Source of the DNA: an uncultured Gammaproteobacteria bacterium
Lineage (GTDB): Bacteria; Patescibacteriota; Patescibacteriia; Patescibacteriales; UBA12465
Length of the DNA stretch: 61,277 nucleotides
Assembly: GCA_964587195.1 (NCBI GenBank)
Contig: CAZPKN010000003.1
Location: forward strand, 1 to 61,277
Reading direction: 5' to 3'
The notes beneath the pieces are model-generated. The model had not been told where the DNA came from. It was given only the letters and a program-made list of their open reading frames with translations, and made no database searches. Made by a program: the position numbers and the translations under genes. Positions 1 through 61,277 of this stretch are shown here, one piece after another (position 1 is the first letter of the stretch; the number at the start of each line of letters is the position of its first letter).

Positions 1-107
1 CGGCTATCCGCGCTTTAAATGCCAATGGCTTAGAAGTTAGCTCCATTAAAGATACTACGCCGATTCCTCATAACGGCTGCCGTCCTAAGAAACCAAGACG
101 CGTCTAA
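1..107 (+). CDS. rpsK: 30S ribosomal protein S11, 3' part only
   Basis: Read by hand from base 3: [34 protein letters not shown], the S11 C-terminal [12 protein letters not shown] motif; directly upstream of rpsD. Confidence 0.96.
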
Positions 108-118
108 ATTATAATTAT

Positions 119-748
119 ATGGGAAGAAACATTGATAATAAATGCAAACAATGCCGTCGTGTCGGTGAAAAGCTTTTTCTAAAAGGCGATCGTTGTTCGA
201 CTCCGAAATGCGCGATGGTTAAGCGTAATTATGCTCCTGGCTTCCATGGCCCTAAAGGACATAAGCGTTTAAGCGGCTACGGTTTGCAATTACAAGAGAA
301 ACAGAAGGCAAAGAAGTATTACGGCTTGCTAGAAAAGCAATTTCGTTTGACTTATTCCAAGGCTTCAAAACAACAGGGTGATGCCGGTAAGAATTTCTTA
401 AAACTTTTAGAGATGCGCTTAGATAATGTTATTTATCGCTTAGGTTGGGCTTCGTCTCGCTCACAAGCGCGTCAATTAGTTAATCACGGACATTTTACTG
501 TTAATAATCGAAAAACTGATATTCCCTCATTCTCGGTTAAAATCGGTCAAGTTATTAAAATTAGAAAATCCAGTCAAAATAATCGCTTTTTCAAAGGTTT
601 AGATGAAAAATTAAAGAAAGCGGAAAGACCGAGCTGGCTAAATTTTGATGTTAAAGATTTAAGCGCTAAGGCTCTTCATGATCCGAAAGAAACCGATCTG
701 CCACAAAACATCAACGTTCAAATGATTATTGAGTATTACTCAAAATAA
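119..748 (+). CDS. rpsD: 30S ribosomal protein S4
   Basis: LEMRLDNVIYRLG and ARQLVNHGH motifs; N-terminal Cys zinc site. Confidence 0.98.
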   Translation: MGRNIDNKCKQCRRVGEKLFLKGDRCSTPKCAMVKRNYAPGFHGPKGHKRLSGYGLQLQEKQKAKKYYGLLEKQFRLTYSKASKQQGDAGKNFLKLLEMRLDNVIYRLGWASSRSQARQLVNHGHFTVNNRKTDIPSFSVKIGQVIKIRKSSQNNRFFKGLDEKLKKAERPSWLNFDVKDLSAKALHDPKETDLPQNINVQMIIEYYSK

Positions 749-796
749 ATTAATTGCCCGCTGGCAGACTATTATCTCCAGTGAGCCGCATTATCT

Positions 797-1615
797 ATGC
801 AAAATATCGCTTTACCTAAAAAAATCGACTTTAAGGCAGGAGCCGGGAACAATGAAGGCATTATTACTATTGAGCCTTTATTTCCAGGCTACGGCATGAC
901 TTTAGGAAACTCTCTTCGCCGCGTCTTACTGTCGTCTTTACCAGGGGCGGCCGTTATCGGCGCTAAGATTAAGGGGGCGAGCCATGAATTTATGGCTTTA
1001 CCTCATATCAAAGAAGACGTTTTAGAAATTATTTTAAACCTCAAGCAGCTGCGCTTAAAAGTGTTTACTGATGAGGAAATTCGTTTAGAGCTTAAGGTAA
1101 AGGGCAAGAAAGTAGTTAAGGCTTCTGATATTACGAAAAATAGCCAAGTAGAAATCAAAAATCCTGAACTGGTAATTGCTAACATTACTGATGAAGCTGG
1201 TAGTTTAGAAATTGAAATTGTCGTTAAAGAAGGCCGTGGTTATAAAATGCCTGAAGGCGCTAAAAAAGAAAATCGTGAGCTCGGCTATATTGAAATCGAT
1301 TCGATGTTTTCTCCGGTCATTTTGGTTTCTAGCAGCGTTGAAAGCGCTCGCGTCGGTAAGATGACTAACTGGGATAAACTAGTTCTTAACGTTAAAACTG
1401 ATGGAACTATTACTCCTGAAGAAGCGTTTAATGAATCAGTTAGAGTTTTAGTCGACCAGTATAGCGCTTTGCTTCCGGGAGCGATGTCTCAGGAAGTTGA
1501 AACTGAAGAAGAAGCCATTATGCCTGAAATTGAAGAAGAAGTTGTAGAAGCCGAAGAAGAAGTCGTGGAAGAGCCGACGGCTAAAAAAGAAACCAAAAAG
1601 AAAGCTAAAAAATAA
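797..1615 (+). CDS. rpoA: RNA polymerase alpha subunit, no recognisable alphaCTD
   Basis: EPLFPGYGMTLGNSLRRVLLSSLPG motif; ends in an E/K low-complexity tail instead of the CTD. Confidence 0.96.
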   Translation: MQNIALPKKIDFKAGAGNNEGIITIEPLFPGYGMTLGNSLRRVLLSSLPGAAVIGAKIKGASHEFMALPHIKEDVLEIILNLKQLRLKVFTDEEIRLELKVKGKKVVKASDITKNSQVEIKNPELVIANITDEAGSLEIEIVVKEGRGYKMPEGAKKENRELGYIEIDSMFSPVILVSSSVESARVGKMTNWDKLVLNVKTDGTITPEEAFNESVRVLVDQYSALLPGAMSQEVETEEEAIMPEIEEEVVEAEEEVVEEPTAKKETKKKAKK

Positions 1616-1642
1616 TTTGTAAATAATGTAAATCTAGTTGAT

Positions 1643-1993
1643 ATGCGTCACAGAAATAAAAACAAAATTTTAGATCGCCAGAAAGGACCAAGAGAGTTAA
1701 TGCTTCGCAACTTGGCTTCCAGTATTTTGCTGTACGAAAAGGTTAAGACAACCAAGGCTAAAGCTCAAGCTGTCCGACCTCTAGTTGAAAGAATGATTAC
1801 CGCTTCTAAGGCTGGTGATTTAGCAGCTCGCCGCGGTTTAATAAAGGTTCTTCTTCAGAAGAATGCTATAAAAAAAGCGATTGAAGTTTTGGGCGTCCGT
1901 TATAAGACTCGTCCGGGCGGTTATACTCGTATGACCAAATTAGGAAACAGAGCCGGCGATGGAGCGGAAATGGTCCAAATTGAATTAGTATAA
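1643..1993 (+). CDS. rplQ: 50S ribosomal protein L17
   Basis: MRHR start; RPGGYTR and RAGDGAEMVQIELV motifs. Confidence 0.97.
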   Translation: MRHRNKNKILDRQKGPRELMLRNLASSILLYEKVKTTKAKAQAVRPLVERMITASKAGDLAARRGLIKVLLQKNAIKKAIEVLGVRYKTRPGGYTRMTKLGNRAGDGAEMVQIELV

Positions 1994-1997
1994 AATT

Positions 1998-2354
1998 ATG
2001 AAAAATATCGAAAGAAAATTACATCAACTAGACGCCACTGATTTAACGGTCGGCCGTTTAGCGACTAAAATCGCGACTATGTTGCGCGGCAAGAATAAGC
2101 CTGAATATCAGCCCCATCTTGATTTAGGCGATATTGTTGAAGTGAAGAATGTTTCTAAAATGAAATTTACCGGCAATAAACTTGATCAGAAACAGTATAA
2201 GCATTATTCCGGTTATTTGGGCGGCTTAAAGAGCAAGAAGATGTCGACTGTTTTTACTGTTAATCCTGGCGATGTTTTATATCGTGCTGTTCGCGAAATG
2301 TTGCCCCCGACTAAATTACGTGTCGGTATGTTAAAAAGATTAATCATTAAATAA
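1998..2354 (+). CDS. rplM: 50S ribosomal protein L13, short C-terminus
   Basis: DATDLTVGRLATKIATMLRGKNKP, PHLDLGD and HYSGYLGGLK motifs. Confidence 0.96.
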   Translation: MKNIERKLHQLDATDLTVGRLATKIATMLRGKNKPEYQPHLDLGDIVEVKNVSKMKFTGNKLDQKQYKHYSGYLGGLKSKKMSTVFTVNPGDVLYRAVREMLPPTKLRVGMLKRLIIK

Positions 2355-2355
2355 T

Positions 2356-2853
2356 ATGGCGGTAAATAAGATACAAGATTCTCAGGAAAACGAAATCGAA
2401 ATTAAAGAAATCGATAATTTAGACGAAGCCAGAGAATGGACTAAGAACGAAGCGGCGGAATTTGTCGGCAAATATACAAAAGCCATTGGTCGCCGTAAAA
2501 AGGCAGTCGCTCAAGTTCGTTTATATGAAAATGGCAAAGGCGTAATTATTATCAACGGCCAAAGAGCCACTGAATATTTCCCAGGCGCCGGCTTTGGTTT
2601 AATCGTTCAACCTTTGAAAGTTACCGGCCATCTTCGTGATTTTAATTTTTCTATTCTAGTATCTGGCGGCGGAAAGATGGGTCAAGTCGATGCGGTTCGT
2701 TTAGGAATTTCCCGAGCTATTTTAGCCTTACACCCAGAAACCAAAGAGGCCTTGAAAGCTAATGATTTCCTAACTCGTGACCCTCGCCAAGTTGAAAGAA
2801 AGAAACCGGGTTTACGCAAAGCGAGAAAAGCCCCACAATGGTCAAAACGTTAA
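2356..2853 (+). CDS. rpsI: 30S ribosomal protein S9 with N-terminal extension
   Basis: GRRKKAVAQVRL motif; LTRDPRQVERKKPGLRKARKAPQWSKR C-terminus. Confidence 0.97.
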   Translation: MAVNKIQDSQENEIEIKEIDNLDEAREWTKNEAAEFVGKYTKAIGRRKKAVAQVRLYENGKGVIIINGQRATEYFPGAGFGLIVQPLKVTGHLRDFNFSILVSGGGKMGQVDAVRLGISRAILALHPETKEALKANDFLTRDPRQVERKKPGLRKARKAPQWSKR

Positions 2854-2877
2854 TATTTAATTTCAAAATAATAAAAG

Positions 2878-2904
2878 AGCATCTGGTTTTCCCGATGCTT
2901 TTTT
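2878..2904 (+). terminator. Intrinsic terminator after rpsI
   Basis: AGCATC / GATGCT stem followed by a T run. Confidence 0.6.
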
Positions 2905-2912
2905 GGTATAAT
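2904..2912 (+). promoter_or_regulatory. Extended -10 promoter for the zeta-like gene
   Basis: TGGTATAAT ending 7 nt upstream of ATG 2920. Confidence 0.5.
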
Positions 2913-2919
2913 TTACGAT

Positions 2920-3630
2920 ATGACACTTCTTCCTGATGAGGCCTATAGATTTATAAAAAAGAATAAAAATAAACTTATAGAACAGTTTATTTTTGATGGT
3001 ACGGAAAAGAATAAGCGCCCAATCTTTATTTTTATGGCTGGAGCGCCTGGAGCCGGTAAAACGGAATTCTCTAAAAACTTGATTAAAATATTGAAGGAAA
3101 ATATTTGTCGCAGTGGAATTGTGAGGATTGATGCCGATGAAATCAGGGAGAATCTAAAAAAATTCGGTTACGATGGTAGTAATTCAGATGTTTTTAAAAG
3201 GGCTTGCGGAAAAGGAGTGGAAGTTTTATTTGATTATTGTTTGAAAAATAAATTTCACACTGTTTTAGACGGTACGCTTTCTTCATTGGAGATTGCTGAG
3301 AGAAATATTAAGGCTGCGTTAAGTATTTCCGCCGAAGTGTTTGTTATATATATTTATCAAGAACCAGAAATTGCTTGGGGATTTACTAAGCTTAGAGAGA
3401 AAAAAGAGGGAAGACATATTTCTAAAAAATTGTTTATTGAATCACTTTTTCAATCAATACAAAATGTCAATTGGCTAAAAGTCGAGTATGGGAAAAAGAT
3501 TGAAGTCTGGTTAGTAGAAAAAACCATATCTCATAATGTAAAGAAAATAAGATTTAACATAAGCAATATTGACAAACATTTAAAAATAGATTATGCTAGT
3601 TCAGACTTAAATAATAAATTATATGAGTAA
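2920..3630 (+). CDS. Zeta-toxin-family P-loop kinase
   Basis: FMAGAPGAGKT Walker A, RIDADEIR and VLDGTLS motifs typical of the zeta toxin domain. Confidence 0.8.
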   Translation: MTLLPDEAYRFIKKNKNKLIEQFIFDGTEKNKRPIFIFMAGAPGAGKTEFSKNLIKILKENICRSGIVRIDADEIRENLKKFGYDGSNSDVFKRACGKGVEVLFDYCLKNKFHTVLDGTLSSLEIAERNIKAALSISAEVFVIYIYQEPEIAWGFTKLREKKEGRHISKKLFIESLFQSIQNVNWLKVEYGKKIEVWLVEKTISHNVKKIRFNISNIDKHLKIDYASSDLNNKLYE

Positions 3631-3787
3631 TACAAATAATGAAAAGAAATTCTTTGGGCTTGATTCTTCCGATAAGGCAAAAATAGTCCGTAAGGCCGCC
3701 GATTTGGCAAAGAAGGATCAGTTAAATTTGGTTAATAGATACGGAGGAATACAGGCGATTGGTAGTTATTGTAAAACTAATCAATAG
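3623..3787 (+). CDS. 54-aa ORF, candidate partner/antitoxin of the zeta-like kinase (not in ORF track)
   Basis: MSNTNNEKKFFGLDSSDKAKIVRKAADLAKKDQLNLVNRYGGIQAIGSYCKTNQ*; its start overlaps the zeta stop (ATGAGTAA); terminator follows. Confidence 0.6.
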   Translation: MSNTNNEKKFFGLDSSDKAKIVRKAADLAKKDQLNLVNRYGGIQAIGSYCKTNQ

Positions 3788-3798
3788 AAACTTTGATA

Positions 3799-3826
3799 AA
3801 AAACGCTTACCTATTTAGCGTTTTTT
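3799..3826. terminator. Bidirectional intrinsic terminator
   Basis: AAAAACGCT / AGCGTTTTT 9-bp stem. Confidence 0.7.
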
Positions 3827-3857
3827 ATTTTATAGAGAGTGTTATAATTAACTTATT

Positions 3858-4961
3858 ATGACTCAAGAAGCTAAAAAAATAAATGAACTTGCAGATAAAC
3901 TTCTGAAATTAGAGGTAGTTTTAGGATTATCTATAAAACGCGAAAAATTAGCGGATATAAAAAAGCTCCAAGAAAGTCCCGATTTCTGGAATAACAGAGA
4001 AAAGGCGATTTCAGTCGCTCAAGAAGTGGAAGCTGTGTCAGTACAGATTAAGCCTTTTGATAAGTTAAATGAAAATATAAAAGAAGCCAAGGAACTAATC
4101 AGCCTTTTAGAGGATGAAGCCTCAGAAGAACTTTTAAATGAGCTTAATTTGAAAATTATTGATTTAGAAAAGGAGTTAGCTGATTTGGAATTTTTTTCGC
4201 TACTTTCAGAAAAATATGATAATAACGCCGCTTTTATTTCGCTTCATTCCGGAACGGGCGGCGTTGATGCTCAGGATTGGACAGAAATGCTGGAGCGTAT
4301 GTACTTGCGGTTTGCAGAACGGCGCGGTTTTAAGGCCGAGATTTTAGATGTAAATTATGGTAATGAAGCCGGACTGAAAAGCGCTGATTTAAAACTTTCC
4401 GGGCCCTTTGCTTATGGTTATTTAAAGAGTGAAAACGGTACGCATCGACTACTGCGCAATTCGCCTTTTAATGCTGATGGCCTGCGTCAAACATCTTTTG
4501 CCCTAATTGAAGTTATTCCGGAAATACCCGAAAGCGAAGCGGGGGTTATTAAAAACGAAGATGTAAAAATAGACGTTTTTCGCTCTAGCGGTCCGGGCGG
4601 ACAAAGCGTTAATACAACGGACTCGGCTGTCCGTTTAACGCATCTTCCGACTGGCATTGTTGTGTCTTGTCAAAACGAGAGGTCCCAGCATCAGAACAAA
4701 GAAAATGCTTTTAAGATTCTACGGAGTAAATTAGCCCTTTTGGCCATGGAGAAAAGGGAAGAAGAGGAAAAAAATTTAAAAGGGGGCATTAGAAAAGCAG
4801 AGTGGGGAGCGCAGATTCGCTCGTATTGTCTGTATGGCAATAAATATGTTAAAGACCATCGAACTAATCAAGAGACTTCTAATGTTGAAGCGGTTTTAGA
4901 TGGTGATTTAGAAAAGTTTATGGAAGCCTATTTACGCTTTTTGAAAAACCAAACTTCTTAG
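3858..4961 (+). CDS. prfB: Peptide chain release factor 2
   Basis: SPF stop-recognition motif and GPGGQ motif; continuous ORF with no frameshift. Confidence 0.96.
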   Translation: MTQEAKKINELADKLLKLEVVLGLSIKREKLADIKKLQESPDFWNNREKAISVAQEVEAVSVQIKPFDKLNENIKEAKELISLLEDEASEELLNELNLKIIDLEKELADLEFFSLLSEKYDNNAAFISLHSGTGGVDAQDWTEMLERMYLRFAERRGFKAEILDVNYGNEAGLKSADLKLSGPFAYGYLKSENGTHRLLRNSPFNADGLRQTSFALIEVIPEIPESEAGVIKNEDVKIDVFRSSGPGGQSVNTTDSAVRLTHLPTGIVVSCQNERSQHQNKENAFKILRSKLALLAMEKREEEEKNLKGGIRKAEWGAQIRSYCLYGNKYVKDHRTNQETSNVEAVLDGDLEKFMEAYLRFLKNQTS

Positions 4962-5054
4962 AAAAAATTTTTTCTAAATATTTTCTTTATTATCTTTAAC
5001 TAAAATTTAGGTTAATTATTTTAAAATATCCTTATTATCTAAGGGTGTTTTTTT

Positions 5055-6473
5055 ATGGATAAAATTTTTGTTTGGCGTCAGTTTTTCTCGAGGCGTTCTA
5101 ATATTTTTTTAGTCTTTAACCTTTTATTTATCGTAATAATTTTTTTAATCGGTTTGAAGCCGGAAAATCTACGGCGCCAGCTTGGGCCGAAGGATATTGC
5201 TTATTATAACGATAAAACTTTAACTATTAAGGGGTTAGTTTGCGAAGAAGCGGATGTGGATTATAAAAGCCGGCGTCTAACGGTTTGCGCTGACAGTCCA
5301 GTTCAAGGCCGAGTTTTAGTTAGCAGCAATTTATATCCAGTTTACGATTATGGCGACTATTTAGAGATTTCCGGGAAGCTACAAGCCCCGCCCGAGATAG
5401 ATGGTTTCGATTATGATGCTTATTTGGCGCGCTATGATATTTATTCGGTCATGTATTTTGCTCGTCTGAAAAAAATTAGTGGCCCAGCTTTATCATTGAG
5501 TCAGCTTATTTATAAACATTTAATTAATATTAAACAATCATTAGTTCATATTTTAAATTGCTATCTTCCCGAACCGGAAGCGGGACTGGCCAACGCGATT
5601 TTATTCGGTTATCGGCGAACGGTTTTGCGTTCTGATCTGGATGTTTTCGCCCGTGTCGGCTTAAGCCATATGATTGCTATTTCCGGCTCGCACATTACGA
5701 TTTTAAGCGCCATGATTATTAATTTTTTTCTGTTTCTCGGTTTATCGCGGCGGCGCGCCCTGCAGTCCGTTTTTTTGTTTTTATTTATTTATCCTTTAAT
5801 TACCGGATTATCGGCTTCGGCTGTTCGTTCGGCAATTATGGGCGCCCTCGCTTTTTTAGCGGTTTATTATCAACGTTTTAGCTCGTTTATTAAAGCGCTG
5901 ATTTTTTCCGCCGCTTTAATGCTCGCCTTTAATCGCCAACTACTTGCCTCGGATATTGGTTTCCAATTATCATTTTTAGCTATCTTAGGAATTATTTATC
6001 TTTATCCGATTGGCGAGGAGAAAACACGGCTCTGGCTTAATAAGCGAAAACTGCGCCGCGGTGTTTATAATTTTTGGAAAGTAATTTTTGATACCGTTAA
6101 CTTAACGGTAGTTTCACAAATTGTTATTCTGCCGATTGCGTTAATAAATTTTAAGCAATTATCTATTATTGCGCCTCTTGCTAATGTTCTGGTGCTTTGG
6201 ACATTTCCGCCGCTTTTAGCCGCTCTGATAATTGCCATCGCTCTAGCGGCTATTTGTCCTCTCGCCGGTACTTTATTTTTTCTGCCGGCTTATGGATTAT
6301 TAAAATATATTTTTGTTTTGTCGCAGTGGTTATCTAGGCCAAGCTGGGCGGCGGTCAATATTACGGGTTTTAATTGGATTTTGGGGGCAGGGTATTACTT
6401 AGTTTTAATTTGGCTAATATATCGCTATAAAAGAAAAAAGGGGTCGAGCGCATCACTGCGACCGAACCCCTAA
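5055..6473 (+). CDS. comEC: ComEC/Rec2 competence protein (OB-like plus Competence domain, no beta-lactamase domain)
   Basis: GLSHMIAISGSH, SASAVRSAIM and DIGFQLSF motifs; multiple TM segments. Confidence 0.9.
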   Translation: MDKIFVWRQFFSRRSNIFLVFNLLFIVIIFLIGLKPENLRRQLGPKDIAYYNDKTLTIKGLVCEEADVDYKSRRLTVCADSPVQGRVLVSSNLYPVYDYGDYLEISGKLQAPPEIDGFDYDAYLARYDIYSVMYFARLKKISGPALSLSQLIYKHLINIKQSLVHILNCYLPEPEAGLANAILFGYRRTVLRSDLDVFARVGLSHMIAISGSHITILSAMIINFFLFLGLSRRRALQSVFLFLFIYPLITGLSASAVRSAIMGALAFLAVYYQRFSSFIKALIFSAALMLAFNRQLLASDIGFQLSFLAILGIIYLYPIGEEKTRLWLNKRKLRRGVYNFWKVIFDTVNLTVVSQIVILPIALINFKQLSIIAPLANVLVLWTFPPLLAALIIAIALAAICPLAGTLFFLPAYGLLKYIFVLSQWLSRPSWAAVNITGFNWILGAGYYLVLIWLIYRYKRKKGSSASLRPNP

Positions 6474-6542
6474 CATAAATGTTTCGTGATTATTGGGAGC
6501 AATAATCAAGTTAATTAAATCACTAGTTCTTCTTTTAGTCAA
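6433..6542 (-). ncRNA. Candidate ~75-nt small RNA with its own promoter, antisense to the comEC 3' end
   Basis: Minus strand TTGACT(6542-6537)-N17-TTTAAT(6519-6514) with TGn extension, then hairpin GATTATTG-CTCC-CAATAATC and a GUGA-capped stem followed by a U run. Confidence 0.4.
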
Positions 6543-6570
6543 TACCCGGTAAAAGTGGAGCGGCAATACA

Positions 6571-6600
6571 AAAAACCACCTCGATAAAGAGGTGGTTTTT
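6571..6600. terminator. Terminator of rpmB (bidirectional)
   Basis: AAAAACCACCTC / GAGGTGGTTTTT 12-bp stem. Confidence 0.8.
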
Positions 6601-6617
6601 AAATTGAGATTGATCAA

Positions 6618-6920
6618 TTATTTCTTTTTAGCAGTTTTTGGAGTAACTACTTTAACTCTTTTAGGAGCACTTTTAGCGCCAGCCTTCTTTGCTTTTAGGG
6701 CTTTTGCTTCGCCTTCCTTTAAAGCCGGTTTTCTCTTGGCCTTAACGCGCTTCGGTTTATCCATAGTTCTGATGCAAGAAGTACAGAGGCGCAATTTCAA
6801 ACCTTCAACCATTTTAGTCTGTAAGTTGATATTCTGTCTTTTGAGAGTTTTGATTTTAGAGTGGGAACGAGAAGCGCCTTTAGTCGCGCTGCGGCCGCAT
6901 AAATCGCATTTTTTTGCCAT
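6618..6920 (-). CDS. rpmB: 50S ribosomal protein L28 with Lys/Ala-rich C-terminal extension
   Basis: KKCDLCGR, RSHSKIKTLKRQNINLQ and LRLCTSCIRT motifs. Confidence 0.93.
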   Translation of the reverse strand: MAKKCDLCGRSATKGASRSHSKIKTLKRQNINLQTKMVEGLKLRLCTSCIRTMDKPKRVKAKRKPALKEGEAKALKAKKAGAKSAPKRVKVVTPKTAKKK

Positions 6921-7048
6921 ATTATCGCTTGCTTATTTTTAGCTTAATTAATGACTTAATCTTAACAGCCTTTTTAAAATTAATCAAGATATGGTAAAAT
7001 AAAGTCAGATTTGAGTTAATTTTTTATTACCTTTTATTTCAACGGAAT

Positions 7049-7648
7049 ATGATTTATGTCTTTCAAATTATTGTGCTTGTCTTTTCAGCCGTTATCCATG
7101 AATATATGCATGGTTGGGTAGCGCATCGTTTAGGAGATATGACCGCTAAGAATGCTGGCCGTTTAACCCTCAACCCTTTTAAGCATCTAGAATGGTTCGG
7201 CTCTTTTTTTCTGCCGCTCGTGATGCTAATCAGTAATATGCCTTTTCTGTTTGCCTGGGCGAAGCCAGTCCCTTATAATCCTTATCATTTAAAGGATAAA
7301 AAATATGGGGAGGCGAAAGTGGCCATTGCCGGATCCCTGGGAAATTTAGCGATTGCTCTTTTTTTTGGCTTATTCTTAAGGGTTTTCTCTCCCGGAGGAA
7401 TAGTTTTTTTTGGCTTGGTAAGCCTGATAGTTTATATCAACTTAATCTTAGCAACTTTTAATTTAGTTCCTTTGCCGCCGCTGGACGGCTCCAAAGTTCT
7501 AGCCGCCTTTTTGCCGGCTAAAGCGCGTGAGAAATTCTTATCGCTCGAACGCTTCGGATTTGTACTAGTAATTCTCTTTGTAATGCTGGCCGGAAGCGCA
7601 ATTATCCCAGTGGTTAATTTTCTCTTTAACGTTATTGTTGGGAGCTAA
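7049..7648 (+). CDS. Site-2 protease family (M50) membrane metalloprotease
   Basis: HEYMH, RLTLNPFKHL and FNLVPLPPLDGS motifs. Confidence 0.92.
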   Translation: MIYVFQIIVLVFSAVIHEYMHGWVAHRLGDMTAKNAGRLTLNPFKHLEWFGSFFLPLVMLISNMPFLFAWAKPVPYNPYHLKDKKYGEAKVAIAGSLGNLAIALFFGLFLRVFSPGGIVFFGLVSLIVYINLILATFNLVPLPPLDGSKVLAAFLPAKAREKFLSLERFGFVLVILFVMLAGSAIIPVVNFLFNVIVGS

Positions 7649-7691
7649 GAGAGTCTAAGCTATTTTTAGCCGGTTTTCTGGTTATCCTGTC

Positions 7692-7720
7692 TTGACTTAT
7701 CTTTTTGATTTTGTTAAATT
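7692..7720 (+). promoter_or_regulatory. Sigma70 promoter of the str operon
   Basis: TTGACT-N17-TAAATT with TGn extension upstream of rpsL. Confidence 0.55.
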
Positions 7721-7836
7721 ATATTAGTGTCAAAAATTAGGTAAATCCATCCTGAATTATCAGGATATTTTTAATATATCGTAAAAGTATTATAAAAATA
7801 GCACAGGTTTTATCCTGGCTAAAATTAACAGAAATT

Positions 7837-8256
7837 ATGCCAACCATTAATCAATTGGTCCGTCACGGCCGCCAGAAAGTTGCCGCTCGCAAGAACGCTA
7901 TCGCTTTACACAGCAGCCTAGACTCCTTACACCGCAAGAAAAAAGAAACCGCTAAAGGCGCTCCTTTTAAGCAAGGCGTCTGCTTAAAGGTAACCACGAC
8001 TACTCCTAAAAAGCCGAACTCCGCTTTACGTAAAATTGCTCGCGTCCGCTTATCTAACGGCATGGAAGTTACTGCTTATATTCCAGGCATGGGCCATAAT
8101 CTTCAGGAACACTCCATTGTTCTTGTTAAAGGAGGAAAGACTAAAGATTTGCCGGGCGTTCGCTATAAAGTCGTCCGCGGCGTTTTTGACGCTTCCGGCG
8201 TTGAAGCGCGCCGCCAGGGAAGAAGCTGCTACGGCGCTAAGAAACCGAAAAAATAA
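7837..8256 (+). CDS. rpsL: 30S ribosomal protein S12
   Basis: MPTINQLVR start; [17 protein letters not shown] and KDLPGVRY motifs. Confidence 0.98.
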
Positions 8257-8268
8257 TTTTAAAATAAT

Positions 8269-8748
8269 ATGAGAGGCAAACCAGCTCCTAAAAGAGTCAT
8301 TGAAGGCGATTCTAAATATAATGATTTAAATATCGCTAAGTTCATCAATTACGTCATGGAAAGAGGTAAGAAAGCGACGGCCGAGTCCATTGTCTATAAG
8401 GCGTTTGATATTTTAAAGGAAAAAACTAAGCAAGATCCGCGCCATATTTTTAATAAGGCGATTAAGAAAGTTTCTCCGCTCGTAGAAGTTCGCGGTAAGC
8501 GCGTCGGCGGAGCGAATTATCAGGTCCCTTTCCAGGTTAGAGGCGAAAGACGCTATTTCTTGGGCTGTAATTGGATTATTAAGGCGGCTAACGATAGAAA
8601 GGGCCGTTCGACTGCTGAAAAGTTAGCGACGGAGATTTTAGACGCTTCTAATGGCGAAGGCGTGGCGGTTAAGAAAAGAGAAGCGGTGCATAAGATGGCT
8701 GAAGCTAATAAAGCGTTTGCCCATTTTTCTCGCTCCAGATCTAAGTAA
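8269..8748 (+). CDS. rpsG: 30S ribosomal protein S7
   Basis: RVGGANYQVP and HKMAEANKAFAHF motifs. Confidence 0.98.
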   Translation: MRGKPAPKRVIEGDSKYNDLNIAKFINYVMERGKKATAESIVYKAFDILKEKTKQDPRHIFNKAIKKVSPLVEVRGKRVGGANYQVPFQVRGERRYFLGCNWIIKAANDRKGRSTAEKLATEILDASNGEGVAVKKREAVHKMAEANKAFAHFSRSRSK

Positions 8749-8775
8749 TTTAATTTTTAAACATTTTTATAATTT

Positions 8776-10854
8776 ATGTCTCGTGACTACTCTCTAGACC
8801 ATATCCGCAACATCGGAATCATGGCGCACATTGATGCCGGTAAAACAACTTTTACTGAGCGCGTTTTGTTTTATACCGGTAAGAAGCATAAAATAGGTGA
8901 AACCCATGAAGGGCAGGCTGATATGGACTGGATGGAGCAGGAAAAAGAAAGAGGAATTACGATTACTTCCGCAGCGACGACTTGTTTTTGGAAGAACAAT
9001 AAAATCAATATTATTGATACCCCGGGGCACGTCGATTTTACGGTTGAAGTAGAACGTTCTTTGCGTGTTTTAGACGGTGCGGTAGCTGTTTTTGATGGAC
9101 AAGCCGGCGTAGAGCCTCAATCAGAGACTGTTTGGCGCCAAGCCGACAAGTATCATGTTCCACGTCTTTGTTTTGTTAATAAGATGGATAAGATGGGGGC
9201 GGATTTTTACATGAGCTTAAAGTCTATTCGTGATCGCTTAAGCCCTAAAGCCGTTGCCATCCAATTACCGATTGGCGCTGAAGACACTTTAAGCGGCGTT
9301 ATTGATATTTTAGAAAAGAAAGCTTATACCTTTTCTGGTTTTAATGGCTTAGAGATTAAAGAGATTGCAATTCCTGAAGACATGAAGGATAAGGTTGATC
9401 AATATCACAACGAACTTGTAGAAAGAGCAGTTGAATGCGATGAAGCCGCTATGGAAAAATATTTAGGCGGGCAGGAGGTTTCTCTTGAGGAACTGAAGAA
9501 GGCGATCAGAAAAGGGGTAATTGCTAACCAGCTTTATCCAGTTATGTGCGGAACAGCTTTGCAGAATATCGGCGTTCAGTTAGTTTTAGATGCTGTTAAT
9601 GAATATTTACCATCCCCGATTGATTTACCAGAAATCGAGGCAACCGATGCGCATGATCCAGAAAAAACATTTTTAATCACGGCTGACGACGGCAAGCCTT
9701 TTGTTGGTTTAGCTTTTAAAATCGCGACCGACCCTTTTGTCGGGAAGCTCTGTTTCGTGCGTGTTTATCAGGGGGTTTTAACTTCTGGCTCATATATTGT
9801 TAATTCTTCTAAAGATACTAAAGAGAGAGTCGGACGTTTAGTTCGGATGCACGCTCAGCATCGTGAAGAAATCAAGGAAATTTGTGCTGGCGATATCGCT
9901 GCGATTATTGGTCTTAAAAATACTACTACCGGTAATACTTTGTGCGACGAAAGTAATCCTGTTTTAATGGAATCGATTATTTTCCCAGAGCCAGTTATTA
10001 AGATTGCGGTTGAGCCGAAAACTAAAGCTGATCAAGAAAAAATGGGGGTCGCTCTGCAGCGTTTAGCCGAGGAAGATCCGACTTTCCGGGTGGAAACTGA
10101 TGCGGAAACTAACCAAGTTTTGATTTCCGGTATGGGTGAATTACATCTTGATATTATCGTTGACCGCATGAAGCGCGAATTCAGCGTTGAAGCTAATGTC
10201 GGCAATCCGCAAGTATCATATCGTGAAACTATCACTAGAGTAGCTGAAGCAGAGCACAAGTATGCTAAACAGTCCGGCGGACGCGGTCAATACGGCCATT
10301 GTTCTTTGCGCATTGAACCGATGGAGACTGGCAAGGGTCTAGAATTTGCCGATGAAGTTAAGGGCGGTGTTATTCCTAAAGAATACATTCCCGCGATTGA
10401 AAAAGGTTTCCGCGAAGCAGTTCTTAGCGGTACGGTTGCCGGCTATCCAATGGTTGACGTGAAGTGTGCGGTTTTCTATGGTTCTTATCATGAAGTTGAC
10501 TCTTCGGAAATTGCCTTTAAATTAGCCGCTATTCACGCCTTTAGAGATGCCTGCCAGAAAGCCGGTGCTGTTCTTTTGGAGCCAATCATGAAAGTTGAAG
10601 TTACTACCCCTGAGGAATATATGGGTAATATTATTGGCGACTTAAGCAGTAAGCGCGGTCAAGTTGAAGAAATGTCTGATAGGGCCAATGTTAAAGTGGT
10701 GCGCGCTAAAGTGCCGCTCGCGGAAATGTTTGGTTATTCGACTGGCCTGCGTTCTATGTCTCAAGGTCGTGCTAACTATGTTATGGAATTTTCCAATTAC
10801 GCTGAAGTCCCGAAAAACATTTTAGAAGCGATTAAAGAGAAGAAGGGAAGGTAG
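8776..10854 (+). CDS. fusA: Elongation factor G
   Basis: [27 protein letters not shown] and [10 protein letters not shown] motifs. Confidence 0.99.
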
Positions 10855-10889
10855 CCTGTTAGTTGCTTATTAATTTAAGTTTTAATTTT

Positions 10890-11294
10890 ATGTTCCCCGA
10901 ACAATTAAAAAGAATTCTTAACTTAATAAAAAAGACCGGAGATAAGGTAGTTGTTTTTGATGCTAGCGCGTCTGATGATTCCTATGTTTTAATGAATTTC
11001 AATTCTTATGAAGGTCTGGTCGCAGATGAAACTTTAACAACAATATCTCCTAAAACAGAACCAGTTAATCCGCTAGTTGAATTAGCAAAAAAAGAGGAAT
11101 TTAAGCCAGAAAAAAGCGATTTATCGACTGTCAGTGAAAATTTGACAGAAGAAGATTTAACTGATAAAATAAATCGCGAAATATCTGTGTGGAAAAATAG
11201 CCAAAACGCAGAGTCTTTGGCTGCCGATGATAGGTCAAAAAAAGCTTGGTCGATTCCGCCGCAGGTAAAAAATAAAGCACAGGAAGTTGAGTAA
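10890..11294 (+). CDS. Hypothetical protein between fusA and tuf
   Basis: 134-aa ORF from ATG 10890; N-terminal ILNLIKKTGDKVVVFD...YVLMNFNSYE segment, then a charged tail. Confidence 0.7.
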   Translation: MFPEQLKRILNLIKKTGDKVVVFDASASDDSYVLMNFNSYEGLVADETLTTISPKTEPVNPLVELAKKEEFKPEKSDLSTVSENLTEEDLTDKINREISVWKNSQNAESLAADDRSKKAWSIPPQVKNKAQEVE

Positions 11295-11413
11295 TTTAGT
11301 TTAAAAATTTGTAAAAATTTTATTAATAAATAATTAATTTAGTTTGGCTGGTTTCCTTAGGGAAAGAAACTCCGTTAACCTTTTGGTCTAAACGGGGGCC
11401 CAACACAAAAAAC

Positions 11414-12604
11414 ATGGCTGCAGAAAAATTTGAGAGATTAAAATCCCATGTCAACGTCGGCACTATCGGCCACGTCGATCATGGAAAAACTACGTTAACC
11501 GCTGCGATGTTAGCCGTTTTCGCTGCTAAAGGAATGAAGGCGTCTCAAAAGGACGTTGGCGAAATCGATGCTGCTCCAGAGGAAAAGGCTCGCGGTATTA
11601 CTATTGCGACTGCTCACGTTGAATACGAATCAGAATCAAGACACTATGCCCACGTCGATTGTCCGGGTCACGCCGATTATGTTAAGAACATGATCACCGG
11701 TGCTGCTCAGATGGATGGTTCTATTTTAGTTGTAGCGGCGACTGATGGCCCTATGCCTCAGACTCGCGAACACATCTTGTTAGCTCGCCAAGTTGGCGTT
11801 CCTTACATTATCGTTTTCTTGAACAAATGCGATATGGTTGAGGATAAAGAATTAATCGACTTAGTTGAAGAAGAAATTCGTGACTTATTAAAGAAATATG
11901 AATTCCCTGGTGATACTACCCCGATTATTCGCGGTTCTGCTTTAAAGGCTTTAGAAAACCCAACTGGACCAGATGCTGAGCCATTAATGAAGTTGATGGA
12001 AGCTTTGGATACTTATATCCCAGAACCTGCTCGTGATGTTGATCATCCTTTCTTAATGCCGATTGAAGATATTTTCTCAATCGAAGGTCGTGGTACCGTT
12101 GTTACTGGTCGTATCGAAAGAGGCATTATCAAAGTTGGAGAAGAAGTTGAAATCGTTGGTTTGATGGATACTAAGAAAACTACTGTTACTGGCGTAGAAA
12201 TGTTCAACAAGTCTTTAGACCAAGGACAGGCTGGGGACAACGCCGGTATCTTACTTCGCGGTACTAAGAAAAATGAAGTTGAAAGAGGTCAGGTTCTTTG
12301 CAAACCAGGCTCCATTACTCCTCATACTGAATTCTCCGCTGAAGTATACGTTTTAACTAAAGAAGAAGGTGGTCGCCATAAACCTTTTTTCAATGGCTAC
12401 AAGCCACAATTCTACTTTAAGACCACTGATGTTACTGGTGATATTACTTTACCAGCAGGAACTGAAATGGTTATGCCGGGCGACACTATTAATTTAGATA
12501 TTAAATTAATTGCTCCAATTGCTTTGGAAGACAAGCAGAAGTTCACTATCCGCGAAGGCGGTAGAACTGTTGGCGCTGGTGTTGTTACCAAGATCATGAA
12601 ATAA
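11414..12604 (+). CDS. tuf: Elongation factor Tu
   Basis: [22 protein letters not shown] and [10 protein letters not shown] motifs. Confidence 0.99.
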
Positions 12605-12673
12605 GTAAATACTTTGCCTCGTTCTTTCTGAAAGGGAAGGACGAGGTTGTAGTGTTAATTTAAGAATTTAATT

Positions 12674-13009
12674 ATGTCCGAAAACAAAAAAGAAGCTAAT
12701 GAATTCAAGCAGCGTATCAGAATCAAGATCAAAGCTTTTGATCACAAGATTATTGATCAGTCGACGAAAACGATTATCGAAACAATAGAACGTTCCGATG
12801 CTCAGTTTTTTGGACCTATCCCGCTGCCGACAGAAAAAAGAAAGTATACCGTCAATCGCTCAACTTTCGTTCACAAAGATGCGCGCGATCAGTATGAAAT
12901 GCGCGTTCATAAGAGGATGATTGATATTATCGACCCGACGGCTAAAACCATCGAGGATTTGACGAACCTAAGCCTACCAGCCGGGGTTGACGTCGAGATT
13001 AAAATGTAG
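12674..13009 (+). CDS. rpsJ: 30S ribosomal protein S10
   Basis: [18 protein letters not shown] and [10 protein letters not shown] motifs. Confidence 0.98.
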
Positions 13010-13214
13010 TAATATTACCAAGTAATATATTAAATTTGCTAAGGCTCGCCTGAACAACTCTAGGTACTAGAAAGTATTTAAGCGAAAATTAGTCAAAATT
13101 TGGAGGTAAATCAGCCAGAAACAATATAATCTAAATAATAACTAATCAAGGTTATTTTTATAGTTTGTATTCCTAGCTGGTTTTGGACCAGTTTTTTGTT
13201 AAATATAGACAAAT

Positions 13215-14033
13215 ATGAAATTTATTTTAGGGAACAAATTAAGCATGACCCAGGTTTGGAAGGGTGATAGGGTAATCGCCGTTACTCCGGTTTTAGCTGG
13301 GCCTTGTGTTATCACCCAGGTAAAAAACCAGTCTAAGGATGGTTATGAAGCTTTACAGTTAGCGAGCGGAACTAGAAAAGAAAAAAATATTAATAAACCG
13401 CAAATTGGCCATTTTAAGTCCGCTGGAGTTAAACCGGCTCATGTGCGTGAATTCCGTTTAGGAAAAACAGCTGATTTTAAAGTTGGTGATGTTATCAGTG
13501 TTGAAGCTTTTACTGAAGGCGATATTATTAATGTTACCGGCACTTCTAAGGGTAAAGGTTTCCAAGGTGTTGTGAAGCGTCACGGTTTTCATGGTTTTAG
13601 AAAAACTCATGGTAATAAAGATCAGGAAAGAATGCCCGGCTCTATCGGCCCTAAGGGTCCAGCCCATGTTTTTAAAGGAACGAGAATGGCCGGACGTATG
13701 GGCGGCGATAGAGTTACTACTACTAATTTAGAGGTTGTTTCCGTTAATCCAGCCGAAAATATCATTTATGTTAAAGGCTCTGTTCCCGGTGCTATCAATG
13801 GCTTAGTGATGATTACTGGTCGTGGCGATTTGCAAGTTAACTTAAAGAAAGCCGCTACTCAAGTTCAAGAAGTCACAGAGGAGACCTCAGCTCCAGAAGA
13901 AGCGGCCGCAGAAGTTAGTGAGATTAAAGAAGAGGTTGCCGCTGTAGAAGTTAAAGAAGAAACTAAAGAAGAAACTAAAGAAAAAACTAAAGAAGCAGCC
14001 CTAGAAGAAGTCAAAGAAGAGGCCCAAGCTTAA
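13215..14033 (+). CDS. rplC: 50S ribosomal protein L3 with acidic C-terminal extension
   Basis: GTSKGKGFQGVVKRHGF and MAGRMGG motifs. Confidence 0.98.
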   Translation: MKFILGNKLSMTQVWKGDRVIAVTPVLAGPCVITQVKNQSKDGYEALQLASGTRKEKNINKPQIGHFKSAGVKPAHVREFRLGKTADFKVGDVISVEAFTEGDIINVTGTSKGKGFQGVVKRHGFHGFRKTHGNKDQERMPGSIGPKGPAHVFKGTRMAGRMGGDRVTTTNLEVVSVNPAENIIYVKGSVPGAINGLVMITGRGDLQVNLKKAATQVQEVTEETSAPEEAAAEVSEIKEEVAAVEVKEETKEETKEKTKEAALEEVKEEAQA

Positions 14034-14057
14034 TAAAAAAAGTAATTGATTTATTAT

Positions 14058-14708
14058 ATGTCATTAAAGATAAAAGTTTACAACCAATCTATTGAGCCTC
14101 TTAAAGATTTAGAGTTGCCAGTTAAAATTTTTGGCGTCGAGCCGAATCATGAATTACTACATCAGGCCATTGTTACTCAAATGGCTAATACTCGTCAGGT
14201 TTTAGCGGATACTAAAGGACGGGCTGAAGTTTCAGGTGGTGGTAAAAAGCCTTGGAAACAAAAGGGAACAGGCCGCGCTCGCGCTGGGTCTAGCCGTTCG
14301 CCGATTTGGATTGGCGGTGGCGTCACTTTTGGTCCGACTAGCGATCGAAATTTTAAAAAGAAAATTAACCAAAAAATGAAGCAGAAAGCTTTATTTATGG
14401 TCTTAAGCGATAAGCTAGCGATGGAATCTTTAGTGGTTTTAGAAAATTTAGATTTTTCTGACTATAAGACTAAGAAATTTAATGAGATCTTAACTAAGGT
14501 AGAAAAGAATATCTTAAAAAATGAACGCCGCAATGTTTTAGTTGTTAATGAGGCTAAAGAAGAAAAAGCTAAATATTCCGGACGCAACCTACAGGGAGTT
14601 AAGATAATCAATGCGGAAAACATTAATCTACTCGATCTCTTAAATTATAAGAACTTGATCATTACTGAAAGCGTAGTACAGTCCCTAATAGATCGTTATA
14701 ATAAATAA
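14058..14708 (+). CDS. rplD: 50S ribosomal protein L4
   Basis: GGGKKPWKQKGTGRARAGS and GGGVTFGP motifs; ATG at 14058 preferred. Confidence 0.98.
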   Translation: MSLKIKVYNQSIEPLKDLELPVKIFGVEPNHELLHQAIVTQMANTRQVLADTKGRAEVSGGGKKPWKQKGTGRARAGSSRSPIWIGGGVTFGPTSDRNFKKKINQKMKQKALFMVLSDKLAMESLVVLENLDFSDYKTKKFNEILTKVEKNILKNERRNVLVVNEAKEEKAKYSGRNLQGVKIINAENINLLDLLNYKNLIITESVVQSLIDRYNK

Positions 14709-14731
14709 ATCGTTTAATCATTTTGAAAAAT

Positions 14732-15178
14732 ATGGCGTTATTTGGCAAAAAACCAGCAGCCGCAACCGATAAGAAGGCTTCCTCGAAAGAAGAAAAATCC
14801 GAAAAAGCCGTGAGCATGAAGGACTTGTATTCTGAGGCGGCGGTTAAAACTGTTAAATCAGCTGACGGAAAGACAAAAAAAGCTAGCAAGGTTAGTGATG
14901 CTTATCAGGTATTAGTTAAACCTTTAGTTACCGAAAAAGCGACTAATTTAGCGGCGAGCAATAAATATGTTTTTGTTGTTTCTGATAAAGCCAATAAGAT
15001 TTCCGTTGCTAAGGCAATTGAAGCTTTATATGGTGTTAAGCCGCTGAAAGTAAATATGGCCAATATTTCCGGCAAGAGAGTGGCTCGTGGTCGTATTCGC
15101 GGCCAAAGAAAAGACTGGCGCAAGGCGGTGGTTACTTTAGCCGCCGGCCAATCGATTAAGATTTACGAAGGCGTTTAA
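14732..15178 (+). CDS. rplW: 50S ribosomal protein L23 with N-terminal extension
   Basis: PLVTEKA, KYVFVV and WRKAVVTL motifs. Confidence 0.96.
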   Translation: MALFGKKPAAATDKKASSKEEKSEKAVSMKDLYSEAAVKTVKSADGKTKKASKVSDAYQVLVKPLVTEKATNLAASNKYVFVVSDKANKISVAKAIEALYGVKPLKVNMANISGKRVARGRIRGQRKDWRKAVVTLAAGQSIKIYEGV

Positions 15179-15201
15179 TTTGAATACATTAATTGAACAA
15201 T

Positions 15202-16041
15202 ATGGGAATTAAAAAAGTAAAAGCAAATACCCCGGGACGACGCGAAGCAACTTTTGATGATTTCAAGGATATTACCAAAAAGACTCCGGAAAAAAACTTG
15301 ATTGTCATTAAAAAGAAAAGAGGCGGCCGTAACAGCCAAGGAAAAATTACCGTTCGTCATCGTGGCGGCGGCACCAAGCGTTTTGTCCGTTTGATTGATT
15401 TCAAGCGTGATAAGTTCGATATTCCGGCTACAGTAGCGGCGATTGAATACGATCCGAATCGCGGCGCTCGCTTAGCCTTATTAAATTACGCTGATGGGGA
15501 AAAGAGATATATTATCGCTCCAGTTGATATGAAAGTCGGCGATCAGGTCATGAGCTCTAAGAATTTAATTGAAATTAAAACCGGTAACGCTTTACCGCTT
15601 CAGTTTATCCCTGCCGGCATGGCCGTTAGCGCCGTTGAACTTGAACCTGGTCAGGGGGCAAAAATTGCTCGCGGGGCCGGTAATCTAGTTTATGTCATGG
15701 GTGTCGAAGGAAAATATGCTCAAGTAAAAATGCCATCGGGCGAAATTCGCAAGATTAAAAAAGATTGTCTCTGTACTGTTGGCCAAGCTAGTAATCCTGA
15801 TAAGCGCCATATTACCTTAGGTAAAGCGGGTAGAATGCGTTACTTAGGTTTCCGTCCGACTGTCCGCGGTACCGCTATGAATCCGGTTGATCATCCACAC
15901 GGTGGTGGTGAAGGCAAGCAATCTATCGGTTTACGTCATCCTAAGACTCCTTGGGGCAAGCCAGCTCTAGGGGTTAAGACTAGACGCAAACATCCGTCTG
16001 ATAAGTTAATTGTCAAACGTCGCTCCAAGAGAAGAAAATAA
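15202..16041 (+). CDS. rplB: 50S ribosomal protein L2
   Basis: [11 protein letters not shown] and [14 protein letters not shown] motifs. Confidence 0.99.
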
Positions 16042-16065
16042 TTTGTAATTAGTTAATAAACAAAT

Positions 16066-16353
16066 ATGTCCAGAAGTTTAAAAAAAGGACCATACGTCAA
16101 TTTACGCCTCCTCAATAAAGTTAAAGATTTAAAAGCAGGCGAAAAGACTGTTATCAAGGTTTGGGATAGAGCGGCCACAATTACTCCAGAAATGGTTGGC
16201 CATACCTTCGGTGTTCATAACGGTAAGACTCATGTTCCGGTTTATGTTGTTGAAAATATGGTCGGCCATCGTCTTGGCGAGTTTTCTCCGACTAAGAAGT
16301 TTGTCAGTCATGGCGGTAAGATGGCTAAGTCACAGGCCGCTGCTAAAAAATAA
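16066..16353 (+). CDS. rpsS: 30S ribosomal protein S19
   Basis: MSRSLKKGP and HNGK...[12 protein letters not shown] motifs. Confidence 0.98.
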
Positions 16354-16375
16354 TTCGTACTAATTTCCTAATAAT

Positions 16376-16939
16376 ATGGAAGTAAAAGCCAGTTTAAAAC
16401 ATTTAAGAATGTCTCCACGCAAAGCTCGCTTGGTTATTGATGTTATTCGTAAAATGCCGGTTAATACCGCTTTGGACCAATTAAAATTCATCAATAAAAA
16501 AGCTGCTGAACCGATTGCCGGTTTGATTAAAAGTGCGATTGCTAACGGTGTTAATACCTATAGTTTGGAGGCAGACAATTTATATATCAAAGAGATTCGT
16601 TCTGATGAGGGCGTGATGTTAAAGCGTTGGATGCCTCGTGCTCACGGACGAGCGACTTCCATCCGCAAACGCGGCTGCCATTTGAATGTTGTTCTAGCTG
16701 AAATCAAGGAAAGCGGCCAGAAAGAGAAAAAAGTGGTTAAAGTGGCCGATCCGGTTAAATTAGAAAAATTAGCCGCTGACAGCGCTAAGGCCGTTAAAGG
16801 CGATAAGGTTAAGAAGGAAGCTAAAACCAAGGAAAAGACAGTTGAAGCCGCTGACCCAAGAATGGAAAACCAGCACGCTCCGGCTAAAGCCGAGGGTAAA
16901 GGCTTCTCTGCTAAGATGTTTAGACGTAAAGCTGGTTAA
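16376..16939 (+). CDS. rplV: 50S ribosomal protein L22 with C-terminal extension
   Basis: RMSPRKARLV and PRAHGRAT motifs. Confidence 0.97.
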   Translation: MEVKASLKHLRMSPRKARLVIDVIRKMPVNTALDQLKFINKKAAEPIAGLIKSAIANGVNTYSLEADNLYIKEIRSDEGVMLKRWMPRAHGRATSIRKRGCHLNVVLAEIKESGQKEKKVVKVADPVKLEKLAADSAKAVKGDKVKKEAKTKEKTVEAADPRMENQHAPAKAEGKGFSAKMFRRKAG

Positions 16940-16972
16940 TATATATTGGTAATAAATGATTTTTAAATACAT

Positions 16973-17650
16973 ATGGGTAAAAAAGTAAATCCAAAAATCC
17001 TCCGCATGGGCATCACTAAAACTTGGGCTTCGGTCTGGTTTGAAAGCGGCGAAAAATATATCAAGAACGTTCGCCAGGATGTTTTAATCCGTAAATACTT
17101 AATTCGCGAGTTCAAGGAAGCCGGCGTTGATAAGGTTGAGATAATCCGCAGCTTGAATAAGATTGAGGTCACGGTGACTACCGCTAAGCCAGGTTTAATT
17201 ATTGGTCGCGGCGGTAATGGCGTTGAGGATTTGAAGAAAAAAATCCATGACAAATTCTTAAAGAATTTCCGTTTGGGCGAAATCAATTTGAATATCAAGG
17301 AAGCTAGTCGTCCCGGGTTAAGCGCTCAGATTATTGTTCAGTCAATGATTATGGATATTGAAAAAAGAATGCCTTTTCGTAAAGTAATGAAGCAGACTAT
17401 TTCTAAAGTAGAGAGAGCTGGGGCCTTAGGAGTTAAAGTGGTTGTCTCTGGACGCTTGAATGGCGCAGAAATTGCTAGAACTGAGAAGTTGGTTTCCGGA
17501 AAAGTTCCTCTCCAGACCTTAAGAGCGGATATTGATTATGCTCGCGGTGCTGCTAATACTACTTATGGTACTATCGGCATCAAAGTCTGGATTTATAAAG
17601 GTGAAGTTTTTGAAAAAGAATCGCAAAAAGGCGAAGTGATCGCCAGCTAA
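16973..17650 (+). CDS. rpsC: 30S ribosomal protein S3
   Basis: MGKKVNP, KPGLIIGRGG and PLQTLRADIDY motifs. Confidence 0.98.
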   Translation: MGKKVNPKILRMGITKTWASVWFESGEKYIKNVRQDVLIRKYLIREFKEAGVDKVEIIRSLNKIEVTVTTAKPGLIIGRGGNGVEDLKKKIHDKFLKNFRLGEINLNIKEASRPGLSAQIIVQSMIMDIEKRMPFRKVMKQTISKVERAGALGVKVVVSGRLNGAEIARTEKLVSGKVPLQTLRADIDYARGAANTTYGTIGIKVWIYKGEVFEKESQKGEVIAS

Positions 17651-17675
17651 GAATATAAAATAAAGTTTTTTCTAT

Positions 17676-18083
17676 ATGTTAATGCCAAAGAAAACCAAAT
17701 GGAGAAAAGATCATAAGCGGCGTCGTGGCGGTCAAGCGACTCGTAACTTAAATATTAGTTTCGGCAGCTATGGCTTAAAAGCTTTGACTCCTTGCTGGGT
17801 ATCCGCTCGTCAGATTGAATCGGCTCGTCGCGTTATGACTAAATATGTTAAGAAGACTGGCCGCATTTGGATTAGAATTTTTCCTGATAAACCGGTGACT
17901 GCTCATGGTGGCGAAATTCCGATGGGTAAAGGTAAGGGGGCCGTTGATTATTATGTAGCAATCATTAAGCCGGGCATGATTATGTTTGAAATGGAAGGTA
18001 TTGATAAAGAAACTGCTAAGAAAGCGATGGAACTGGCTGGTTATAAGTTACCGGTTAAATGCCAGTTTATCAGCAAAGAGTAA
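17676..18083 (+). CDS. rplP: 50S ribosomal protein L16
   Basis: RQIESARR, IRIFPDKPVT and MGKGKG motifs. Confidence 0.98.
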   Translation: MLMPKKTKWRKDHKRRRGGQATRNLNISFGSYGLKALTPCWVSARQIESARRVMTKYVKKTGRIWIRIFPDKPVTAHGGEIPMGKGKGAVDYYVAIIKPGMIMFEMEGIDKETAKKAMELAGYKLPVKCQFISKE

Positions 18084-18105
18084 TTTATTAGTTCGTAGCA
18101 AAAAT

Positions 18106-18291
18106 ATGGAATTTAAAGAATTAAAAACTAAGGATAAAAAGGATTTACAGACTCTCTTGAATGTTAATCGTGAGAAATTACGCGAATTGCGTTTTAAGGA
18201 TTCTAATAAGCAATTGAAAAATATTCGCGAAATCCGGGCAACTAGAAATTTAATTGCCCAAACCTTAACTTTATTAAATAACCAAGAATAA
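18106..18291 (+). CDS. rpmC: 50S ribosomal protein L29
   Basis: True start MEFKELK at 18106; ELRF...KNIREIR...IAQTLT; lies between rplP and rpsQ. Confidence 0.92.
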   Translation: MEFKELKTKDKKDLQTLLNVNREKLRELRFKDSNKQLKNIREIRATRNLIAQTLTLLNNQE

Positions 18292-18292
18292 T

Positions 18293-18571
18293 ATGCCCGC
18301 CAAAAAGACACAACCAGAGGTTAAAATAGAAAAACCGGCGACCATTATTAAAAAGTTCAACGGCGTAGTGGTAAGCGATAAAAACGATAAAACGATTGTC
18401 GTTAAGGTTGAAACTGTTAAAGTGCATCCGAAGTATAAGAAAAGATACGTTGTTAGCCGTCGCTACAAAGTTCATGATGAACAGAATGAGTTTAAGGTTG
18501 GCGATAAAGTTGTTTTTATCGAATGCCGCCCTTTAAGCCGCGACAAGCGCTGGAGAGTCATTAAGAAATAA
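18293..18571 (+). CDS. rpsQ: 30S ribosomal protein S17
   Basis: GVVVSDKNDKTIVV, HPKYKK and ECRPLSRDKRW motifs. Confidence 0.98.
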   Translation: MPAKKTQPEVKIEKPATIIKKFNGVVVSDKNDKTIVVKVETVKVHPKYKKRYVVSRRYKVHDEQNEFKVGDKVVFIECRPLSRDKRWRVIKK

Positions 18572-18596
18572 GAGAAGCTAGGAGTTTTATAAATAT

Positions 18597-18971
18597 ATGA
18601 TACAAGTTCAAACTTATCTGAAAGTAGCCGATAATTCTGGTGCCAAAGAAGTTATGTGCATCAGAGTATTAGGCGGATACAAGAAGCGCTATGGGCACGT
18701 CGGCGATATTATTGTCGCGGCAGTAAAAAGCGCGGCGCCTCACGCGGCTATCAAGAAAGGCGATGTTGTTAAAGCGGTTATTGTTCGCACGGCGAAAGAA
18801 ATTAGACGCGCTGACGGTTCTTACCTGCGTTTTAGCGATAATGCGGCGGTTGTGATTAATGATATCAAGAAAAAGGAGCCGAAGGGAACTCGTATTTTTG
18901 GGCCGGTGGCTCGTGAAATCAGACGCGCTGGTTTTACAAAAATTGCTTCTTTAGCGCCTGAGGTTTTGTAA
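18597..18971 (+). CDS. rplN: 50S ribosomal protein L14
   Basis: VADNSGAK and [11 protein letters not shown] motifs. Confidence 0.98.
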
Positions 18972-18986
18972 TCAATCAAGTAAGTG

Positions 18987-19001
18987 TCCGCCCAAGGCGG
19001 A
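18987..19001. repeat. Short GC-rich intergenic palindrome (REP-like)
   Basis: TCCGCC-CAA-GGCGGA in an AT-rich rplN-rplX spacer; no U tract. Confidence 0.4.
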
Positions 19002-19011
19002 ATAAACAAAT

Positions 19012-19335
19012 ATGAATATCAAAAAGAACGACAAAGTACAAATTTTAACCGGCAAGGATAAAGGTAAGACTGGCAAGGTTTTACAAGTCTTAGCGAGTCA
19101 AGGACGGGTCAGCATTGAAGGTTTAAATTTGTTAATTAAACACTTGCGCCCGAATCGCAATAATGAAAAGGGCCAAAGAATAGAATTTCCTGGTTTTATC
19201 AATATTTCTAATGTCGCTTTAGTTTGTCCGAAATGCGGGAAGAATACTAAAGTTGCTCATAAAATCGTCAAAGTCGAAGGCGGTAAGGATAAAAAATTCC
19301 GAACTTGTAAAAAGTGTCAGGAAACAATCGATTAA
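19012..19335 (+). CDS. rplX: 50S ribosomal protein L24
   Basis: KOW motif GKDKGKTGKV; INISNVALVCPKC. Confidence 0.97.
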   Translation: MNIKKNDKVQILTGKDKGKTGKVLQVLASQGRVSIEGLNLLIKHLRPNRNNEKGQRIEFPGFINISNVALVCPKCGKNTKVAHKIVKVEGGKDKKFRTCKKCQETID

Positions 19336-19345
19336 TTTTAAATCT

Positions 19346-19891
19346 ATGAGACTAAAAGATAAGTATAAAAAAGAAATCGTACCGGCTTTGTCTGAGAAGT
19401 TTTCCTATGCCAATCCTTTTCTGATTCCACGTCTGGAAAAAGTCGTTCTCAATGTTGGCTTTGGCCGCCATTTTAAGGAAAAGGAATATATTGCTAGCGT
19501 GGAAAAGGGCTTAACTAAGTTAAGCGGCCAGAAAATTGTTTTTACTAAGGCTAAGAAATCAATCTCCGCTTTCAAAATTCGTGATGGATTAGTGATTGGC
19601 GCTAAGGTAAGTTTACGTGGCGATAGAATGTATGATTTTGTCGAGAAGCTAGTTAACATAACTTTTCCTCGTGTTCGCGACTTCCGCGGTATTAGCGAAA
19701 AAGCGGTCGATCGCAGCGGAAACTTAACGGTTGGTTTCAAGGAGTATGTTTGTTTCCCGGAAATCCATGTTGAAGATATCGAACATGTTTTCGGCTTGGA
19801 AGTTTGTTTAGCGTCTAGCGCTAAGAACAGGGAAGAAGGTCTGGAATTATTCCGCCTCCTCGGCTTCCCGTTTAAAAAAGAAAGCAAATAA
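19346..19891 (+). CDS. rplE: 50S ribosomal protein L5
   Basis: True start MRLKDKY at 19346; PRLEKVVLNVG and PRVRDFRG motifs. Confidence 0.97.
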   Translation: MRLKDKYKKEIVPALSEKFSYANPFLIPRLEKVVLNVGFGRHFKEKEYIASVEKGLTKLSGQKIVFTKAKKSISAFKIRDGLVIGAKVSLRGDRMYDFVEKLVNITFPRVRDFRGISEKAVDRSGNLTVGFKEYVCFPEIHVEDIEHVFGLEVCLASSAKNREEGLELFRLLGFPFKKESK

Positions 19892-19902
19892 TTTAAATAT
19901 CT

Positions 19903-20088
19903 ATGGCAAGAACTGCATTAATCGTAAAAGCAAACAGAAAACCGAAATTTTCTACCCGGAAAATCAATCGTTGTTGGCGTTGTGGCCGCAACCACGGATT
20001 TATCGGTGATTTCAAATTATGCCGTATCTGTTTTCGAGAATTAGCCGATAACGGCGATTTGCCGGGCATCACCAAGTCTAGCTGGTAA
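19903..20088 (+). CDS. rpsN: 30S ribosomal protein S14, zinc-binding type
   Basis: RCWRCGR...[10 protein letters not shown]...LPGITKSSW. Confidence 0.97.
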
Positions 20089-20129
20089 TTAAGTTATTGG
20101 TAATAAGTTATTAAGAATTCACTAAAAAT

Positions 20130-20540
20130 ATGATGGATCCCATCGCAGACATGTTCACAAGAATTAGAAACGCTTCGGCCGTTAAGAAAACGGAGTTGGT
20201 TTTGCCTATGAGCAAGCTTAAATACGAAGTGGCCAAGATTTTAGAGCAAGAGTCTTGGATTAAAAAAGCGGAGATTGTTCCCGGCGGCCTCAATGGCAAG
20301 CACTCTAGTTTTGATGAACTAAAAATCTATTTGAAGTACCATAAAAACGGCAAGCCTCAGATTACCTCGATTAAGAAGATTAGTCGCCCGGGTTTGAAGA
20401 TTTATGTTAATAAGGATGAAATCCCGACGGTTTTGAATAATTTCGGCATGGCTATTATTTCGACTTCCAAGGGGCTGATGACTGGAAAAGAAGCTAGAAA
20501 GCAGAAGATAGGCGGAGAGGTTTTGGGAGAAATTTTTTAA
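20130..20540 (+). CDS. rpsH: 30S ribosomal protein S8
   Basis: DPIADMFTRIRNA, ISRPGLKIY and STSKGLMT motifs. Confidence 0.98.
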   Translation: MMDPIADMFTRIRNASAVKKTELVLPMSKLKYEVAKILEQESWIKKAEIVPGGLNGKHSSFDELKIYLKYHKNGKPQITSIKKISRPGLKIYVNKDEIPTVLNNFGMAIISTSKGLMTGKEARKQKIGGEVLGEIF

Positions 20541-20562
20541 TAATCACTAAGCATAATTTCAT

Positions 20563-21108
20563 ATGTCACGTTTAGGAAAATTACCAATTAAATTACCAGC
20601 CGGTATTCAGGTCACGATTAAGGACAAAGAGATATTATTCAAGGGGCCGAAAGGCGAACTGAAAATCGCTCAGAATCCTCTAGTAGAAGTTAAGCTGGAA
20701 AACGATGCCTTAATTATCGCTCCTTTTGATAAGGCGGCTAAAAATGCCAGCGCGATGTGGGGGTTGATTTGGAGTTTAGCGAGGAATTCCGTCCTGGGAG
20801 TAAGCGAGGGTTTTGTTAAAAAACTGGAAATCAATGGGGTTGGTTATCGCGCAGCGGTGGCTGGAGCTAAATTGAATTTAAACCTCGGCTATTCTCACCC
20901 GATTGAGTTCAAATTACCGGAAGGAATCGTTGCTGCCGTTGAAGCTAATACCATTACCATTAGCGGTGCAGATAAATGCTTAGTCGGTGAAACAGCTGCT
21001 CAGATTAGAAAACTACGTAAGCCGGAGCCATATAAAGGCAAAGGCGTTAAGTATTCCGATGAAGTAATTAGACGCAAGGCCGGTAAAGCCGCGGCTAAAG
21101 GTAAATAA
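20563..21108 (+). CDS. rplF: 50S ribosomal protein L6
   Basis: MSRLGKLPI, GYSHP and RKPEPYKGKG motifs. Confidence 0.98.
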   Translation: MSRLGKLPIKLPAGIQVTIKDKEILFKGPKGELKIAQNPLVEVKLENDALIIAPFDKAAKNASAMWGLIWSLARNSVLGVSEGFVKKLEINGVGYRAAVAGAKLNLNLGYSHPIEFKLPEGIVAAVEANTITISGADKCLVGETAAQIRKLRKPEPYKGKGVKYSDEVIRRKAGKAAAKGK

Positions 21109-21130
21109 TCACTAGCATAGATTTAATTAT

Positions 21131-21484
21131 ATGGATAAAAATAAGGCAAAAATTCAGAAAAATGCGCGTCGCCATGCTAAGGTCCGTTCAACTATTTCCG
21201 GAACGGCCGAGCGTCCACGCTTAAGCGTTTTTCGTTCTAATCGCGGCATGTTTATTCAATTAGTCGACGACTTAGCTGGAAAAACTTTAGTGAGCGCTTC
21301 TAGTTTAGAAATTAAGACTAAAGCGGCTAAAATAGATTTAGCTAAAGAGTTAGGCGTATTGATTGCGAAGAAGGCAAAAGAACTGAAAATTGCGCAGATT
21401 GTCTTTGACCGCAGTTCTTATAAATATCATGGTCGCGTTAAAGCTTTGGCTGATGGTGCCCGTGAAGGCGGTTTAGATTTTTAA
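21131..21484 (+). CDS. rplR: 50S ribosomal protein L18
   Basis: RPRLSVFRSN and YKYHGRVKALADGAREGGL motifs. Confidence 0.98.
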   Translation: MDKNKAKIQKNARRHAKVRSTISGTAERPRLSVFRSNRGMFIQLVDDLAGKTLVSASSLEIKTKAAKIDLAKELGVLIAKKAKELKIAQIVFDRSSYKYHGRVKALADGAREGGLDF

Positions 21485-21523
21485 TATTATATTTCCGCTA
21501 GCCGGATAATTAAACATTGTAAT

Positions 21524-22195
21524 ATGTCTGACATTAAAAAAACTACAAGTGAAAATATCTCTTCCGAAGCGCCTAGCGCTGCCAAAACCGTCGCTTCCGA
21601 TATTTATGGCGAGAAGAAGAAAGAGCGCTCCGGCGGTTTCCGTGGTCCGCGTCGTGGCGGCCGCGACGACAAGCCTAAGGACGATATGGAACAGCGTATT
21701 CTTGAGGTCGCGCGCGTTACTCGTGTTATGGCCGGCGGAAAAAGAATGAATTTTCGGGCTTGTGTAGCGATTGGCGACAAGAAGGGAACAGTTGGCGTCG
21801 GTTTAGGTAAAGGAGCTGATGTTACTATGGCGGTTAATAAAGCGGTGAATAAAGCCAAAAAAACCTTAGTTAAGGTCTCTATGGTTAATGAGACTATTCC
21901 ACATGAGGTAACCTTGAAATTAGGAGCGGCTCGCCAAATCATCAAGCCAGCTAAAAAAGGGCGCGGTGTTATTGCCGGCGGAGTCAGCCGTATTATTTTC
22001 GAATTAGCCGGAGTTAAGAATATTACCAGTAAAACCCTAGGCTCGAATAATAAAGTAAATAATGCTCGCTGTACGATAGAAGCTTTAAGACGTCTCCATA
22101 AAGTCGAAGCCAAGGAGACAAAAACTGAAGAAAAATCAGCGACTACCAAAAAAACTGTCGCAGATAAAACCGAGAAAAAAGCTAGCCACAAATAA
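21524..22195 (+). CDS. rpsE: 30S ribosomal protein S5 with N- and C-terminal extensions
   Basis: RVTRVMAGGKRMNF and GRGVIAGG motifs. Confidence 0.97.
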   Translation: MSDIKKTTSENISSEAPSAAKTVASDIYGEKKKERSGGFRGPRRGGRDDKPKDDMEQRILEVARVTRVMAGGKRMNFRACVAIGDKKGTVGVGLGKGADVTMAVNKAVNKAKKTLVKVSMVNETIPHEVTLKLGAARQIIKPAKKGRGVIAGGVSRIIFELAGVKNITSKTLGSNNKVNNARCTIEALRRLHKVEAKETKTEEKSATTKKTVADKTEKKASHK

Positions 22196-22217
22196 TTTGC
22201 AATAATTGCCTATATAT

Positions 22218-22631
22218 ATGCTATCACTTAATACTCTAAAAAAAGCCAAAGGTTCGGCTAAAAAAATCAAGCGCGTTGGTCGCGGTAATGCTTCTGGCCA
22301 TGGTACTTATAGTACCCGTGGTTTAAAGGGGCAGAAGGCTCGCTCCGGCGTTAGCAATCTAAAGCGTTTAGGGATGCGCAAACAATTGTTGGCAATTCCT
22401 AAAGCCCGGGGTTTTAAATCTTTAAAACCGAAGAATCAGATTGTGAGCGTCAAGGCAATTAATAGCAATTTCCAAGATAACGAAATTGTTAGCCCCGCTA
22501 CTTTATTTGCCAAAAAACTCATTTCTTCAGCTAACCTACCAGTTAAAGTGCTTGGCAAGGAGAAGCTAACCGTTAAAGTAACTTTTGAAAAGGTTTTAAC
22601 CAGTGCATCAGTGCAGAACCAAATCAAATAA
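22218..22631 (+). CDS. rplO: 50S ribosomal protein L15
   Basis: RVGRGNASGHGTYSTRGLKGQKARSG motif; ATG 22218 preferred. Confidence 0.95.
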   Translation: MLSLNTLKKAKGSAKKIKRVGRGNASGHGTYSTRGLKGQKARSGVSNLKRLGMRKQLLAIPKARGFKSLKPKNQIVSVKAINSNFQDNEIVSPATLFAKKLISSANLPVKVLGKEKLTVKVTFEKVLTSASVQNQIK

Positions 22632-22660
22632 TCGAGATTTTATTAAATAATCGAGATTCT

Positions 22661-23932
22661 ATGTTTAATAAATTGGAACAAATTTGGAAAGCGAAGGATT
22701 TACGTAACAATATTCTTTTTGTTTTGGGAATGTTGGTCGTTTTCCGTTTTGCCGCCCATATTCCTATTCCAGGAGTTGACGCGGTCGCTTTAAAGAATTT
22801 ATTCGCTTCTAACCAGATTTTTGGCTTAATGAATTTGTTTTCCGGCGGCGGCATGGAGAATTTCTCTATTGTCATGATGGGAGTTGCTCCATATATCACT
22901 TCATCGATTATTTTCCAATTATTAGGCATGATAGTTCCGAAAATCGAAGAAATGCAGAAGGAGGAGGATGGTCGCCAAAAGATTAATATGTGGACCCGTT
23001 GGTTAACTGTGCCTTTAGCGGCTATGCAGGCTTACGGTATGATTACCTTATTGCGCCGTGGCGCTACAGGAATTCTAGGAGACATCAGTACTTTTGACTT
23101 TACAGTCGTTATTATTACTATCAGCGCTGGTACGATCTTGTTAATGTGGATTGGTGAATTAATATCCGAAAAGAAAGTCGGTAACGGCATTTCTTTATTG
23201 ATTTTTGCTGGTATTATTTCCGGACTACTGCAGACTGTCAGACAAGTGTTTATCACTTTCGATGTTTCCCAATTATTCATGTTAATCGGTTTTGCGGCCA
23301 TTACTATTATTACCGTTGTCGGTGTCGTTATCATCAACGAAGGACAGCGCAATATTCCAGTCCAATATGCTCGTCAAATCAGAGGCAATCGTGCTTTCGG
23401 CGGAACCAGTACCCATTTGCCTTTACGGGTTAATATGGCCGGCGTTATCCCGATTATTTTTGCTATTTCGGTTGTTTTATTCCCATCGATGATTGCCCAG
23501 TTTTTAATTCATGCGAAAAGCTTGTGGTTGGTTAATCTTGCCAATTGGACCATAGAGATGTTTAACAATCAGTTGTTTTACGGTATCACTTATTTCATCT
23601 TGGTTTTTGCTTTTACTTATTTTTATACCGAAGTGGTTTTTCATCCGAAAAGAATTTCCGAAAATCTCCAAAAGCAAGGCGGTTTTATCCCTGGTATCCG
23701 ACCGGGACAAGCGACTAGTGATTACTTGTCTGATACAACTCATAAAATCATTCTAGTCGGCGCGCTTTTCTTAGGCATTATTGCTGTTTTACCTTTAATT
23801 ATGCAATATATAACCGGCATGCAGTCCTTTGCCATCGGCGGCACTAGTTTGTTAATTGTTGTTGCAGTAGTCATTGAGACGGTTAAGCAAATCGAGGCTC
23901 AACTAACGATGCGTGAGTATGACGGCCTCTAA
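22661..23932 (+). CDS. secY: Preprotein translocase SecY
   Basis: GVAPYITSSII, GNGISLLIF, AGVIPIIFA and GGTSLLIVV motifs. Confidence 0.99.
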   Translation: MFNKLEQIWKAKDLRNNILFVLGMLVVFRFAAHIPIPGVDAVALKNLFASNQIFGLMNLFSGGGMENFSIVMMGVAPYITSSIIFQLLGMIVPKIEEMQKEEDGRQKINMWTRWLTVPLAAMQAYGMITLLRRGATGILGDISTFDFTVVIITISAGTILLMWIGELISEKKVGNGISLLIFAGIISGLLQTVRQVFITFDVSQLFMLIGFAAITIITVVGVVIINEGQRNIPVQYARQIRGNRAFGGTSTHLPLRVNMAGVIPIIFAISVVLFPSMIAQFLIHAKSLWLVNLANWTIEMFNNQLFYGITYFILVFAFTYFYTEVVFHPKRISENLQKQGGFIPGIRPGQATSDYLSDTTHKIILVGALFLGIIAVLPLIMQYITGMQSFAIGGTSLLIVVAVVIETVKQIEAQLTMREYDGL

Positions 23933-24027
23933 TTTCCCAATTATTTTCTGATTTTTAAAAAAAGCGGCTTTCTTGCCGTCTTTTTTTATGTTATAATTTG
24001 AATAAATTGTTAAATCTTCTAAATTAT

Positions 24028-24321
24028 ATGGGGTTATTCAATATTGCTGCTAATGCTAAAAAAATGACGGATTATCGTCTCGATCAGAAATTAGACGAGT
24101 TTTTTCGCCGGAATCCATCTTTTAAGAATCTCCGTGATAATCAAGAATTGGTTTTTGATATCATTAAAAAATATAAGGATAAAAGTCGGCGCGGAATCGC
24201 CACTTCACGTCTAACAGTTAAACGGGATATGTATAAGCTGTATAAAGACAGAACTAAATTAGGGCTTAGCTTGAGCGATTTAGACGATTTGCGCGATTTG
24301 TTATCGTCTTTTAAATCTTAA
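24028..24321 (+). CDS. Hypothetical protein between secY and map
   Basis: 97-aa basic ORF preceded by TGTTATAAT at 23989-23997. Confidence 0.65.
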   Translation: MGLFNIAANAKKMTDYRLDQKLDEFFRRNPSFKNLRDNQELVFDIIKKYKDKSRRGIATSRLTVKRDMYKLYKDRTKLGLSLSDLDDLRDLLSSFKS

Positions 24322-24324
24322 CTT

Positions 24325-25155
24325 ATGATTTACATAAAAACAAAAGAGGAAATCCGCATTATTAAAGAAGGCGGCCGCCGTTTGGCGGCTATTTTGCGTC
24401 GCCTTAAAGAAGAGATGAAGCCGGGAACTAGTACAGCTTACTTGGAGGAGTTGTCAGAAACGATGATAAAAGAAGTCGGCGGACGGGCCGCTTTTAAGAA
24501 TTATCCAATGGGTGGGGGGCTGTTTTTCCCATCAGCCCTCTGTGTCTCTATTAACGACGAAGTTGTTCATGGCGCCTCTTTGCCGGATCGAATTTTAAAA
24601 GAAGGCGACATTGTCGACTTAGATATTGGCATGGAATGGCCGGTAGATGAATCTTTACGGGAAAAATTTCAGGCACCCCTCAATCCTCACTCTAAAGATG
24701 GCGGCTTTTTTACCGATATGTGCATGACTTTCCCGGTCGGAAAAATAAGTAAAGAAAATCAAAAACTGTTACGGATTACCGAAGAATGTTTAAACAAAGC
24801 GATTAAAGTCATAAAACCTGGTAAACGCATTAATGATATCGCCCGCGTCATCGAGCGTCACGCCGAAAATCATGGTTATGGAGTTGTTCGTGATTTAGTC
24901 GGTCACGGCGTCGGTTATTATGCTCATGAAGAGCCGGATGTTTTTAACTTTTCTATTAATCCAGAAGCACGAGAAAATATCGTTCTAAAAGCGGGAATGG
25001 TGATTGCGGTTGAGCCGATGATCAATGCCGGTGATTGGCGGGTAAAAATGCATCCCAATGGCTATACTATTCTAACCGAAGATGCTTCCTATAGCGCCCA
25101 CTTTGAACACACGATTGCCATCACAGAAGATGGTTGTGAAGTACTGACTAAATAG
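24325..25155 (+). CDS. map: Methionine aminopeptidase type I
   Basis: CVSINDEVVHG, GHGVG, EPM and SAHFEHT motifs. Confidence 0.96.
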   Translation: MIYIKTKEEIRIIKEGGRRLAAILRRLKEEMKPGTSTAYLEELSETMIKEVGGRAAFKNYPMGGGLFFPSALCVSINDEVVHGASLPDRILKEGDIVDLDIGMEWPVDESLREKFQAPLNPHSKDGGFFTDMCMTFPVGKISKENQKLLRITEECLNKAIKVIKPGKRINDIARVIERHAENHGYGVVRDLVGHGVGYYAHEEPDVFNFSINPEARENIVLKAGMVIAVEPMINAGDWRVKMHPNGYTILTEDASYSAHFEHTIAITEDGCEVLTK

Positions 25156-25168
25156 CTAACAATATTCT

Positions 25169-25549
25169 ATGGATAGCAAAAGGTATTTAGGAGTAGATTG
25201 GGGAGAAAAACGAATAGGATTAGCGCTCGCTGAGGAGGAGACTTCTTTAGCTTTACCTTTTAAGACGGCTGCTAATCTTCAAGAACTTTTGACTATTATC
25301 AATTCCGAAGAAATTACCGACATTGTTATTGGTTCGCCGCGCAAGATGAGCGGGGAATCAGCCAGTAACCCTCTTTGGCTTGATTTTGTTGAAAAGCTAA
25401 AGGCCAGTACGAAGATAAATGTCCATTTCATTGATGAGCGTTTAACTAGTTTAGCGGCTGATGCGCGTGGCGGGAGAGACAAGAATAAGGCTAGCCGAGA
25501 TGAAATTGCTGCAAGTATAATTTTACAAGATTTTTTAGATAGTCATTAG
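25169..25549 (+). CDS. ruvX: YqgF/RuvX family pre-16S rRNA nuclease
   Basis: LGVDWGEKRIGLA, DERLTS and AASIILQDFL motifs. Confidence 0.92.
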   Translation: MDSKRYLGVDWGEKRIGLALAEEETSLALPFKTAANLQELLTIINSEEITDIVIGSPRKMSGESASNPLWLDFVEKLKASTKINVHFIDERLTSLAADARGGRDKNKASRDEIAASIILQDFLDSH

Positions 25550-25563
25550 AATGAGAATTATTA

Positions 25564-25696
25564 TCATATAGAATAGTTTTTCGGAGCGCATATGATTTCG
25601 TAAAGCAAAAATGAGTTTCAATAAATTAAAAGAATTAACTATTTACGAATTTTTGCCCCAGAAATCATCTAAGCGCAGGAAAACTATTCTATATGA
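25564..25696. ncRNA. Candidate structured RNA or long imperfect hairpin
   Basis: 17-bp perfect terminal inverted repeat enclosing nested 4-, 8- and 8-bp stems. Confidence 0.4.
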
Positions 25697-25739
25697 GATG
25701 CGCTAATAGCTATGAGATATATCTCTTATAGTTGACTAT

Positions 25740-26498
25740 ATGGATGAAACTAAGAATTCACAGGCCATTATTTTGAATCGCTCCGACTATCGCGAGAGCG
25801 ATTCTTTGATTACCGTTTATACTAAGGATTACGGGAAATTATCTTTAATTGCCCGGGGAGCTAAAAAATTAAGCTCTAAGTTAAGCGGCCATTTAGAACC
25901 GCTGAGCCTAGTTGATATTTTAATTATAAAAGGAAAAGGTTTTGATTATATTGGGAGCGCTTTAGGTCGTCAAGCTTTTTTAGGGATTAAAGATGATTTA
26001 AACAAGCTTTATTTTGCCGGCTTGGCTCTAAGAAATTTTAATCTTTTAGTGCGTGACAATCAGCCTGATGAAAGGCTTTTTTTCTTGTTACAGCGATTTT
26101 TGGAAGTTTTAGACAACTATTCAGGAGATGAGTTTACCAGGGAAAATGGTGACTTGCTCTATGTCTTTTTTGCCCTAAAACTTCTCTCAGAGTTGGGCTA
26201 TAGACCGGAAATGCACGAATGTCTATCATGTCGAAGCCAGATAAAATCTGGAAAAAATTATTTTAACTTAAAGAATGGCGGCCTGGTCTGTGAGAATTGT
26301 TTTAAGAAAGAGTTTTCTATTTATGAAAAAGAGGGGATACGTCCAGCAGAAATATTGACAATATCAGATAATTGTATCAAACTGATGCGTTTTATGACGG
26401 ATAATAAGTTAGAGACAGCTTCAAAGCTACGGCTCGATAAAAAGTTTATCAAAGAATTGTCAATTTTAGTTAATAATTTTATTAGCTTTAGATCTTAA
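25740..26498 (+). CDS. recO: DNA repair protein RecO
   Basis: YRESDSLITVYTKDYGKL N-terminal OB motif; CxxC...CxxC zinc site. Confidence 0.94.
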   Translation: MDETKNSQAIILNRSDYRESDSLITVYTKDYGKLSLIARGAKKLSSKLSGHLEPLSLVDILIIKGKGFDYIGSALGRQAFLGIKDDLNKLYFAGLALRNFNLLVRDNQPDERLFFLLQRFLEVLDNYSGDEFTRENGDLLYVFFALKLLSELGYRPEMHECLSCRSQIKSGKNYFNLKNGGLVCENCFKKEFSIYEKEGIRPAEILTISDNCIKLMRFMTDNKLETASKLRLDKKFIKELSILVNNFISFRS

Positions 26499-26551
26499 AG
26501 TAATCCTGCGCGGACAGTCTAAATCGCTCATTTTTTGGGGCGATTTTTTTC

Positions 26552-26580
26552 TTGCTAAAAGGGTTAAAATGCGTTAATAT
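26552..26580 (+). promoter_or_regulatory. Sigma70 promoter of aspS-asnS
   Basis: TTGCTA-N17-TAATAT just after a terminator hairpin at 26521-26550. Confidence 0.5.
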
Positions 26581-26646
26581 TTAGATAGTTTAATAAAAAT
26601 TTTTTAAATAAATCCGAGTTATTGCAACTTGGGCTTAGTTTATTTT

Positions 26647-28440
26647 ATGTTAAGAACGCATACTTGCGGAGAGCTTAGCGCTTCCCATGCTGGCCAGGAA
26701 ACATCTTTAGCGGGTTGGGTAAATAGCGCTCGTAATTTGGGCGGTTTGATATTTATTGATTTGCGCGACCGCTACGGGATAACTCAAGTAAAAATTGACC
26801 CTCAGGCTAGGCCGGATTTAGCTGAGATTGCTAGTGAGTTTCGCTCAGAATGGGTTATTGGTGTTAGGGGTCAGGTGATTGCTCGGCCGGAAGAAATGAA
26901 GAACACGAAAATGGCGACGGGAGAAATCGAAGTAATAGCTTCAAGTTTAGAAGTTTTTAGTCGCGCTCAAGTCATGCCGTTTGAAATTAGCGATGAAAAA
27001 AACGGGGAAGCGAATGAGGCCTTGCGCCTTAAATATCGTTTTCTCGATTTGCGCCGCCCGAAATTACAGAAAATGTTAGAGAGTAAGGATAAGTTTATTC
27101 GCCACATGCGAACTTATTTTCATAACCAAGGTTTTACCGAAATTCAGACTCCAATTTTAGCCAATTCATCTCCAGAGGGAGCGCGTGACTTTTTAGTTCC
27201 ATCACGTCTATATCCCGGTAAATTCTATGCCTTACCGCAGGCACCACAACAATTCAAACAACTTTTAATGGTTGGCGGGCTTGATAAGTATTTCCAGATT
27301 GCGCCTTGCTTTCGTGATGAGGATCCGCGTATGGATAGGCATTATGGCGAGTTCTATCAACTGGATATGGAAATGAGTTTTGTTGAACAAGAAGATGTTT
27401 TCAAAATAATGGAGCCTTTAATGATAGAGCTGACGGAAAAATTTAGTGAAAAGAAAATCATTAATCTCTTGCCAGATGGCCGTTTTGTTAAAATTTCTTG
27501 GACAGAATCCATGAATAAATACGGTGTTGATAAGCCAGACTTGCGCTTTGGATTGGAGATTAAGAACATCAGTGACTCGGTTAAAGATTGCGGTTTCAGC
27601 GTCTTTGAAGAGGCGATAAAAAACAAGGGGGTTGTTCATGCTTTGAAAATTGACGGCGGGGCGAAATTCACTAGACGTGAGATTGATGAGTTTGCAGAGT
27701 TAGCCAAGAAAAAAGGCGCTAAAGGTTTAGCCTATTTATCTAAAAAAGATAGTGTTTTGAATTCTCCTTTTGCTAAATTTTTAAGTCCGGAAAAATTGGA
27801 AGCCATTGCTTTAGAGTGTGAAGTTCAGGAGGGTGATATTGTATTTTTTGCCGCCGATGCTTGGCGAACGGTCTGCGCTGTTTTAGGGGCTATTCGCAAC
27901 GATGCAGCGAGCAGGCTGGGATTAAAAGACAATAATAAAGCGGCCTGGGCCTGGATCGTTGATTTCCCGATGTATGATTATTCTGATATTGAAGAAGGTC
28001 GTATTGATTTTGGTCACAATCCTTTTTCTATGCCCCAGGGAGGAATGAAGGCACTAATGGAAAAAGATCCGCTTGATATTTTAGCCTATCAATACGATTT
28101 AGTTTTAAACGGTTTTGAAGTTTCAAGTGGAGCCATTCGTAATCATGAGCCAGAAATAATGTATAAAGCTTTTGAGATTGCTGGCTACCCGCACGAAGAA
28201 GTTGATAAGCGTTTCGGAGCAATGATTAAAGCTTTTTCCTATGGCGCTCCACCCCATGGCGGCAATGCCCCCGGATTAGATCGATTGCTTATGGTTTTAA
28301 ATGATTGGGATTCGATTCGTGATATCTATGCTTTCCCTAAAGATGGACAAGGACGCGATTTAATGACTGATTCTCCGGGAGAAGTGTACCCCAAACAGCT
28401 TGATGAGCTTAATCTTTCACTGAAAGAAATTAAAAAATAA
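26647..28440 (+). CDS. aspS: Aspartyl-tRNA synthetase
   Basis: [33 protein letters not shown] and PPHGG motifs; Leu at the RNLGG position, as in discriminating enzymes. Confidence 0.98.
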
Positions 28441-28465
28441 TTTTGTTCTACTTAAGATTAATAAT

Positions 28466-29857
28466 ATGCTTAAAACTTTAATTAAACCGCTTTATAGAGA
28501 CACGGCTAATTATCTCGGAAAAAATATTATCGTTTCCGGTTGGGTTAGAACTTCAAGAAGTTCTAAAGACTTTGGTTTTATTGAGCTTAATGACGGTTCG
28601 TTCTTTAAGGGGTTGCAAATTTTTTTTGATAACAGTTTAGATAACTTTTCTGAAGTCGAAAAAATAAATATTGGTTCATCCTTAGAAATTGAAGGCGAGC
28701 TAGTTGAATCACCAGCCGCTGGACAAGTATTTGAGCTTAAAGCTAGTAAAATAACCGTTCTTAACGAAGCAGATGAAGATTTCCCCTTACAAAAGAAAAA
28801 ACATAGTTTTGAATTTTTAAGAACCATCGCTCATCTTCGTGGGCGCAGTAATACCTTCTCAGCTGTTTTCAGATTGCGTTCTGCCTTAAGTCAATCAATA
28901 CATAAATTTTTTCAAGAAGAAGGTTTTGCTTATATTCAAACACCAATAATTTCTACTTCCGACGCGGAAGGGGCCGGAGAAATGTTTCCAGTTACTAGTT
29001 TAGATTTAAAAAATCCGCCCTTGGATGAAAGAGGGGAGATAGACTATAAAGAGGATTTCTTTGGCAAGAAGGTTGGTCTAACTGTTACCGGCCAGTTAAA
29101 TGCTGAAGCTTTGATTTTCGGTCTTGATAAAGTTTATACATTTGGTCCAGCGTTTAGGGCCGAGAATTCTTATACCACTCGCCATGCTTCAGAGTTTTGG
29201 ATGATGGAGCCAGAAATGGCCTTTGCTGATATTAATGATAATATGGATCTTGAAGAAAAAATGCTTAAATATTTAATTAACTACATTTTAAAAGAAATTC
29301 CTGAGGAGATGGAATTTTTCGATAGGTTCATTGAAAACGGCTTAATAGAGCGTTTAAAAAAACTAGCTAATTCGACTTTCAGACGCATGACCTATACCGA
29401 GGGAATAGAGCTGCTCGAAAAATCGGGCAAGAAATTTGAGTACCCAGTGAAGTGGGGAATTGATTTACAAACTGAACACGAGCGTTATCTTTGTGAAGAA
29501 GTAGTTGGCGGTCCGGTCTTTTTAACCGACTATCCTAAGGAAATTAAAGCTTTCTATATGCGCGTCAATGATGACGGCAAAACTGTAGCAGCAGTTGACT
29601 TACTAGTCCCCGGCATCGGTGAAATTATCGGCGGCAGTCAGAGAGAAGAGCGCTTGGATGTTTTAGAAAAGAGAATGGAGGAAATGGGTCTTAAGAAGGA
29701 AGATTATGATTGGTATCTTGATTTGCGCCGCTTCGGCTCAGTTAAGCACTCCGGATTTGGCTTAGGCTTTGAGAGATTAGTTATGTATTTATCGGGGATG
29801 GCCAATATCCGTGATGTTATTCCTTTCCCACGTACGCCTAAGAACGCGGAATTTTAA
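28466..29857 (+). CDS. asnS: Asparaginyl-tRNA synthetase
   Basis: [28 protein letters not shown] and GFGLGFER motifs. Confidence 0.97.
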
Positions 29858-29860
29858 ATT

Positions 29861-30907
29861 ATGAGCGCCTTACCTGCGGGAATGCTACTAACTTTTATTA
29901 TTCTGCCTCTGCCGGTCATTTTAATAATTTCTATTGTGATGGCCGTCTTAGACAATAAAAAAAATATGAACAACAAACACAACGCCAAGTATGCTTTTTA
30001 TTATCTCCTGTCTCTAGCGGCTTTGATTTTTATGGCGATTTCTATCGGCATGATTGCCTTTAGTATTATCGATAGAACTATTCCCGATATACTGGCTTAC
30101 AATAATTATTATTCCATTGATGGCCGTTTGAAATTTGCCATTTCCGCGCTATTAATCTCCGGGCCGATTTTCTACTGGATGTCATATCTGATTAATCGCG
30201 GTTTGCGCAGAGGCGAACTGGAAAAAGAATCGGGCATACGCCGCTGGTTAACTTATTTTATTATTTTAGTTTCTTCCTTAATTATCTTAGGATCTTTTGT
30301 CAGTCTGATTAATAGCTTTCTGTCAGGCGAATTAACGACTCGTTTTATCTTTAAAGCGCTAACCGTGATGATTATTGCCGGCGTTTCATTCTCTTTTTAT
30401 CTCTATGATATTAAAAGAGCTAATCCTGAACAGCCGGATAAAGTCGTTAAAATTTTTCTACTAGCTACCTTAACTTTAGCTTTAGCCGCTTTTATTTCTG
30501 CCTGGTTTTTTGTTGAATCGCCTAGTGAGGCGCGTGCCCGTCGTTTAGACGAAATGGTTTTAAATAATATTTCTAGTTTAGAGAATGCTGTTAATAGCTA
30601 TTATAGCCATAGTGAAGTATTACCAGAAAACTTGAGCGCTTTAACAGCTGACAGTCGTCTTTATTATTTGGATGCTAATAATTTGCTGGATCCGGAAACC
30701 AAGGAGCCGATTGTTTATAATCGTTTAAGCGAAACAGAGTTTGAATTTTGTGCGACTTTTAGAATCGATAATCGAAACAAACAGACCGAAGCAGGCTATA
30801 GGCCGATTAACCAAAATCGGGAGCATGATAAAGGTTACCAATGTTTATCTGGCGTTCTGTGGGAGACGGTTAAGGCTACGCCGGCTGATAAGGTATTAAT
30901 TGATTAA
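29861..30907 (+). CDS. Membrane protein, DUF5671-like, with a C-terminal periplasmic domain
   Basis: Several TM helices; IRRWLTYFII and DPET...Y...FEFCATF motifs. Confidence 0.7.
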   Translation: MSALPAGMLLTFIILPLPVILIISIVMAVLDNKKNMNNKHNAKYAFYYLLSLAALIFMAISIGMIAFSIIDRTIPDILAYNNYYSIDGRLKFAISALLISGPIFYWMSYLINRGLRRGELEKESGIRRWLTYFIILVSSLIILGSFVSLINSFLSGELTTRFIFKALTVMIIAGVSFSFYLYDIKRANPEQPDKVVKIFLLATLTLALAAFISAWFFVESPSEARARRLDEMVLNNISSLENAVNSYYSHSEVLPENLSALTADSRLYYLDANNLLDPETKEPIVYNRLSETEFEFCATFRIDNRNKQTEAGYRPINQNREHDKGYQCLSGVLWETVKATPADKVLID

Positions 30908-30909
30908 TT

Positions 30910-31638
30910 ATGGTAGACGTGACGACCGAAAAATTCTCTGGTCCTTTAGGCTTGCTTTTGAGCTTAATAGAAAGCGAGGAAATGGATATTACCGAGATTT
31001 CTCTAGCAAAGATTGCTGATGAGTATGTTGCTTATATTCGCTCAGCCGCCGATATTGATCCTGATGAAATGGCAGATTTTTTAGTCGTAGCCGCCAAATT
31101 ACTGTTTATTAAGTCAAAAGCGCTGCTTCCATATCTTTATACCAAAGAAGATGAAGAAGAGGTTAATGATTTAGAAAGACAGCTCAGGATGTATAAAGAG
31201 TTTATTACAGCGAGTGAAAAGATTAAGGATTCTTTAGCCGCTAAGCGCTTTCAGTTTTTGCCGCCATTAATTAAAAATCGTCGTCAACAATTTAATCTGC
31301 CTGTTTTTACCGCACCCCTTAAGGTTAATCCAGATGTGCTTAAGGAGGTTTTGAATAATCTCTTAAAAGCTTTAGCCAAGAAGGTGGAAGAAAAACTGCC
31401 GGAAGCCAGGCTGGAGCCGAAAATTAATATTGAAGACAGAATCGCTTCAATTAGACAGATGTTATTTGAAAAAATAAAAGTTAATTTTTCAAAATTATTA
31501 GCCACTTCGCAAACTAAGACTGAGCTGATTGTTAATTTTTTGGCAGTTCTAGAATTAGCCAAGCAAAAAGAGCTTAACTTTGAACAGGATGAGCTGTTTG
31601 GCGAAATCCATGTTACTCGCTTTGAACATCAAAATTAG
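30910..31638 (+). CDS. scpA: Segregation and condensation protein A
   Basis: FSGPLGLLLSLI, FLVVAAKLL and FLAVLEL...QDELFGEI motifs. Confidence 0.93.
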   Translation: MVDVTTEKFSGPLGLLLSLIESEEMDITEISLAKIADEYVAYIRSAADIDPDEMADFLVVAAKLLFIKSKALLPYLYTKEDEEEVNDLERQLRMYKEFITASEKIKDSLAAKRFQFLPPLIKNRRQQFNLPVFTAPLKVNPDVLKEVLNNLLKALAKKVEEKLPEARLEPKINIEDRIASIRQMLFEKIKVNFSKLLATSQTKTELIVNFLAVLELAKQKELNFEQDELFGEIHVTRFEHQN

Positions 31639-31647
31639 TATTAATAT

Positions 31648-32193
31648 ATGTCTTTACAATCACAACTCGAATCATTATTATTTGTCGCCATTAAACCGCT
31701 ATCCGTTAAAGAACTAGCCATACTAACAAACTCTAAAACTAAAGAGGTTGAAGAAGTGCTGGAAGCATTGGGAAAAGAATATGCCGCTCGCGGAGCAGGC
31801 TTGGCGTTGATAAAAAATAACGGGCAATACCAGTTAACGACGGCGCCGGATAACGCCGCTTTAATTCAGGAATTTTTAAAGGACGAAACTAGCGGGGAAT
31901 TATCGCAGCCAAGCTTAGAGGCGCTAACTATTATCGCCTATCGCGGACCGATAGGGAAGTTAGAGTTAGAAAGGATACGCGGCGTTAATTGCAGTTTAAT
32001 TATCCGCAATCTTTTGTTGCGCGGGTTAATTGAAGAAAAATATCATAAAATGACGGATGAAAATCAGTATACAGTTACTCATGATTTTATTCGCTTTTTA
32101 GGTCTAGGCAGCTTAGAAGAATTGCCTGATTATGAAAAATTAAAAAGCAATGCCATTTTAGGAGAAGCGGCTCTTCCGGAAATTAATTTGTAA
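31648..32193 (+). CDS. scpB: Segregation and condensation protein B
   Basis: LESLLFVA and LSQPSLEALTIIAYRGP...IRGVN motifs. Confidence 0.94.
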   Translation: MSLQSQLESLLFVAIKPLSVKELAILTNSKTKEVEEVLEALGKEYAARGAGLALIKNNGQYQLTTAPDNAALIQEFLKDETSGELSQPSLEALTIIAYRGPIGKLELERIRGVNCSLIIRNLLLRGLIEEKYHKMTDENQYTVTHDFIRFLGLGSLEELPDYEKLKSNAILGEAALPEINL

Positions 32194-32197
32194 ACAA

Positions 32198-33082
32198 ATG
32201 TTCCATTTTCTGATAAATATATTTTTAACCCTAATATTAACACAAGCAGGCGGATTAGCTAACCAAACCTTGCCGATTTCTCTTGAGGCGGATTTGATTA
32301 GTTTTAATACTGAAGCGGCCGAGCTGACGCTGGCGGCTGATAAAGCGTATGTTCAGTCGCTGGATAATAGAGCCTTCTTCTACACTAAGAAAGCCGATGA
32401 GGTTCAGCCCATTGCCAGCATTACTAAGCTCATGACCGCTTTAGTTTTTTTAGATCATAATCCGGGCTGGGAAGAAGTTTATACGATTACTAAAGACGAT
32501 AGCATAGAAGGGGGGCGTTTAAATTTGTTCTTGGGCGAGAAAGTTAAAATTAAGGATATTTTAGCCACAGCTTTAATCGCTTCTGATAACGGAGCGACTT
32601 TGGCGCTAGTGAGCGCGAGCGGTCTTAGTCGGGCAGAGTTTGTTTCAGAAATGAATCTTAAAGCTAGCGCTCTCGGTTTAAAACAGACGAAGTTTTTTGA
32701 TCCGACCGGACTTGATGATGCTAACGTTTCAACTGCCAGAGAAGTAGCACTCTTAGCTAAAGAAGCCTTGCCGCGGCCAGAAATTCAAGAACTAGTCCGC
32801 CTGAAAGAATATCATTTCACAACTGAAAACGGCCGGGAGAAAAAAATCGAGTCGACTAATTATCTTTTATTTGATACGGAGGAAAATGACTTTACTGTCT
32901 TGGGAGCAAAAACGGGCTATACGGATAGAGCGGGGTATTGTTTTGTCGGGCGCTTTGCCGATAAGGATGGTCGGGAAATAATTTCGGTGGTTCTAAATAG
33001 CGATGGTCGTAATGAGCGTTTTCGTGAAAGTAAACAGCTTATCAATTGGGTTTTTAATAATTATCATTGGGCGGCCCGTTAA
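32198..33082 (+). CDS. D-Ala-D-Ala carboxypeptidase (peptidase S11)
   Basis: ASITK (SxxK), SDN and KTG motifs; N-terminal signal. Confidence 0.9.
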   Translation: MFHFLINIFLTLILTQAGGLANQTLPISLEADLISFNTEAAELTLAADKAYVQSLDNRAFFYTKKADEVQPIASITKLMTALVFLDHNPGWEEVYTITKDDSIEGGRLNLFLGEKVKIKDILATALIASDNGATLALVSASGLSRAEFVSEMNLKASALGLKQTKFFDPTGLDDANVSTAREVALLAKEALPRPEIQELVRLKEYHFTTENGREKKIESTNYLLFDTEENDFTVLGAKTGYTDRAGYCFVGRFADKDGREIISVVLNSDGRNERFRESKQLINWVFNNYHWAAR

Positions 33083-33091
33083 ATTTTATTT

Positions 33092-33607
33092 ATGACCTTA
33101 GTTAACAATTCTTATTTCCGTTTCCGTAATTGGTTTGCTTATCATTGTCCTCGTTTGTATCATCTTTGCGAGCGCAAAAAATCGGCTGTTAAATTCTTTT
33201 TAGCTGGTTGTTTTGCTGGGACGGCTAATTTAGTTTTCTTAGCCTTATTTTATGACTTGTTGAACTGGCCGATAGTTCTATCGACTAGCTTAGCCTTCAT
33301 CGCCTCATTTTTAGTTAGTTTTTCGATGCAGAAGCTTTGGACTTTCCGTAATTTTAGTAAAAAAAAGACCATAGGACAATTCAGCCTTTATATTCTCAAT
33401 GCCTTCATTACCTTAAATATCAATGGTTTCTTGATGCATTTGCTGGTTAATGAGTACGAGGTTTGGTATCTTTTTTCCCAGATTATTGTTAATGTTTCAA
33501 TAGGGATATACAATTTTTTTATTTATAGCTTTATAGTTTTTCGCAAACCAAATGAAACTGATAGTCAAAAAGAAGAGATTGGATCAGGCGCCGGAGATGT
33601 GGCTTAG
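33092..33607 (+). CDS. GtrA-family flippase-like membrane protein
   Basis: KFFLAG...VSFSMQKLWTFR...YNFF pattern, four TM segments. Confidence 0.85.
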   Translation: MTLVNNSYFRFRNWFAYHCPRLYHLCERKKSAVKFFLAGCFAGTANLVFLALFYDLLNWPIVLSTSLAFIASFLVSFSMQKLWTFRNFSKKKTIGQFSLYILNAFITLNINGFLMHLLVNEYEVWYLFSQIIVNVSIGIYNFFIYSFIVFRKPNETDSQKEEIGSGAGDVA

Positions 33608-33881
33608 ACGAGCCGGCTATGCCTTTATTCCTGAAAGGGAGGACGGCCAGCCGAGCTTTGCGCGTCGTTTTTCACGCGATTTTTATCCGCGCTTCCATAT
33701 TTATTTTGTCGAACAGAAGTCGCCGAGCGGTGAGGATTTGGTAGTTTTTAATCTACATCTCGATCAGAAGCGTCCAGGTTATGCCGGTTATAACCGCCAT
33801 AACGCCGAATATGACGGAGAGGTAGTTGAAAGGGAAATAGCTCGTTTAGAATCGCTCTTACTTCCAGATTTTTTCGCTTAA
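33552..33881 (+). CDS. Hypothetical protein upstream of dnaG
   Basis: 109-aa ORF overlapping the GtrA end; YPRFHIY...LHLDQK...HNAEYDG. Confidence 0.65.
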   Translation: MKLIVKKKRLDQAPEMWLRRAGYAFIPEREDGQPSFARRFSRDFYPRFHIYFVEQKSPSGEDLVVFNLHLDQKRPGYAGYNRHNAEYDGEVVEREIARLESLLLPDFFA

Positions 33882-33899
33882 AATTATCATTAATTAACT

Positions 33900-35717
33900 A
33901 TGGGTCAAGCCGAGGAAATAAAATCTAAATTAGACATTGTCGAAGTTATCCGAGAATATGTTCCGGTTAAAGCGGTCGGGGCTAATTTCCAAGCCTTGTG
34001 TCCTTTTCATAACGAGAAGACCCCGTCTTTTGTAATTTCGCCGGACAAACAGATTTGGCATTGTTTTGGCTGTGGTAAAGGGGGTGATGTTTTTTCCTTC
34101 GTCATGGAAAAAGAAAGTTTAAGCTTTGGCGAGACTCTGCGCCTCTTGGCTCCTAAAGCGGGCGTAGTTTTAAAATATGAAAATAAAGAAGAATATTCTA
34201 AACGTAATCGCTTATTAGATATTTTAGAATTAGCCGGTAAATATTATGCTCATGTTCTAAGCAGCTCCACCGGCCAAGCCGCTTTACGCTATTTAAAAGA
34301 CAGGCGCCTTAAAGAAGAAACAGTTAGTGATTGGCAGCTAGGTTATAGCCCAGATTCTTGGGATAGTTTATATAAATTCCTCAAAGCCCGTCCTTTAACC
34401 GGGCCTAAATATACCGATGAAGAGATTATGGCCGCCGGACTGATTATCAAAAAAGACAGGGCCAGCGGGGGAACTGGCTATTATGATCGTTTCCGCGATC
34501 GTATCATGTTTCCGATTTGGGATGTTAATAATAATTTAATTGCCTTTACGGCGCGTATTAATCCTGAGAAGGAGGCGACGGAAAAAATGGGCAAGTATAT
34601 TAATAGCCCGCAGACCGATGTTTATGATAAAAGTCGAGTATTATTTGCTCTTAATAAAGCGAAATCAGAAATTAGAAAACAGGATTTAGCGATTGTCGTT
34701 GAAGGGCAGATGGATGCGATTTCCTGCCATCAGCAGGGAATAAAGAATGTCGTTGCTTCTAGCGGCACGGCGCTGACAACTGAGCAGGTCACGCTTATTA
34801 AAAGATTTACCAGTAATGTTGCCTTAGCTTTTGATATGGATGCTGCTGGGCAAATGGCGGCTGACAGGGGGATAAAAGAAGTATTGGCTCAAGACTTGAA
34901 TTTACAGGTTATTGTTTTACCGGGAGGCAAGGATCCGGACGAATGTTTGAAGACTGATCCTGATGGCTTTAAAAAAGCTGTCGCCGAAGCTAAGCCGATG
35001 CTTGAATATTATTTTGAAAAAATCAGCACGCCGCTTGATTTAACTAAATTCGATAATAAGACTAAAGTACGTGATCAGATGTTTGCGATGATAGATTTGG
35101 TTAGTAATCAGACCGAGCAGGGGCACTGGCTTAAAAAGCTGGCCGAGGAATTAGATTTTGTTGAAGAAGATGTGCGTAGCGAATTTAAATCCTGGAAGGG
35201 AAAACAGAAAAGCGCTCCGGTTAAGCAGTCTGATAGTCCCCAAATAAAAACCGAGTATCGGTCGCGTGAAGAGAGGTTATCGGAACTGCTCCTGTCTTTA
35301 ATAATTAAATTCCCGGAATTAATAGGATATACTTTAAGCAATTTGGAGCCGGAATATCTAGCCGGCGATGAAGATGTCCGGTTTTACAAGAACCTGATTA
35401 TCTATTATAATAAGACTGCTAGTTTAGATTATGATAATTTTCGGGAGTATTTGGAAGAACAAGGCGAATCAGACGAAAAACTGCTTGATAAGCTAATCCT
35501 TTTAGGCGAAAAGGATTTTTATGATTTTGAGGCTGGTCGGGCTAAAATTGAAACTATTAAAATTATTGTTGAGCTAAAAAAATACGGTTTACAGAAGAAA
35601 ATCAAGAAATTAGAGAAAGAAATTTCTTTAGCGGAAAAAGAGGACCGCCAAGCTGATTTAGAAGTTCTAATGATAGAGCTCAAAACTTTAATGGAAGAAG
35701 TTAAAAAATTAATTTAA
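33900..35717 (+). CDS. dnaG: DNA primase
   Basis: CPFHNEKTPSF zinc finger, KYINSP, VEGQMD and DMDAAG motifs. Confidence 0.98.
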   Translation: MGQAEEIKSKLDIVEVIREYVPVKAVGANFQALCPFHNEKTPSFVISPDKQIWHCFGCGKGGDVFSFVMEKESLSFGETLRLLAPKAGVVLKYENKEEYSKRNRLLDILELAGKYYAHVLSSSTGQAALRYLKDRRLKEETVSDWQLGYSPDSWDSLYKFLKARPLTGPKYTDEEIMAAGLIIKKDRASGGTGYYDRFRDRIMFPIWDVNNNLIAFTARINPEKEATEKMGKYINSPQTDVYDKSRVLFALNKAKSEIRKQDLAIVVEGQMDAISCHQQGIKNVVASSGTALTTEQVTLIKRFTSNVALAFDMDAAGQMAADRGIKEVLAQDLNLQVIVLPGGKDPDECLKTDPDGFKKAVAEAKPMLEYYFEKISTPLDLTKFDNKTKVRDQMFAMIDLVSNQTEQGHWLKKLAEELDFVEEDVRSEFKSWKGKQKSAPVKQSDSPQIKTEYRSREERLSELLLSLIIKFPELIGYTLSNLEPEYLAGDEDVRFYKNLIIYYNKTASLDYDNFREYLEEQGESDEKLLDKLILLGEKDFYDFEAGRAKIETIKIIVELKKYGLQKKIKKLEKEISLAEKEDRQADLEVLMIELKTLMEEVKKLI

Positions 35718-35729
35718 GCTTAAATATCT

Positions 35730-37118
35730 ATGGCCATAAAAAAGCCGAAAAAAAATAGCCCTGCTTCTAAAAAGCCAGTTAAAAAACCGACTAGCAAGAA
35801 AGTCGTTGCTAAGACAGCTAAGAAAATTGTAAAAAAGACGCCGGCTAAAGTTGTTAAGAAAACAGTTAAAAAGCTTATTAAAAAAGCGCCGGTTAAAGCT
35901 GCTAAGAAGCCGGTTAAAAAAACAACAAAAAAAGTTTCGGCGAAGAAGTCGACCTTGAAATTAGTTAAAGTTGTTAAAAAAGTAAAAGAAACTGCCCCTT
36001 TGAAAGAAGTTCCTAAGCCGAGTGAGGAGGCAATGAAGCGCTTGATTGATAAGGGTCGGATGCGCGGTTTTGTGACTGAAACTGAATTATTATATCTTTT
36101 TCCGCAAATTGAGGAGTATGTTTATGAGTATGATGTTTTTTTGGGAGAGCTGCAAAAAAACGGCATCCGTATTGCTGAAGACTCGGGAAGAATTTTAGAT
36201 ATGGCTGAAAAGAAGGCCAATGAAGCTCCTTTGACCGGCAAAGCGCTTGCTCAGCAAAATGCGATGAGCGTTGACCTGTCTAAATTAAGCGCTGACTCTA
36301 TCCAGATGTATCTGAAGGAAATTGGGAAAGTTCCGCTATTATCTGGAGAAGAGGAAGTGGAGCTAGCTAAGAGAAAAGAGAAGGGTGATAAAGAGGCGGA
36401 AAAAAGAATTATTGAGGCTAACTTGCGTTTAGTTGTTTCTATCGCCAAGAAATTCGCCGGCGCTAAGGGAATGAGTCTTTTAGATTTAATTCAGGAAGGG
36501 AACATTGGTTTATTTAGAGCGGTTGAGAAATTTGAATATCGCAAAGGCTTTAAATTCTCAACTTACGCTACTTGGTGGATACGCCAGGCAATTACTCGCG
36601 CTTTAGCCGACCAGTCTAGAACGATTAGAATCCCGGTCCATATGGTCGAGACTATTAATAAATTTCAACAGGTGCAAAGAAATTTAATTCAAGAATTAGG
36701 CCGTGAACCGCTTGCCGACGAGATTGCTGCTGAGATGGGGGAAGAAATTGATAAAGTGAGATATATTATGAAGATATCTCAGGATACTATTTCTCTAGAA
36801 ACGACTATTGGCGACGATGAAGAAGATTCAACGCTAGAAGATTTTATTGAAGATGTTAAAAATGTTACCCCTGATCATGCCGCCGCCTTGCAGCTGCTGC
36901 GTGATTACGTCAAGAATATTGTTTCTCAGCTTTCGCCGCGCGAACAGAAAATTCTCGAGATGCGTTTCGGGCTCGTTGATGGCGTCGCTCATACTTTAGA
37001 AGAGGTCGGCCAGGAGTTTGAGGTTACTCGCGAACGTATTCGTCAGATCGAATCTAAGGCCTTAGAGAAGATTAGAAAGTTTAAGGGACTCGAGAAGTTA
37101 AGGGATTTTGCGGGCTAA
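35730..37118 (+). CDS. rpoD: Primary sigma70 factor with Lys-rich N-terminal extension
   Basis: [23 protein letters not shown] and [10 protein letters not shown] motifs. Confidence 0.97.
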
Positions 37119-37124
37119 TATTAT

Positions 37125-37598
37125 ATGGATAATGCCCATAAGATAGGAATAAGCTTTGGTCTAACTTCGGCTGTTATTACCACTCTCGGCTTAATGGCCG
37201 GCTTAGAGGCCGGCACTGGTTCCAAGGGGGCGGTAGTGGCTGGCATACTAACAATTGCCATCGCTGATGCCTTTTCTGACGCTCTAGGAGTCCACCTAGC
37301 TAAAGAATCAGAAGGTAACTTTAAATCCGGTCAAGTTTGGCAAGCAACTTTAGCCACCTTTGGCTATAAGCTGCTTTTTGCCTTAACCTTCCTAGTTCCG
37401 GCTATTTTCCTTGAATCCCCTTGGTCGCTATATGTGGCTATTGCTTGGGGAGCGCTTATCTTAACCGTCTTGAATATTAATATAGCTAAAACAAACGGCG
37501 AAAGAATTGCTAAGGTTTTAGGAGAACATCTAGGCATAGCGGCGGCTGTTGTGATAATTAGTCATCTAGCCGGAAAGGCGATTGCCAGCTTGTTTTAG
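37125..37598 (+). CDS. VIT1/CCC1-like membrane protein
   Basis: FGLTSAVITTLG and IADAFSDALG motifs. Confidence 0.8.
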   Translation: MDNAHKIGISFGLTSAVITTLGLMAGLEAGTGSKGAVVAGILTIAIADAFSDALGVHLAKESEGNFKSGQVWQATLATFGYKLLFALTFLVPAIFLESPWSLYVAIAWGALILTVLNINIAKTNGERIAKVLGEHLGIAAAVVIISHLAGKAIASLF

Positions 37599-37604
37599 GC
37601 CTTA

Positions 37605-37632
37605 TTGACAGACAGGCTGTTTCTGGTAAAAT
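37605..37632 (+). promoter_or_regulatory. Sigma70 promoter for the GIY-YIG/tRNA-Asn unit
   Basis: TTGACA-N16-TAAAAT with TGn extension. Confidence 0.65.
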
Positions 37633-37679
37633 AAGGATATAAAATGTTTTAAGACATTTTTGTTTTTTGGAGACAATTT

Positions 37680-37984
37680 AATATTCCCGGGCACCTGCCT
37701 GCCCTGCCTACCGGCAGGCAGGCGGCAGGCAGGGCGCAATTATAATGTATTTTGTTTACGCCATTCAAAGTTCAAAGGATAGCAGAATATATGTAGGTTT
37801 GAGTTGTGATTATGTCAGAAGAATAAATGAACATAATTTAGGTAGAACTCAATCTACTAAGCCCTATAGACCCTGGGTATTAGTATATTCTGAGCAGTGC
37901 AATTCTAGAAGAGAGGCGAGAAAAAGAGAAAAATATTTCAAGAGTGGTTGTGGTAAAGAGTTTTTAAAATCAAATATTCCCGGG
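37680..37984 (+). mobile_element. 293-bp GIY-YIG/palindrome cassette between 12-bp direct repeats of the tRNA 5' end
   Basis: AATATTCCCGGG at 37680-37691 and 37973-37984 flanks a nested palindrome and a GIY-YIG ORF. Confidence 0.6.
37694..37733. repeat. Nested 20-nt palindromic unit
   Basis: CCTGCCTGC[CCTGCCTACCGGCAGGCAGG]CGGCAGGCAGG. Confidence 0.85.
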
Positions 37985-37987
37985 TAG
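37745..37987 (+). CDS. Small GIY-YIG nuclease
   Basis: YFVYAI...IYVG...RRINEHN...EARKRE; the stop codon lies inside the tRNA. Confidence 0.9.
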   Translation: MYFVYAIQSSKDSRIYVGLSCDYVRRINEHNLGRTQSTKPYRPWVLVYSEQCNSRREARKREKYFKSGCGKEFLKSNIPG

Positions 37988-38052
37988 CGCAGCGGTAGCG
38001 CAGTTGGCTGTTAACCAATTGGTCGTGGGTTCGAATCCCACCCCGGGAGCCA
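37978..38052 (+). tRNA. tRNA-Asn (GTT)
   Basis: Acceptor TCCCGGG/CCCGGGA, anticodon arm GTTGG-CTGTTAA-CCAAT, T arm GTGGG-TTCGAAT-CCCAC, encoded CCA. Confidence 0.97.
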
Positions 38053-39645
38053 ACGTAGATTAAGCGAGGTTAAAGCCTCGTTTTTTCTTTTATTTTCGCC
38101 AAAATATGTCGGTTCGAACCTTGCCATTTCGGCATTAAATTTTTCGACGCTATTTCGGAGCGGAATAAGCCAATTATGATAAGAAATGCTAATGTTTTTA
38201 CCAATTATTGCTTGGTTCGAACCTAACTTCTTAATGATGTTATTTCGTGTTTCTTTGTCTCCTTTATCAAACTCTTTTCGAGCTTGAGCACAGAAAATAA
38301 AATTTTCTTTGGTAAGCTCTATTAATTCTGCCTTGCTTGGTTTTGTCTTAACTTCATTTTGGCTTAAAGCTTCAATCTCGGCTTTTAATTTAGTGCGCTC
38401 AGTTAAATAATCAGCATCGTCAAGCATTTTCTTCATTCTCATACTGTTAAGTTCAGATAGTTGATCTTCTAAATCTTTTATTTGCTTTTCTATATCTAGC
38501 TTAGCTGGTTTTTCTGTTTTATCTTCTTCTGTTTTATTCTTTTCTAAATAATCTAAGGCTAAGCTTAAAAACTGGGGATGCATTTCCAGTCTTTTAAGAT
38601 CGTTTTTAACTTGTTTTTCTAATTCTTCTTCTTGAATAGAACCTTCTTTACAGTCAATTTCTTTTTTCTTATGGGTGCAGTGATAGTAGTGATAGGTTTT
38701 AACTTCATTATCTTCTTTAATATATTTTCTTTTTCTCTCAGCGGTAATAGCACAACCACAAAAACCACAGGTAAAAGTGCCTGAGTACATAAAGTCTAGT
38801 TTTTTAACATTTCTTTTATTGCCTCTTAAGCCTAATAATTCTTGAATACGATTATAGTCTTCAAGACTGATTATCGGCTTATGTTTACCAGGGCTTTCTT
38901 TGCCGTTATAAGTGATAATACCGGCATAAAATGAACTAGTTAGCATTTTATACCAAGTACTTCGAGCCAGTGGCCTGCCGCCAGTTTTAGCCTTAGCTCT
39001 AGTTGTGTATTTCCATTCATTATTTAATTTATCGAGCACCTCTTGGGCGGTATAATTGCCAGTTAAAAAGAGCTTAAAAGCCTCTTTTAGAAGCGGTGCA
39101 CGTTTTTTATCGATAATTAGTGTTCTTTGACCTTTCTCAAGCCTCATATCGTTTAAATAGCCCTCAGGAGCCACTCCAGGAAGCCATCCGAGAGATACTT
39201 TCTTCTCTAAACCACGTTTTACATCCTTACCTAGTTTAGAGGAGAAATATTGAGATTGACTAAGAGCTAGTTGAAGCATCATTATACCTTCCGGAGAATT
39301 GTCAAAATTATATGATCCGAATTTTAAGTCTTTAATAATGCCAGTACGCACCAAATAGGTAATAGTTGAGGCATCTATTTCGTTTCTTGATAATCTATCA
39401 GGATGCCAGGCAATAATACCATGCGCTTCACCCTTTCTTATCCTTTTAATCATATCAGCGAAAACTGGCCGATTGTATGGCGAAAAAGCGCTATGTTTTT
39501 CTTCCATAACTTCAACAATTTCTAAGCCGCTAAAAAACTCGCGCACTTTATCCATTTGACTTTCAATGGATAAAGCTTGTCTTTCATCGCCTTCGGTTGA
39601 TTTGCGGACATAGGCAAAATATTTAATTGGATTTTCGCTGTTCAT
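38011..39645 (-). CDS. Large serine recombinase (integrase)
   Basis: AYVRKST catalytic Ser, recombinase domain, CGFCG...YYHC zinc ribbon, coiled coil; start MNSENP at 39645; C-terminus reads through the tRNA antisense. Confidence 0.95.
   Translation of the reverse strand: MNSENPIKYFAYVRKSTEGDERQALSIESQMDKVREFFSGLEIVEVMEEKHSAFSPYNRPVFADMIKRIRKGEAHGIIAWHPDRLSRNEIDASTITYLVRTGIIKDLKFGSYNFDNSPEGIMMLQLALSQSQYFSSKLGKDVKRGLEKKVSLGWLPGVAPEGYLNDMRLEKGQRTLIIDKKRAPLLKEAFKLFLTGNYTAQEVLDKLNNEWKYTTRAKAKTGGRPLARSTWYKMLTSSFYAGIITYNGKESPGKHKPIISLEDYNRIQELLGLRGNKRNVKKLDFMYSGTFTCGFCGCAITAERKRKYIKEDNEVKTYHYYHCTHKKKEIDCKEGSIQEEELEKQVKNDLKRLEMHPQFLSLALDYLEKNKTEEDKTEKPAKLDIEKQIKDLEDQLSELNSMRMKKMLDDADYLTERTKLKAEIEALSQNEVKTKPSKAELIELTKENFIFCAQARKEFDKGDKETRNNIIKKLGSNQAIIGKNISISYHNWLIPLRNSVEKFNAEMARFEPTYFGENKRKNEALTSLNLRWLPGWDSNPRPIG
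38034..38054 (+). repeat. tRNA 3'-end direct repeat, left copy (contains the inferred attL core GAGC at 38047-38050)
   Basis: AATCCCACCCCGGGAGCCAAC, identical to 59803-59823. Confidence 0.9.
38062..38086 (+). terminator. Element-supplied terminator for tRNA-Asn
   Basis: CGAGG / CCTCG stem plus T run, lying antisense inside the recombinase CDS. Confidence 0.65.
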
Positions 39646-39808
39646 ATGATTATTTTTACATAACAAAAAGGGACGGTCCTGAGCACCCAACTAAATATCG
39701 TCAAGAAGACAATACTCGTCGGCAGAACCATCCCTTTTTGGGGGCGAGTATAAAAAAACTTCTTGACTCATTGTATTCAGTTGGGTGCTACTTATATATT
39801 ACTACATT

Positions 39809-39994
39809 TTAGATTTTTTTCAAGTTTCTATGGTATTGCTTATGCTGAGATTTAGTCATCGGCTTATAAGTCTGCTTCACTAGCCATAATAAGTCAGCCG
39901 TCTGTTTATAGGCCTCATCGTCACTTATTTCGATTTTAAAGATCTTCTGATAAAGCTTCTTGAATTCTTTCATGAAGCTTGGCGTAATCTCCAT
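39809..39994 (-). CDS. 61-aa helical protein upstream of the recombinase, possible directionality factor or regulator
   Basis: Compact ORF co-oriented between rep and the recombinase; function inferred from position only. Confidence 0.65.
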   Translation of the reverse strand: MEITPSFMKEFKKLYQKIFKIEISDDEAYKQTADLLWLVKQTYKPMTKSQHKQYHRNLKKI

Positions 39995-40032
39995 ACAAGA
40001 GCGGGAACTATGTTTATTTTACAAAGGATAAT

Positions 40033-40821
40033 TTAGAAACCGTATAAACGGTATTGAATCTTGCCTAACCAGTCGGAACGATATGATTTTTCAAACAATG
40101 GTGGAATATTACCAATAGCGTTAGTTATAAATTCTTTTACTTCTTTAAAGACGGTAATAATAATTGGCTGCTCGAGATTTTTAGAGGCTAATATTTTTCT
40201 CATTCCAAAATAGCGGATATCAAATAAATTTTTGCCAACATATTTAGAAACATATAAGCCTAAATGATTAACATGTTTTATTCTATTTATTTTTACAAAT
40301 CCATTTTGCCAAATAGTTTTTAATTCATCAGAAGCCATTTCAAAATTGACTAATAAATGATAATGAACGGCTCCGCCATTTGGTTTTGGTCTGCCGTAAT
40401 AGTCGTTATCTGATTGAAATTCAGGAATAGCAATATATTTTAAATTTGGTCTTTTTCTCTTTAGTCTTTTAATAAACTTTTTAAATATGGGGTTAGCTTC
40501 AACTAAGCTAGGCACATCAGAATCAAAGGTTAAGGTGATAAATACTTTTAAATCAGGATTAGCGTTTATTAAACGAACAATTCTTGATCTAGTGCGGCGA
40601 AGGGAAAAGTCTCGCATTACTTCAACTTGAAAAGCTTTATTGGCGCATTCTTTAATCTGCTTCATTATCTCTTCTTTTGTGCGACGTTTGGCAGCTTTCT
40701 TCTTTTTCTTCTTTTGGCCAACATGAATAGGCGTCTCGTATTGGTAGAGCTCCACCTTCTTCCCGGATATTATCAATTTGTTCTGATATGTGGCCATCTT
40801 TGAGGAGGGAATATAACTCAT
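40033..40821 (-). CDS. HUH rolling-circle replication initiator (pII functional equivalent)
   Basis: Motif I FITLTF, motif II VHYHLLVN, motif III YVSKYVGK. Confidence 0.9.
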   Translation of the reverse strand: MSYIPSSKMATYQNKLIISGKKVELYQYETPIHVGQKKKKKKAAKRRTKEEIMKQIKECANKAFQVEVMRDFSLRRTRSRIVRLINANPDLKVFITLTFDSDVPSLVEANPIFKKFIKRLKRKRPNLKYIAIPEFQSDNDYYGRPKPNGGAVHYHLLVNFEMASDELKTIWQNGFVKINRIKHVNHLGLYVSKYVGKNLFDIRYFGMRKILASKNLEQPIIITVFKEVKEFITNAIGNIPPLFEKSYRSDWLGKIQYRLYGF

Positions 40822-40993
40822 TAATGACGGAGCTATATTCTTGCTGATATGAATTAAGTTTTCGAACTAAAAGCTCGAAATCAGTAGTTGAGTCAGTTTT
40901 TATTCTTCTAGTAATTCCAAATTTTAAGGTTTTAATTCTTTCTCGAAGCCAAAGGATGTAATCAAATTCTTTTTTAATGTTTTTATATATCAT
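40652..40993 (-). CDS. Hypothetical protein overlapping the rep 5' end
   Basis: 113-aa ORF in a different frame from rep; coding status uncertain. Confidence 0.4.
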   Translation of the reverse strand: MIYKNIKKEFDYILWLRERIKTLKFGITRRIKTDSTTDFELLVRKLNSYQQEYSSVINELYSLLKDGHISEQIDNIREEGGALPIRDAYSCWPKEEKEESCQTSHKRRDNEAD

Positions 40994-41020
40994 ATATTTT
41001 TATCTAATATTCGTAGTGAC

Positions 41021-41155
41021 GGCCCGGTGTGTGCGTATGGTCAAGTTAATTATATTAGGGAAGGGCCGGGCCTCATTTCTAGTCTTAACTCTCATTTACC
41101 GTCTGCCATTTTTCTTTTTTGGCTCCCCCAAGGGGATGCCGCCAAAAAAGAAAAA
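41021..41155 (-). promoter_or_regulatory. Candidate phage intergenic region: plus-strand origin and packaging-type hairpin
   Basis: Minus-strand AACTTG/A at 41047-41041 inside a GGCCCGG/CCGGGCC inverted repeat; 15+5-bp hairpin at 41109-41155. Confidence 0.55.
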
Positions 41156-41368
41156 AACTGCAGCAGCCGGTCGGATCTTTAAATTTTAAAGGGAGCGGAT
41201 TGTCTATCTGTGGCTTTTCATTTTAGCGTCAGCTTATCACCCTTCAAGGTAGTACAAGTCTCCACCTTGACTGTCGCAAGCAATCAGACGCTGTCTTATG
41301 CCTCGCCGATAGATAATCTAAGGCGACATTATCCGGCAATTTAAAAATCAGTCGCCAATTTAATTTTT

Positions 41369-41665
41369 ATGACAATATCAGTCAAATCAAATTGGACAGG
41401 TTCAGAAAATACTTCTGATCTTGTTAGAAAACAGATTGCCGAACGTTGGGGTGAAGATGAAGCCAAACGTTATAATCCGTTTGTTAATTGCTTCACTTTC
41501 AACGGCTGGCTCAAAAACGGCTATGTCGTTCGTAAGGACGAAAAGGCACTCAAGTCTTTCATCATCGTTGAAAAGAAAGACAAGAAAACTGGAGCCGTTA
41601 TTGAGAGACGGCCGAAAACGATTTACCTTTTCTATGAAAGGCAAGTCGAGCCTCAACAGGCTTAA
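41369..41665 (+). CDS. ArdC-N-like ssDNA-binding protein
   Basis: FTFNGWLKNGYVVRKDEKA...IYLFYERQVE resembles the ArdC N-terminal signature. Confidence 0.6.
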   Translation: MTISVKSNWTGSENTSDLVRKQIAERWGEDEAKRYNPFVNCFTFNGWLKNGYVVRKDEKALKSFIIVEKKDKKTGAVIERRPKTIYLFYERQVEPQQA

Positions 41666-41726
41666 ACAATTCAAGGAATCAATCCTTCGGGATTGGTTCC
41701 TTTTTTTGTATAGACAATTTAAAGAA

Positions 41727-42578
41727 CTATCTAACTATTAATTCTTTTTGTTTTAAGAACTCCTCCTCACTTAAAACCCCTCTATATCCGGATTTATGTT
41801 CACGACCACAATCAGAGCAAATGCTAATTGGTCGCCAATAATGTTTTTTGGGGCGAAGCTTAATGTCATAACAACTGTCATAAATTCCCGTTGGCTTAAT
41901 AATTAGACCTTGCTTACATTTCGGACAATTGTCTAAGTCATAGTCATGTCTTTCATGACATTTCTCACAAAATTTATGCTCAAGCTCTAATTTATATTCA
42001 TTCCATTTCTTAAATAGAAGTTTTGATTTAAGAAAAAATCTAAGCTCTGATAACCAGGAGAAAAAACCATTATCTTTTGGATCCGGTTCTTCTTTTAGCA
42101 TTTGCGTTCTATCAATTGAACGTTCTCGAAAAATTATTACTCCGGGAATAAGTCGTAAAATACGAAAACAATCAGTCCATTCATCGATAACTATGCGAGC
42201 ACTTTTGGCGACAAGCGTGATATTTTGGGTTGTGCCATAAATATCAACGTGATGATGTCGATGTTGCTGAAAAAATCTTCTAATCGCTCCGCTTTCATTT
42301 TCCCAGTTTCTTGGATCAAGCGGTTCGGCAATTTCATCACAAATTACAATACAATTTCTTACATCAACAATATCTTCCATTTCTTGATAATAGTGAAGAT
42401 TATTTTCTTCTTTATTCCATTCGCCTAAAACGTCATACCGTTTCCAGTTAATCCACAAATTAGAATAGACTTGATAACCAGCGATAAGATAAGGATAGAC
42501 AAAAGTCGCCATCATCAATGATTTACCGCTTCCCGGGAGTCCAGTTATTAGTTTAAACTTTGAACCATCTAGCGCCAT
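41727..42578 (-). CDS. Zot-like assembly ATPase (pI-like)
   Basis: ITGLPGSGKS Walker A, ICDEI Walker B, FFQQHRH and GTTQ motifs; C-terminal CxxC pairs. Confidence 0.9.
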   Translation of the reverse strand: MALDGSKFKLITGLPGSGKSLMMATFVYPYLIAGYQVYSNLWINWKRYDVLGEWNKEENNLHYYQEMEDIVDVRNCIVICDEIAEPLDPRNWENESGAIRRFFQQHRHHHVDIYGTTQNITLVAKSARIVIDEWTDCFRILRLIPGVIIFRERSIDRTQMLKEEPDPKDNGFFSWLSELRFFLKSKLLFKKWNEYKLELEHKFCEKCHERHDYDLDNCPKCKQGLIIKPTGIYDSCYDIKLRPKKHYWRPISICSDCGREHKSGYRGVLSEEEFLKQKELIVR

Positions 42579-42582
42579 ATAA

Positions 42583-42858
42583 TTATTCTCTTAAACCAGA
42601 ATTATTAATTAATATTTTTATAGCCATAATTGACCATAAGAAAGGATAAACTGAAAATATAAGACCAACTATTTGCCATAAGGTGTCTGTTGGAAAAATA
42701 AAATCTATCAGGCTAGACCACTGTCGAATCATTCCGAAGAAGATTGTAATGTTAGACCAGGGAATCAGGCTATTAACCGCTTGTCCGATAGCGTAAAGCA
42801 GCCCTGATATAAAAGAAGTGACTAAAACTACTTTGATAAATTGAATTATTGCATTCAT
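42583..42858 (-). CDS. pVI-like minor coat protein
   Basis: 91-aa hydrophobic protein between the pIII-like and pI-like genes. Confidence 0.7.
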   Translation of the reverse strand: MNAIIQFIKVVLVTSFISGLLYAIGQAVNSLIPWSNITIFFGMIRQWSSLIDFIFPTDTLWQIVGLIFSVYPFLWSIMAIKILINNSGLRE

Positions 42859-42862
42859 ATGT

Positions 42863-44650
42863 TTATTGTCCGCCTGTCATCTTGTCGATGAAGGCTTTAC
42901 CATTTTTAATTACCCAAAAACCAAAAAGTCCCCACAAAGCCCATTTAATAATTGTTTTAATGGCGAAGAATAATTGATTAGTTTTTTCGGCATTAACTGT
43001 TCCCAGAGTTGAGCTAGAAGTAAAAATATCTTTACCCCATAAAACAACCGTGGCGGTCGAGGTCCCTGTAGTTGGAATTTGAGCGGTTAAATTTCCATTT
43101 ACCGGCGAAAGAAAAGCAAGTTCCGACATAACATCTTTATTAGCACTTGCTTTCCAGGCATCATTTAAATTAGTGTAAATATTAAAAGGGAAGACATTTT
43201 TTAATATGTTTCCTGCTTTATATATTCCGTCAGTTGCCATGGTTGTGAATTTATTTCCGGCAATAATAAAACCTAATTTAAACTTACAGCCAATAACTGT
43301 TAAATTAAGAGCCGGCACATCAACGCCAAATATTTCTGGCGGCGGTGTATTCCAATCTTCTTCACTACAAGCCGCCTCATACATAACCGCATCATCATAA
43401 AAAGGATTAGTTGAGCTAGCGGCTAAAATATCAGCCACAGTAGGAATTTCAGTCGGTTGCCAATTAACCGTTACTACATGAGGAATAGTTGTTGTCGCTT
43501 CTACGTCTCCTAAAGTAGGCGACCAATATGCTGCCAAATGTCCAATTACCTCGTAATGAACATAACCAGTCGTTGAAGCGTTTCCCGTTAAAGTAAAATA
43601 ACTGTTGCCGTTTGATTTGCTTGTGAAAAAGCCTGTTGTATCGATAATTGTGCTAGTAGCAATAAATGTGCTGGTAGACCAATCGGGGCTAATTTCTTTT
43701 ATTTCAATATAATCATAAGGGGTAAAAACATCTTCGTTATATAGATAACGAACAATAGCGGTTGATTGATTAGAAAAATTATAAGGATTAGAGAAAAAGA
43801 ATAAACTGATATTATTAGCGTTTGGGTTGCTAGCACATTCACCGCAATCAACTGGGCAAGTAGAGCAATTTTCTATTTCTGTATGACATAAAGTGTCACC
43901 GCAATAATATGGCGAAACATATTCGCCATAATTTAAAACTACAATTCCTAAAACAGAAATATAGCCAGGATTACCATCAGACCAAGAAAAAGATTGTCCC
44001 GGTAAATCTTGGATTTTATAAGCCGAGGAAACGCCAACTCCAAAATTCCAACCTTGACCGACAGCGCCGTTGGTAAGAGTAAATCCTGACGGAGGTGTTA
44101 CTGATTCATTGCCTGACCAAAACCAAGAAACCACCATTGAATTATCATTTGTAAGAGATATATAACTAGAATCTTTTGAATAACCATTATTGTATGGAGT
44201 CGTTACCCAGGGATTATTTTGATCAACATTGCAATAAACTTGAATTTGAGCCGCTTGGTCATTTGATCCGTTCCAATTAAAATTTAAGTAATGCGTGCCT
44301 GCTTCTGGACTTAATAATGAAAAAACATATCCGCCCATATTGCTTTTAATCGGACCACTTGACCAAGTGTTTAATTGTTGAGTCATTGATGTGCCCCCAT
44401 AATCTATTGTCACAGAATCTGAATACCAGCCTTGTGTCGCCACTAAAAGTAGGGAATTGTAGCAATCCGTCGGTACTGTAAAAGGAATAGAACGAACATT
44501 ACCATTTAAGTTTCCCGGGTTAGTGCTGTCTATGTATGTACTAGCTCCTAAATAAATATTTTCTTGAGCGTGAGTTATTTTACTCATGCCAATAAAAGAA
44601 AAGAAAACAATAAATAAGAAGACAGTAATTTGTAGTAATTTATTTTTCAT
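42863..44650 (-). CDS. pIII-like adsorption protein
   Basis: Signal peptide ending THA, beta-rich domains, Cys-rich linker, C-terminal TM anchor; canonical gene position. Confidence 0.75.
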   Translation of the reverse strand: MKNKLLQITVFLFIVFFSFIGMSKITHAQENIYLGASTYIDSTNPGNLNGNVRSIPFTVPTDCYNSLLLVATQGWYSDSVTIDYGGTSMTQQLNTWSSGPIKSNMGGYVFSLLSPEAGTHYLNFNWNGSNDQAAQIQVYCNVDQNNPWVTTPYNNGYSKDSSYISLTNDNSMVVSWFWSGNESVTPPSGFTLTNGAVGQGWNFGVGVSSAYKIQDLPGQSFSWSDGNPGYISVLGIVVLNYGEYVSPYYCGDTLCHTEIENCSTCPVDCGECASNPNANNISLFFFSNPYNFSNQSTAIVRYLYNEDVFTPYDYIEIKEISPDWSTSTFIATSTIIDTTGFFTSKSNGNSYFTLTGNASTTGYVHYEVIGHLAAYWSPTLGDVEATTTIPHVVTVNWQPTEIPTVADILAASSTNPFYDDAVMYEAACSEEDWNTPPPEIFGVDVPALNLTVIGCKFKLGFIIAGNKFTTMATDGIYKAGNILKNVFPFNIYTNLNDAWKASANKDVMSELAFLSPVNGNLTAQIPTTGTSTATVVLWGKDIFTSSSTLGTVNAEKTNQLFFAIKTIIKWALWGLFGFWVIKNGKAFIDKMTGGQ

Positions 44651-44804
44651 CTTTTTGGTTCGTTATTTCTCGCCAATTTTTATAAATTTCATCTAGCTTA
44701 AGCCGGTCGTGATAAAGCCTAGGCTCGGTAAAAGATTTATAGAATTGATAATTTAGATAAACGAGAATAACTATTAAAATCACGAGTAAAATATTGGTAA
44801 GCAT
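44640..44804 (-). CDS. 54-aa single-TM protein (not in ORF track)
   Basis: MLTNILLVILIVILVYLNYQFYKSFTEPRLYHDRLKLDEIYKNWREITNQKDEK*; overlaps the pIII start. Confidence 0.6.
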   Translation of the reverse strand: MLTNILLVILIVILVYLNYQFYKSFTEPRLYHDRLKLDEIYKNWREITNQKDEK

Positions 44805-44858
44805 AAAATTATTTTAAGAAGGGAGTTTTCGCCCCGCCGGTTAAAGCGGGGCGATAAA

Positions 44859-45107
44859 CTATTTGATCGTGCCCCTGATTTTCTTTACGCCCCACATAAT
44901 ACCCTTGATAATCAAAGTTAAAGTGATGACGGCGCCGAACACTCCGAGGATATAAGGGATAAACGCATAAGCGTTATCCTTTAATAAATCGGTGGTGCTA
45001 GCTAAAGAATTAGTCAGGTCCGGATCGGCGGCCGCATGAGCGAAATTAGTACTTAAACCAAGTGCGCCTATGAAAGCCATAAATCCGAGTCCAATCTTCT
45101 TAAACAT
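44859..45107 (-). CDS. Major coat protein (pVIII-like)
   Basis: Signal peptide ending AHA, acidic N-terminus, one TM helix, basic tail KKIRGTIK; SD-like GGGGGTG 6 nt before ATG 45107. Confidence 0.85.
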   Translation of the reverse strand: MFKKIGLGFMAFIGALGLSTNFAHAAADPDLTNSLASTTDLLKDNAYAFIPYILGVFGAVITLTLIIKGIMWGVKKIRGTIK

Positions 45108-45130
45108 ATTTTTCACCCCCTTTCTAGTCT

Positions 45131-45232
45131 TTATTTATTTTTGTTAATAAAGAACGGAATAAGAATAAGACCGAGAAATCCAGCCCATAGGCACCATTTT
45201 AATAATTCATTTACTGCTTCAAATTCGGTCAT
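45131..45232 (-). CDS. 33-aa pIX/pVII-like minor coat protein (not in ORF track)
   Basis: MTEFEAVNELLKWCLWAGFLGLILIPFFINKNK*. Confidence 0.7.
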   Translation of the reverse strand: MTEFEAVNELLKWCLWAGFLGLILIPFFINKNK

Positions 45233-45236
45233 ATAA

Positions 45237-45335
45237 TTACAAACTATCTTTTATCTTTTTAAGCCCCCAAATTATCAAAAGGATGATAATTAAAGGCGTG
45301 TAGATCTGAACGAATTCAATGCCATTTATTTCCAT
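45237..45335 (-). CDS. 32-aa pVII/pIX-like minor coat protein (not in ORF track)
   Basis: MEINGIEFVQIYTPLIIILLIIWGLKKIKDSL*. Confidence 0.7.
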   Translation of the reverse strand: MEINGIEFVQIYTPLIIILLIIWGLKKIKDSL

Positions 45336-45493
45336 ATTTTTTTAGCTACATAAATTATGATAATTGCCCCTAAGGCTATTTTTACGAAGAAAAATAAGCC
45401 GGCAATTGGCAATACGAAAGTCGCGCTTAAATTAACAATATTGTCAGCGCTGTCTAAAACTTGGTAATGGAATAAAATTTCATTGAAATTCAT
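45326..45493 (-). CDS. 55-aa single-TM protein (not in ORF track)
   Basis: MNFNEILFHYQVLDSADNIVNLSATFVLPIAGLFFFVKIALGAIIIIYVAKKIWK*; overlaps the next start. Confidence 0.65.
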   Translation of the reverse strand: MNFNEILFHYQVLDSADNIVNLSATFVLPIAGLFFFVKIALGAIIIIYVAKKIWK

Positions 45494-45560
45494 ATAATAA
45501 TTAATTTAGAAATCGGAGCGGACTTACAGGATAAAAATATTTCCTTGCCGCCCCATATTT

Positions 45561-45857
45561 CTATTTCTTATCGTTTTCATTCTCAGACACGTAAATAGAA
45601 AGATAAGCTCTTTGCCTTACCCCATCGACATAGCTAAAAGGGAAGACATTAACCTCAAGCTCTACTTCTGAGCCGACTGCGCCAAAATCTCGGTCCAGTG
45701 GCACATTTACCTTTATTGGGTAAATACTGCCTAATGGGTCGATAAATAATGAGCGGACAACGCCGGGGACTCCGTCTTTACTGACGAAATCTTTTGTTTT
45801 ATCATCTTTGATTTTTCCTTTTAAAATAAACATAGTTTTATTGTTATTTTTATTCAT
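45561..45857 (-). CDS. pV-like ssDNA-binding protein
   Basis: 98-aa beta-rich protein from ATG 45857 (GGGGG upstream), first gene of the structural cassette; assignment mainly positional. Confidence 0.6.
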   Translation of the reverse strand: MNKNNNKTMFILKGKIKDDKTKDFVSKDGVPGVVRSLFIDPLGSIYPIKVNVPLDRDFGAVGSEVELEVNVFPFSYVDGVRQRAYLSIYVSENENDKK

Positions 45858-45951
45858 TGTTCTGCCCCCGACCTTTATCCGGCAGTTTACGCTCATATCA
45901 TAGATAAAGAGGGTTCTGAAAAGTTCCGGTACCATTTTTCAGAACAACAAA

Positions 45952-45977
45952 AAAAGACCTGTTTTACAGGTCTTTTT
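45952..45977. terminator. Bidirectional terminator, copy 1
   Basis: AAAAGACCTGT-TTT-ACAGGTCTTTT. Confidence 0.8.
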
Positions 45978-45997
45978 AGCGATATTTTTTCAGAACT

Positions 45998-46807
45998 TTA
46001 GAGGTATTTTTTGTTTAACTTAACTTTTCCTTTTCTTCCAGTATTGAAAATTAGGAAGTCTTTAATTTTTATAGCATCTTCAATTTTCTTATTAACTTCA
46101 AAGCAAATATTATGATATCTTTTCCAGCGCCTTCTGTTTTCCTTGTATTCATCAAAGTCATCAAACTCATCTTCGGCTATTTCTGAGTAAAAGAAATCAT
46201 CATCTAAATTATCTTTATTATCAATAAAGACATATTTTAGTAATTTATGGGCATTTCCAATTTTATCTTGCTTGCCAATAGACACTTTTTGCGCTTTTAT
46301 CCAGAGAATGCTTCTTTTTGGGTCAAAATAGGTTTTTTTATCATCCTCATCTTCGCTCAAAAAACTCTTTTGGTCTAATTGCTCAAAAATGTTGCTATTT
46401 ATTACCTTAAAAGACAGCTTAAGGGAGTCTTTAGAATAGGGTTTAGAGAAAAGACGGCATAAATCATCAAATTCTTGTTTATCAGCTATATTACAATCCT
46501 TAATCTTTTTCATCCGGCTATATATTATTTTAAGGTTTGAATAATATACCCAAAATTCATTAGTGTGAATAACCTCGCTTTTAACGTTAAGGAATTTATC
46601 CTCATTAAGCTCTTGGCCGGCTTCGCCCATTGCTTTGACGGTGTTATCAAAAATGCCTTGTAAAACCTCTTTAGTGACCGGGTCTTTATCGATGAGAGTA
46701 ATGTATTTATAGACGATAACAAAGCGCTGAAAAATGTTATTTTCTATACAAAAAAGCCTAGTTAATTCCAGCATTTTTTCTTTCACTGCTGAGCAATAGG
46801 CTTTCAT
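45998..46807 (-). CDS. Hypothetical protein with possible C-terminal winged helix
   Basis: 269 aa; the C-terminal YSEIAEDEF...INKK-like helix plus GKVKLNKKYL hairpin pattern suggests a wHTH (inference). Confidence 0.6.
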   Translation of the reverse strand: MKAYCSAVKEKMLELTRLFCIENNIFQRFVIVYKYITLIDKDPVTKEVLQGIFDNTVKAMGEAGQELNEDKFLNVKSEVIHTNEFWVYYSNLKIIYSRMKKIKDCNIADKQEFDDLCRLFSKPYSKDSLKLSFKVINSNIFEQLDQKSFLSEDEDDKKTYFDPKRSILWIKAQKVSIGKQDKIGNAHKLLKYVFIDNKDNLDDDFFYSEIAEDEFDDFDEYKENRRRWKRYHNICFEVNKKIEDAIKIKDFLIFNTGRKGKVKLNKKYL

Positions 46808-46982
46808 ATGATTTCTACTTTTAAAATATTCCCGCCTTTTGAGCAGGGAATATTTGCTATTCTATATAAATTTGTCAATAAGTCATGGTTTTAGGGAAAT
46901 TTTAGATTCATATTATTCTTATTATAAATTAAATTTAGAATCAAAACAAGTTGATAAATATTAGCCTATTTATGGACTTTTC

Positions 46983-47043
46983 AAATATTTACAAAATATT
47001 TACAAAATTAAAAATAATTGTTAAAGTAGAAGTAAAGTTTTAC
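46983..47043 (+). promoter_or_regulatory. Promoter/operator region of the XRE-glycosylation operon
   Basis: AAATATTTACA x2 (11-bp period), TTTACA-N17-TAAAGT with TGn, palindrome GTAAA-GT-TTTAC. Confidence 0.45.
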
Positions 47044-47064
47044 TAGAAAATAGTTAAACAAGAT

Positions 47065-47265
47065 ATGAAATCAAAAATCGGAGAGAATCTAAAAAAGTAT
47101 CGATTAGGTTGCGGTTTGTCACAGGAAGAATTAGCCTCTAAAGCTAATGTAACTTTTCATACTATTTCAAAAATAGAAACAGGTGCGACTAATGACCCAA
47201 GGGCCTTAACTCTTGAGAAGCTAGTTAAAGTTTTAGATATTAAAATTGATGATTTATTAAAATAA
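47065..47265 (+). CDS. XRE-family HTH repressor
   Basis: LKKYRLGCGLSQEELASKANVTFHTISKIETG pattern. Confidence 0.92.
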   Translation: MKSKIGENLKKYRLGCGLSQEELASKANVTFHTISKIETGATNDPRALTLEKLVKVLDIKIDDLLK

Positions 47266-47269
47266 AAAT

Positions 47270-48211
47270 ATGGATAATTTATATTTATCAGTTATTGTTC
47301 CTGTATATAATGAAGAGGGGGCAGCAGCTAATCTTTATCAGGAAATTTTAAATGTTTGCCAAAAAATTAATAAACCATTTGAAATTATTTTTGTTAACGA
47401 TGGTTCAACCGACAAAACTCTTGAAGTCTTAAAAACCCTATCACCGATTAAAATTGTTAATTTACGTGGCAATTTTGGACAAACAGCAGCCATGGATGCT
47501 GGAATTAAAGCCGCTTCCGGCTTCTATTTAGCCACTTTAGACGGTGACGGGCAAAATGATCCAGCTGACATTCCTAATCTAATAGCTGAACTGGAGAAAA
47601 ATGATTTAGATGTAGTTTCTGGTTGGAGAAAGAATAGAAAGGATACTTTTATGAAAAAGCTTTCTTCTAAATGTGCCGCTTATGTTAGAAAGCGCTTAAT
47701 TAACGATGGGATTCATGACTCAGGTTGTTCGCTTAAAGTTTATAAAAAAGAGTGTTTTAAGGGAGTAACGCTTTATGGCGAAATGCATCGTTTTATTCCG
47801 GCTGTTTTAAAAATTAAAGGCTTTAAAATTGGAGAGTTAGTAGTTAATCATCGTTCAAGGAAGACTGGTAGAACAAAATATAATTGGAAACGAGGAATAA
47901 AAGGAATTTTAGATATGTTTTCCGTTTGGTTCTGGAAAAAATATGCTAATCGCCCCCTACATTTATTTGGGGGATGGGGGGTTATATTGATCACGATTTC
48001 ATTTTTTTCTGGACTTTTAGCAATGTATAAAAAAATATTTTCAGGTCAAGATTTATCTGACACGGCTTTAACCGATTTATCAATGTTTGGGTTTTTTGTT
48101 GGCATAATGTTTTTTATTTTTGGTCTTTTAGCTGATATTCTTTCTAAAAACTATTATGCTACTCATAAAGAAGAGGCCTATAGTGTTAAAGAAGTAATTG
48201 ATAATAAGTAA
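47270..48211 (+). CDS. GT2 polyprenyl-phosphate glycosyltransferase (ArnC/DPM-like)
   Basis: VIVPVYNEE, VNDGSTD, LDGDGQNDP, GEMHRFIP motifs; two C-terminal TM helices. Confidence 0.92.
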   Translation: MDNLYLSVIVPVYNEEGAAANLYQEILNVCQKINKPFEIIFVNDGSTDKTLEVLKTLSPIKIVNLRGNFGQTAAMDAGIKAASGFYLATLDGDGQNDPADIPNLIAELEKNDLDVVSGWRKNRKDTFMKKLSSKCAAYVRKRLINDGIHDSGCSLKVYKKECFKGVTLYGEMHRFIPAVLKIKGFKIGELVVNHRSRKTGRTKYNWKRGIKGILDMFSVWFWKKYANRPLHLFGGWGVILITISFFSGLLAMYKKIFSGQDLSDTALTDLSMFGFFVGIMFFIFGLLADILSKNYYATHKEEAYSVKEVIDNK

Positions 48212-48212
48212 T

Positions 48213-49076
48213 ATGAAAAAGAATTTATTAATTGGTTTCATTGGTCAGGGATTCATTGGTAAAAACATGGCAGATGATTTTTCTGATCGTGGATATCAAG
48301 TTGTTCGCTACGATAAAAATCATAACTCCAGCAACAGAGATAAAATAAAAGAATGTGATTTTGTTTTTATAGCCGTACCGACTCCTTCAACCCCGGATGG
48401 TTTTGATGATAGTATTTTACAGGAAGTTCTGGCTTTAGTAGGAGAGGATAAAACTGCCATTATTAAATCAACGATTAAAATTGGCACTACGGAAAAATTA
48501 CAAAAATTATATCCTAACAAATATATTTTACATTCCCCAGAATTTTTGACAGAAAAAAACGCCGCTAATGATACTAAATTTCCCCCTCGAAATGTCATAG
48601 GTTTTACTGAAAAATCTAAAGATAAATCTCAGGATGTTTTAAATCTTTTACCACCAGCACAACATAATTTCATAGTTGAGAGTAAAGAGGCGGAATTAGT
48701 AAAATACATGGGCAATAATTTTTTATTTCTTAAGGTTATTTTTGCTAATTTAATTTATAGTCTAGCTGATAAAAAAGGTGTTGATTATCAAAAAGTTGCA
48801 GAAATTGTTGGCTTTGATCCAAGAATTGGACATAGTCATTTACAGATTAATCATCAAAGCGGTCACAGCAATAAAGCGGGAAGAGGAGCTGGTGGGCATT
48901 GTTTTATTAAAGATATGGCAGCTCTAGTAGAAATGTTTAAAGAAGATGATTTAAATAATAAAGCAGACCACTTGGCGGTCGAGGTTTTAGAAAAAGTGGT
49001 TGATTTTAATAAACAATTATTAATAGATAGCAATAAAGACTTAGATTTATTGCAAGGAGTATATGGAAATGAATAA
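48213..49076 (+). CDS. UDP-glucose/GDP-mannose dehydrogenase family protein, lacking the C-terminal domain
   Basis: GFIGQGFIG, IKSTI, HSPEFL, AELVKY and GAGGHCFIKD motifs; only ~287 aa. Confidence 0.85.
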   Translation: MKKNLLIGFIGQGFIGKNMADDFSDRGYQVVRYDKNHNSSNRDKIKECDFVFIAVPTPSTPDGFDDSILQEVLALVGEDKTAIIKSTIKIGTTEKLQKLYPNKYILHSPEFLTEKNAANDTKFPPRNVIGFTEKSKDKSQDVLNLLPPAQHNFIVESKEAELVKYMGNNFLFLKVIFANLIYSLADKKGVDYQKVAEIVGFDPRIGHSHLQINHQSGHSNKAGRGAGGHCFIKDMAALVEMFKEDDLNNKADHLAVEVLEKVVDFNKQLLIDSNKDLDLLQGVYGNE

Positions 49077-50037
49077 TAAAAAAACAATTTTAGTTACCGG
49101 TTCGGCTGGTTTTATCGGTTTTCACACGGCTAAAAGACTGTTGGAAGACGGCAATATTGTAATTGGTGCCGATAACTTCAACGACTACTATAATCCGAGC
49201 CTTAAGGAGGCTAGAAATGCTATTTTAGAGGGTTTTGAGGGCTATAAGCTATATCGGGGAGACCTTAGTGATGAGAACCTAGTAGAGCAGATTTTTACCG
49301 AAAATAAAATAGATCAAGTTTGCCATTTAGCCGCTCAAGCTGGTGTGCGCTATAGTTTAGAAAATCCTAGAGTTTATATTAAATCAAATATCAATGCTTT
49401 TCTTAATATCTTAGAAGCAGCTAGAAATTATAATATTAAAGATTTAGTCTATGCTTCTTCTAGTTCGGTTTATGGCAGTAATCAGAAAGTACCATTTTCA
49501 GTTAATGACTCAGTAGATAATCCAATTTCTTTATATGCAGCCACTAAAAAAGCCGATGAACTTATGGCTCATACGTACTCTCATTTATTTGATATAAATA
49601 CTACCGGTTTACGCTTTTTTACAGTTTTTGGTCCTTATGGTCGCCCTGATATGGCCCTTTTTTTATTTACCCACGCTATTGCAAATGAAGAAGAAATAAA
49701 AGTCTTTAATTTTGGTAAGATGAAACGAGACTTTACCTATATAGATGATATCGTTGATGGTGTATTATTAGCCCTAGAAAAAACTAATGGCTATCAAATA
49801 TTTAACTTAGGCAATAATAAACCAGTTGAGTTAGAATATTTTATAAGTTGTATAGAGAAAGAAATAGGGAAGAGTGCTAAGAAGAAATATATGGAACTAC
49901 AGCCAGGGGATGTTTTAGAAACATTCGCTGATATTGAACATACTAAAGAAGTATTAGGCTGGGAGCCAAAAACAAGCACCGAAGAAGCAATTAAAGCTTT
50001 TATTGGATGGTACAAAGAATACTATGGAGACAAATAA
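49063..50037 (+). CDS. NAD-dependent epimerase, UDP-glucuronate 4-epimerase-like
   Basis: TGSAGFIG, HLAAQAGVRYSLENP, YAATK and YGRPDMA motifs. Confidence 0.9.
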   Translation: MEMNNKKTILVTGSAGFIGFHTAKRLLEDGNIVIGADNFNDYYNPSLKEARNAILEGFEGYKLYRGDLSDENLVEQIFTENKIDQVCHLAAQAGVRYSLENPRVYIKSNINAFLNILEAARNYNIKDLVYASSSSVYGSNQKVPFSVNDSVDNPISLYAATKKADELMAHTYSHLFDINTTGLRFFTVFGPYGRPDMALFLFTHAIANEEEIKVFNFGKMKRDFTYIDDIVDGVLLALEKTNGYQIFNLGNNKPVELEYFISCIEKEIGKSAKKKYMELQPGDVLETFADIEHTKEVLGWEPKTSTEEAIKAFIGWYKEYYGDK

Positions 50038-51151
50038 GAAAAAAAGAATCTTAGTTTTAAATTACGAATTTCCGCCTTTGGGAGGAGGGGCAAGTCCGGT
50101 GAGCTACGAAATTGCAGAGCGTCTGTCAGAAACGGGTGATTTTGATATTGATGTGGTGACTATGGGCTATAAAGATTTACCAAAATATGAAGAAATAAAT
50201 AGTAATTTTAGAATACATAGAGTTAAATGTTTAAGAAATAAAAAAGAGATTTGTCATCCTTGGGAGCAGGCTAGTTATCTATTAAGTGGATATTTTAAAT
50301 GCAAACAATTATTAAAGAAAAGCAAATACGATATTTGTCATTGTCACTTTATTATTCCGACAGGAGTATTAGCAATAAAACTAAAAAATAAATTTGATTT
50401 ACCTTATATTATTACTAGTCATGGGAGCGATGTCTTGGGATATAATGCTAGATTTAAATTATTATATCCTTTTTTAGTAAAAACTTGGAAAAATATTTTA
50501 GATAATGCTAATAAAATAATATCTCCATCTAATTTTCTTAAGACAGAAATATTAAAAGTTTACCCACAATTTAATAATGAAAAAATAGAAGTGATTCCTA
50601 ACGGTTTTGATACTAGTAAATTTAAGCCACAAGAAAAGAAAAAATATATTTTTTCATCTGGCAGATTATTGGTTAACAAAGGTTTTCAATACTTAATTCA
50701 GGCAGTTTCTGATTTTAATATTGATTACGAGGTCCATATTGCTGGTGACGGACCAATGAGGGCAGAGCTACAAAAGTTAGCAGAAAAATCAAAGACAAAA
50801 ATAATTTTTCATGGCTGGCTTGATAATAACGGCCAAGAGTACAAAAATTTATTAGAGCAAGCCGCAATATACGTTTTAGCTTCAGAGAAAGAAAATGCTA
50901 GTATAGCTTTACTAGAAGCTATGAGTGCTGGTTGCACAGTAATCACAACAAATGTATCTGGATGCCCAGAAACAGTTGGAAATGCTGGATTATTAATAAA
51001 TCCTAGATATGCTAATGATTTAAAAATAAAATTGAATACCATTGTTAATGATGAAAATAAGTTAATTGAACTGCAGAAAAAAGCACAAGATAGAGTAAAA
51101 AATATTTACGACTGGAATATTGTTTTAAAAGAATTTATAAAAGTATTATGA
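50024..51151 (+). CDS. GT4 glycosyltransferase
   Basis: EFPPLGGGA, SHGSD, GDGP and ALLEAMSAG motifs. Confidence 0.9.
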   Translation: METNKKKRILVLNYEFPPLGGGASPVSYEIAERLSETGDFDIDVVTMGYKDLPKYEEINSNFRIHRVKCLRNKKEICHPWEQASYLLSGYFKCKQLLKKSKYDICHCHFIIPTGVLAIKLKNKFDLPYIITSHGSDVLGYNARFKLLYPFLVKTWKNILDNANKIISPSNFLKTEILKVYPQFNNEKIEVIPNGFDTSKFKPQEKKKYIFSSGRLLVNKGFQYLIQAVSDFNIDYEVHIAGDGPMRAELQKLAEKSKTKIIFHGWLDNNGQEYKNLLEQAAIYVLASEKENASIALLEAMSAGCTVITTNVSGCPETVGNAGLLINPRYANDLKIKLNTIVNDENKLIELQKKAQDRVKNIYDWNIVLKEFIKVL

Positions 51152-52245
51152 GCAAAGAAATAAAAATTTTACATATAATAGATTCCCTTGGACTTGGTGG
51201 CGCCCAAACTATTGTTAAAGGTATTTTTGAATATCAATTAAATAACCAAAATATATTTTTATTTGCATTAAGAAATAGAAATATTTTAATAGAAGTTAAG
51301 CACACTAATGTTCAGATCTTTAATTCATCTAAAAAATATTCTTTTAGACCTCTTTTTGCGTTAAAAGATCTAATTAAACGTGAAGAAATTACAATTTTAC
51401 ATTGCCATCTTTTTAAATCTCAGATTTTTGGCTTTCTTTTAAAAAAAATATGGTTTAAGAATGTGAAATTAATATTTCATGAACATGGTGAGATATTCCA
51501 AGGTTATATCACGTATAATTTATTTATGAGAGATGTCAAAAGTACTATAAATAAAATTATTGCCGTATCTAATGCCACAAAAGAAAAATTAATAGCTAAG
51601 GCCGGCATAGAAGAAAATAAGATAACCGTTTTATCAAATTTTGTTGATTTAAATAAATTTAATAGGAAAAATATTACTTGGAATATGGAAGGGGAAAGAG
51701 AAAAATTAGGTATTAAAAAGGGTGAATATGTAATAGGTTTTGTTGGCAGACTTGCAAAAGTTAAGGGTTGTGAGTATTTGTTGAAAGCGCTACCTTATTT
51801 AAACTTTTCCTATAAGGTTTTAATTGCTGGTGATGGCCCAGAAAGAAAAAAGCTTGAAAAATTGGCAGTAGAATTAAAAATTACTGAAAGAATTATATTT
51901 TTAGGTTATAGAAGTGATACGGTCTTTATTTATTCCTTGTTAGATGTTTTAATTATGCCCTCTTTGAGCGAGTCTTTCGGTTTGTCTGTTATTGAAGCAC
52001 AGTCTATGGGCACTCCAGTTATATCGTCTAATATTCCTGCATTAAATGAAATTATTATTAATAACGAAAACGGCTTGATGTTTGAGGTTAAAAAATCTCT
52101 AGATCTTTCTCTGAAGATAGAGCTGATGTATAAGGATGAAAAAGCTAGAAATAGGTTTACAAAAAATGGATTAGAAAGTGTCAAAAAGTATGATTTAGAA
52201 AATTATATTAATAATTTGAATAAAATTTATGAAGATATTAAATAA
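51148..52245 (+). CDS. GT4 glycosyltransferase
   Basis: LGLGGAQ, VGRL, GYRSD and ESFGLSVIEA motifs. Confidence 0.92.
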   Translation: MSKEIKILHIIDSLGLGGAQTIVKGIFEYQLNNQNIFLFALRNRNILIEVKHTNVQIFNSSKKYSFRPLFALKDLIKREEITILHCHLFKSQIFGFLLKKIWFKNVKLIFHEHGEIFQGYITYNLFMRDVKSTINKIIAVSNATKEKLIAKAGIEENKITVLSNFVDLNKFNRKNITWNMEGEREKLGIKKGEYVIGFVGRLAKVKGCEYLLKALPYLNFSYKVLIAGDGPERKKLEKLAVELKITERIIFLGYRSDTVFIYSLLDVLIMPSLSESFGLSVIEAQSMGTPVISSNIPALNEIIINNENGLMFEVKKSLDLSLKIELMYKDEKARNRFTKNGLESVKKYDLENYINNLNKIYEDIK

Positions 52246-53050
52246 TATTAAACATAATCAGATACAACACGACAAATTAGCTTCAACTTATAATATTAAA
52301 CATTCCGAAATTTATAATATATACGAACAAAGTAGGTTAAAAAAAAGTATAGATTTTTGTATCAAATCTGTAAATTCTAATTCTTCAGTAAAGGTTTTAG
52401 ATTTTGGCGCTGGAACTGGAAATCTTTCCCATATATTTCTGGAAAAAGGTTGCACTGTTACTGCCTGTGATGTATCGCAAAAGTCTCTAAATATTCTAAA
52501 AGATAAATTGCCTTCTAATAATCTTGATACTGTTTTATACAACGGTCTTAAATTGCCGTTTGAGGATAATACTTTTGATATTACTGCAACGTATTCAGTT
52601 TTACATCATATACCTAATTATATAAGTGCCGTAAAGGAAATGATTAGAGTCACAAAGAAAGGTGGATTGATTTGTATTGATCATGAAGCAAATGAAAATA
52701 AATGGAATCCATCAATTGAATTAATAGAGTATAATAATTTAACTAAACAAACTATATTTGAACATATTACAAAATTATTAATTGCCAAGGAATTATTAAC
52801 CTTTGATTTTATTAAAACTGTTTTTATCAAATTTTTTATAAATAAAAAATATCAAAGAGAAGGTGATATTCATGTTTGGAGGGATGATCATGTAGAATGG
52901 AAAAAGGTTAATGAGCTTATTAAAAAAGAAAAATGTGAGATTTTTAAGGAAGAAGATTATTTAATGTATAAACCCAAGGGAGGATTAGAAATATATGAAA
53001 AATATAGTAAGTTAACAAATGATACTAAATTAATTGTAATAAAGAAATGA
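52229..53050 (+). CDS. Class I SAM-dependent methyltransferase
   Basis: VLDFGAGTG, LPFEDNTFD and SVLHH motifs. Confidence 0.9.
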   Translation: MKILNNIKHNQIQHDKLASTYNIKHSEIYNIYEQSRLKKSIDFCIKSVNSNSSVKVLDFGAGTGNLSHIFLEKGCTVTACDVSQKSLNILKDKLPSNNLDTVLYNGLKLPFEDNTFDITATYSVLHHIPNYISAVKEMIRVTKKGGLICIDHEANENKWNPSIELIEYNNLTKQTIFEHITKLLIAKELLTFDFIKTVFIKFFINKKYQREGDIHVWRDDHVEWKKVNELIKKEKCEIFKEEDYLMYKPKGGLEIYEKYSKLTNDTKLIVIKK

Positions 53051-53988
53051 AAAAAATAATTATTACTTTAACTAAAACAATAATAGCAATATCGCTATTA
53101 GGATATTTGTTTTCACTAGTTGATTGGGATACTTTTTTAAGTGCAATTAAAAATGCTAATATTTTTTATATTTTAGTTTCTGCCTTTATGGCATATTTTG
53201 GTATTTATATTAGTATATTAAAATGGAGTATTTTTTTAAAAAATTATGGAATTGTTATTTCTAAATTAAAACTTTATTCTATTTATTCAATAAGCGCTTT
53301 TTTTAATAATTTTTTACCAACTACTGTAGGAGGTGATTTTTATAGAATTATTAGTTTAAATAAACAAATTCCAGTCAAGAAGAAAGAAATTATTTCATCT
53401 ATTATTTTAGAAAGAGGATTTGGTTTTTTGTCTTTATTCCCAATTAACTTTTTATTAGCACCTTTTTATTATAAATTTTTATTAAATAAGAGCTTTCTAT
53501 TAATTCAGGTGCTTATTGTAATAGGTTTTATTTCAATAATTTTTTTAATTTTTAAATATAATTTACTAATTAGATTAAAAAATAAACTAATAAAAAAAGA
53601 ATTTATTATATTAAACAAATTTCATAGCTTAGTTATTTCTATTTCAAATATAAAGAGTAAAAAAACGTTGATATACGGATTCTTGAACTCAATTGTTTTT
53701 TGTTTGACTATTGCTACTGCGAGATATATTTTATTTTTAGCATTCAATATTCAAGTAGATTTTTTTTATATATTGCTAGTTAGTTCTATAGCGCAAATTA
53801 TAGGAATACTTCCAATATCTCTTAACTCAATAGGTGTAAATGAAGGATTGAGCGTTTTTTTATTCAGTCTCGTTGGCGTTCCTATAGAAATATCTTTAGT
53901 TGTCGCATTAGTTGGAAGAGTATCTCTAATAGCGACTAGTTCTCTGGGGGGATTATTTTATTTTTTTGATAATAAAATTAAATTTTAA
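53047..53988 (+). CDS. Flippase-like membrane protein (LPG synthase TM / UPF0104 family)
   Basis: FFNNFLPTTVGGD and LPISLNSIGVNE motifs; multi-TM. Confidence 0.85.
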   Translation: MKKIIITLTKTIIAISLLGYLFSLVDWDTFLSAIKNANIFYILVSAFMAYFGIYISILKWSIFLKNYGIVISKLKLYSIYSISAFFNNFLPTTVGGDFYRIISLNKQIPVKKKEIISSIILERGFGFLSLFPINFLLAPFYYKFLLNKSFLLIQVLIVIGFISIIFLIFKYNLLIRLKNKLIKKEFIILNKFHSLVISISNIKSKKTLIYGFLNSIVFCLTIATARYILFLAFNIQVDFFYILLVSSIAQIIGILPISLNSIGVNEGLSVFLFSLVGVPIEISLVVALVGRVSLIATSSLGGLFYFFDNKIKF

Positions 53989-53999
53989 AAAATATTTGC

Positions 54000-56180
54000 T
54001 TAATTTAACCTTATTAACGTTAAAATAGGGTAAATATTTAATTTAGATTTTTGGTCATTAAATAAATTTTTCTTTGGATAAAATTGTTGAACTATTTCTC
54101 CATTTTCAATTATACTTCTTAGAACAGGATTAGAGTCTTTATGTTTATAGGAGTCATAGGTCAAAATAGCATATACATTTTTTTCTTTTAATAAAATATT
54201 GTCAAGATGATCATCATTCATTATGACAGGAGATCCGGTATAAATATCCCAATCTTGATTCTCTTCTATTATATATTTATTGTTATTCCATGCTATATAG
54301 TTCTTAAAAAAATCAATCTGATCTTCAGTGTAATTGTATTTTGGGTATTGAAAAGATCCATTAGAACTAATAATCTCTGTGTCCCTTAGATGATATTTAG
54401 CCTTATAAATTCTAGAAAAATTAAATAGTTTGCCAACCAAAGGATATTCTATAATAACCGTGCTTTCTTTAGGTATATATGCTACTAAATTATTCCACGG
54501 AACCGATGCTTCTATGGTCCACCCAAGATAGCCAGTTTTCATTAAATTTAAGTTATATAAATTGCTAATAATAAATACTATGAATATAAAATAAAATATT
54601 ATTTTAGATACTTGAAGTCTAACGAAATAAAAGCCATAAGCCATAATCGCTACCAACATAAAACTAATGGGAAATAGATATCTTACGTCAAGTATGTTTT
54701 TACCAAAAACGTAACCCAATAAAATTATTAAACCGACAATCCACGCCAATAATATTTTTAAAAATTTATCTTTTTTAAATAAATTAATAATTGTTATTAG
54801 TATAATAATTATTAATCCAATATTTTTTTGATAATAAAAAATGTTTATAATATTTTGCAGATGATTACTTAATTTAAATGTGATATTTCTTATAATAAAA
54901 TTATAAATTGAATTATCATAAAATATTATGTAAACTAGAAATAGAGATAGTATTAACAACAATGAAATAGTAATATAAAAAACATTTTTTCGGTCTCTAA
55001 TTAGTTTATTGAATACTAGCATTGAATAAAGAAGTATTAACGAGAAGAGTCCAATATTGTGTCCAATAAAGATATTTGAGAAAGTTATTAATAGAAACAG
55101 TAAAGAGCTGATTAAAAAATCCTTCAAATTATTAGATTCGTATATTTTTTTACCTATTAAAATGCCCGTTATTAGGATGATTGCAGAAATAACATATTCT
55201 CTCGCTATCATGGAATATAATATAAAATACCAATTAAGCCCAAATAAAAAAACCCCTAACAATGCTATTTTTTTTAGTTTAAATATATTTTTTATCAATA
55301 TATATATTAAAAAGGATAGTAATATTTTTAGTACTACATTAAAAAATCTTAATTGATAAAAAATATCATCAAAAATTCTATAAAAAAAAGACTCTATCAA
55401 TGAATATACTATATTTCGATTATATGCTATTCCCGTACTTGTTTCGCCATAAAATTTCTGGTGATCTATAATATTTGAAACAGATAAATTCGTGTAGGCC
55501 TCATCTATATGGAATGGTACTTTATTTATAAAATATAGAGTTAAAATTGAAGACATTATTATAATAATGAGTAACAAAAAACTATAAATCACGCCTTCCT
55601 TGTAAAAAAAACATACCATTTTTTTTATAATAGGAATCTTATTTATCCTTGGAAACTTATCGGCAAATTCAGTTTTTCTTTTATCCTCAGCTATTTGTTC
55701 AGTTATTTGTTCTCGGTCTATCTCTTTTTCCACCCTCTCTCTATTATGCCAAAAAGTTAAGCCACCACTTAAAATCGCTAGTACTGTTATAATAACTTGA
55801 TATTTATTTATCCAAGCTAAATCAATAAACTTTTCTAAATAACTAAATTGCCCCAGCGCTATTATCAGCAAAAGAAAAAGAAAAAGATAGGAAATAATAT
55901 CCCACCTTTTTTCAACAATGAAATTTAAAACATTAATTAATATCTTTTTTGTCTGACCGTGAAATGGCCATTTGATATTTAGAATAAAACCTTTTATTTT
56001 TATAATTATGTCCCTCTCAAAGTTAACAAAATAAAATATCGCTAGAAATATAGCTAGGGAATTAGTAATTACCGTAAAAGCATCTTGTATATTTTGGCCA
56101 ATATTAAATAGACAAAAAATAGCTACTATTAATAATAATATTGATATTCCGTATTGTTTTATAACTCTTATCATAATCAT
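54000..56180 (-). CDS. GT-C fold glycosyltransferase (ArnT/PMT-like) with extra N-terminal TM region
   Basis: FHIDEAY, FGLNWYFILYSMIAREY and RYLFP motifs; start coupled to the upstream stop (TAATG). Confidence 0.8.
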   Translation of the reverse strand: MIMIRVIKQYGISILLLIVAIFCLFNIGQNIQDAFTVITNSLAIFLAIFYFVNFERDIIIKIKGFILNIKWPFHGQTKKILINVLNFIVEKRWDIISYLFLFLLLIIALGQFSYLEKFIDLAWINKYQVIITVLAILSGGLTFWHNRERVEKEIDREQITEQIAEDKRKTEFADKFPRINKIPIIKKMVCFFYKEGVIYSFLLLIIIIMSSILTLYFINKVPFHIDEAYTNLSVSNIIDHQKFYGETSTGIAYNRNIVYSLIESFFYRIFDDIFYQLRFFNVVLKILLSFLIYILIKNIFKLKKIALLGVFLFGLNWYFILYSMIAREYVISAIILITGILIGKKIYESNNLKDFLISSLLFLLITFSNIFIGHNIGLFSLILLYSMLVFNKLIRDRKNVFYITISLLLILSLFLVYIIFYDNSIYNFIIRNITFKLSNHLQNIINIFYYQKNIGLIIIILITIINLFKKDKFLKILLAWIVGLIILLGYVFGKNILDVRYLFPISFMLVAIMAYGFYFVRLQVSKIIFYFIFIVFIISNLYNLNLMKTGYLGWTIEASVPWNNLVAYIPKESTVIIEYPLVGKLFNFSRIYKAKYHLRDTEIISSNGSFQYPKYNYTEDQIDFFKNYIAWNNNKYIIEENQDWDIYTGSPVIMNDDHLDNILLKEKNVYAILTYDSYKHKDSNPVLRSIIENGEIVQQFYPKKNLFNDQKSKLNIYPILTLIRLN

Positions 56181-57664
56181 TAAAAAGCAAATACCCAAAT
56201 AGGATCTTGTTGCCCGGTTTTATTATAAAAAATTAATTTTTGTTGATTAATTAAATCATTAATCTCTCTATCTAACCTAATTCCAGTCATATTGTCAACT
56301 ATAATATAGCCAGTCTTTGTTTCTGTTAACTCTTTTAACTGCTCCGCAGTTTTAATAGTAATAGCATTATTATAATATTCTCTTTCGGCCAACTTGCTTT
56401 TATTTAATTTGCGTCCATCTAAGCCAATTGCTAGCCAATAATCACTTCTGCCTAAATAGACTTTATCAAGTTGTGTAAAAGCAGAAACAATTACCTTATC
56501 TTCGCTCCAACCCTGATCTGCAATCGCTTGATAGGCACTTTTGAAATCTGGTTGAGGAGTATGAGGCTCTAAGTAATAATAAGTAATCGGTTTTAAAACA
56601 AAAGTATTGGTCTGTAAATAATTAGAAGCAGTAATTACTAAGATTAAAATACCTAAACCAAGTAGCCAGGAATATTTAAATTTTTTGCTTACTATATTAA
56701 TTACATAAGCTGTTAGGATAAATAGGATGGGTAGGATGAAAAATAAATAACGAAAATGTAAAGTATCAGCGCTAAAAGTTATTATTAAATAGGGAAGTAA
56801 ATAAGCAACAATTAGACCAATTTTGGTTTTTATGTTTTTTTCTTTTAAAACTATAATAACTGTCCCCGCTAAAGCCATAACTACAATTAGGGGTAAATAA
56901 TCAATTAGAAAATTCTGATAATTATGACCAATAAAAAAATTATTAGTGCTAGCTTTTCTAAAAAAGTCTAAAAATAATTTAACTAATAGAGAGATTATTC
57001 CTAAGCCGCTTAAAGCAATTACTATTAATTTGTTTTTGTCTTGAATTATTTTTCGCAACTCTTCTTTTTTAGTATTAAATAAATTAATGAGTAGTATAAG
57101 GGCATAAATACCAATTAATAAATAACCAAAATAATGGCTTAAAATAGCCGCTAAGGTAACTAGTACCAATAAGACTAGTTTTTTATAGGAAAATTTATTG
57201 AGCAGGGAATTAAAAAGGTAGAGAGCGAGAAGAAAGAAGAACTGTAGTTGGATATACATTCTCGCCTGCCTGCTCCAGGCTATTTCCCAATAAGATAAAG
57301 TGGTTAAAATAGCGGCGAAGAAGCCTACTTGTTTATTAAAATATTGACGCCCTAAGAAATAAATCATTAATATAACCCCGATTCCAAAAATGACTGCCGG
57401 TAATCTTGTGGCTATTGGATTAAAACCGCCTAGCTTAACCGCCCCAGTAATTAAATAATTATTAAGAAGATAATGAGGTCCATAAATTTTGTCTGAGTCA
57501 AGTATGGGGTAGCCTTTTTCTAGAGTGCTCAACACTGCATTTAAGGTATAGCCTTCGTCTATCCAGTAAGACTGTTGGTCAATTTTATAGAATCGCAAAA
57601 ACAAACCATAAATAATAATTATAGAAAAAAAAGAAAATATTAAAATTTTATGATATTTTTGCAT
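56180..57664 (-). CDS. GT-C fold glycosyltransferase (ArnT/PMT-like)
   Basis: SYWIDEGYT, RLPAVIFG, SRQARMY and RYLFF motifs; ~11 TM segments. Confidence 0.85.
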   Translation of the reverse strand: MQKYHKILIFSFFSIIIIYGLFLRFYKIDQQSYWIDEGYTLNAVLSTLEKGYPILDSDKIYGPHYLLNNYLITGAVKLGGFNPIATRLPAVIFGIGVILMIYFLGRQYFNKQVGFFAAILTTLSYWEIAWSRQARMYIQLQFFFLLALYLFNSLLNKFSYKKLVLLVLVTLAAILSHYFGYLLIGIYALILLINLFNTKKEELRKIIQDKNKLIVIALSGLGIISLLVKLFLDFFRKASTNNFFIGHNYQNFLIDYLPLIVVMALAGTVIIVLKEKNIKTKIGLIVAYLLPYLIITFSADTLHFRYLFFILPILFILTAYVINIVSKKFKYSWLLGLGILILVITASNYLQTNTFVLKPITYYYLEPHTPQPDFKSAYQAIADQGWSEDKVIVSAFTQLDKVYLGRSDYWLAIGLDGRKLNKSKLAEREYYNNAITIKTAEQLKELTETKTGYIIVDNMTGIRLDREINDLINQQKLIFYNKTGQQDPIWVFAF

Positions 57665-57871
57665 GTGGATAACTTTTTACTTATTAATATTTTATCATAT
57701 TTTTAGCCAAAATATAAGGGTATTTTAAATAATTTAAAAAATATGAAAAATAACCTTGTTTTTTATCATTTATAGTATTATAATAAATATATTAAATAGT
57801 AAATAGAGCTAATTTAATTTTGCTGTATTTGCTGCAAAAATTTTAAAATATTTTATAATTAATTTGAGTCT

Positions 57872-59467
57872 ATGAAAAAGTTTAAAAACTACTTTTCCAA
57901 AATCTTCAAAACTAAAGCGGTATTAGCAATGTTGATTATTGGTCTCGCCATCTCTCCGACGGTTTTTGCTCAGTTTGCTCGTCAAACTGGAGGTCCCGAT
58001 TGGGGCTATGGTTACGGTTACGGTTACGGCTATGGCTACGGCTTTGACGGTGGCACTATTGCTGGTTATCGTACAACGGGAGCTGCATCTTCAACTTATG
58101 CTTATGGCTACGGCTATGGTTATAAAGCTGATGGTGTGACATATGATGCAAGTAATGGGTTTGAAGTTACGCCAGCTACTATGAGTAGTTTGGTCCAAGC
58201 AGGTATTATGATTCCTAGCGGATCAAACCCTTCTAATACTAGTGCAATTACTTTCGCGCAACAAGTCGCTCTTGCACCAGTAACTGGAGTTTCTGTTGTT
58301 ATTCCGCAAGGGGTTGTTATGACATCCAATTCTGGAAATTTTGATATGGCTGATTTAGCAGCTGGGGCAGCGAGTTTAACCGGCTTATCTACTGATGTTG
58401 ATCTTGCTGGTTCGCTTTCGTTTGGTGTGCCTAGTGTAGGGTTAACACTTAATCCAGCTATTCAAATTTCTATCGCAGTTGATTCTGCTTTAGAAGGTAA
58501 AACATTAAAAATTTACAGAAAGGATGCCGGCGGTTCATGGGTTGAAAGTCCTTCCGGAACAGATGCAACTTGTACTGTAACTAGTGGTGTTTGTACTTTT
58601 AGTACTACTCATCTATCATCTTTTGGTGCCGGTGATGTTTATACTTGGAATTATGGATCATATGGGTCTTGTAGCGTTTCTTGTGGTGGAGGAACACAAA
58701 CCAGAACTGCTACTTGTAAAAATTCTAGCGCTGAAACCGTAGCTAACTCTTTCTGTTCTGGAACAGCAGTAACATCTCAATCTTGCAATACTCAAGCTTG
58801 TAGCTCTGGCGGAGGAGGAGGCGCAATTGTTAATAATTGTAGCTCTGTCGTTTATGCAGATTGGGGTTCTTGTGTTAATGGTTTTCAATTTAGATCAGTT
58901 TTAAGTCAAACTCCAGCTGGTTGTTCATTAACTGCTCAACAGCAAATAGATTCTTCTAGAGCCTGTGTCTTAGGCGAAGAGCCTATCGTTGTTACCCCTC
59001 CAGTTGTTACTCCAGGTAGTTCTGAAGCTAGAGCTGATGTAAAACAAGTGATGAATAATGAAAGATCATTAGTTTCTAAGATTAATACCGCTCTAACTAA
59101 TCGCTTAGCTGGTCGTATTTTGCTTCAGGTTGAAGAAAAAGGACAAGCTTGGTATATTGAGCCAGTTAGTAAGCAAAAACATTTCATGGGACGTCCAGCT
59201 GACGCCTTTGATATGATGCGTCGCTTTGGTCTTGGTATTAGTGAAGCTAATTTTTCTAAGTTCGAAAAATCAGGCGTTCCAGCTCGTTTTGCTGGTCGCA
59301 TATTCTTAAGAGTTAAAAGCAAAGGTGAAGCCTACTATATTAATCCAGTTGATATGAAAATGCATTACTTAGGTCGTCCAGCTGATGCCTTTAACTTAAT
59401 GAGAAGTAAAGCTTTGGGAATTTCTAACGCAAATATCAGACAAATCCCAGTGGGTGAAGTTAAATAA
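57872..59467 (+). CDS. Secreted surface protein with (GY)n tracts, a TSP1 repeat and a duplicated C-terminal domain
   Basis: Signal peptide; WGYGYGYGYGYGYG; WNYGSYGSCSVSCGGGTQTRTATC; two copies of (RL/RF)AGRI(L/F)L.V..KG.A(W/Y)YI.PV. Confidence 0.85.
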   Translation: MKKFKNYFSKIFKTKAVLAMLIIGLAISPTVFAQFARQTGGPDWGYGYGYGYGYGYGFDGGTIAGYRTTGAASSTYAYGYGYGYKADGVTYDASNGFEVTPATMSSLVQAGIMIPSGSNPSNTSAITFAQQVALAPVTGVSVVIPQGVVMTSNSGNFDMADLAAGAASLTGLSTDVDLAGSLSFGVPSVGLTLNPAIQISIAVDSALEGKTLKIYRKDAGGSWVESPSGTDATCTVTSGVCTFSTTHLSSFGAGDVYTWNYGSYGSCSVSCGGGTQTRTATCKNSSAETVANSFCSGTAVTSQSCNTQACSSGGGGGAIVNNCSSVVYADWGSCVNGFQFRSVLSQTPAGCSLTAQQQIDSSRACVLGEEPIVVTPPVVTPGSSEARADVKQVMNNERSLVSKINTALTNRLAGRILLQVEEKGQAWYIEPVSKQKHFMGRPADAFDMMRRFGLGISEANFSKFEKSGVPARFAGRIFLRVKSKGEAYYINPVDMKMHYLGRPADAFNLMRSKALGISNANIRQIPVGEVK

Positions 59468-59491
59468 TCTAGTTATAAAATAGAATATTAC

Positions 59492-59518
59492 AAAAGACCT
59501 GTGTTTACAGGTCTTTTT
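59492..59518. terminator. Bidirectional terminator, copy 2
   Basis: AAAAGACCTGT-GTTT-ACAGGTCTTTT, differing from 45952-45976 by one loop base. Confidence 0.8.
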
Positions 59519-59579
59519 GTATATTAGAGTGTAGTTAAAAATATTATTATAATAGTGTTTAGGATTGAGGCCTTATATT

Positions 59580-59628
59580 TTAACTATTATTAGCCACACT
59601 AGTTCGAACTTTGTCCACGACCCCGAGC
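59580..59628 (-). other. Inferred attR P-arm encoding the alternative recombinase C-terminus
   Basis: Minus strand reads LGVVDKVRTSVANNS* in frame from the shared GAGC; contains GTTCGAA. Confidence 0.6.
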
Positions 59629-59667
59629 TAATAAAAAAATGGCTAATTTTAGCCATTTTTTTATTAG
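59628..59667. terminator. Long A/T-rich hairpin, probable original tRNA terminator (B' arm)
   Basis: CTAATAAAAAAATGGCTA-ATTT-TAGCCATTTTTTTATTAG, perfect 18-bp stem. Confidence 0.65.
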
Positions 59668-59670
59668 TTT

Positions 59671-59823
59671 GTGGGTAAGAATGAGAACCCTCGGGTTCGC
59701 ACTGCCGAGGATAGCGAGGAATCGCCAGCCTGCCTGCCGGTAGGCGGGCTTGCTGGCAGTTCCGAGCGGCGCAGGCAGAATAGGGCGGCTTTGCCGCCCT
59801 ATAATCCCACCCCGGGAGCCAAC
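59671..59823 (+). repeat. tRNA-Asn 3' fragment with a T loop interrupted by GC-rich hairpins
   Basis: GTGGGT / GGGTTCG ... AATCCCACCCCGGGAGCCAAC; includes the 20-nt palindromic unit at 59729-59748. Confidence 0.7.
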
Positions 59824-59879
59824 AAATTTTTTGTGCTGTAGACCGACATATTTGTAATAATATTAGCCAAAAAACAAAG

Positions 59880-59906
59880 AAACTCAGTTTACGCTGAGTT
59901 TTTTTG
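59880..59906. terminator. Intrinsic terminator
   Basis: AAACTCAG / CTGAGTTT stem followed by a T run. Confidence 0.7.
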
Positions 59907-60024
59907 TTGGAGTCAAACGAGTGAAAATAGGCGTAAATAAAGAAGTTCTTTGGTTCTAATCCGATTCTTAGTTTTTACTCTATATGTTTTGGTGTATAAT
60001 TAAATTGAAAATAAAGTATAAATT

Positions 60025-61277
60025 ATGATTGAAGAAATAAATTGGAATAATTTCAAAGCAAAATTCAACGGTCGCGAGCAGGTAGCTTTTGAGCGGCTTT
60101 GCTATCTTTTGTTCTGTAAAGAGCATAACAAGGATTTGGGGATATTTCGTTTTAAAAACCATGCAGGAATCGAGACGAACCCAGTAGAGAAGGATGGGAA
60201 GGTTATAGGATGGCAAGCAAAATTTTATGATACCCGCCTTTCAGAACATAAGGACGATTTCATCCAATCGATTGATACGACCAATACAAGACACCCAGAG
60301 GTGAACAAGATCATTTTTTATACTAATCAAGAATTCGGACAAGATAAGGAAAAAACCGATCCTCAATATAAGATCAAAACAGAAAACTACGCGAAAGAAA
60401 AAGGAATAGAAGTCGAATGGAGAACAGGAAGCTATTTTGAGTCGCCCTTCGTTTGCGAACATAATTTCAGCATAGCCCAGCATTTTTTTAGTCTAAAGAA
60501 AGGCATCCTCGATTCAATCACTGAATTGGCTCTTTATACAGAGTCTATTTTGAAGGCCATTCGAACGGCAATTACATATGATGGTAAGACTATAAAGTTG
60601 GATAGATCTCAAATAACAAAAGACATATCCGATGTGGCTGATAGTGGCTTGCCGGTGATTTTGAGTGGAGGCGCTGGGGTTGGCAAGACAGCGGTAATTA
60701 AAGATTTTTACGAAGCTATAAAAGACCATTCATCACTATTCGTGTTCAAGGCAACGCAGTTCAGGAATATCACTCATATCAATCAGTTGTTCAAAGATTA
60801 TGGCGAGATTACCGCGACGGATTTCATTAGTGAGCACAAAGACATCAAGATCAAATTTATAGTAATTGATTCAGCCGAGCGTCTTGCTGAAATCGAAGAC
60901 CAAGATGTTTTCAGGATGTTCCTCTCCTCTTTAATTGAAAACGGCTGGACCATAATTTTTACGGTGCGTTACAGCTATCTTGATGATCTTCGCTTTCAGT
61001 TGAAAGAGGTATATGGAATCGGCTTTACTTCTCTTAACATACCAGACCTGACCCGAGAAGAGGTTGAAAAGATTGCCACCGACAATAGTTTTGAGTTGCC
61101 TAAAAATGAAAGATTAGCCGCGTTGCTGGGGATCCCTATCTATCTCAATGAATATTTGCAAAATTACACTAGTGTCGGAGAAAACGCGAGCTATGGAGAT
61201 TTCCGCGAGATTATATGGAAAAAGCAAATTCAAGATTCCACGAAGCAGTCAGAAAATATACATAGGCGCAGAGAAGA
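60025..61277 (+). CDS. avs4: AVAST type 4-like anti-phage STAND NTPase with N-terminal nuclease; partial, not in ORF track
   Basis: Open frame from ATG 60025 to the window end: NWNNFKAKF...FERLCYLLFC...GIETNPV...GWQAKFY nuclease region; GGAGVGKT Walker A at 60667-60690; IVIDSAE Walker B. Confidence 0.75.
   Translation, partial: MIEEINWNNFKAKFNGREQVAFERLCYLLFCKEHNKDLGIFRFKNHAGIETNPVEKDGKVIGWQAKFYDTRLSEHKDDFIQSIDTTNTRHPEVNKIIFYTNQEFGQDKEKTDPQYKIKTENYAKEKGIEVEWRTGSYFESPFVCEHNFSIAQHFFSLKKGILDSITELALYTESILKAIRTAITYDGKTIKLDRSQITKDISDVADSGLPVILSGGAGVGKTAVIKDFYEAIKDHSSLFVFKATQFRNITHINQLFKDYGEITATDFISEHKDIKIKFIVIDSAERLAEIEDQDVFRMFLSSLIENGWTIIFTVRYSYLDDLRFQLKEVYGIGFTSLNIPDLTREEVEKIATDNSFELPKNERLAALLGIPIYLNEYLQNYTSVGENASYGDFREIIWKKQIQDSTKQSENIHRRRE

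Follow-up and report, generated by a model that had tools for sequence, protein, structure and literature searches.

Introduction

The phage T4 protein SegB exceeds 200 aa, contains a DNA-binding region, and propagates both its gene and the tRNA genes around it through break repair; we know of no tRNA overlap, pseudo-tRNA or palindrome associated with it. SegB is a GIY-YIG homing endonuclease, and its 27-bp site contains a conserved motif of the tRNA T-arm (PMC2330249). Its gene lies among tRNA genes, which are both its neighbours and its targets. Integrase-type tRNA elements, which are kilobases long and encode tyrosine or serine recombinases, insert within a tRNA gene and replace its 3' part; they supply the displaced segment, keep the gene functional and leave a partial tRNA scar. 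Group I introns with homing endonuclease genes occupy tRNA anticodon loops, and the tRNA stays functional through RNA splicing. Short, GC-rich palindromes are known as the REP/BIME sequences with their RAYT (TnpA-like) genes, as the GC clusters of yeast mitochondria, and as the PstI palindromes of Neurospora, which flank tRNA genes. RAYT is an HUH enzyme with REPs on both sides of its gene, and mitochondria carrying GC-rich palindromes are also rich in GIY-YIG genes. Eukaryotic Slx1, a GIY-YIG protein, processes branched DNA during repair together with its partner Slx4 and is not itself mobile. A stand-alone, minimal Slx1-like GIY-YIG domain has been described as the ancestral form, and prokaryotic Slx1-like domains are found fused to TrmH, the D-loop Gm18 methyltransferase (PMC1564403).

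Here, we analyzed a 61,277-nucleotide stretch of DNA (the window) in which a small GIY-YIG gene abuts a tRNA-Asn gene. Positions 37692–37984 (293 bp) are, on balance, probably a selfish, homing-like cassette that has inserted in the tRNA-Asn gene and regenerates it, using tRNA sequence as portable homology arms. Like segB, the cassette gene lies among tRNA genes that would be both neighbours and targets, and the proposed mechanism resembles the break repair that spreads the phage gene. SegB is a phage protein that recognizes a T-arm motif, whereas the cassette encodes a bare 80-aa domain, resides in cellular chromosomes and involves the D-loop. As in the integrase-type elements, insertion lies within a tRNA gene, the displaced segment is supplied, the gene remains functional, and a partial tRNA scar is left. 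In contrast to them, the 5' part is replaced (the 3' part in a mirror form), the length is only about 300 bp, and the sole gene encodes a GIY-YIG nuclease. The selfish character and the preserved tRNA are shared with the group I introns, but the tRNA is restored by duplication at the DNA level, without a ribozyme. The best sequence and fold matches of the cassette protein are the prokaryotic Slx1-like/UPF0213 proteins (YhbQ, COG2827) and eukaryotic Slx1, for which, unlike the cassette family, no comparable genomic behaviour is described in the papers searched. In a literature search of open-access papers and preprints, which also covered the palindrome sequence, the cassette architecture was not described anywhere. 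This agrees with the earlier note on this DNA, whose author knew of no named element class with exactly this layout. The cassette family is widespread and apparently undescribed.

Results

Layout of the tRNA-Asn locus

The features of the locus are collected in Table 1. As the earlier note had claimed, the 12-mer AATATTCCCGGG is present in two exact copies spaced 293 bp apart, between which lie the palindrome and the GIY-YIG ORF. The direct repeat around the 12-mer extends to 15 of 17 positions, and no further copy was found in the window with one mismatch allowed, the window-wide expectation being 0.48. The last 10 nt of the ORF coincide with nt 1–10 of tRNA-Asn, and its stop codon TAG (37985–37987) is formed by nt 8–10, as previously noticed. 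The compound palindrome folds with −36.8 kcal/mol (z −3.1). A pseudo-tRNA copy is disrupted by the palindrome, but next to the gene stands a regenerated, intact tRNA that has the same D-arm. Read against this tRNA, the first copy of the 12-mer is what is left of the original tRNA-Asn 5' part, and GCGCA is a residue of the roughly 9–13 nt of tRNA that follow the palindrome throughout the family. In an Rfam search of the window, the tRNA was the sole match, and no group I ribozyme was detected. The record of the window itself carries no annotation of the GIY-YIG ORF.

Table 1. Positions of the cassette features and of the adjoining elements in the window.
Feature	Position	Strand	Evidence
Native tRNA-Asn promoter: TTGACA, 16-nt spacer, TG-extended TAAAAT	37605–37632	+	Scan score 11/12
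12-mer copy 1, AATATTCCCGGG: leader AATAT and pseudo-tRNA-Asn nt 1–7 (TCCCGGG, 37685–37691)	37680–37691	+	Exact match
Compound palindrome: outer copy (CCTGCCTGC / CGGCAGGCAGG) split after nt 9 by inner copy (CCTGCCTACCGGCAGGCAGG, 37703–37722)	37694–37733		
GCGCA, equal to tRNA-Asn nt 21–25 (D-stem 3' strand and 1 nt)	37734–37738	+	Sequence read against tRNA
Predicted GIY-YIG nuclease gene, 80 aa, minimal Slx1/UPF0213 type	37745–37987	+	Pfam GIY-YIG E 8.5e-16
12-mer copy 2, AATATTCCCGGG: ORF C-terminal residues N-I-P-G; leader and nt 1–7 of functional tRNA	37973–37984	+	
Intact tRNA-Asn(GTT), regenerated target	37978–38052	+	ARAGORN; Rfam RF00005 72.8 bits
Intrinsic-terminator-like hairpin (38062–38083) and T run, end of transcription unit	38062–38093	+	Scan

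Empty and filled alleles

Empty alleles in relatives, whose absence had been named beforehand as a refuting condition, were found in L212 and L208–L211, where the same promoter and leader run directly into an intact tRNA-Asn. Up to the first copy of the 12-mer, the window is identical to these alleles at 84–93 of 93 nt. Since the empty alleles of these relatives are precise, the 293 bp of the window are an insertion relative to the related genomes. The promoter is also conserved upstream of the cassette-free tRNA-Asn in L207 and L208–L212. In the related contig L207, the same tRNA-Asn gene is occupied by a group I intron (RF00028 match).

The locus is polymorphic for the presence of the cassette, being filled in the window and L206 and empty in L212 and L208–L211. 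The filled allele L206 carries a single canonical palindrome where the window has the compound one, and GCGCAG at the position of GCGCA. The nucleotide identity between the two is 97–100% for approximately 480 bp up to the palindrome and 69% thereafter; the step is sharp at the palindrome, the ORF is not the most similar segment, and further mosaic patches occur. The dN/dS ratio of the ORF between the window and L206 is 0.26, which points to purifying selection on the GIY-YIG protein. Because the dS of the ORF (0.83) is similar to that of rpoD (0.9), the cassette has been vertically inherited over a long period, not rapidly turned over. Independent acquisition of the two cassettes was considered, given that the ORFs are 71% and a neighbouring protein 98% identical; it was rejected because the dS of the ORF equals that of rpoD and the neighbouring VIT gene is unusually similar.

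A family of homologous loci

Homologous loci were gathered by a scan with a 10-sequence alignment, and the resulting set comprises 80 loci with 91 ORFs, 73 of which are adjoined by a tRNA gene on the same strand. A copy of tRNA nt 1–12 lies at most 200 nt upstream in 42 of 61 homologous loci, versus 1 in control regions that were twice as long. Duplications of the tRNA 5' end are strongly enriched around the homologues, so that the second refuting condition, a lack of such enrichment, fails as well; since relatives also have the uninterrupted site, the pattern exceeds chance. The stop codon on tRNA nt 8–10 recurs in 19 loci with Asn, Arg, Phe and Ile tRNAs. The alternative that the 12-mer is a chance match beside an ordinary housekeeping gene upstream of the tRNA is hardly credible. 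The repeat is indeed short, and the ORF is vertically persistent (dS ~0.8 against L206), but this explanation is contradicted by the existence of empty alleles, by an architecture shared across the family and by the enrichment counts, and we count it as refuted.

The architecture common to the family consists of the native promoter and leader, the tRNA 5' part, the palindrome, about 11 nt more of the tRNA, a short AT-rich spacer, the ORF, which often ends inside the intact tRNA, and the intact tRNA itself. A mirror-image form, with the ORF downstream of the tRNA, also exists. The occupied genes encode Asn, Arg, Leu, Lys, Phe, Ile and Glu tRNAs, and the hosts belong to Patescibacteria, Bacteroidota, Ignavibacteriota and Omnitrophota, including cultured Flavobacteriia; one homologue (L055) is from Winogradskyella immobilis. 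Genes for such 80-aa GIY-YIG proteins form 829 clusters at E ≤ 1e-10. Exact tandem units occur in L001, L029 and L075, and pseudogenized copies are found, for example in L080. The ORF identity is 0.62 within the same tRNA isotype and 0.54 between different isotypes, whatever the phylum, and the nearest-neighbour ORF shares the isotype in 55 of 62 cases. The protein lineages track the tRNA isotype and not the host phylum, a discordance of the kind expected of horizontal spread.

In the other loci, the pseudo-tRNA arm spans nt 1 to about nt 21. Of 39 units, 29 have an ORF-distal arm that is complete to tRNA nt 1; the ORF-proximal remnant retains on average 23% of what could be kept, typically 9–13 nt. 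This asymmetry is mirrored in the mirror-image loci. Viewed against the family, the 12-mer of the window is the eroded remnant of a longer tRNA 5' copy (normally nt 1 to ~21), left after an 11-nt internal deletion common to the window and L206, and not as a target-site duplication. The longer original arm and the conserved palindrome together indicate that the break point is likely the D-loop and not nt 7/8. The earlier placement of the insertion at the tRNA 5' end holds for the insertion itself and the regenerated tRNA, as the empty alleles demonstrate, whereas the break point probably has to be moved.

These repeat lengths also bear on conventional transposition or site-specific integration, in which a 293-bp transposon would have made a 12-bp target duplication or a recombinase, for example the neighbouring serine recombinase, would have integrated a mini-circle. 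In its favour, the unit is bounded by direct repeats, the gene of a large serine recombinase follows immediately downstream, and the tandem units also fit repeated circle integration. However, the tRNA-derived repeat varies from 12 to ~39 nt across the loci and always corresponds to the tRNA 5' part, without a fixed stagger; the cassette has neither terminal inverted repeats nor a transposase, its sole ORF being the GIY-YIG gene; and the recombinase is part of another element, a 21.7-kb island, and is absent from the loci that were read through. That island has its own flanking 21-bp repeat of the tRNA 3' end, which fits an integrase-type tRNA-integrating island. We therefore regard this explanation as very improbable. 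Classification of the 293-bp cassette as an integrase-type tRNA island was rejected because it contains no recombinase and no att repeats of a tRNA 3' end; classification as an insertion sequence or MITE was rejected because there is no transposase, the palindrome is single and at one end, and the repeat length varies.

The GIY-YIG protein and its expression

The 80-aa protein scored 58.5 bits against Pfam PF01541 (cutoff 22.6), and no other Pfam domain was found in it, so that the domain stands alone. Across 35 sequences, no variation occurs at residues Y5, Y16, G18, R26, H30 and E62, which include the catalytic Tyr, Tyr, Arg, His and Glu. A profile search of the PDB returned the UPF0213 structures 1ywl (9.7e-11) and 1zg2 (4.4e-10) and SLX1 (1e-4). 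The AF2 model (pLDDT 94.1) adopts the GIY-YIG fold, a three-stranded sheet flanked by helices, and its best Foldseek matches are UPF0213, Slx1 (TM 0.70) and the catalytic domain of I-TevI. Profile and model together identify the protein as a minimal GIY-YIG domain of the Slx1/UPF0213 type and a predicted nuclease. Searches of NCBIfam, PADLOC and PHROGs gave no matches; a plasmid collection gave none, and a phage collection one weak match.

From this promoter, a single transcript presumably runs through the pseudo-tRNA remnant, the ORF and the tRNA. The promoter matches the consensus at 11 of 12 positions, consistent with the earlier proposal that a near-consensus promoter is used from the tRNA gene. 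The only terminator-like site that the scan detected on the + strand lies 3' of the tRNA-Asn; because the native promoter is conserved in the empty alleles and no terminator precedes the tRNA, co-transcription is the natural reading. A scan of the + strand of the window detected no internal promoter for the ORF. In several loci of Patescibacteria the spacer does contain a TATAAT-like sequence, but the window, L206 and Bacteroidota either lack it or have it in the wrong place, and a promoter belonging to the ORF was rejected. The GIY-YIG gene would thus be read from the tRNA promoter, having none of its own. When RNase P processes the 5' end of the tRNA, it would sever the message 7 nt before the stop codon and take off the final 10 nt of the ORF, an effect that would keep the nuclease levels low.

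The single transcription unit raises the alternative that the protein acts on RNA. It might cleave the tRNA at the D-loop, with the palindrome-bearing pseudo-tRNA as a co-transcribed, uncleavable decoy or regulator resembling a type III toxin-antitoxin system, or take part in host tRNA processing. To our knowledge, GIY-YIG domains are DNases with no described RNase member, which speaks against such a role. The flank asymmetry flips with the gene orientation, as recombination but not a decoy predicts; the empty alleles, the tandem arrays and the pseudogenized L080 indicate a dispensable, mobile gene; and PADLOC returned no match. Action on RNA would be consistent with the precise loop position of the palindrome between retained tRNA sequences, with the tracking of tRNA isotype by the protein lineages, and with the fusion of prokaryotic Slx1-like domains to TrmH (PMC1564403). 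Overall, we consider it improbable.

The palindrome

The perfect 20-bp palindrome CCTGCCTGCCGGCAGGCAGG (hereafter P) interrupts the tRNA 5' copy, mostly at the D-loop. It lies in or beside the pseudo-tRNA in 64 of 80 homologous loci. Of 56 mapped sites, 45 fall in the D-loop, including 35 exactly where it meets the D-stem 3' strand, and none shows a target duplication. P also sits in the anticodon- and T-loops of tRNA-derived sequence. When P was removed and ARAGORN re-run on the GIY-YIG loci, four otherwise intact tRNA-Arg genes were recovered; the same procedure recovered no hidden tRNA gene at the metagenome P sites. P is inserted within P near its centre in the window, L030, L067 and L071, and L052 carries a variant with the compensated pair A8-T13. 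P is a conserved and non-incidental part of the cassette architecture.

Exact copies of P occur in at least 120 metagenome stretches and in 35 viral contigs, and the genomes that host it range from 29 to 71% GC. Among the matches listed, 118 of 127 metagenome sites, and likewise the 35 viral contigs, have neither a GIY-YIG gene nor a tRNA near P, and a homologue is found at a distance of 400 bp or less for only 9 of 127. Long ORFs are poor in P, containing 57% of the P sites versus 87% of random positions. Since many sites have neither a GIY-YIG gene nor a tRNA, the role of P may differ from that in the homing model. Hairpin loops as a general target of P were considered and rejected: at 121–123 dispersed sites, neither the pairing of the flanks nor the placement in loops exceeds random expectation, and the preference is confined to tRNA loops and to insertions into P.

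These observations raise the alternative that P, as a hairpin or cruciform, is the true substrate of the Slx1-like nuclease, which would spread it genome-wide by analogy with REP elements and their RAYT nuclease, the nuclease gene lying beside one of the copies. The tRNA association would then reflect a preference of P, with or without the gene, for DNA that encodes tRNA loops. It draws on the scattered exact copies in genomes and viral contigs, mostly far from GIY-YIG genes; on their depletion from long ORFs; on the insertions of P near the centre of P and the compensated variant; on the copies in three kinds of tRNA loop and in the otherwise intact tRNA-Arg genes; and on the structure-specific nucleases that are the closest structural relatives of the protein. 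We nevertheless consider it unlikely, since it leaves the fusion of the gene to the intact tRNA 5' end and the arm asymmetry unexplained, the dispersed sites show no hairpin-loop preference, and homologues are so rarely near P among the matches listed.

Like the REP/RAYT and fungal mitochondrial palindromes, P is short, GC-rich and dispersed in an AT-rich genome, with copies beside a nuclease gene, and, like the Neurospora palindromes, it has copies beside tRNA genes. It differs from REPs in being one exact 20-mer across phyla, located inside tRNA-derived sequence and on one side of the gene only. A dispersed palindrome family, as in REP/RAYT systems, was found, but not an HUH (Y1) TnpA-like nuclease flanked by repeats. 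A bolder proposal, possible but doubtful, is that the nuclease and P constitute a new two-part mobile system, the GIY-YIG counterpart of REP/RAYT. The nuclease would cut hairpins or cruciforms, both in DNA encoding tRNA arms and in P, plant P at the breaks, remodel tRNA genes, which would be the home of the system, and spread P across several bacterial phyla and their viruses.

Discussion

In the homing-like mechanism that we favour, the nuclease would break the tRNA gene where P sits, mostly at the junction of the D-loop and the D-stem 3' strand. The proposed cut position is deduced only from the point at which the tRNA arm meets P, which is constant. The break would be repaired by copying the filled locus, with the broken tRNA copy and the intact tRNA serving as homology arms; because tRNA sequence is conserved, such arms could be used in any genome. 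The complete distal arm and the short proximal remnant would be accounted for if the distal arm consists of DNA that the recipient already had, ending at the break. If the regenerated site is cut in turn, tandem arrays are to be expected. The direct repeats would be split by P and by subsequent deletions, of which the 11-nt loss in the window is an example, and the insertion would thereby be stabilized against recombinational loss.

Several features run counter to homing. Regeneration of the intact tRNA leaves the proposed target in place next to the gene, so that the self-immunity typical of homing elements is missing. The 80-aa domain has no DNA-binding module for reading a long site, and the constant proximal remnant of ~11 nt is not predicted by the model. 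The long vertical persistence of the cassette and the many P sites remote from any GIY-YIG gene or tRNA also count against it.

Since the family has members in cultured Flavobacteriia, the mechanism is directly testable. Cleavage of a defined palindrome or of a defined site in tRNA genes could also make the enzyme useful as a reagent. The pseudo-tRNA pieces and the P-bearing and nested tRNA genes will confuse tRNA annotation in Patescibacteria and Bacteroidota. If the homing-like reading is correct, it would assign a role to very common 'hypothetical' 80-aa GIY-YIG genes and would explain why they sit at tRNA genes and break assemblies. The cassette would borrow the promoter and even the stop codon of the tRNA gene, and the family would represent a route to homing for a nuclease without a DNA-binding domain, through the use of pieces of universally conserved genes as arms.

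The tRNA-Asn gene carries an inserted GIY-YIG cassette

The earlier note described a near-consensus promoter followed by a 12-mer duplicated 293 bp apart, with only a GC palindrome and an 80-aa GIY-YIG ORF between the copies and the ORF's TAG supplied by tRNA positions 8–10. The locus has this layout: both 12-mer copies lie exactly where claimed, the palindrome and the ORF were located by folding and by a Pfam match, and the promoter precedes the first copy. The 12-mer has no further copy in the window at up to one mismatch, and the match around it extends to 15 of 17 positions. Given the tRNA-Asn identified by ARAGORN and Rfam, it comprises five leader bases and tRNA nt 1–7. The window corresponds to ENA contig ERZ724080 NODE_477.

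Features of the tRNA-Asn locus and the adjoining island in the window
Feature	Position	Strand	Remarks
High-identity patches relative to L206	34716-35015; 37213-37693		second stops exactly at the palindrome
Promoter TTGACA-16-TAAAAT	37605-37632	+	11/12 match, TG extension
12-mer AATATTCCCGGG	37680-37691; 37973-37984
GC-rich palindrome	37694-37733		between 12-mer copies; fold -36.8 kcal/mol
80-codon ORF	37745-37987	+	Pfam GIY-YIG, 8.5e-16
ORF stop codon TAG	37985-37987	+	tRNA-Asn nt 8-10
tRNA-Asn(GTT)	37978-38052	+	ARAGORN, Rfam
Serine recombinase gene	38011-39645	-	terminates within tRNA-Asn
21-bp exact repeat of tRNA-Asn 3' end, from T-loop	38034-38054; 59803-59823
Island between 21-bp repeats	38053-59802		~21.7 kb, lower GC (22-37%)
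Terminator-like hairpin	38062-38083	+	3' of tRNA; sole such site on + strand (scan)
GC-rich, hairpin-filled stretch	59690-59802		directly upstream of second tRNA 3'-end copy
Variant of palindrome P, CCTGCCTGCCGGTAGGCGGG	59729-59748		in loop of another inverted repeat

The tRNA-Asn loci of relatives were fetched via proteins homologous to the VIT-like membrane protein encoded upstream, and the search for empty alleles yielded precise ones. In L212 (neighbour protein 78% identical), the conserved promoter and leader run ...caatttaatat directly into tcccgggtagcgcagcggtagcgcag... and an intact tRNA-Asn, and L208–L211 (79%) are arranged in the same way. Compared with these alleles, exactly 293 bp are extra in the window, which makes the cassette an insertion. 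The closest relative, L206 (98%), is filled at the same position and carries one canonical palindrome. L207 (86%) lacks the GIY-YIG gene; at 3561–4054, its tRNA-Asn anticodon loop is interrupted by a 102-aa HNH ORF and a group I intron core (RF00028, E 1e-7) that is cut off at the contig end. Thus, two distinct selfish elements exploit one gene in sister lineages.

The GIY-YIG ORF has no gene call in the window's own record (L201, 3474–3887) and is called in L206 (3602–3844); the tRNA overlap probably causes such ORFs to be missed at times. Its product retains the invariant Y5, Y16, G18, R26, H30, and E62 of the GIY-YIG catalytic set in the alignment, so that the predicted nuclease has an intact catalytic set. 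A profile search of PDB sequences returned the UPF0213 proteins EF2693 and BH0048 at ~1e-10, with SLX1 next. The AlphaFold model (pLDDT 94.1) superposes on the Slx1 nuclease domain with a TM of 0.70 and an rmsd of 1.6–2.0 Å, and more poorly on the I-TevI catalytic domain. The 80-aa protein contains no second domain. A dN/dS of 0.26 against L206 indicates purifying selection.

A family of tRNA-linked loci shares one conserved palindrome

A family scan, limited to a single genome for each species, identified 80 loci that encode relatives; ORF and tRNA positions were mapped in these and in the window (91 near-full-length ORFs). A tRNA gene starts within a few bases of the ORF end on the same strand in 61 cases and ends just upstream of the ORF in 12; most of the other 18 ORFs are internal to tandem arrays, sit at the end of a contig, or adjoin a tRNA copy unrecognisable to ARAGORN. 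The tRNAs used are Asn, Arg (four anticodons), Leu (five anticodons), Lys, Phe, Ile, and Glu. The stop codon falls on tRNA nt 8–10 in 19 ORFs; in tRNA-Leu these bases are TGG, and Leu-associated ORFs mostly have their own stop 1–15 nt before the tRNA. Duplications, which the earlier note proposed to survey, are enriched around the homologues: 42/61 loci have tRNA nt 1–12 repeated, with at most one mismatch, in the 200 nt before the start codon, versus one match in controls of double length.

The common plan, from 5' to 3', consists of the native upstream region, the tRNA 5' part from nt 1, a perfect 20-bp palindrome (P, CCTGCCTGCCGGCAGGCAGG), the next 9–13 nt of the tRNA, a short AT-rich spacer, the ORF, and the intact tRNA. 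P or a close variant occurs in 64/80 loci, with 89 copies in 410 kb. Wherever the flanks of P could be mapped to the adjacent intact tRNA they are contiguous, so P has no target duplication. It lies in the D-loop in 45/56 mapped sites, 35 of them precisely where the D-loop's last base meets the 3' strand of the D-stem; the remaining sites are at nt 9/10, in or bordering the anticodon loop or T-loop, or inside a stem (four sites). The ORF-distal arm is complete in 29/39 units, and the ORF-proximal remnant keeps on average 23% of its possible length. In a mirror-image form (L033, L060, and L075), an intact tRNA is followed by the ORF, a 7–9-nt remnant, P, and the whole remaining 3' part of the tRNA. 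Units are exactly repeated in tandem in L001, L029, and L075, and P also sits inside four otherwise intact tRNA-Arg genes. The modular architecture is conserved across the family, with asymmetric arms, tandem arrays, and isotype specialisation.

For the window, the canonical form would be nt 1–20, P, and nt 21 onwards. Its pseudo-copy instead reads TCCCGGG, CA, the palindrome, and GCGCA (nt 21–25), having been reduced to the 12-mer by an 11-nt internal deletion (nt 8–18) common to the window and L206. The window's 40-nt palindrome is one P copy placed after nt 9 of another, a nesting also found in L030, L067, and L071; P is single in L206.

Several side observations concern the arms and decaying copies. 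Other, unrelated GC-rich hairpins, such as CCTCCCAGAGGGAGG and TCCACCTTCGCCAAGGCTTCGGTGGA, stand beside P or replace it in pseudo-tRNA arms, in the 200 nt preceding the ORFs of L003, L004, L013, L017, L024, L034, and L062, so that several small-palindrome families accumulate in these remnants. Decaying copies exist in cultured Flavobacteriia. The L080 ORF (~3001–3243) has an in-frame TAA within the EHN motif, and the L055 copy is intact; the first L075 unit (2661–2885) has an in-frame TGA, and the second is intact. Nested tRNA genes without an ORF also occur, in which a complete tRNA interrupts an older copy of that tRNA around the anticodon loop, with the 5' and 3' halves of the older copy left on either side, in L024 (~2000–2350, tRNA-Pro), L115 (190–400, tRNA-Ala), L159 (1–330, tRNA-Val), and L132 (7090–7400, tRNA-Ser). 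A short inverted repeat flanks the inner tRNA in L024 and L115, and the older halves carry P or other GC hairpins in L115, L159, and L132, not in L024.

The region downstream of the window's tRNA-Asn, between the 21-bp repeats, looks like an integrated element or element stack at the same gene, and is missing from the empty-allele relative L212. Its genes include those for a large serine recombinase, a REP_ORF2-G2P replication protein of the inovirus type, and a Zot-like ATPase; a glycosyltransferase cluster of very high AT content and a secreted protein bearing a thrombospondin type 1 domain are also encoded there. The last 14 recombinase codons are antisense to tRNA nt 34–75, so that its C-terminus would depend on the integration junction. 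The hairpin-filled stretch at the far end, in which GGGCGGCtttGCCGCCC adjoins the T-loop breakpoint, resembles the decorated pseudo-tRNA 3' pieces of mirror-image loci.

Spread by isotype and a possible homing mechanism

Horizontal movement of the family is supported by mean ORF identity, which tracks tRNA isotype, not host phylum: it is 0.63 for the same isotype and phylum, 0.62 for the same isotype in different phyla, and 0.54 for different isotypes, in the same or a different phylum. The nearest neighbour from another locus shares the isotype in 55/62 cases and the phylum in 39/62. In many loci, a contig edge lies right at the element, a behaviour of repeated sequences. The window's cassette has long been inherited vertically, as the ORF dS against L206 is 0.83 and that of rpoD is 0.9. 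Identity between these two loci is 97–100% across the ~480 bp that end at P and 69% past it, a step that fits a recombination boundary at P but, given the further mosaic patches, points to one only weakly. Their divergence is a mosaic of 95–100% identity patches amid an 80–90% background.

In the proposed model, the nuclease would break a tRNA gene at the position of P, and repair would copy the cassette from a filled locus using tRNA sequence as homology on both sides. The distal arm would then be recipient DNA as far as the break, which would explain why it starts at the tRNA end and stops precisely at P; the asymmetry would be reversed in the mirror form, and tandem arrays would result from cutting of the regenerated site and out-of-register repair. 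T4 SegB, a GIY-YIG homing enzyme reading a conserved tRNA motif, provides a precedent (PMC2330249). The positions of the promoter and terminator suggest that the cassette is co-transcribed from the tRNA promoter; if so, RNase P cleavage would leave the message short of the ORF's final 10 nt, and with them its stop codon. The homing model has weak points: the target is regenerated beside the nuclease gene, it is not obvious how an 80-aa domain would read a long site, the ~11-nt remnant is not accounted for, and the window's cassette shows long vertical inheritance.

P may instead be the nuclease's real substrate, by analogy with REP elements and RAYT, a reading for which its dispersal leaves room. 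An exact-match scan of metagenome contigs found P in at least 120 stretches. Among the metagenome matches listed, only 9/127 P sites have a homologue of the GIY-YIG gene within 400 bp, and few have a tRNA nearby, which marks P itself as a dispersed repeat; host GC ranges from 29 to 71%, and 57% of sites versus 87% of random positions fall inside long ORFs. P occurs in 35 viral contig stretches, and many copies lie within short tandem repeats. A general hairpin-loop preference of P was negative when tested at dispersed sites. In the metagenome and viral stretches (L081–L200 and L213–L247), these tandem repeats have units of 7–14 nt that flank P on both sides (such as cgtacctcgtaaat, attgtaaatt, tccgcaa, and gagaggt); some dispersed copies precede a T run, terminator-like, and in the viral contigs L214 and L237 P lies within a tRNA-Met-like T-arm.

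Relation to known elements

Endonuclease genes linked to tRNA genes are already known, including SegB (PMC2330249) and HNH genes beside tRNA arrays, as are minimal Slx1-like bacterial GIY-YIG proteins (PMC1564403). The family comprises 829 clusters (50% identity) at E ≤ 1e-10, has no model in NCBIfam, PADLOC, or PHROG, and is almost missing from the phage and plasmid collections searched. In open-access papers and preprints, including a search for the palindrome string, we found no account of the combined architecture. This combination joins a bare GIY-YIG domain fused to a regenerated tRNA 5' end, a pseudo-tRNA arm that a single conserved palindrome splits at a constant place in a loop, and cross-phylum spread by isotype. 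We rate the free-standing homing endonuclease gene as the nearest known kind, with a real chance that the nuclease and its palindrome form a pair more distinct than that.

Follow-up and report, generated by a model that had tools for sequence, protein, structure and literature searches.

REP and REPIN sequences are short, GC-rich and mostly intergenic palindromes, occurring as many solo copies per single-copy gene of the RAYT nuclease, with copies also beside that gene, no duplication of the target, and a probable action of the enzyme on single-stranded hairpins. The 20-nt palindrome described here, which we call U, shares these traits, being itself a repeated, short and imperfect palindrome found mainly between genes. 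The differences are also clear: the enzyme linked to U is a hydrolytic GIY-YIG protein, whereas RAYT is an IS200-like HUH Y1 transposase, and no gene of the latter type with U on both sides was found in 120 loci selected for U (two have an IS200-like ORF); U lacks a flanking tetranucleotide of the GTAG/GGAG type; its 20 nt are identical across phyla, while REPs are lineage-specific; and its linked master gene is embedded 5' of tRNA genes, with further copies of U in frame in proteins.

Other small hairpin-forming units offer partial parallels. Rickettsia palindromic elements (RPE), about 100-150 bp long and restricted to Rickettsia, occur between genes and in frame inside essential genes, as U does; no cognate nuclease is known for them, and U differs in its length (20 nt, 21 nt in frame) and in its presence across phyla. 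Elements of the IS200/IS605 type, including small non-autonomous derivatives, resemble U in their strand-specific insertion beside hairpins of single-stranded DNA without target duplication. They depend on a Y1 transposase and on a defined target tetra- or pentanucleotide, whereas U is not inserted 3' of any fixed tetra- or pentanucleotide: its sites are set by stem-loop geometry rather than by a fixed flanking motif. Mobile GC-rich palindromic clusters are known from yeast and other fungal mitochondria, and in the Thermoproteales (archaea) short tRNA introns spread between positions and are removed from the RNA by the splicing endonuclease. Both are, like U, very short GC-rich hairpin units of AT-rich genomes that insert into each other or at many tRNA positions; hosts and machinery are different, the carriers of U being bacterial and U residing in redundant copies of the tRNA instead of the functional gene.

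With respect to the nuclease, SegB of phage T4 is a free-standing GIY-YIG homing endonuclease whose gene lies in a tRNA gene cluster (PMC2330249). The T4 Seg genes and the present locus have in common a GIY-YIG gene between or next to tRNA genes and a presence/absence polymorphism between related genomes; as in homing genes, this is seen here between collinear sequences, one metagenome contig (run X6) skipping the 293-nt cassette. Seg enzymes have DNA-binding domains and spread through double-strand-break repair between co-infecting genomes; the protein found here is a bare domain of the Slx1 clade (80 aa, catalytic domain only), with no separate DNA-binding domain for a long asymmetric site, and Seg genes show neither the partial tRNA duplication nor the dispersed 20-nt repeat. 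Slx1 cuts branched DNA at the junction between single strand and duplex, and the bacterial minimal GIY-YIG proteins (UPF0213: EF2693, BH0048) have been predicted to be repair proteins; the study concerned (PMC1564403) reports no tie between them and either tRNA genes or an interspersed palindrome. In the literature searched, we found no description of such an element.

The tRNA-Asn locus and its copies of U

The window, that is the whole stretch of 61,277 nt that was analysed, contains U (consensus CCTGCCTGCCGGCAGGCAGG, a 20-nt palindrome) at two sites; 100 shuffled versions of the window yielded no match. The first site, 37694-37733, is a nested pair reading CCTGCCTGC|CCTGCCTACCGGCAGGCAGG|CGGCAGGCAGG, in which an outer U, a perfect 20-mer (37694-37702 and 37723-37733), is divided 9|11 by an inner U (37703-37722) with the G8>A change; G8>A / C13>T is the most frequent variant (57 of the 225 copies in the loci collected). 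The pair terminates 11 nt 5' of the ATG (37745) of the GIY-YIG ORF, as the original prediction had stated. The second site is a solo U, CCTGCCTGCCGGTAGGCGGG (59729-59748), with 2 mismatches to the consensus; read on the minus strand, it agrees with the inner unit at 19/20 positions. It breaks a host hairpin recognized by DNA folding (GGAATCGCCAG / CTTG / CTGGCAGTTCC, 59718-59763), being placed between GGAATCGCCAG and CTTG-CTGGCAGTTCC, i.e. between stem and loop. When U is deleted, what remains is an imperfect hairpin of 11 bp whose loop is CTTG; on the minus strand, U stands at the loop/3'-stem junction (CAAG^CTGGC). The continuation of a metagenome contig (run X5) contains a U-less relative of this hairpin with a covarying stem (GAAGTGATAG CTTG CTATCATTTC). 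At both sites the sequence is as the original prediction had described it.

A central point was missed in that prediction: the neighbouring tRNA gene has been duplicated in its 5' part, and U sits in that duplicate fragment. The left arm of this fragment is an upstream copy, on the plus strand, of the tRNA-Asn leader and positions 1-9 (AATATTCCCGGGcA, 37680-37693), and includes one member of a 12-nt direct repeat, AATATTCCCGGG, at 37680-37691 and 37973-37984. The right arm, also on the plus strand, is GCGCA (37734-37738), a copy of tRNA positions 10-14 that is directly followed by ATTATA and then ATG; it was identified against the intact tRNA, TCCCGGGTAGCGCAGCGG, and the same layout is repeated in loci L121-L200. 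The outer U is at tRNA position 9^10, outside any loop. The intact tRNA-Asn (GTT) follows on the plus strand at 37978-38052 (ARAGORN; Rfam RF00005, 72.8 bits), its nucleotides 8-10 providing the TAG stop codon of the GIY-YIG gene, and is the natural 'empty site' with which the upstream insertions can be compared. The tRNA had been called a hotspot, which is correct insofar as it has the GIY-YIG cassette on its 5' side and, integrated at its 3' end, an island of ~21.8 kb that includes a large serine recombinase (marked by GC of 32% vs 40% and by 21 nt directly repeated at 38034-38054 and 59803-59823), within whose far end the solo U is located; it is a single tRNA-Asn, not a cluster.

The GIY-YIG gene (37745-37987, plus strand) encodes 80 aa matching Pfam PF01541 (E=8.5e-16), in a family whose members have 77-84 aa. 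Candidate hosts of this gene family are Flagellimonas/Muricauda sp. SCSIO 64092, Ekhidna lutea and Salinimicrobium sediminis. Residues Y5, Y16, G18, R26, H30, N31 and E62 show no variation among 35 homologues, and proteins from CPR and Bacteroidota are 50-64% identical. Among these residues are the Tyr, Tyr, Arg, His and Glu (Y5, Y16, R26, H30, E62) of GIY-YIG catalysis, and the AlphaFold model (pLDDT 93) has the beta-beta-alpha-beta-alpha-alpha core of the superfamily. The closest structures are UPF0213 BH0048 and Slx1 (Foldseek: 1zg2 and Slx1, rmsd 2.1-2.5 A; PDB profile search: 1ywl, E=9e-12). Judged by sequence and predicted fold, with these structures as its best matches and no auxiliary domains, the protein is a minimal GIY-YIG nuclease of the Slx1/UPF0213 type with conserved catalytic residues. 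There is no obvious way in which an 80-aa catalytic domain would read a 20-nt sequence.

Exact insertion, distribution and site preference of U

A metagenome contig of depth 40 (run X4) lacks exactly the 20 nt of the inner U at 37703, and thereby supplies the consistent pair of filled and empty alleles on which the original prediction had been made to depend. In more than 40 further loci the flanks of U, once rejoined, match the adjacent intact tRNA, as expected of an exact 20-nt insertion. Neither in the comparisons with adjacent tRNAs nor in those between strains is there a target-site duplication, which MITEs have along with terminal inverted repeats, around U: exactly 20 nt are added. U is a discrete 20-nt insertional unit and is polymorphic between close strains. 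The entire cassette is polymorphic as well, as in the X6 contig 37679 is directly followed by 37973, with 12 nt that are compatible with either side, and 37680-37972, the GIY-YIG gene included, are missing.

The prediction would have failed if only the window copies existed. A scan of one genome per species returned at least 120 rows with U; among the matches listed the same sequence is present, with unrelated flanks, in at least 8 phyla, its carriers including CPR, Bacteroidota, Planctomycetota, Omnitrophota, Proteobacteria, Nitrospirota and Chloroflexi. Cultured isolates are represented by Winogradskyella echinorum, Olivibacter oleidegradans and Flagellimonas yonaguniensis, and in the complete genome CP095413.1 the GIY-YIG gene has degenerate variants on its 5' side. 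Viral contigs contributed 48 stretches with U; a 29.5-kb viral contig has 6 copies and no GIY-YIG gene. Near GIY-YIG genes the density of U is about 1 per 15 kb, and only 36% of copies fall in long open frames, compared to 85% of background bases. In-frame insertions, which had been suggested as something to look for, do occur: 21-nt copies encoding LPAGRQ are found in ribosomal protein bS6, which has a length excess of ~5 residues where LPAGRQ sits, and in TrpRS, whose alignment with PDB 6ncr shows a gap of exactly 7 aa at this position. Overall, U seems to be a miniature mobile DNA of a type not yet described.

U probably folds on itself, positions 1-6 pairing with 11-16 in a 6-bp stem, 7-10 forming the loop and 4 nt being left as a tail. 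This is favoured by compensatory double changes in the sequence, at pair 5-12 (C-G replaced by T-A in six cases and by A-T in three) and also at pair 4-13; the commonest variant falls in the loop or makes a G.T pair.

In tRNA copies U is found at the loop/3'-stem junction, on the sense strand only, in 21-24 of 35 cases, and on the mirror side in 3; compared to 21% of control positions, 21/35 insertions at this junction are a significant excess (p=5e-7). Seven of the 35 cassettes have U inside the D-loop of tRNA-Leu (14/15), away from any stem junction. Insertion of U into itself, which had been proposed from the window copy, recurs with an invariable 9|11 split in five independent loci (window, L020, L026, L060, L066), the split point being near the apex and no more than about one nucleotide from the loop/3'-stem junction. 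Among solo copies, stems of at least 6 bp abutting the junction are enriched 7.6-fold, and no stem of at least 5 bp at the junction was detected in about 90% of them, so that hairpins are either dispensable or too short to be detected. The flanks of U show no consensus and no conserved tetranucleotide, except that A is avoided at +1 (7%). We conclude that, on one strand, U favours hairpins at their loop/3'-stem junction; these hairpins are the D-arm and the anticodon arm of tRNA, and U as well. The proposed targeting of hairpins holds for tRNA arms and for U itself, with the corrections that a site near the apex is too simple a description, the preferred point being the loop/3'-stem junction, and that some 90% of solo copies have no clear hairpin.

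Association with the nuclease and origin of the copies

Co-occurrence with GIY-YIG genes was analysed in 80 metagenome loci picked by GIY-YIG similarity alone. In 50 of 78 genes U is found upstream at no more than 100 nt from the start codon, against a background of 0.66% (p~6e-85), and many of the others have indel variants of U upstream; in about 65 of the 80 loci a same-strand tRNA gene is located at the stop codon. U is within the duplicated 5' piece of this adjacent tRNA, mostly at the D-loop/3'-stem junction. The association of U with this GIY-YIG family, anticipated from a single locus, is very strong. Conversely, in the 8-kb stretches of 120 loci selected for U, among the matches listed, a GIY-YIG gene is present in only 7. 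Most copies of U are solo, a pattern like that of REP and RAYT, as initially proposed.

We hold with moderate confidence that U is a non-autonomous hairpin element of REP-like character and is serviced by this nuclease; that the GIY-YIG protein may mobilise U is suggested by the association and by its Slx1-like fold. The 'home' of U would be a three-part module, which is found in many bacterial phyla and consists of a U-split tRNA 5' copy, a GIY-YIG gene of ~80 aa, and an intact tRNA. The nuclease of this module is presumed to be structure-specific, and to nick hairpins of single-stranded DNA where single strand meets duplex, a junction whose polarity would be that of the Slx1 substrate, a 5' flap; the known cleavage by Slx1 at such junctions fits the loop/3'-stem insertion point of U. 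Into the nick U might be placed as an excised hairpin or by copying, and host enzymes would seal it there: GIY-YIG enzymes hydrolyse and carry out no strand transfer, and the joining would therefore be left to host ligase or repair. Solo copies would then be to the module what REP sequences are to the RAYT gene. Horizontal spread of the conserved nuclease is proposed as the reason why U is identical across phyla, and selection against insertions in the working tRNA as the reason why U builds up in the redundant 5' copy. Of the insertions into coding regions, only the rare 21-nt in-frame versions (LPAGRQ) would persist.

Alternatively, U might be a functional part of the GIY-YIG/tRNA module that is selected there, either to disable the redundant tRNA 5' copy, or to block recombination between tRNA copies, or as an operator or 5'-UTR element, with solo copies generated by an independent route, for example gene conversion or repair templating. 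This would be in keeping with the fact that most genes of the family are preceded by U or a variant, which lies 10-90 nt from the ATG and in every case within the non-essential tRNA copy, and with the several palindromes per upstream copy in L124, L140, L141, L175 and L249, as if disabling were favoured. We consider it unlikely, because position and orientation of U relative to the ATG are not fixed, and because a purely local regulatory role does not account for exact insertions in unrelated places, among them essential proteins and U itself; the difference of one unit between strains at 37703 also points to ongoing gain or loss.

A different mobiliser, either a transposase of the IS200/IS605 type (RAYT-like) or host replication and repair, with the cassettes as a neutral, hairpin-rich landing pad, appears rather improbable to us. 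One-strand insertion beside hairpins without target duplication is the hallmark of HUH single-strand transposition, and IS200-like genes do occur near U in L047 (at 136 nt) and L010; these are however the only 2 of 120 U-selected loci with such a gene, never with U on both sides, and no conserved tetranucleotide adjoins U. Units of tRNA 5' part, U and tRNA part without a GIY-YIG gene (L003, L006, L021, L044, L170, L192), and U within 150 nt upstream of GIY-YIG-less tRNA genes in 9 of the 120 loci, would also be accommodated, but the GIY-YIG association is far stronger, extends across phyla and involves a highly conserved protein.

Local slippage on a (CCTG)n CC GG (CAGG)n tract, or its hairpin-induced duplication, with no mobile unit, is suggested by the 4-nt periodicity of U and by its length variants (16 nt, CCTGCCGGCAGGCAGG; 19 nt; 24 nt). 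It is contradicted, and made very improbable, by the same 20-mer in unrelated flanks of many phyla, its recurrence at one tRNA position across dozens of different tRNAs, the in-frame copies in TrpRS and bS6, and a strain allele that differs by exactly one unit. A sequencing, adapter or assembly artefact, which an identical U in very different and often metagenome-assembled organisms might bring to mind, is practically negligible given the copies in cultured isolates, the degenerate variants in CP095413.1, the location of U always internal to contigs, its compensatory variants, its in-frame copies in conserved proteins, its consistent position in tRNA copies, and its recovery in independent runs of different studies.

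Returning to the module of U, nuclease and tRNA, tandem arrays of it are found in L155 and L198; together with the cassette-less allele, we take these as signs that the module is mobile.

Sites of U in the window and alleles that lack it

U, a 20-nt palindromic unit with the consensus CCTGCCTGCCGGCAGGCAGG, occurs at two sites in the window. Site 1 (37694-37733) is a nested pair, CCTGCCTGC / CCTGCCTACCGGCAGGCAGG / CGGCAGGCAGG, in which the inner 20-mer splits a perfect outer copy 9|11; at site 2 (59729-59748) the copy CCTGCCTGCCGGTAGGCGGG separates GGAATCGCCAG from CTTG-CTGGCAGTTCC, and once it is removed an imperfect hairpin of 11 bp with CTTG as its loop is left (DNA fold). Both sites, when the sequence was re-checked, proved to be as originally read, and no match to U arose in shuffled versions of the window (0/100 shuffles). 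The nested pair ends 11 nt 5' of the ATG of an 80-aa GIY-YIG ORF (37745-37987, plus strand; PF01541, E=8.5e-16), whose TAG stop (37985-37987) coincides with the conserved nucleotides 8-10 of tRNA-Asn (37978-38052, plus strand), such that gene and tRNA overlap by 10 nt; at other loci the start of the tRNA precedes the end of the GIY-YIG protein match by 2-7 nt. The flanks of site 1 are themselves a copy of the start of this tRNA-Asn (AATATTCCCGGGcA, nested U, GCGCA vs AATATTCCCGGGTAGCGCAGCGG in the intact gene). tRNA-Asn is the only tRNA gene in the window, which differs from the original picture of a tRNA 'hotspot'. Rfam returned tRNA as the sole match, both for the whole window at gathering thresholds and for 59550-59900 in E-value mode, and thus neither U site is covered by a known RNA family; in RNA runs 9-15% of the locus words are present, which are probably the tRNA itself.

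Filled and empty alleles were sought by comparing contigs of other public metagenomes with the site 1 locus. A contig of run X4 (depth 40) spans 37627-38011 minus exactly 20 nt at 37703: this strain has one U in place of the nested pair. In a contig of run X6, 37679 is joined to 37973 with 293 nt absent and 12 nt (AATATTCCCGGG) that fit either side, and the strain is accordingly without the tRNA fragment, both copies of U and the GIY-YIG gene. At site 2, U is present in runs X1 and X4, and an allele without it was not found in the same strain lineage; among the runs compared U is missing there only from a diverged relative in run X5, whose host hairpin without U has the covarying stem GAAGTGATAG CTTG CTATCATTTC.

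Distribution, variation and insertion sites of U

A scan for CCTGCCTRCCGGYAGGCRGG with one genome per species gave at least 120 matches, where fewer than 10 are expected in 596 Gb by our own arithmetic with equal base frequencies. The carriers among the matches listed include many CPR lineages, Ignavibacteria, Omnitrophota, Planctomycetota, Bdellovibrionales, Nitrospirota, Chloroflexi, Bacteroidota (cultured Winogradskyella, Olivibacter and Flagellimonas) and uncultured Gamma- and Deltaproteobacteria; the GC content of the loci ranges from 26% to 72%, and the flanks of U are unrelated. U is also present in 48 viral-contig stretches, and one 29.5-kb predicted viral contig (L228, L237, L239) has six copies of U and no GIY-YIG gene of this family. 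Long open frames hold 36% of the copies vs 85% of background bases, and are thus depleted of U.

In-frame insertions in proteins, a search for which was originally proposed as a check, do exist: U has no stop codon in any frame, and in the U-selected loci six copies lie within frames that are open on either side, all six reading LPAGRQ over 21 nt (U plus one base). In a TrpRS (L095) the copy corresponds to a gap of exactly seven residues (GLPAGRQ) with respect to PDB 6ncr; in a bS6 protein (L069) the aligned span exceeds that of solved bS6 sequences by ~5 residues, with the excess at the loop before the conserved WG motif, which is the place of LPAGRQG; in an FtsK-like protein (L018) the insertion is in a variable linker. 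The other three are identified by the open frame alone.

With respect to sequence variation, 129/225 copies are perfect and 57/225 have G8>A (equivalent to C13>T on the other strand). Where two changes recur together, they compensate each other in a shifted fold (stem 1-6/11-16, loop 7-10, tail 17-20): at pair 5-12, C-G is replaced by T-A in six cases and by A-T in three, and pair 4-13 is compensated too. In this fold the common single variant either falls within the loop or makes a G.T pair. These compensatory changes point to selection that would act on U as a single-stranded form. Length variants also exist, in steps of a 4-nt period.

Copies of U upstream of the GIY-YIG gene belong to what we call the module, consisting of a tRNA 5' copy split by U, a GIY-YIG gene of ~80 aa and the intact tRNA gene. 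At practically all loci the two flanks of such a U, when joined, match the 5' part of the downstream tRNA (copied from about -9..+1 to +27..+55), and for this reason the intact tRNA serves as a built-in empty site, against which U is an exact 20-nt insertion with no duplication. On the tRNA-sense strand U directly abuts the 5' end of a stem's 3' strand in 21/35 non-redundant cases (24/35 when G.T pairs are allowed), as do 21% of control positions (p=5e-7); the mirror side accounts for only 3/35. Examples are GGATA^GAGC and GGTAGA^CGC in the D-arm, and TTCTAA^GCTGG and CTCAAAA^TCTGC in the anticodon arm; position 14/15 of tRNA-Leu is the site in seven of the 35 cases.

A single redundant tRNA copy often holds several palindromes, and units of U and a tRNA part without a GIY-YIG gene are also found upstream of tRNAs. 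In L155 (3700-4640) and L198 the arrangement U, tRNA part, GIY-YIG, tRNA start is repeated in tandem, giving arrays of two to three GIY-YIG genes in which U and a tRNA fragment stand ahead of every gene; the GIY-YIG ATG in L155 comes from the tRNA sequence GGTCATG (variable loop/T-stem). L173 (3560-4760) has a complete tRNA-Arg copy with U in the D-loop downstream of the GIY-YIG gene; the intact tRNA-Arg is upstream, in reversal of the usual order, and two more U variants are near. Upstream of the GIY-YIG gene in L130 and L132, other short palindromes (CCTCCCGAAGGGAGG, TCCGCCAAAGGCGGA) occupy the same D-loop positions of the tRNA copy, a coincidence that suggests a wider family of hairpin units which may share their target sites.

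The original prediction that U inserts near the apex of existing hairpins, itself included, holds in part. Insertion into itself recurs as nested U-in-U in five independent loci, always at 9|11 (11|9 on the other strand), and among solo copies stems of at least 6 bp that abut the junction are 7.6-fold enriched, accounting for only ~8% of these copies. Most solo sites lack a hairpin. Since 4-bp stems at the junction of solo copies are not enriched (12% vs 11%), the simple 'hairpin apex' rule was dropped for these.

The GIY-YIG gene and the proposed mobilization of U

A relative of the GIY-YIG gene is present in the same 8-kb stretch in only 7/120 U-selected loci, with U just upstream of its start in 5/7 of these. 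Decisive for the link is the reverse test, based on 80 metagenome loci picked by protein similarity alone: U (≤2 mismatches) occurs within 100 nt upstream of the ATG in 50/78 loci, against a background of 25 other copies in 381 kb of the same loci (0.66% per 100 nt; binomial p~6e-85). Many loci outside these 50 have a 19-nt or otherwise altered U. In ~65/80 loci a same-strand tRNA gene (Arg, Leu, Asn, Lys, Phe, Gly, Thr and Met among others) starts between -7 and +120 nt relative to where the GIY-YIG match ends. Canonical U dominates in the 80 loci, which are all too closely related for GIY-YIG clade to be set against palindrome variant.

Gene clustering around U in the 120 loci revealed no common neighbour, GIY-YIG in a few loci excepted. 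IS200-like and reverse-transcriptase genes, found in two loci each, were too rare to count as partners: the IS200-like (RAYT-type) transposases are at 3807-4178 of L047, 136 nt from U, and at 1210-1632 of L010, within 1.5 kb, and the reverse-transcriptase-like ORFs close to U are at 1504-2796 of L012 and 4233-5222 of L054.

At least 6,533 clusters of proteins with a length of 77-84 aa make up the family, for which the only annotations are 'GIY-YIG nuclease family protein' and 'putative endonuclease'. Residues Y5, Y16, G18, R26, H30, N31 and E62 are invariant in 35 homologues, and identity to the window protein is 50-64% for members from CPR and Bacteroidota. The module is also present in Flagellimonas/Muricauda sp. 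SCSIO 64092 (complete genome CP095413.1) and in Ekhidna lutea, in both with degenerate or nested U variants in place of the canonical 20-mer. The predicted model of the window protein (pLDDT 93) has the GIY-YIG topology, and its closest structural neighbours are UPF0213 BH0048/EF2693 together with the nuclease domain of Slx1 (rmsd 2.1-2.5 Å over ~70 residues), with I-TevI ranking behind them. Bacterial Slx1-like proteins have been described as the minimal GIY-YIG form, and Slx1 as cutting one strand at branch junctions (PMC1564403); tRNA linkage or palindromes for the bacterial proteins are absent from that paper.

Artefact and slippage were both rejected as the origin of U, and no rival explanation covers both the exact 20-nt insertions in unrelated sites and the gene association. 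We are highly confident that U is a miniature insertional repeat and that the tRNA-linked GIY-YIG module is its home. The best-supported mechanism, towards which we lean slightly, is that the nuclease mobilises U: it would nick single-stranded hairpins, and host enzymes would seal the joint. The polarity of the loop/3'-stem junction would fit that of a 5' flap (single strand 5', duplex 3'). The partial tRNA duplication could derive from staggered nicks some 30-50 nt apart; alternatively, a unit of U, tRNA part, gene and tRNA start might be inserted at the D-loop site, which would recreate the site and so explain the tandem arrays.

REP/RAYT is the closest known kind of system, and two of its defining features, when tested, were found to be lacking here; for this reason the U system is not a member, and it would probably work in a similar way. 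The most far-reaching reading, which we consider rather unlikely when taken as a whole, is that no mobile DNA smaller than U has yet been described: as a single-stranded hairpin of 20 nt, U would be excised and inserted, or else copied, at the junctions of hairpins by an Slx1-like GIY-YIG nuclease of a mere 80 aa acting with host ligase. The nuclease gene would then spread as a tRNA-embedded cassette rebuilding the split tRNA, and the whole would be a new, phylum-crossing class of mobile element (not HUH, DDE, serine or tyrosine), writing a fixed 7-residue peptide (LPAGRQ+1) into essential proteins. The literature searched, whose coverage leaves out many subscription papers, describes neither the module nor the peptide nor the sequence of U.

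Should the link prove causal, the minimal Slx1-like GIY-YIG would join the short list of enzymes known to spread interspersed repeats; thousands of tRNA-adjacent 'GIY-YIG nuclease family protein' genes (CPR, Bacteroidota, others) would acquire a function, and there would be an explanation for the recurrent appearance of tRNA-gene fragments, of hairpin clutter and of insertions of 7 residues in conserved proteins. The idea is directly testable because cultured carriers exist; candidate hosts of the gene family are Flagellimonas/Muricauda sp. SCSIO 64092, Ekhidna lutea and Salinimicrobium sediminis. If hairpin-specific, the enzyme, which is very small, would be a candidate tool for nicking DNA according to structure, and U itself, with the same 20 nt across phyla, is a practical marker for horizontal exchange.

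The island at tRNA-Asn

Directly past tRNA-Asn, 38011-39690 on the minus strand encodes a large serine recombinase with Resolvase, Recombinase and Zn-ribbon domains. A 21-nt direct repeat (AATCCCACCCCGGGAGCCAAC) occurs around the 3' end of the tRNA (38034-38054) and again at 59803-59823, with a GC content of 32% between the repeats vs 40% outside; on the basis of the repeat at both ends and of this GC difference, 38011-59823 is a ~21.8-kb element integrated in the 3' end of tRNA-Asn. Site 2 is ~55 nt within its far end.

The same end has other features. In several unrelated metagenomes the stretch 59585-59780 behaves as a repeat: contig depth is as high as ~630 at 59597-59623, and numerous short contigs stop within the stretch. 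A relative has a covarying hairpin stem; this stretch, for which Rfam has no match, may be a so far unknown type of structured repeat where the island ends. Directly before the att-like repeat is a perfect 10-bp hairpin, ATAGGGCGGC-TTT-GCCGCCCTAT (59781-59803), and similar GC-rich palindromes (CCGCCAGCTGGCGG, TCCCGCCAATGGCGGGA and others) are near U in L014, L022 and L109. Also at the island end, 57872-59467 encodes a protein of 531 aa that looks secreted; it has a GYGYGYGYGYG tract and, towards the C-terminus, two repeats that resemble each other (…QAWYIEPV… / …EAYYINPV…).

Follow-up and report, generated by a model that had tools for sequence, protein, structure and literature searches.

A probable temperate filamentous phage with glycosylation cargo at the tip of a tRNA-Asn gene in a CPR bacterium

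The window, which is the whole 61,277-nucleotide stretch of DNA analysed, contains a 21,578-bp insertion (38051–59628) at the tip of a tRNA-Asn gene in a CPR chromosome (Table 1). This insertion is probably one integrated 21.6-kb mobile unit, a temperate phage of the inovirus type. Judged by its sequence, the host is a Falkowbacteria-like CPR bacterium, in line with an earlier note on this DNA that had assigned it to the CPR; its RpoD shares 82–92% identity with Falkowbacteria/Patescibacteria MAGs and a ribosomal operon lies upstream.

The boundaries given in the earlier note proved almost exact. The empty tRNA-Asn site that the note had suggested looking for is present in a related genome (L121), where the 3′ exon of the tRNA is joined directly to a homologue of window 59803–59916. 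We placed the attL crossover within GAGC at 38047–38050. At the other end, the terminus is identical in an independent copy (L124) as far as GAGC, where homology stops exactly at 59628 and the flanks diverge, and an arm of similar sequence is found in L104. The relic beyond the element (RNA fold z = -5.5) ends in an exact 21-nt repeat of the tRNA-Asn 3′ end (59803–59823), followed by the native downstream flank, and homology to the L121 flank picks up again at 59803. Searches for an inverted-repeat partner of the right arm and for a circular or attP-form contig found neither.

Table 1 Features of the element and its surroundings (window coordinates).
Feature	Position	Strand	Evidence and remarks
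Host tRNA-Asn(GTT)	37978..38052	+	ARAGORN; Rfam 72.8 bits; 3′ end is attB left arm
Large serine recombinase (LSR, integrase)	38011..39645	-	Pfam Resolvase, Recombinase and Zn_ribbon_recom; phrog_95 at 4.6e-76
Conserved 61-aa protein between Rep and integrase	39809..39994	-	Relatives 35–92% identity
HUH Rep, G2P-like rolling-circle initiator	40033..40821	-	PF23343 REP_ORF2-G2P at 8.6e-15; phrog_3584, phrog_3419
Conserved 113-aa ORF	40652..40993	-	Overlaps Rep start from upstream; called as gene in L002
Structured non-coding region	40994..41368	-	DNA fold z = -5.0, 0 shuffles fold as well
ArdC-N-like 98-aa ORF	41369..41665	+	PF08401 at 0.0047, below cutoff
pI/Zot-type morphogenesis ATPase	41727..42578	-	PF05707 Zot at 2.3e-9, 37.4 bits against cutoff 20.3
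91-aa protein, two TM segments, pVI-like by position	42583..42858	-	TM scan
595-aa secreted protein, pIII-like adsorption protein by position	42863..44650	-	N-terminal signal sequence, hydrophobic C-terminus
54-aa one-TM protein	44640..44804	-	TM scan
Major coat protein, pVIII/Cep-like, 85 aa	44859..45116	-	phrog_1109 at 4.6e-5; phrog_7106 at 1e-3
Three tiny one-TM ORFs (33, 32, 55 aa)	45131..45493	-	pVII/pIX-like by position; conserved in clade 1
90-aa OB-fold ssDNA-binding protein, gene V-like	45561..45833	-	AF2 model, pLDDT 73.5
Conserved 269-aa protein, first gene of structural operon	45998..46807	-	All relatives, 53–93% identity
J, conserved promoter/regulatory region	46808..46985		Alignment of 8 loci
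XRE-family HTH protein	47065..47265	+	PF01381 at 1.7e-14; PHROG repressor families
Glycosylation operon	47270..53988	+	Pfam; GC 0.22–0.33
732-aa polytopic membrane protein and 494-aa PMT_2/ArnT-like GT-C glycosyltransferase	54000..57664	-	Pfam PF13231 at 2.2e-12
531-aa secreted protein	57872..59467	+	PF19030 at 3.6e-10; PF00090 at 3.5e-7
Element right terminus (attR left arm), TTCGAACTTTGTCCACGACCCCGAGC	59603..59628	+	Degenerate tRNA-Gln-like 3′ segment
Relic beyond element	59629..59823	+	Terminator-like hairpin, GC-rich structured 125 nt, tRNA-Asn 3′-end copy

Profile matches for pI, Rep and the coat protein, together with the fold of the ssDNA-binding protein, identify the minus-strand module as an inovirus-type prophage. 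It follows the Ff gene order that the earlier note had read from the sequence, and gene calls and profile matches show that order to be real; the gene list grew by the 54-aa TM gene and, at the end of the module, by the conserved 269-aa gene, the product of which matched nothing in Pfam, PHROGs, NCBIfam or PDB. None of the phage ORFs in the window is truncated. Further matches of the ATPase are to phrog_197 and to the M13 protein I family phrog_1675, and it has a Walker A motif and C-terminal Cys4 zinc-ribbon motifs. Whereas canonical pI has a TM segment, a TM scan found no TM helix in the pI of this element; pI is short as well in the clade-2 relatives L089 and L090 (233–247 aa). The coat protein has the layout of a signal peptide, acidic N-terminus, TM segment and basic C-terminus, and phrog_1109 is annotated as 'core encoded pilin', the CTXphi major coat. 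The three tiny one-TM ORFs are candidate minor coat proteins. Neither the 91-aa protein, 85–98% conserved among clade-1 relatives, nor the 595-aa protein had a family match, the latter being the most variable structural gene (38% identity in L088, replaced in clade 2). No secretin family was matched among the ORFs of the element, in agreement with the earlier reading that pIV is absent. We propose that filament extrusion would rely on the soluble Zot-type ATPase and the small membrane proteins, and that a secretin is dispensable because the host lacks an outer membrane.

Rep contains HYH and YVSKY motifs; its translation may in fact begin at an internal Met, for a product of 210 aa, and L002 has an alternative gene call at this position. 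The gap between pI and Rep, earlier described as a hairpin-rich intergenic region, has a structured part with a perfect 15-bp hairpin (inverted repeat at 41109–41155), but it also holds two conserved ORFs, of 113 aa on the minus strand (59–89% identity in L085, L088, L092 and L097) and of 98 aa on the plus strand. The latter is kept in all relatives (57–98% identity across more than 20 loci) and invariably runs antisense to the phage genes. A Foldseek search of the PDB with the 90-aa protein model returned Ff gene V protein as the top 14 matches (E about 0.03–0.14, probability 0.72–0.91), a weak similarity with a TM-score of only 0.28–0.36; the top viral structural match was Orf1 of the filamentous Propionibacterium phage B5 (TMq 0.63). 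The structured region is a candidate origin or packaging signal. After excision, presumably as one circle, Rep would nick this origin to begin rolling-circle replication, and the single strand would be coated by the gene V-like protein before packaging into virions.

An LSR integrase abutting tRNA-Asn, as previously proposed, is borne out by both the recombinase profiles and the tRNA predictions. Against NCBIfam the LSR gave XisF/Ccr-like matches under the cutoff. The ORF crosses the att core and ends inside the tRNA, and its computed C-terminus is predicted to differ when the element is excised. In at least 25 related prophages, the LSR gene always runs into the 3′ end of a tRNA gene (Asn, Gln, Trp or Ser), and the sequence common to these LSR ends and tRNAs is only about GAGC(CAA). 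At 10 loci the phage side is conserved up to TTGGCTC/TTGGCAC (TGGCAC in L110), followed by the Asn, Gln or Trp tRNA; at the tRNA-Ser locus (L097) the junction sequence differs and the core is not displayed. L006 too has an LSR-like 3′ end after tRNA-Asn, and in L113 the LSR adjoins just a 24-nt tRNA-Asn fragment. The downstream half of the target is unrelated from site to site. We propose that the LSR joined a phage site, made up of the left arm 59603–59628 and a right arm inside the 3′ end of its own gene, to the last bases of tRNA-Asn, with crossover in or beside the GAGC of ...GGGAGC-CA (hyphen at the junction). The enzyme would mainly read the tRNA half of its target, namely the T-arm and acceptor 3′ strand, which would account both for relatives in tRNA-Asn, Gln, Trp and Ser and for new elements stacking at one tRNA. 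The phage would in turn provide the tRNA with a new CCA end and a terminator hairpin. The 61-aa protein encoded next to the LSR had no family match in Pfam or PHROGs, and our guess is a recombination directionality factor or regulator.

The cargo measures about 12.6 kb, not the roughly 13.5 kb estimated before, and its GC content is 0.22–0.33, against about 0.35 for the phage and about 0.40 for the host. At its head, divergent from the phage operon, is the gene of the XRE-family HTH protein, a candidate repressor with 98.5% identity in L093 and L124. The operon that follows encodes a GT2 with C-terminal TM segments, a UDP-glucose/GDP-mannose dehydrogenase-like protein, an NAD epimerase/dehydratase, two GT4s, a SAM methyltransferase and an LPG_synthase_TM membrane protein. 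Homologues of the 494-aa GT-C protein are named ArnT-like/GT39; the 732-aa membrane protein had no family match. The 531-aa secreted protein, a candidate acceptor of glycosylation, has YG repeats, a thrombospondin type-1 (TSP1) repeat and two C-terminal repeats.

Comparison with relatives suggests that this cargo occupies a variable slot. Clade-1 phage homology ends at J and the accessory slot starts past it. DNA methyltransferase or restriction-modification (RM) genes lie beside the regulatory end in all seven other relatives (L092, L103, L104, L106, L108, L110 and L113). In L092 and L104, an outer junction ...GAGC-CAAC with a tRNA-downstream-like flank delimits insertions of 18.75 and 13.05 kb, respectively. 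The slot between the regulatory end and the right terminus would be exchangeable, holding restriction-modification genes in relatives and, in the window, an XRE-led operon with a putative polyprenol-phosphate-type GT2, sugar-nucleotide enzymes, GT4s, a methyltransferase, GT-C/PMT-like transferases and the secreted TSP1-repeat protein. The window and L092 differ in their outer left arms, though their recombinases are 93% identical.

Two other contigs, L093 and L124, hold phage, block and terminus together, which favours one mobile unit. In L124, phage genes (269-aa protein 93%, ssb 95%) and both cargo ends (HTH 98%, GT2 97%, UGDH 98%, Epim 96%, PMT 93%, 531-aa protein 91%) are retained, and the right terminus ends at GAGC like that of the window with a different outer flank. 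In L093, with attL in tRNA-Gln(CTG), the cargo is as in the window and stands beside a decayed phage copy. Nucleotide identity is 95% for the phage and 92% for the cargo, a similar divergence. From these sequence comparisons, the glycosylation block is likely packaged and moved with the phage.

J itself contains a degenerate ...(G/T)AGC(C/T)-TATTTTT, which could be an attR that leaves an 8.9-kb phage (38051 to about 46985) beside an older neighbour. On this somewhat unlikely alternative, the cargo is a recombinase-less glycosylation island (about 46986–59628) that earlier entered the same tRNA end, and 59629–59823 is a still older relic. An LSR needing only the tRNA half-site would land each newcomer between the tRNA and the previous element, and the L113 fragment indicates that fragments can be targets. 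Such an array also fits the stop of homology at J in eight clade-1 phages (in clade 2, just upstream of a LexA-like gene), the GAGC/TAGC/GGGC variants within J, the distinct GC of the cargo and the nested tRNA-like arms in the window and L104, the site in L104 resembling window 59603–59660 on either side of GAGC as expected from repeated stacking. L125 carries a related PMT/secreted-protein module with no phage genes or P-arm-like terminus within the 12.8 kb examined, the GT end of this contig being cut. However, phage and cargo ends recur together at another tRNA and with another outer flank at matching divergence, the cargo lacks its own recombinase, GAGC is missing from J in clade 2, and a methyltransferase/RM gene beside J in seven of seven other relatives fits an accessory slot better than chance neighbours.

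That the prophage is cryptic or domesticated, intact-looking but no longer making virions and persisting as an island that supplies glycosylation genes, we consider unlikely. Copies do decay, as in L093, where a GAGAATGAA microhomology joins ssb to the final 416 nt of the recombinase gene, and the TM-less pI and the contig search without a circular form could be read in the same way. Against this, the phage ORFs of the window are uninterrupted, close variants (79–98% amino-acid identity) in several tRNAs and different hosts imply recent mobility, and a short pI recurs in clade 2. Zot-family ATPases and HUH proteins are known in other mobile elements too, and an ArdC-N-like ORF is present, yet an integrative plasmid-like or conjugative element with a Zot-like P-loop ATPase and an HUH relaxase-like protein is very improbable. 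The coat protein is laid out like pVIII and falls in the CTXphi Cep family by profile match, Rep hits G2P-type phage families and not relaxases, inovirus proteins are the best structural matches of the ssDNA-binding protein, the genes stand in Ff order, and Pfam profile searches found no T4SS or coupling-protein genes in the element.

The earlier statement that integrating inoviruses rely on XerCD or tyrosine integrases was incomplete. Inoviruses with serine recombinases, and inoviruses of CPR hosts, have been described before: phiRSM integrates at the 3′ end of tRNA-Ser by means of a small serine recombinase (PMC4471427), and Roux et al. 2019 reported S-rec genes and CPR hosts among inoviruses (PMC6813254). 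IMG/VR already contains relatives of this phage. The novelty lies in the mechanism by which an LSR inserts at a tRNA tip, in an accessory slot with exchangeable contents and in the large glycosylation cargo. If the cargo is part of the phage, as it probably is, the element is unusually large for a filamentous phage, and the likely effect would be to remodel the surface glycans or a glycoprotein of the lysogen, amounting to lysogenic conversion or superinfection exclusion.

The minus-strand gene string that runs from the tRNA-Asn into the element is that of a filamentous phage. Profile searches matched its large serine recombinase (LSR), Rep, Zot/pI and major coat markers, which bears out the inovirus-type prophage proposed in the earlier note, and pI, Rep and coat all match inovirus families. 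The pI/Zot ATPase (283 residues) matched PF05707 (37.4 bits, cutoff 20.3), phrog_197 (3.3e-14) and phrog_1675, M13 protein I (3.4e-7). It carries C-terminal Cys4/zinc-ribbon motifs, and a TM scan for an anchor after the ATPase domain found no hydrophobic segment anywhere in the protein. An 85-residue ORF matched phrog_1109, the CTXphi Cep major coat (4.6e-5), and has the pVIII-type layout of signal peptide, acidic N-terminus, one TM segment and basic C-terminus. Rep matched PF23343 (ORF2/G2P family, 8.6e-15), phrog_3584 and phrog_3419, and contains HYH and YVSKY motifs. The LSR (544 residues) has the Resolvase (PF00239), Recombinase (PF07508) and Zn_ribbon_recom (PF13408) domains, all above cutoff, and matched phrog_95 (4.6e-76). 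By TM scan, four further ORFs of 32–55 residues have one TM segment each; a 91-residue ORF has two, and a 595-residue ORF has a signal sequence.

The ssDNA-binding candidate, 90 residues long here and in its homologues, had no sequence-family match. We used an AlphaFold (AF2) model, built on 18 sequences with a pLDDT of 73.5, for structural comparison. The top 14 PDB matches were all Ff gene V protein, although weak (E ~0.03–0.14, TM-score 0.28–0.36), and the best viral match was Orf1 of the filamentous Propionibacterium phage B5 (TMq 0.63). The module thus named keeps the Ff order claimed for it, with ssDNA-binding, tiny TM, major coat, adsorption, pVI-like, pI/Zot, intergenic origin and Rep in the same sequence, and a pIV secretin, which the earlier note had described as absent, was found nowhere in the element. 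The hairpin-rich intergenic region described between pI and Rep stands in part. One section is non-coding and, as single-stranded DNA, strongly structured (z = -5.0, with a perfect 15-bp hairpin); the rest of the interval holds two conserved ORFs, of 113 residues and, antisense, of 98 residues (ArdC-N-like). The latter is antisense to all phage genes and occurs in every relative at 57–98% identity; it is unusual for an inovirus and might have an anti-restriction or ssDNA-binding function. The structural operon opens with a conserved 269-residue gene, whose product had no match in Pfam, PHROGs, NCBIfam or a PDB profile search. The only candidates for a directionality factor are the small ORFs of 61 and 113 residues.

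Coordinates of features in the window and in related loci
Feature	Position	Strand
Host chromosome (window)	1–37,600	
18-nt palindromic motif, copy 1	37702–37723	
Small GIY-YIG ORF	37745–37987	
tRNA-Asn(GTT)	37978–38052	
21-nt tRNA-Asn end, copy 1	38034–38054	
Inserted element	38051–59628	
Phage module	38011–46807	-
Large serine recombinase	38011–39645	-
Structured non-coding section, pI–Rep interval	40994–41368	
ArdC-N-like ORF	41369–41665	+
269-residue protein gene	45998–46807	
Conserved regulatory end (J)	46808–46985	
Secreted 531-residue protein	57872–59467	+
Right terminus (attR left arm)	59603–59628	
Relic	59629–59823	
18-nt palindromic motif, copy 2 (inverted)	59728–59749	
21-nt tRNA-Asn end, copy 2	59803–59823	
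DNA past the insertion	59824–61277	
L121, split tRNA-Asn	11479–12124	
L088, split tRNA-Asn	11590–11920	
L113, recombinase end and tRNA fragment	18332–18380	
L093, decayed prophage	10560–11044	
L086, clade mosaic	1–1506	
L092, accessory slot	325–9772	

The limits of the element were fixed by comparison with two relatives. L121, an 835-kb scaffold with the same ScpAB-S11-GtrA-DnaG-RpoD synteny, has an empty tRNA-Asn site, in which the tRNA 3' exon is directly followed by a homologue of window positions 59803–59916; thus 38055–59802 is an insertion relative to L121. L124 (NCBI JBJSVZ010040468.1) has the same phage genes and the same cargo ends as the window, is identical to it up to ...TTCGAACTTTGTCCACGACCCCGAGC (window 59628), and is unrelated beyond. 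The empty site and the shared terminus together uphold the boundaries of the earlier note and give an element of 21,578 bp. Its right terminus resembles a degenerate tRNA-Gln 3' segment, and a similar arm is present in L104, another relative.

The last 21 nt of the tRNA-Asn occur in two exact copies, the second of which lies outside the element. We rejected this repeat as the phage att pair because L124 shares the terminus only to 59628 and the relatives share only ~7 nt with their tRNAs. The stretch between the terminus and the end of the second copy consists of a hairpin, a GC-rich structured piece (z = -5.5) and the 21-nt repeat, and most plausibly is a relic left by an earlier insertion at this tRNA. 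We also rejected an old, disrupted tRNA copy at 59560–59802, because nothing there matched the tRNA 5' part significantly (454 of 500 shuffles scored equally well). Contigs L005 and L006 were rejected as empty sites, since L005 ends at the tRNA-Asn end and L006 ~150 nt past it, in an LSR-like 3' end.

The DNA left of the element is ordinary host chromosome, with a ribosomal-protein/EF-Tu/SecY-sized gene string, ScpB, a GtrA-family protein, DnaG and RpoD. RpoD is 82% identical to that of a Candidatus Falkowbacteria MAG and 91–96% identical to metagenome proteins, and its named matches are Falkowbacteria or 'Patescibacteria group', so the host is a CPR bacterium. L006 (CAZMYU010000013.1), labelled 'uncultured Gammaproteobacteria', has an RpoD 81% identical to that of this CPR host and terminates in tRNA-Asn plus an LSR-like 3' end; it is probably mis-binned or mislabelled. 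In ENA the window is NODE_477 of ERZ724080. The window copy of the tRNA-Asn lacks an intron. The GC skew flips from 38,000 on, and GC content falls from ~0.40 before 38 kb to ~0.35 at 38–47 kb and 0.22–0.33 at 47–57.8 kb, returning to ~0.43 at the 531-residue protein gene. An 18-nt GC-rich palindromic motif, GCCTGCCTGCCGGTAGGC, has just two copies in the window, inverted relative to each other, and may represent a REP-like or mobile element of the host. The first is upstream of the small GIY-YIG ORF beside the tRNA, and the second falls within the relic, immediately ahead of the 21-nt repeat. The 1.45 kb past the insertion has no ORF above 80 residues and no Rfam match, a search of 59400–61277 giving nothing above chance, and its conservation with L121 is limited to the first ~100 nt.

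Searches with pI, the recombinase and the 269-residue protein gathered ~35 related loci. Clade 1, with >80% identity in the 269-residue protein, includes L092, from an 881-kb contig, most of whose phage proteins are 82–100% identical. In clade 2 this protein is ~62% identical and a LexA-like repressor replaces the regulatory end. Four IMG/VR relatives (3300025855_000092, 3300013138_000284, 3300025877_000104 and 3300025600_000123) have pI proteins 79–94% identical to ours and are fragments from which the cargo is absent. No terminal overlaps of the kind expected for circular phage contigs were found among 38 loci. L086 is a mosaic of the clades, with clade-1 structural genes (90–98% identical), a clade-2-type LexA-like repressor and a divergent 269-residue homologue (36%).

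The recombinase ORF enters the tRNA 3' end in every locus with a visible end. The tRNA is tRNA-Asn in the window, L092, L106 and L108, as in L088, L089 and L103, where an intron-containing copy was missed by ARAGORN; it is tRNA-Gln in L104 and L093, tRNA-Trp in L087 and L110, and tRNA-Ser in L097. The phage side is conserved up to ...TC/TTGGCTC (junctions are marked by a slash), and the different tRNAs have only ~7 nt in common, TTGGC(T/A)C. From these alignments, the pattern fits a serine recombinase with a putative, very short core at the CCA end. Comparison of attL (...GGGAGC/CAACGTAG) with attR (...CCCGAGC/TAAT) leaves GAGC alone in common, with no long direct repeat. Target sites in different tRNAs have unrelated downstream halves, and the left arm of attP is tRNA-like. 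A search across 46000–60500 for an inverted-repeat partner of the integrase-side arm gave background scores only. The predicted C-terminus of the recombinase differs between the integrated (...RWLPGWDSNPRPIG) and excised (...RWLGVVDKVRTSVANNS) forms.

Several relatives (L121, L088 and the ends of L103 and L089) have a tRNA-Asn interrupted by an insertion at the anticodon loop. The insertion in L121 is ~560 nt long with a 119-residue HNH-type ORF and that in L088 ~240 nt; both were missed by ARAGORN. At L113, the recombinase gene abuts only a 24-nt tRNA-Asn fragment, followed by unrelated DNA with no tRNA nearby, which suggests that pieces of tRNA deposited by other elements are usable targets.

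Beyond the regulatory end, the cargo operon is headed by an XRE protein that is divergent from the phage operon and is the best-conserved cargo product (98.5%). A lysogeny repressor commonly sits in this position, followed by conversion genes, and the XRE protein may have that role. The cargo enzymes are a GT2 with C-terminal TM segments (PF00535, 7.8e-32; the hydrophobic stretches are visible in the sequence), a UDP-sugar dehydrogenase-like protein, an epimerase, two GT4s, a methyltransferase, an LPG_synthase_TM protein, a 732-residue polytopic protein and an ArnT/PMT-like GT-C (PMT_2 PF13231, 2.2e-12). As predicted from these families, the set is consistent with a pathway that makes a lipid-linked sugar and transfers it outside the membrane. 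A GtrA-type flippase is absent from the cargo, where LPG_synthase_TM is found instead; a GtrA_DPMS_TM gene is located in the host part of the window. Beside the PMT-like glycosyltransferase lies a gene for a secreted 531-residue protein with a thrombospondin type-1 (TSP1) repeat (PF19030, 3.6e-10), YG repeats and two C-terminal repeats, with homologues in L124 (91%) and L125 (64%). As a guess, this TSP1-repeat protein is a plausible acceptor of the glycosylation. PADLOC returned only a generic methyltransferase match in the cargo and no known defence system, and an IMG/VR search with the GT2 and the PMT-like gene found no relatives.

By terminus and linkage evidence the glycosylation module lies inside the element, and we consider it probable that phage and cargo are one mobile unit, with a putative effect on the cell surface and phage susceptibility. 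The alternative, a stacked array in which the phage sits beside a separate, older cargo element at the same tRNA, is less probable. In L124 and L093 the same HTH-GT2-UGDH-epimerase block (94–98% amino acid identity) adjoins the same 269-residue gene, L124 also having the same PMT/secreted-protein end. The outer flank of L124 differs from that of the window, and the attL of L093 lies in tRNA-Gln(CTG), not tRNA-Asn. Divergence is alike in the phage (95%) and cargo (92%) parts at the nucleotide level; between the window and L124 the middle of the cluster has been replaced, as in O-antigen loci. In each of seven other relatives, the DNA beside the conserved regulatory end encodes DNA methyltransferases or restriction-modification (RM) enzymes, the gene types being C5 and N4/N6 methyltransferases, type III mod/res, R.HinP1I with Vsr, GmrSD-like, HNH, MazG and endonuclease VII. 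An outer ...GAGC/CAAC junction with a tRNA-downstream-like flank bounds insertions of 18.75 kb in L092 and 13.05 kb in L104.

Stacking has its own signs. Since the downstream half of the target is unconserved, attL could be re-used as a target and elements could accumulate. Homology between phages always ends at the regulatory end, where clade 1 has a degenerate GAGC-like motif; the window and L092 have different outer arms, and tRNA-like arms are nested in the window and L104. The mere 24-nt tRNA fragment at the L113 recombinase points the same way, as does L125, with a related PMT module and phage genes absent within 12.8 kb of contig. We nevertheless retain a single phage-cargo unit as the preferred reading. 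L093 is a decayed prophage, in which a 9-nt microhomology (GAGAATGAA) joins ssb, the 90-residue ORF, to the final 416 nt of the recombinase gene; L093 keeps its glycosylation genes, a case of cargo outliving phage. In L092 the same slot holds an HNH nuclease, a fused C5 and N4/N6 DNA methyltransferase, a GmrSD-like DUF262-HNH protein, an HD protein and a second large serine recombinase (29% identical); its recombinase-proximal 4 kb is common to L097, which has a different phage at tRNA-Ser.

We compared the element to other filamentous phages, seroconverting phages and serine integrases. Its coat matches the Cep family of CTXphi; unlike Ff and CTXphi, it has no pIV secretin, a TM-less pI with C-terminal zinc ribbons, extra conserved genes (269, 113 and 61 residues and the antisense ArdC-like ORF) and its own LSR for integration, in place of XerCD or no integration. 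Like the element, Propionibacterium phage B5 and other inoviruses whose hosts have no outer membrane lack a secretin and have a small genome core. The B5 genome is ~6 kb, and we know of no integrase or cargo in it. Seroconverting temperate phages (Shigella SfV/SfX, Salmonella P22) carry gtrABC/O-antigen modification genes beside int/att; these are dsDNA phages with tails, modules of three genes and integrases of the tyrosine type. Common to both are surface-glycan genes at the att-proximal prophage end, polyprenol-phosphate GT2 and GT-C logic and a presumed role in receptor masking or superinfection exclusion; the element differs in its filamentous carrier and its ~11 genes, among them those for sugar-nucleotide enzymes and for a possible protein acceptor. 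With phiC31, Bxb1, TP901-1 and the XisF/Ccr relatives, the LSR shares its domain architecture, an integrase gene beside attP and very short site identity. Sites of canonical LSRs show two recognisable half-sites in each partner, whereas in this system conservation is confined to the tRNA side of attB and the integrase-gene side of attP, and the site used is the 3' end of a tRNA.

Inoviruses of this kind are already known, as CPR inoviruses, serine-recombinase integration and IMG/VR fragments of this lineage attest. Cryptic inoviruses occur in diverse phyla, with CPR named as a host group, S-rec and Y-rec integrases listed and a size range of 5–20 kb (Roux et al. 2019, PMC6813254). They share with the element a pI-like ATPase marker, small single-TM coat genes, an RCR Rep and integration beside tRNAs, and at 21.6 kb the element would be just above the stated range; in the accessible part of that paper neither this lineage with its att logic nor a glycosylation cargo or RM accessory slot is described (PMC6813254). 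The filamentous Ralstonia phages phiRSM1 and phiRSM3 have their own serine recombinase, a 13-bp att at the tRNA-Ser 3' end and a repressor gene beside attP, with a small resolvase/invertase-type enzyme, a Gram-negative host and a genome of ~9 kb (work of Askora et al., as summarised in PMC4471427). In contrast, the element has a 544-residue LSR, a core of ~4–7 bp, attP inside the integrase ORF and several tRNA species as targets. Our literature search found no published LSR with an attP-spanning ORF that uses the CCA end of several tRNAs, and no published exchangeable accessory slot, 12.6-kb glycosylation cargo or TM-less pI.

A joint reading of these features is possible, and we offer it tentatively: a CPR inovirus lineage with filaments free to lengthen, interchangeable slot cargo, surface rewriting and a half-site LSR. 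The slot between the lysogeny promoter and attP would take cargo of 1.5 to >12 kb, RM genes in most members and here perhaps all the steps of protein or lipid glycosylation, together with a secreted TSP1-repeat protein as the pathway's own acceptor. In this way the phage would rewrite the surface of an episymbiotic ultra-small bacterium, possibly altering attachment to partner cells and phage susceptibility. The half-site LSR would read the conserved T-arm/acceptor end of tRNAs, permitting multi-tRNA targeting and stacking.

To our knowledge, phages of CPR/Patescibacteria are barely characterised, and inoviruses there are known just as database entries. The family comparison suggests three ideas: an LSR that targets the CCA end of several tRNAs and may read essentially one half-site, which is of interest for integrase tools; an exchangeable accessory slot in filamentous phages, usually with RM genes; and a putative assembly system with no secretin and a pI devoid of TM segments, in a cell that lacks an outer membrane. 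Should the 21.6-kb unit be packaged, it would rank with the largest inovirus genomes and be, as far as we know, the first filamentous phage with a multi-enzyme surface-glycosylation pathway, a cargo that matters for organisms living by surface contact with other cells.

Follow-up and report, generated by a model that had tools for sequence, protein, structure and literature searches.

The window, by which we mean the whole 61,277-base stretch of DNA analysed, contains an integrated filamentous-phage-like element in a tRNA-Asn gene (Table 1). One co-oriented block includes a Zot/pI ATPase, a Rep of the rolling-circle type and a short coat protein that has both a signal peptide and a transmembrane segment, the gene set by which inoviruses (Tubulavirales) are recognized. 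The 85-aa coat-like protein matches PHROG 1109, and the structural block is conserved in relatives. Pfam and PHROG searches gave no family hits for the 269-aa, pV-position, pIII-like and 726-aa proteins; the 90-aa protein may, from its position only, have a ssDNA-binding role. In size the element (21,578 bp) falls outside the range of about 5-12 kb of known inoviruses. Cultured inoviruses measure 5.5-10.6 kb, and relatives of the element that carry defence cargo are about 16-17.5 kb long. No sign of an episome was found in the source-sample assemblies, in which the depth of the element equals that of the host.

Table 1. Features of the integrated element and its flanks, in window coordinates
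Feature	Position	Strand	Description and evidence
tRNA-Asn (GTT)	37978..38052	+	Integration target; ARAGORN and Rfam; crossover at or next to GAGC, 38047-38050
Whole inovirus-like element	38051..59628		21,578 bp, integrated in tRNA-Asn
Large serine integrase	38011..39645	-	Pfam Resolvase, Recombinase, Zn_ribbon_recom; PHROG 95 at 3e-75
Rolling-circle replication initiator	40033..40821	-	PF23343 REP_ORF2-G2P; PHROGs 3584, 3419
Zot/pI-like morphogenesis ATPase	41727..42578	-	PF05707; PHROGs 197, 1675
Structural block	42583..45116	-	91-aa membrane protein, 595-aa pIII-like protein, 54-aa ORF, 85-aa major-coat-like protein
90-aa pV-position protein	45561..45833	-	Gene order and conservation
Three GTTCTGAAAA motifs	45913..45996		Two direct, one inverted, flanking hairpin 1; operator-like
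Hairpin 1	45952-45976	-	AAAAGACCTGT-TTT-ACAGGTCTTTT; predicted intrinsic terminator of the 269-aa gene; conserved core
269-aa conserved core gene	45998..46807	-	In 12/12 relatives covering the slot, 35-94% identity; no Pfam or PHROG hit
Variable cargo	46963..57664		HTH gene and glycosylation cluster; Pfam, homology breakpoints; GC 28%
531-aa secreted surface protein	57872..59467	+	GYGY repeats, TSP1 domain; last cargo gene
Hairpin 2	59492-59517	+	AAAAGACCTGT-GTTT-ACAGGTCTTTT; predicted bidirectional intrinsic terminator after the 531-aa gene
Right arm (attP left arm)	59580..59628	-	Encodes LGVVDKVRTSVANNS and a stop, the integrase C-terminus when excised; mimics a tRNA 3' end
Native terminator of host tRNA-Asn	59632..59665	+	Hairpin; adjoins the tRNA 3' end in the unitig with the empty site; displaced by the insertion
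21-nt copy of tRNA-Asn 3' end	59803..59823	+	In host DNA beyond the element; may be the scar of an older integration

The ends of the element were established from an empty site, AATCCCACCCCGG/GAGCTAATAAAAAAATGGC, present in a unitig of run X4 (from another sample), where position 38046 is joined directly to 59625. Contigs of X4 and of a second run, X22, stop at 59628. The preliminary description had placed the right end of the element at 59628, which the X4 empty site and the contig ends in both runs bear out; the empty tRNA-Asn site also confirms its proposal that the 13.5-kb block upstream of that end lies within one integrated element. The left junction, attL, reads ...CCCCGGGAGC/CAACGTAG and the right junction, attR, ...CCCCGAGC/TAATAAAA; attB was read from the X4 unitig, and a contig of the relative L041 supplied the attP form. 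The short core common to attL, attR and attB, resolved short of the exact crossover dinucleotide, is typical of a large serine recombinase, as are the integrase domains PF00239, PF07508 and PF13408. In the prophage form the last integrase codons run antisense through the tRNA gene, which is all that an Rfam scan of the window found. Several tRNA genes serve as integration sites within the family: Asn, Gln, Trp and Ser.

The 21-nt copy of the tRNA-Asn 3' end at 59803-59823 was considered as the right att site and dropped, since the empty-site unitig and the conserved arm put the end at 59628. Tandem elements were likewise rejected, no internal att copy having been found in the element. A 12-nt inverted match links 38103-38114 with 59842-53, of a kind that chance alone would produce about 17 times in 24 kb.

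The glycosylation cluster of the variable cargo encodes a GT2, UDP-glucose dehydrogenase, an epimerase, two GT4 enzymes, a methyltransferase, LPG_synthase_TM, the 726-aa membrane protein and PMT_2. Among the approximately 20 related elements compared, only L022 and L042 share this cargo, and cargo-swapped relatives, with restriction-modification or defence genes replacing the cluster, are abundant. Against relatives that carry other cargo, homology extends some 1 kb beyond hairpin 1 and is lost at 46934-47061, not at 45976. The cargo would be swapped in a slot reaching from the promoter region of the 269-aa gene (~46.96 kb) to a point at or before the arm (~59.57 kb), and not at the hairpins. 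A junction in L026 was evaluated as a serine-integrase excision of the core from an island and rejected; it shows only 1-2 nt of microhomology, its arms are asymmetric and the last ~34 integrase codons are kept. We read it as an illegitimate deletion.

The glycosylation block could also be taken for host chromosome, with the real prophage confined to the 8-9-kb core. Its genes are typical Patescibacteria envelope genes with a GC content of 28%, and a homologous module occurs in a locus without phage genes. In the empty-site unitig, however, the 3' end of tRNA-Asn is followed at once by the sequence from 59625 on; the cargo travels with the phage core both in L022, at tRNA-Gln, and in L042, where the right end abuts a different flank; and the cargo has a conserved arm on its right. 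The empty site and the presence of the cargo at another tRNA refute this reading, to which we attach almost no probability.

Each hairpin lies shortly after a stop codon, hairpin 1 at 21 nt from that of the 269-aa gene and hairpin 2 at 24 nt from that of the 531-aa gene. The slot of hairpin 1 is kept in nine relatives (L015, L018/L027, L022, L023, L024, L025, L026, L030 and L042), and its position is unchanged whichever cargo they carry. Because the 269-aa gene occurs in all 12 relatives covering the slot, with homology continuing past hairpin 1, the gene belongs to the core. The GTTCTGAAAA motif has three matches, against 0.25 expected, all within 45913-45996, and the motifs co-vary in L027 and L030. 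Hairpin 1, in the regulatory region that immediately precedes the structural operon, would stop transcription of the 269-aa gene.

Hairpin 2 has orthologs in L040, L041, L042 and L043. In the first three of these, the C-terminal part of the surface protein, the hairpin and the arm occur together, but L040 and L041 have different genes upstream. L043, which contains no phage genes, has the surface gene and hairpin 2 (70-77% identity) beside SIMPL and DUF5652 genes, without the arm. The occurrence of hairpin 2 with the surface gene in other contexts, including L043, indicates that it was not created when the present cargo was gained. The arm is conserved in L025, L027, L040, L041 and L042, and its translation is the integrase tail; at the right ends of L025 and L027, which have other cargo, the arm is present and the hairpin absent.

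Since the arm is the integrase tail in the excised form, hairpin 2 lies there between two convergent genes, 62 nt from the integrase stop codon. The attP-form contig of L041, which could also be a tandem junction, has the order surface gene, hairpin 2, arm, with the integrase convergent. On the excised circle the surface gene faces the integrase gene head-on, the final 16 codons of the latter lying within the arm, and the A-tract, stem and T-tract of hairpin 2 may stop both convergent transcripts. In the prophage, hairpin 2 would insulate the host DNA; we infer this insulation, as we do termination activity for both hairpins.

The hairpins are the two strongest terminator-like sites in the region scanned (42-61 kb). 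Their folding energies are -14.6 to -16.8 kcal/mol (z -4.8 to -7.0), with stems of 11-12 bp, counting A/T pairs, and T-runs of 4-7, as expected of intrinsic terminators. Judged by loop and flanks, the copies are in direct orientation. The sequence matches just twice in the 61,277 bases and not at all in 100 shuffles, a test that exaggerates the significance of the match. The A-run and T-run are part of any bidirectional terminator, and the specific shared part is therefore the 7-bp stem GACCTGT. In most relatives the stem of hairpin 1 is GGCCTGT, so that the usual match to hairpin 2 is 6/7. A survey of 395 kb of related DNA gave 19 hairpins of this kind and 12 distinct stems; no other of these stems recurs, and pure chance is thus an unlikely source of the shared stem.

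The substitutions seen in relatives are informative about what the hairpins do. In the common hairpin 1 variant, GGCCTGT/ACAGGTC, a G.U pair forms only in RNA read in the sense of the 269-aa gene; in hairpin 2 of L040, GACCTGT/ACGGGTC, a U.G pair likewise forms only in RNA read in the sense of the surface gene. On the opposite strand either would be an A.C mismatch; the independent changes are few. Wobble pairing in the sense RNA alone points to hairpins that evolve as RNA terminators and not as DNA recombination sites. We consider it highly probable that the hairpins are separate Rho-independent terminators of two modules in one integrated filamentous-phage-like element, the cargo of which is exchanged elsewhere. 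The likeness of the two stems would then be old or coincidental and not the product of a duplication when the present cargo was gained. Chance is not a comfortable answer for identical 7-bp stems, and this counts against our explanation.

In the preliminary description, the 13.5-kb block was inferred to be a cassette gained with duplication of the hairpin that bounds it, or one that can be lost or exchanged there, by recombination between the direct copies, so that forms of 8 kb and 21.6 kb might coexist. Several of its observations agree with ours. The hairpins are where it placed them and differ by one loop base, with no third copy in the window, and the remaining terminator-like hairpins in the window do have unrelated stems. 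A common terminator family, which it had named, together with a lack of cargo-free or cargo-swapped relatives, as the finding that would overturn its model, does not account for the pair: a count in IMG/VR gave four loci, one a relative and three in unrelated phages, and the hairpin is thus not repeated across the family, nor is it a common terminator. The block is indeed mobile, exchangeable cargo in an element that ends at 59628, and the direct copies share about 25-31 nt, which is close to the minimum length for homologous recombination.

The cassette itself, however, did not survive the comparison, and we think it very improbable. The hairpins are not its junctions, since the left breakpoints of all cargo-swapped relatives cluster at ~46.96 kb and not at hairpin 1, hairpin 2 is missing from the right ends of L025 and L027, and a loss between the hairpins would delete the 269-aa gene, universal in the family. 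The calculated 7.9 kb for 38051-45962 is right, but the "minimal" phage of 8 kb would be without this core gene. Nor was the cargo gained by hairpin duplication: hairpin 2 is older than the present cargo, being found with the surface gene beside other upstream genes and in the phage-free L043. No cargo-free or single-hairpin form was seen among 43 loci, IMG/VR and the contigs of eight runs, which can miss rare variants; in IMG/VR the attP junction, the arm and the joint predicted for a deletion each gave 0 hits. The predicted coverage step between 38-46 kb and 46-59.5 kb is absent from the source-sample contigs, where depth is flat (core 5.9-6.8, cargo 6.8-7.5, host 6.4-8.5), and no single hairpin joins the pV-position gene to the att arm, as two genome sizes would have it, in contigs, fetched loci or IMG/VR. 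The runs found to contain the sequence were all of DNA and none of RNA, and the read evidence consists of their Logan contigs and unitigs; these drop rare variants, so a deletion between the hairpins at low frequency could still occur.

A different role for the matching stems is suggested by the homology between the window and L043, which ends 12 nt past hairpin 2 and so puts this hairpin at one junction of a captured segment. Near-identical terminators of the phage and of a chromosomal surface gene could have served as a short homology for template switching or illegitimate recombination, grafting the surface module onto the right end of the phage; their similarity would then be the cause of the capture and not its result. 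Recombination hot spots are known at hairpins of single-stranded replication intermediates. Against such a capture, neither flank of hairpin 1 contributes phage sequence beside hairpin 2, and the spacer at 59530-59570 is neither L043-like nor common to L025 or L027. The scheme explains one junction at most; at other cargo junctions there is no hairpin. We regard both the guided recombination and the grafting that it implies as unlikely. Equally doubtful is the broader proposal that the matching hairpins are a substrate for rare recombination, through a rolling-circle template switch or short homology, that at times deletes or grafts what lies between them. If this were true, terminator hairpins would be where the phage family gains and sheds host genes, and the surface-protein module at the right end would have been captured through such a hairpin.

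Under our preferred explanation of two separate terminators the hairpin pair is itself ordinary, and the main value of the result is that a false lead is stopped, look-alike terminators not being cassette ends. The surrounding element is of more interest, as a member of a family of filamentous-phage-like prophages of Patescibacteria with several tRNA targets, an integrase gene lying across attP and one fixed slot for either defence genes or the 12.6-kb glycosylation cargo. Packaging of the 21.6-kb form, if it occurs, would make this an inovirus of unusual size, able to alter the surface of an ultra-small bacterium by lysogenic conversion.

The hairpins have the features of known bidirectional Rho-independent terminators: a G+C-containing stem-loop with an A-run and a T-run, a place directly after stop codons, one of them between convergent genes in the excised form, and changes compatible with wobble pairing in the sense RNA. 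Nothing essential differs, the one oddity being that the terminators of unrelated genes share a 7-bp stem. Roux et al. (2019, PMC6813254) report inoviruses from the Candidate Phyla Radiation as well as serine recombinases. With integrative filamentous phages such as CTXphi, which carries ctxAB, and the Pf4 type, the element shares Rep, coat proteins, the Zot/pI ATPase, an integrase and variable genes by the att site. It differs from them in a large serine recombinase that targets tRNA genes and whose ORF crosses attP, in a Patescibacteria host, and in its 12.6 kb of cargo and total of 21.6 kb, far above the sizes of cultured inoviruses.

Integron cassettes, with their attC hairpins, also have hairpin-forming palindromes near the ends of an exchangeable block. 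Here, in contrast, presence/absence breakpoints fall away from the hairpins, an IntI-type integrase is missing, hairpins do not accompany the other cargo sets, and the substitutions agree with pairing in RNA and not in DNA. SSV1-type integrase genes contain attP, and as in those the attP site lies inside the integrase ORF and integration alters the 3' end of the gene; only the last 16-17 codons are exchanged here, so that the gene remains unsplit, and the enzyme is a serine and not a tyrosine recombinase. A parallel to the cargo slot is offered by the defence-system hot spots of P2/P4-like phages and satellites, reportedly described by Rousset and coworkers in 2022. There too, conserved genes flank a fixed slot whose restriction-modification or defence set varies from one relative to the next. 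In the present case the slot belongs to an inovirus-like element, and in this lineage it is filled by a surface-glycosylation cluster instead of defence genes.

The two hairpins of the integrated inovirus-like element are predicted terminators of two modules, not the boundaries of a cargo cassette. The preliminary description had proposed such a cassette, 13.5 kb long, together with an 8-kb minimal inovirus lacking it. Its exchangeable cargo and its placement of the att arm stand; the hairpin boundaries and the minimal form are not supported.

The window is contig NODE_477 of a bioreactor-sludge metagenome (ENA assembly ERZ724080), and loci related to it carry Patescibacteria MAG labels. A co-oriented housekeeping block with sigma-70 and DnaG genes (1-37.6 kb) precedes tRNA-Asn, after which a minus-strand inovirus-type core encodes a large serine integrase, a rolling-circle Rep (PF23343), a Zot/pI ATPase, pVI-, pIII- and pVIII-like proteins, and a pV-position protein. 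Beyond the core lie hairpin 1, a gene for a 269-aa protein, and a divergent HTH gene heading a glycosylation cluster (GT2, UDP-glucose dehydrogenase, epimerase, two GT4, methyltransferase, LPG_synthase_TM protein, 726-aa membrane protein, and PMT_2). The block ends with a gene for a 531-aa secreted GYGY/TSP1 protein, followed by hairpin 2. The GC content falls from 39.7% in host DNA to 35% in the core and 28% in the glycosylation block; the last 2 kb have 37%. The 98-aa ORF on the strand opposite to the phage core is kept in relatives (62-100% amino acid identity); it resembles the ArdC N-terminal domain weakly, at E 0.005, which does not reach the Pfam cut-off. The host gene bordering the element on the right shows weak similarity to NACHT and AAA_16 and may encode a STAND-type defence NTPase.

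Coordinates of features in and around the element
Feature	Position	Strand	Remark
GC-rich palindrome	37700-37735		upstream of GIY-YIG ORF
GIY-YIG ORF	37745-37987		
tRNA-Asn	37978-38052		
Element	38051-59628		21,578 bp
98-aa ORF	41369-41665	+	opposite phage core
pV-position gene	45561-45833	-	
GTTCTGAAAA motifs	45913-45996		two direct, one inverted
Hairpin 1	45952-45976		25 nt
269-aa gene	45998-46807	-	
531-aa surface-protein gene	57872-59467	+	
Hairpin 2	59492-59517		26 nt
Arm	59580-59628		
Copy of tRNA-Asn 3' end	59803-59823		exact, 21 nt
Host gene	60025-61275		cut by window end

The hairpins are indeed a near-identical pair, differing only by an extra G in the loop of one, and no third match to the pattern occurs in the window. 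They rank as the top two terminator-like sites in 42-61 kb and fold strongly in either orientation; as previously described, the remaining terminator-type hairpins in the window have stems unrelated to the GACCTGT pair. Since any bidirectional terminator has an A-run and a T-run, what the two specifically share is this 7-bp stem. The common variant of hairpin 1 forms a G.U pair solely in the sense RNA of the 269-aa gene, and the variant of hairpin 2 in the related locus L040 forms a U.G pair solely in the sense RNA of the surface-protein gene; each would leave an A.C mismatch on the opposite strand. These variants are consistent with putative RNA terminators on opposite strands, not with paired DNA recombination sites. 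The three GTTCTGAAAA motifs around hairpin 1 are absent from the rest of the window, and in the distant relatives L027 and L030 every copy switches jointly to GTTAAGAAA / GTTTAGAAA. This covariation suggests a putative operator region, and the motifs look like candidate operators of an immunity region.

About 20 related elements were fetched for comparison. In L015, L018/L027, L022, L023, L024, L025, L026, L030 and L042, hairpin 1 is found at the equivalent position, usually as GGCCTGT-AAA-ACAGGTC; the more distant L006/L012 (and probably L017) have another terminator there. Homology between the window and its relatives extends beyond hairpin 1 and the 269-aa gene and ends at 46934-47061, which argues against the hairpins as cassette boundaries. 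The proposed minimal inovirus would moreover be without the 269-aa gene, which is kept in all 12 relatives covering its slot.

Past this breakpoint the relatives carry other genes, in agreement with exchangeable cargo within an integrated inovirus-like element: methyltransferases, an HNH protein and a ParB/DUF262-like protein in L015 (identified by eye from sequences), a DpnII-like restriction-modification set in L018/L027, LexA-like and C5-methyltransferase genes in L012 and L017, a mixed 8.4-kb set in L025, and type III restriction-modification, HATPase and a ThsB-like TIR in L026. Only L022 (at tRNA-Gln) and L042 (whose right end adjoins a different flank) share parts of the glycosylation cargo, the middle part being swapped in each. 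Contig Ga0265297_10000007 (881,714 bp, near-complete Patescibacteria) contains two of the related prophages, L015 at tRNA-Asn and L017 at tRNA-Ser, each with separate restriction-modification cargo.

Hairpin 2 belongs to a different recurring unit, consisting of the surface protein's C-terminal 40%, the hairpin, a spacer and the arm (identity 94% in L040, 89% in L041, 92% in L042), upstream of which the N-terminal parts and neighbouring genes differ. In L043, a surface gene homologous over its full length (60% amino acid identity), a hairpin with the same stem and a different loop, and PMT_2 (70%) adjoin SIMPL and DUF5652 genes; neither an arm nor any phage gene is present there, and homology to the window stops at 59529. 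Given its recurrence in L040-L042 and the phage-free L043, hairpin 2 is the surface-protein gene's own putative terminator, and as judged from the compared sequences it predates the present glycosylation cargo and is independent of it. L025 and L027 lack a hairpin at their right ends, where the conserved arm directly follows unrelated genes. The stretch 57650-59628, with the surface-protein gene, hairpin 2 and the arm, is about 99.7% identical in sequencing runs X4, X22 and X23, where the neighbouring PMT_2 is only 91-95% identical, suggesting recent exchange of the right-end module between element variants.

The shared hairpin is rare: IMG/VR has it at four loci, one relative and three unrelated phages. 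Related DNA totalling 395 kb contains 19 comparable hairpins with 12 distinct stems, of which none besides the shared one recurs. In most relatives the hairpin 1 and hairpin 2 lineages, both old, differ at one stem position, so the exact identity in the window is partly lineage-specific. In X4, a 113-nt unitig over 45950-45979 contains this hairpin with a TGG insertion in the loop; its surroundings are unrelated and GC-rich, with tRNA-like sequences on either side. Independent origins of the stem-loop as a putative terminator thus do occur. The match between the two stems may reflect an ancient copy, convergence, or hairpin-guided capture, none of which would restore the cassette model.

The second genome size suggested along with the cassette does not show up in the assembled contigs, the fetched loci or IMG/VR. 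In the source sample each hairpin is spanned by single contigs, and depth is even across core (5.9-6.8), cargo (6.8-7.5) and host (6.4-8.5), without the predicted coverage step. No hairpin-hairpin joint or loose end with the expected flank occurs in eight runs, as represented by assembled contigs, from which rare variants drop out; nor do any of the fetched loci or IMG/VR contain the predicted joint. The sole size variant found goes in the opposite direction, with the core lost and the cargo kept. This is L026 (at tRNA-Gln), from which the entire 7.76-kb phage core is gone, integrase to pV (equivalent to 38115-45874); the 269-aa gene, hairpin 1 and defence cargo are retained, and the junction (10925-10995, equivalent to 45875 joined to 38114) has only 1-2 nt of microhomology.

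The element ends are defined by an empty site, a 52-nt unitig in the unrelated wastewater run X4 (AATCCCACCCCGG+GAGCTAATAAAAAAATGGC) in which the tRNA-Asn 3' end is fused to window 59625 onward, by contigs of X4 and X22 that end at 59628, the arm end given in the preliminary description, and by many contigs sharing only 59590-59628 with different flanks on both sides. The element thus has the extent given in the table, and it contains no internal att copy. Translated on the minus strand, the arm reads LGVVDKVRTSVANNS and then stop. In L041, a relative in the attP form, the order is 531-like gene, hairpin 2, spacer, arm, CCCCGAGCCA, terminator, and the serine integrase ORF, convergent on this stretch, runs through the arm with a tail of exactly LGVVDKVRTSVANNS. 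The arm thus forms the 3' end of the integrase gene when the element is excised. Hairpin 2 then lies, in the circle, 24 nt past one stop codon and 62 nt ahead of the convergent one. The integrase ORF crosses attP (window 59580-59628 and 38011-38112; L041 1440-1500), ending within the arm in …WLGVVDKVRTSVANNS when excised and, in the prophage, antisense through tRNA-Asn in …WLPGWDSNPRPIG, each followed by a stop.

The arm resembles the T-arm and acceptor 3' end of a tRNA. Close relatives (integrase 52-99% identical in amino acids) are found in different tRNA genes: tRNA-Trp (L007/L014), tRNA-Gln (L008, L022, L024, L025, L026), tRNA-Asn (L015) and tRNA-Ser (L017, L028). Targets of this kind are unusual for large serine integrases. 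The window element has a tRNA-Gln-like arm (CCCCGAGC), yet its site is tRNA-Asn (CCCCGGGAGC). The 21-nt repeat of the tRNA-Asn 3' end, in host DNA 175 nt beyond the element, may be left over from an older integration; GC-rich palindromes ahead of it, within 59631-59823, resemble the one upstream of the GIY-YIG ORF. Window 59635-59752 has two sequence variants in the source sample. L040 has two arm copies (2270-2303 and 3264-3308), 1 kb apart on either side of a peroxiredoxin (AhpC) gene, a layout that may reflect tandem elements or a remnant.

Existing catalogues already include inoviruses from the Candidate Phyla Radiation, as well as ones with serine recombinases (Roux et al. 2019, PMC6813254). 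The element described here is unusual in its size (21.6 kb), in its glycosylation cargo and in having an integrase ORF across attP.
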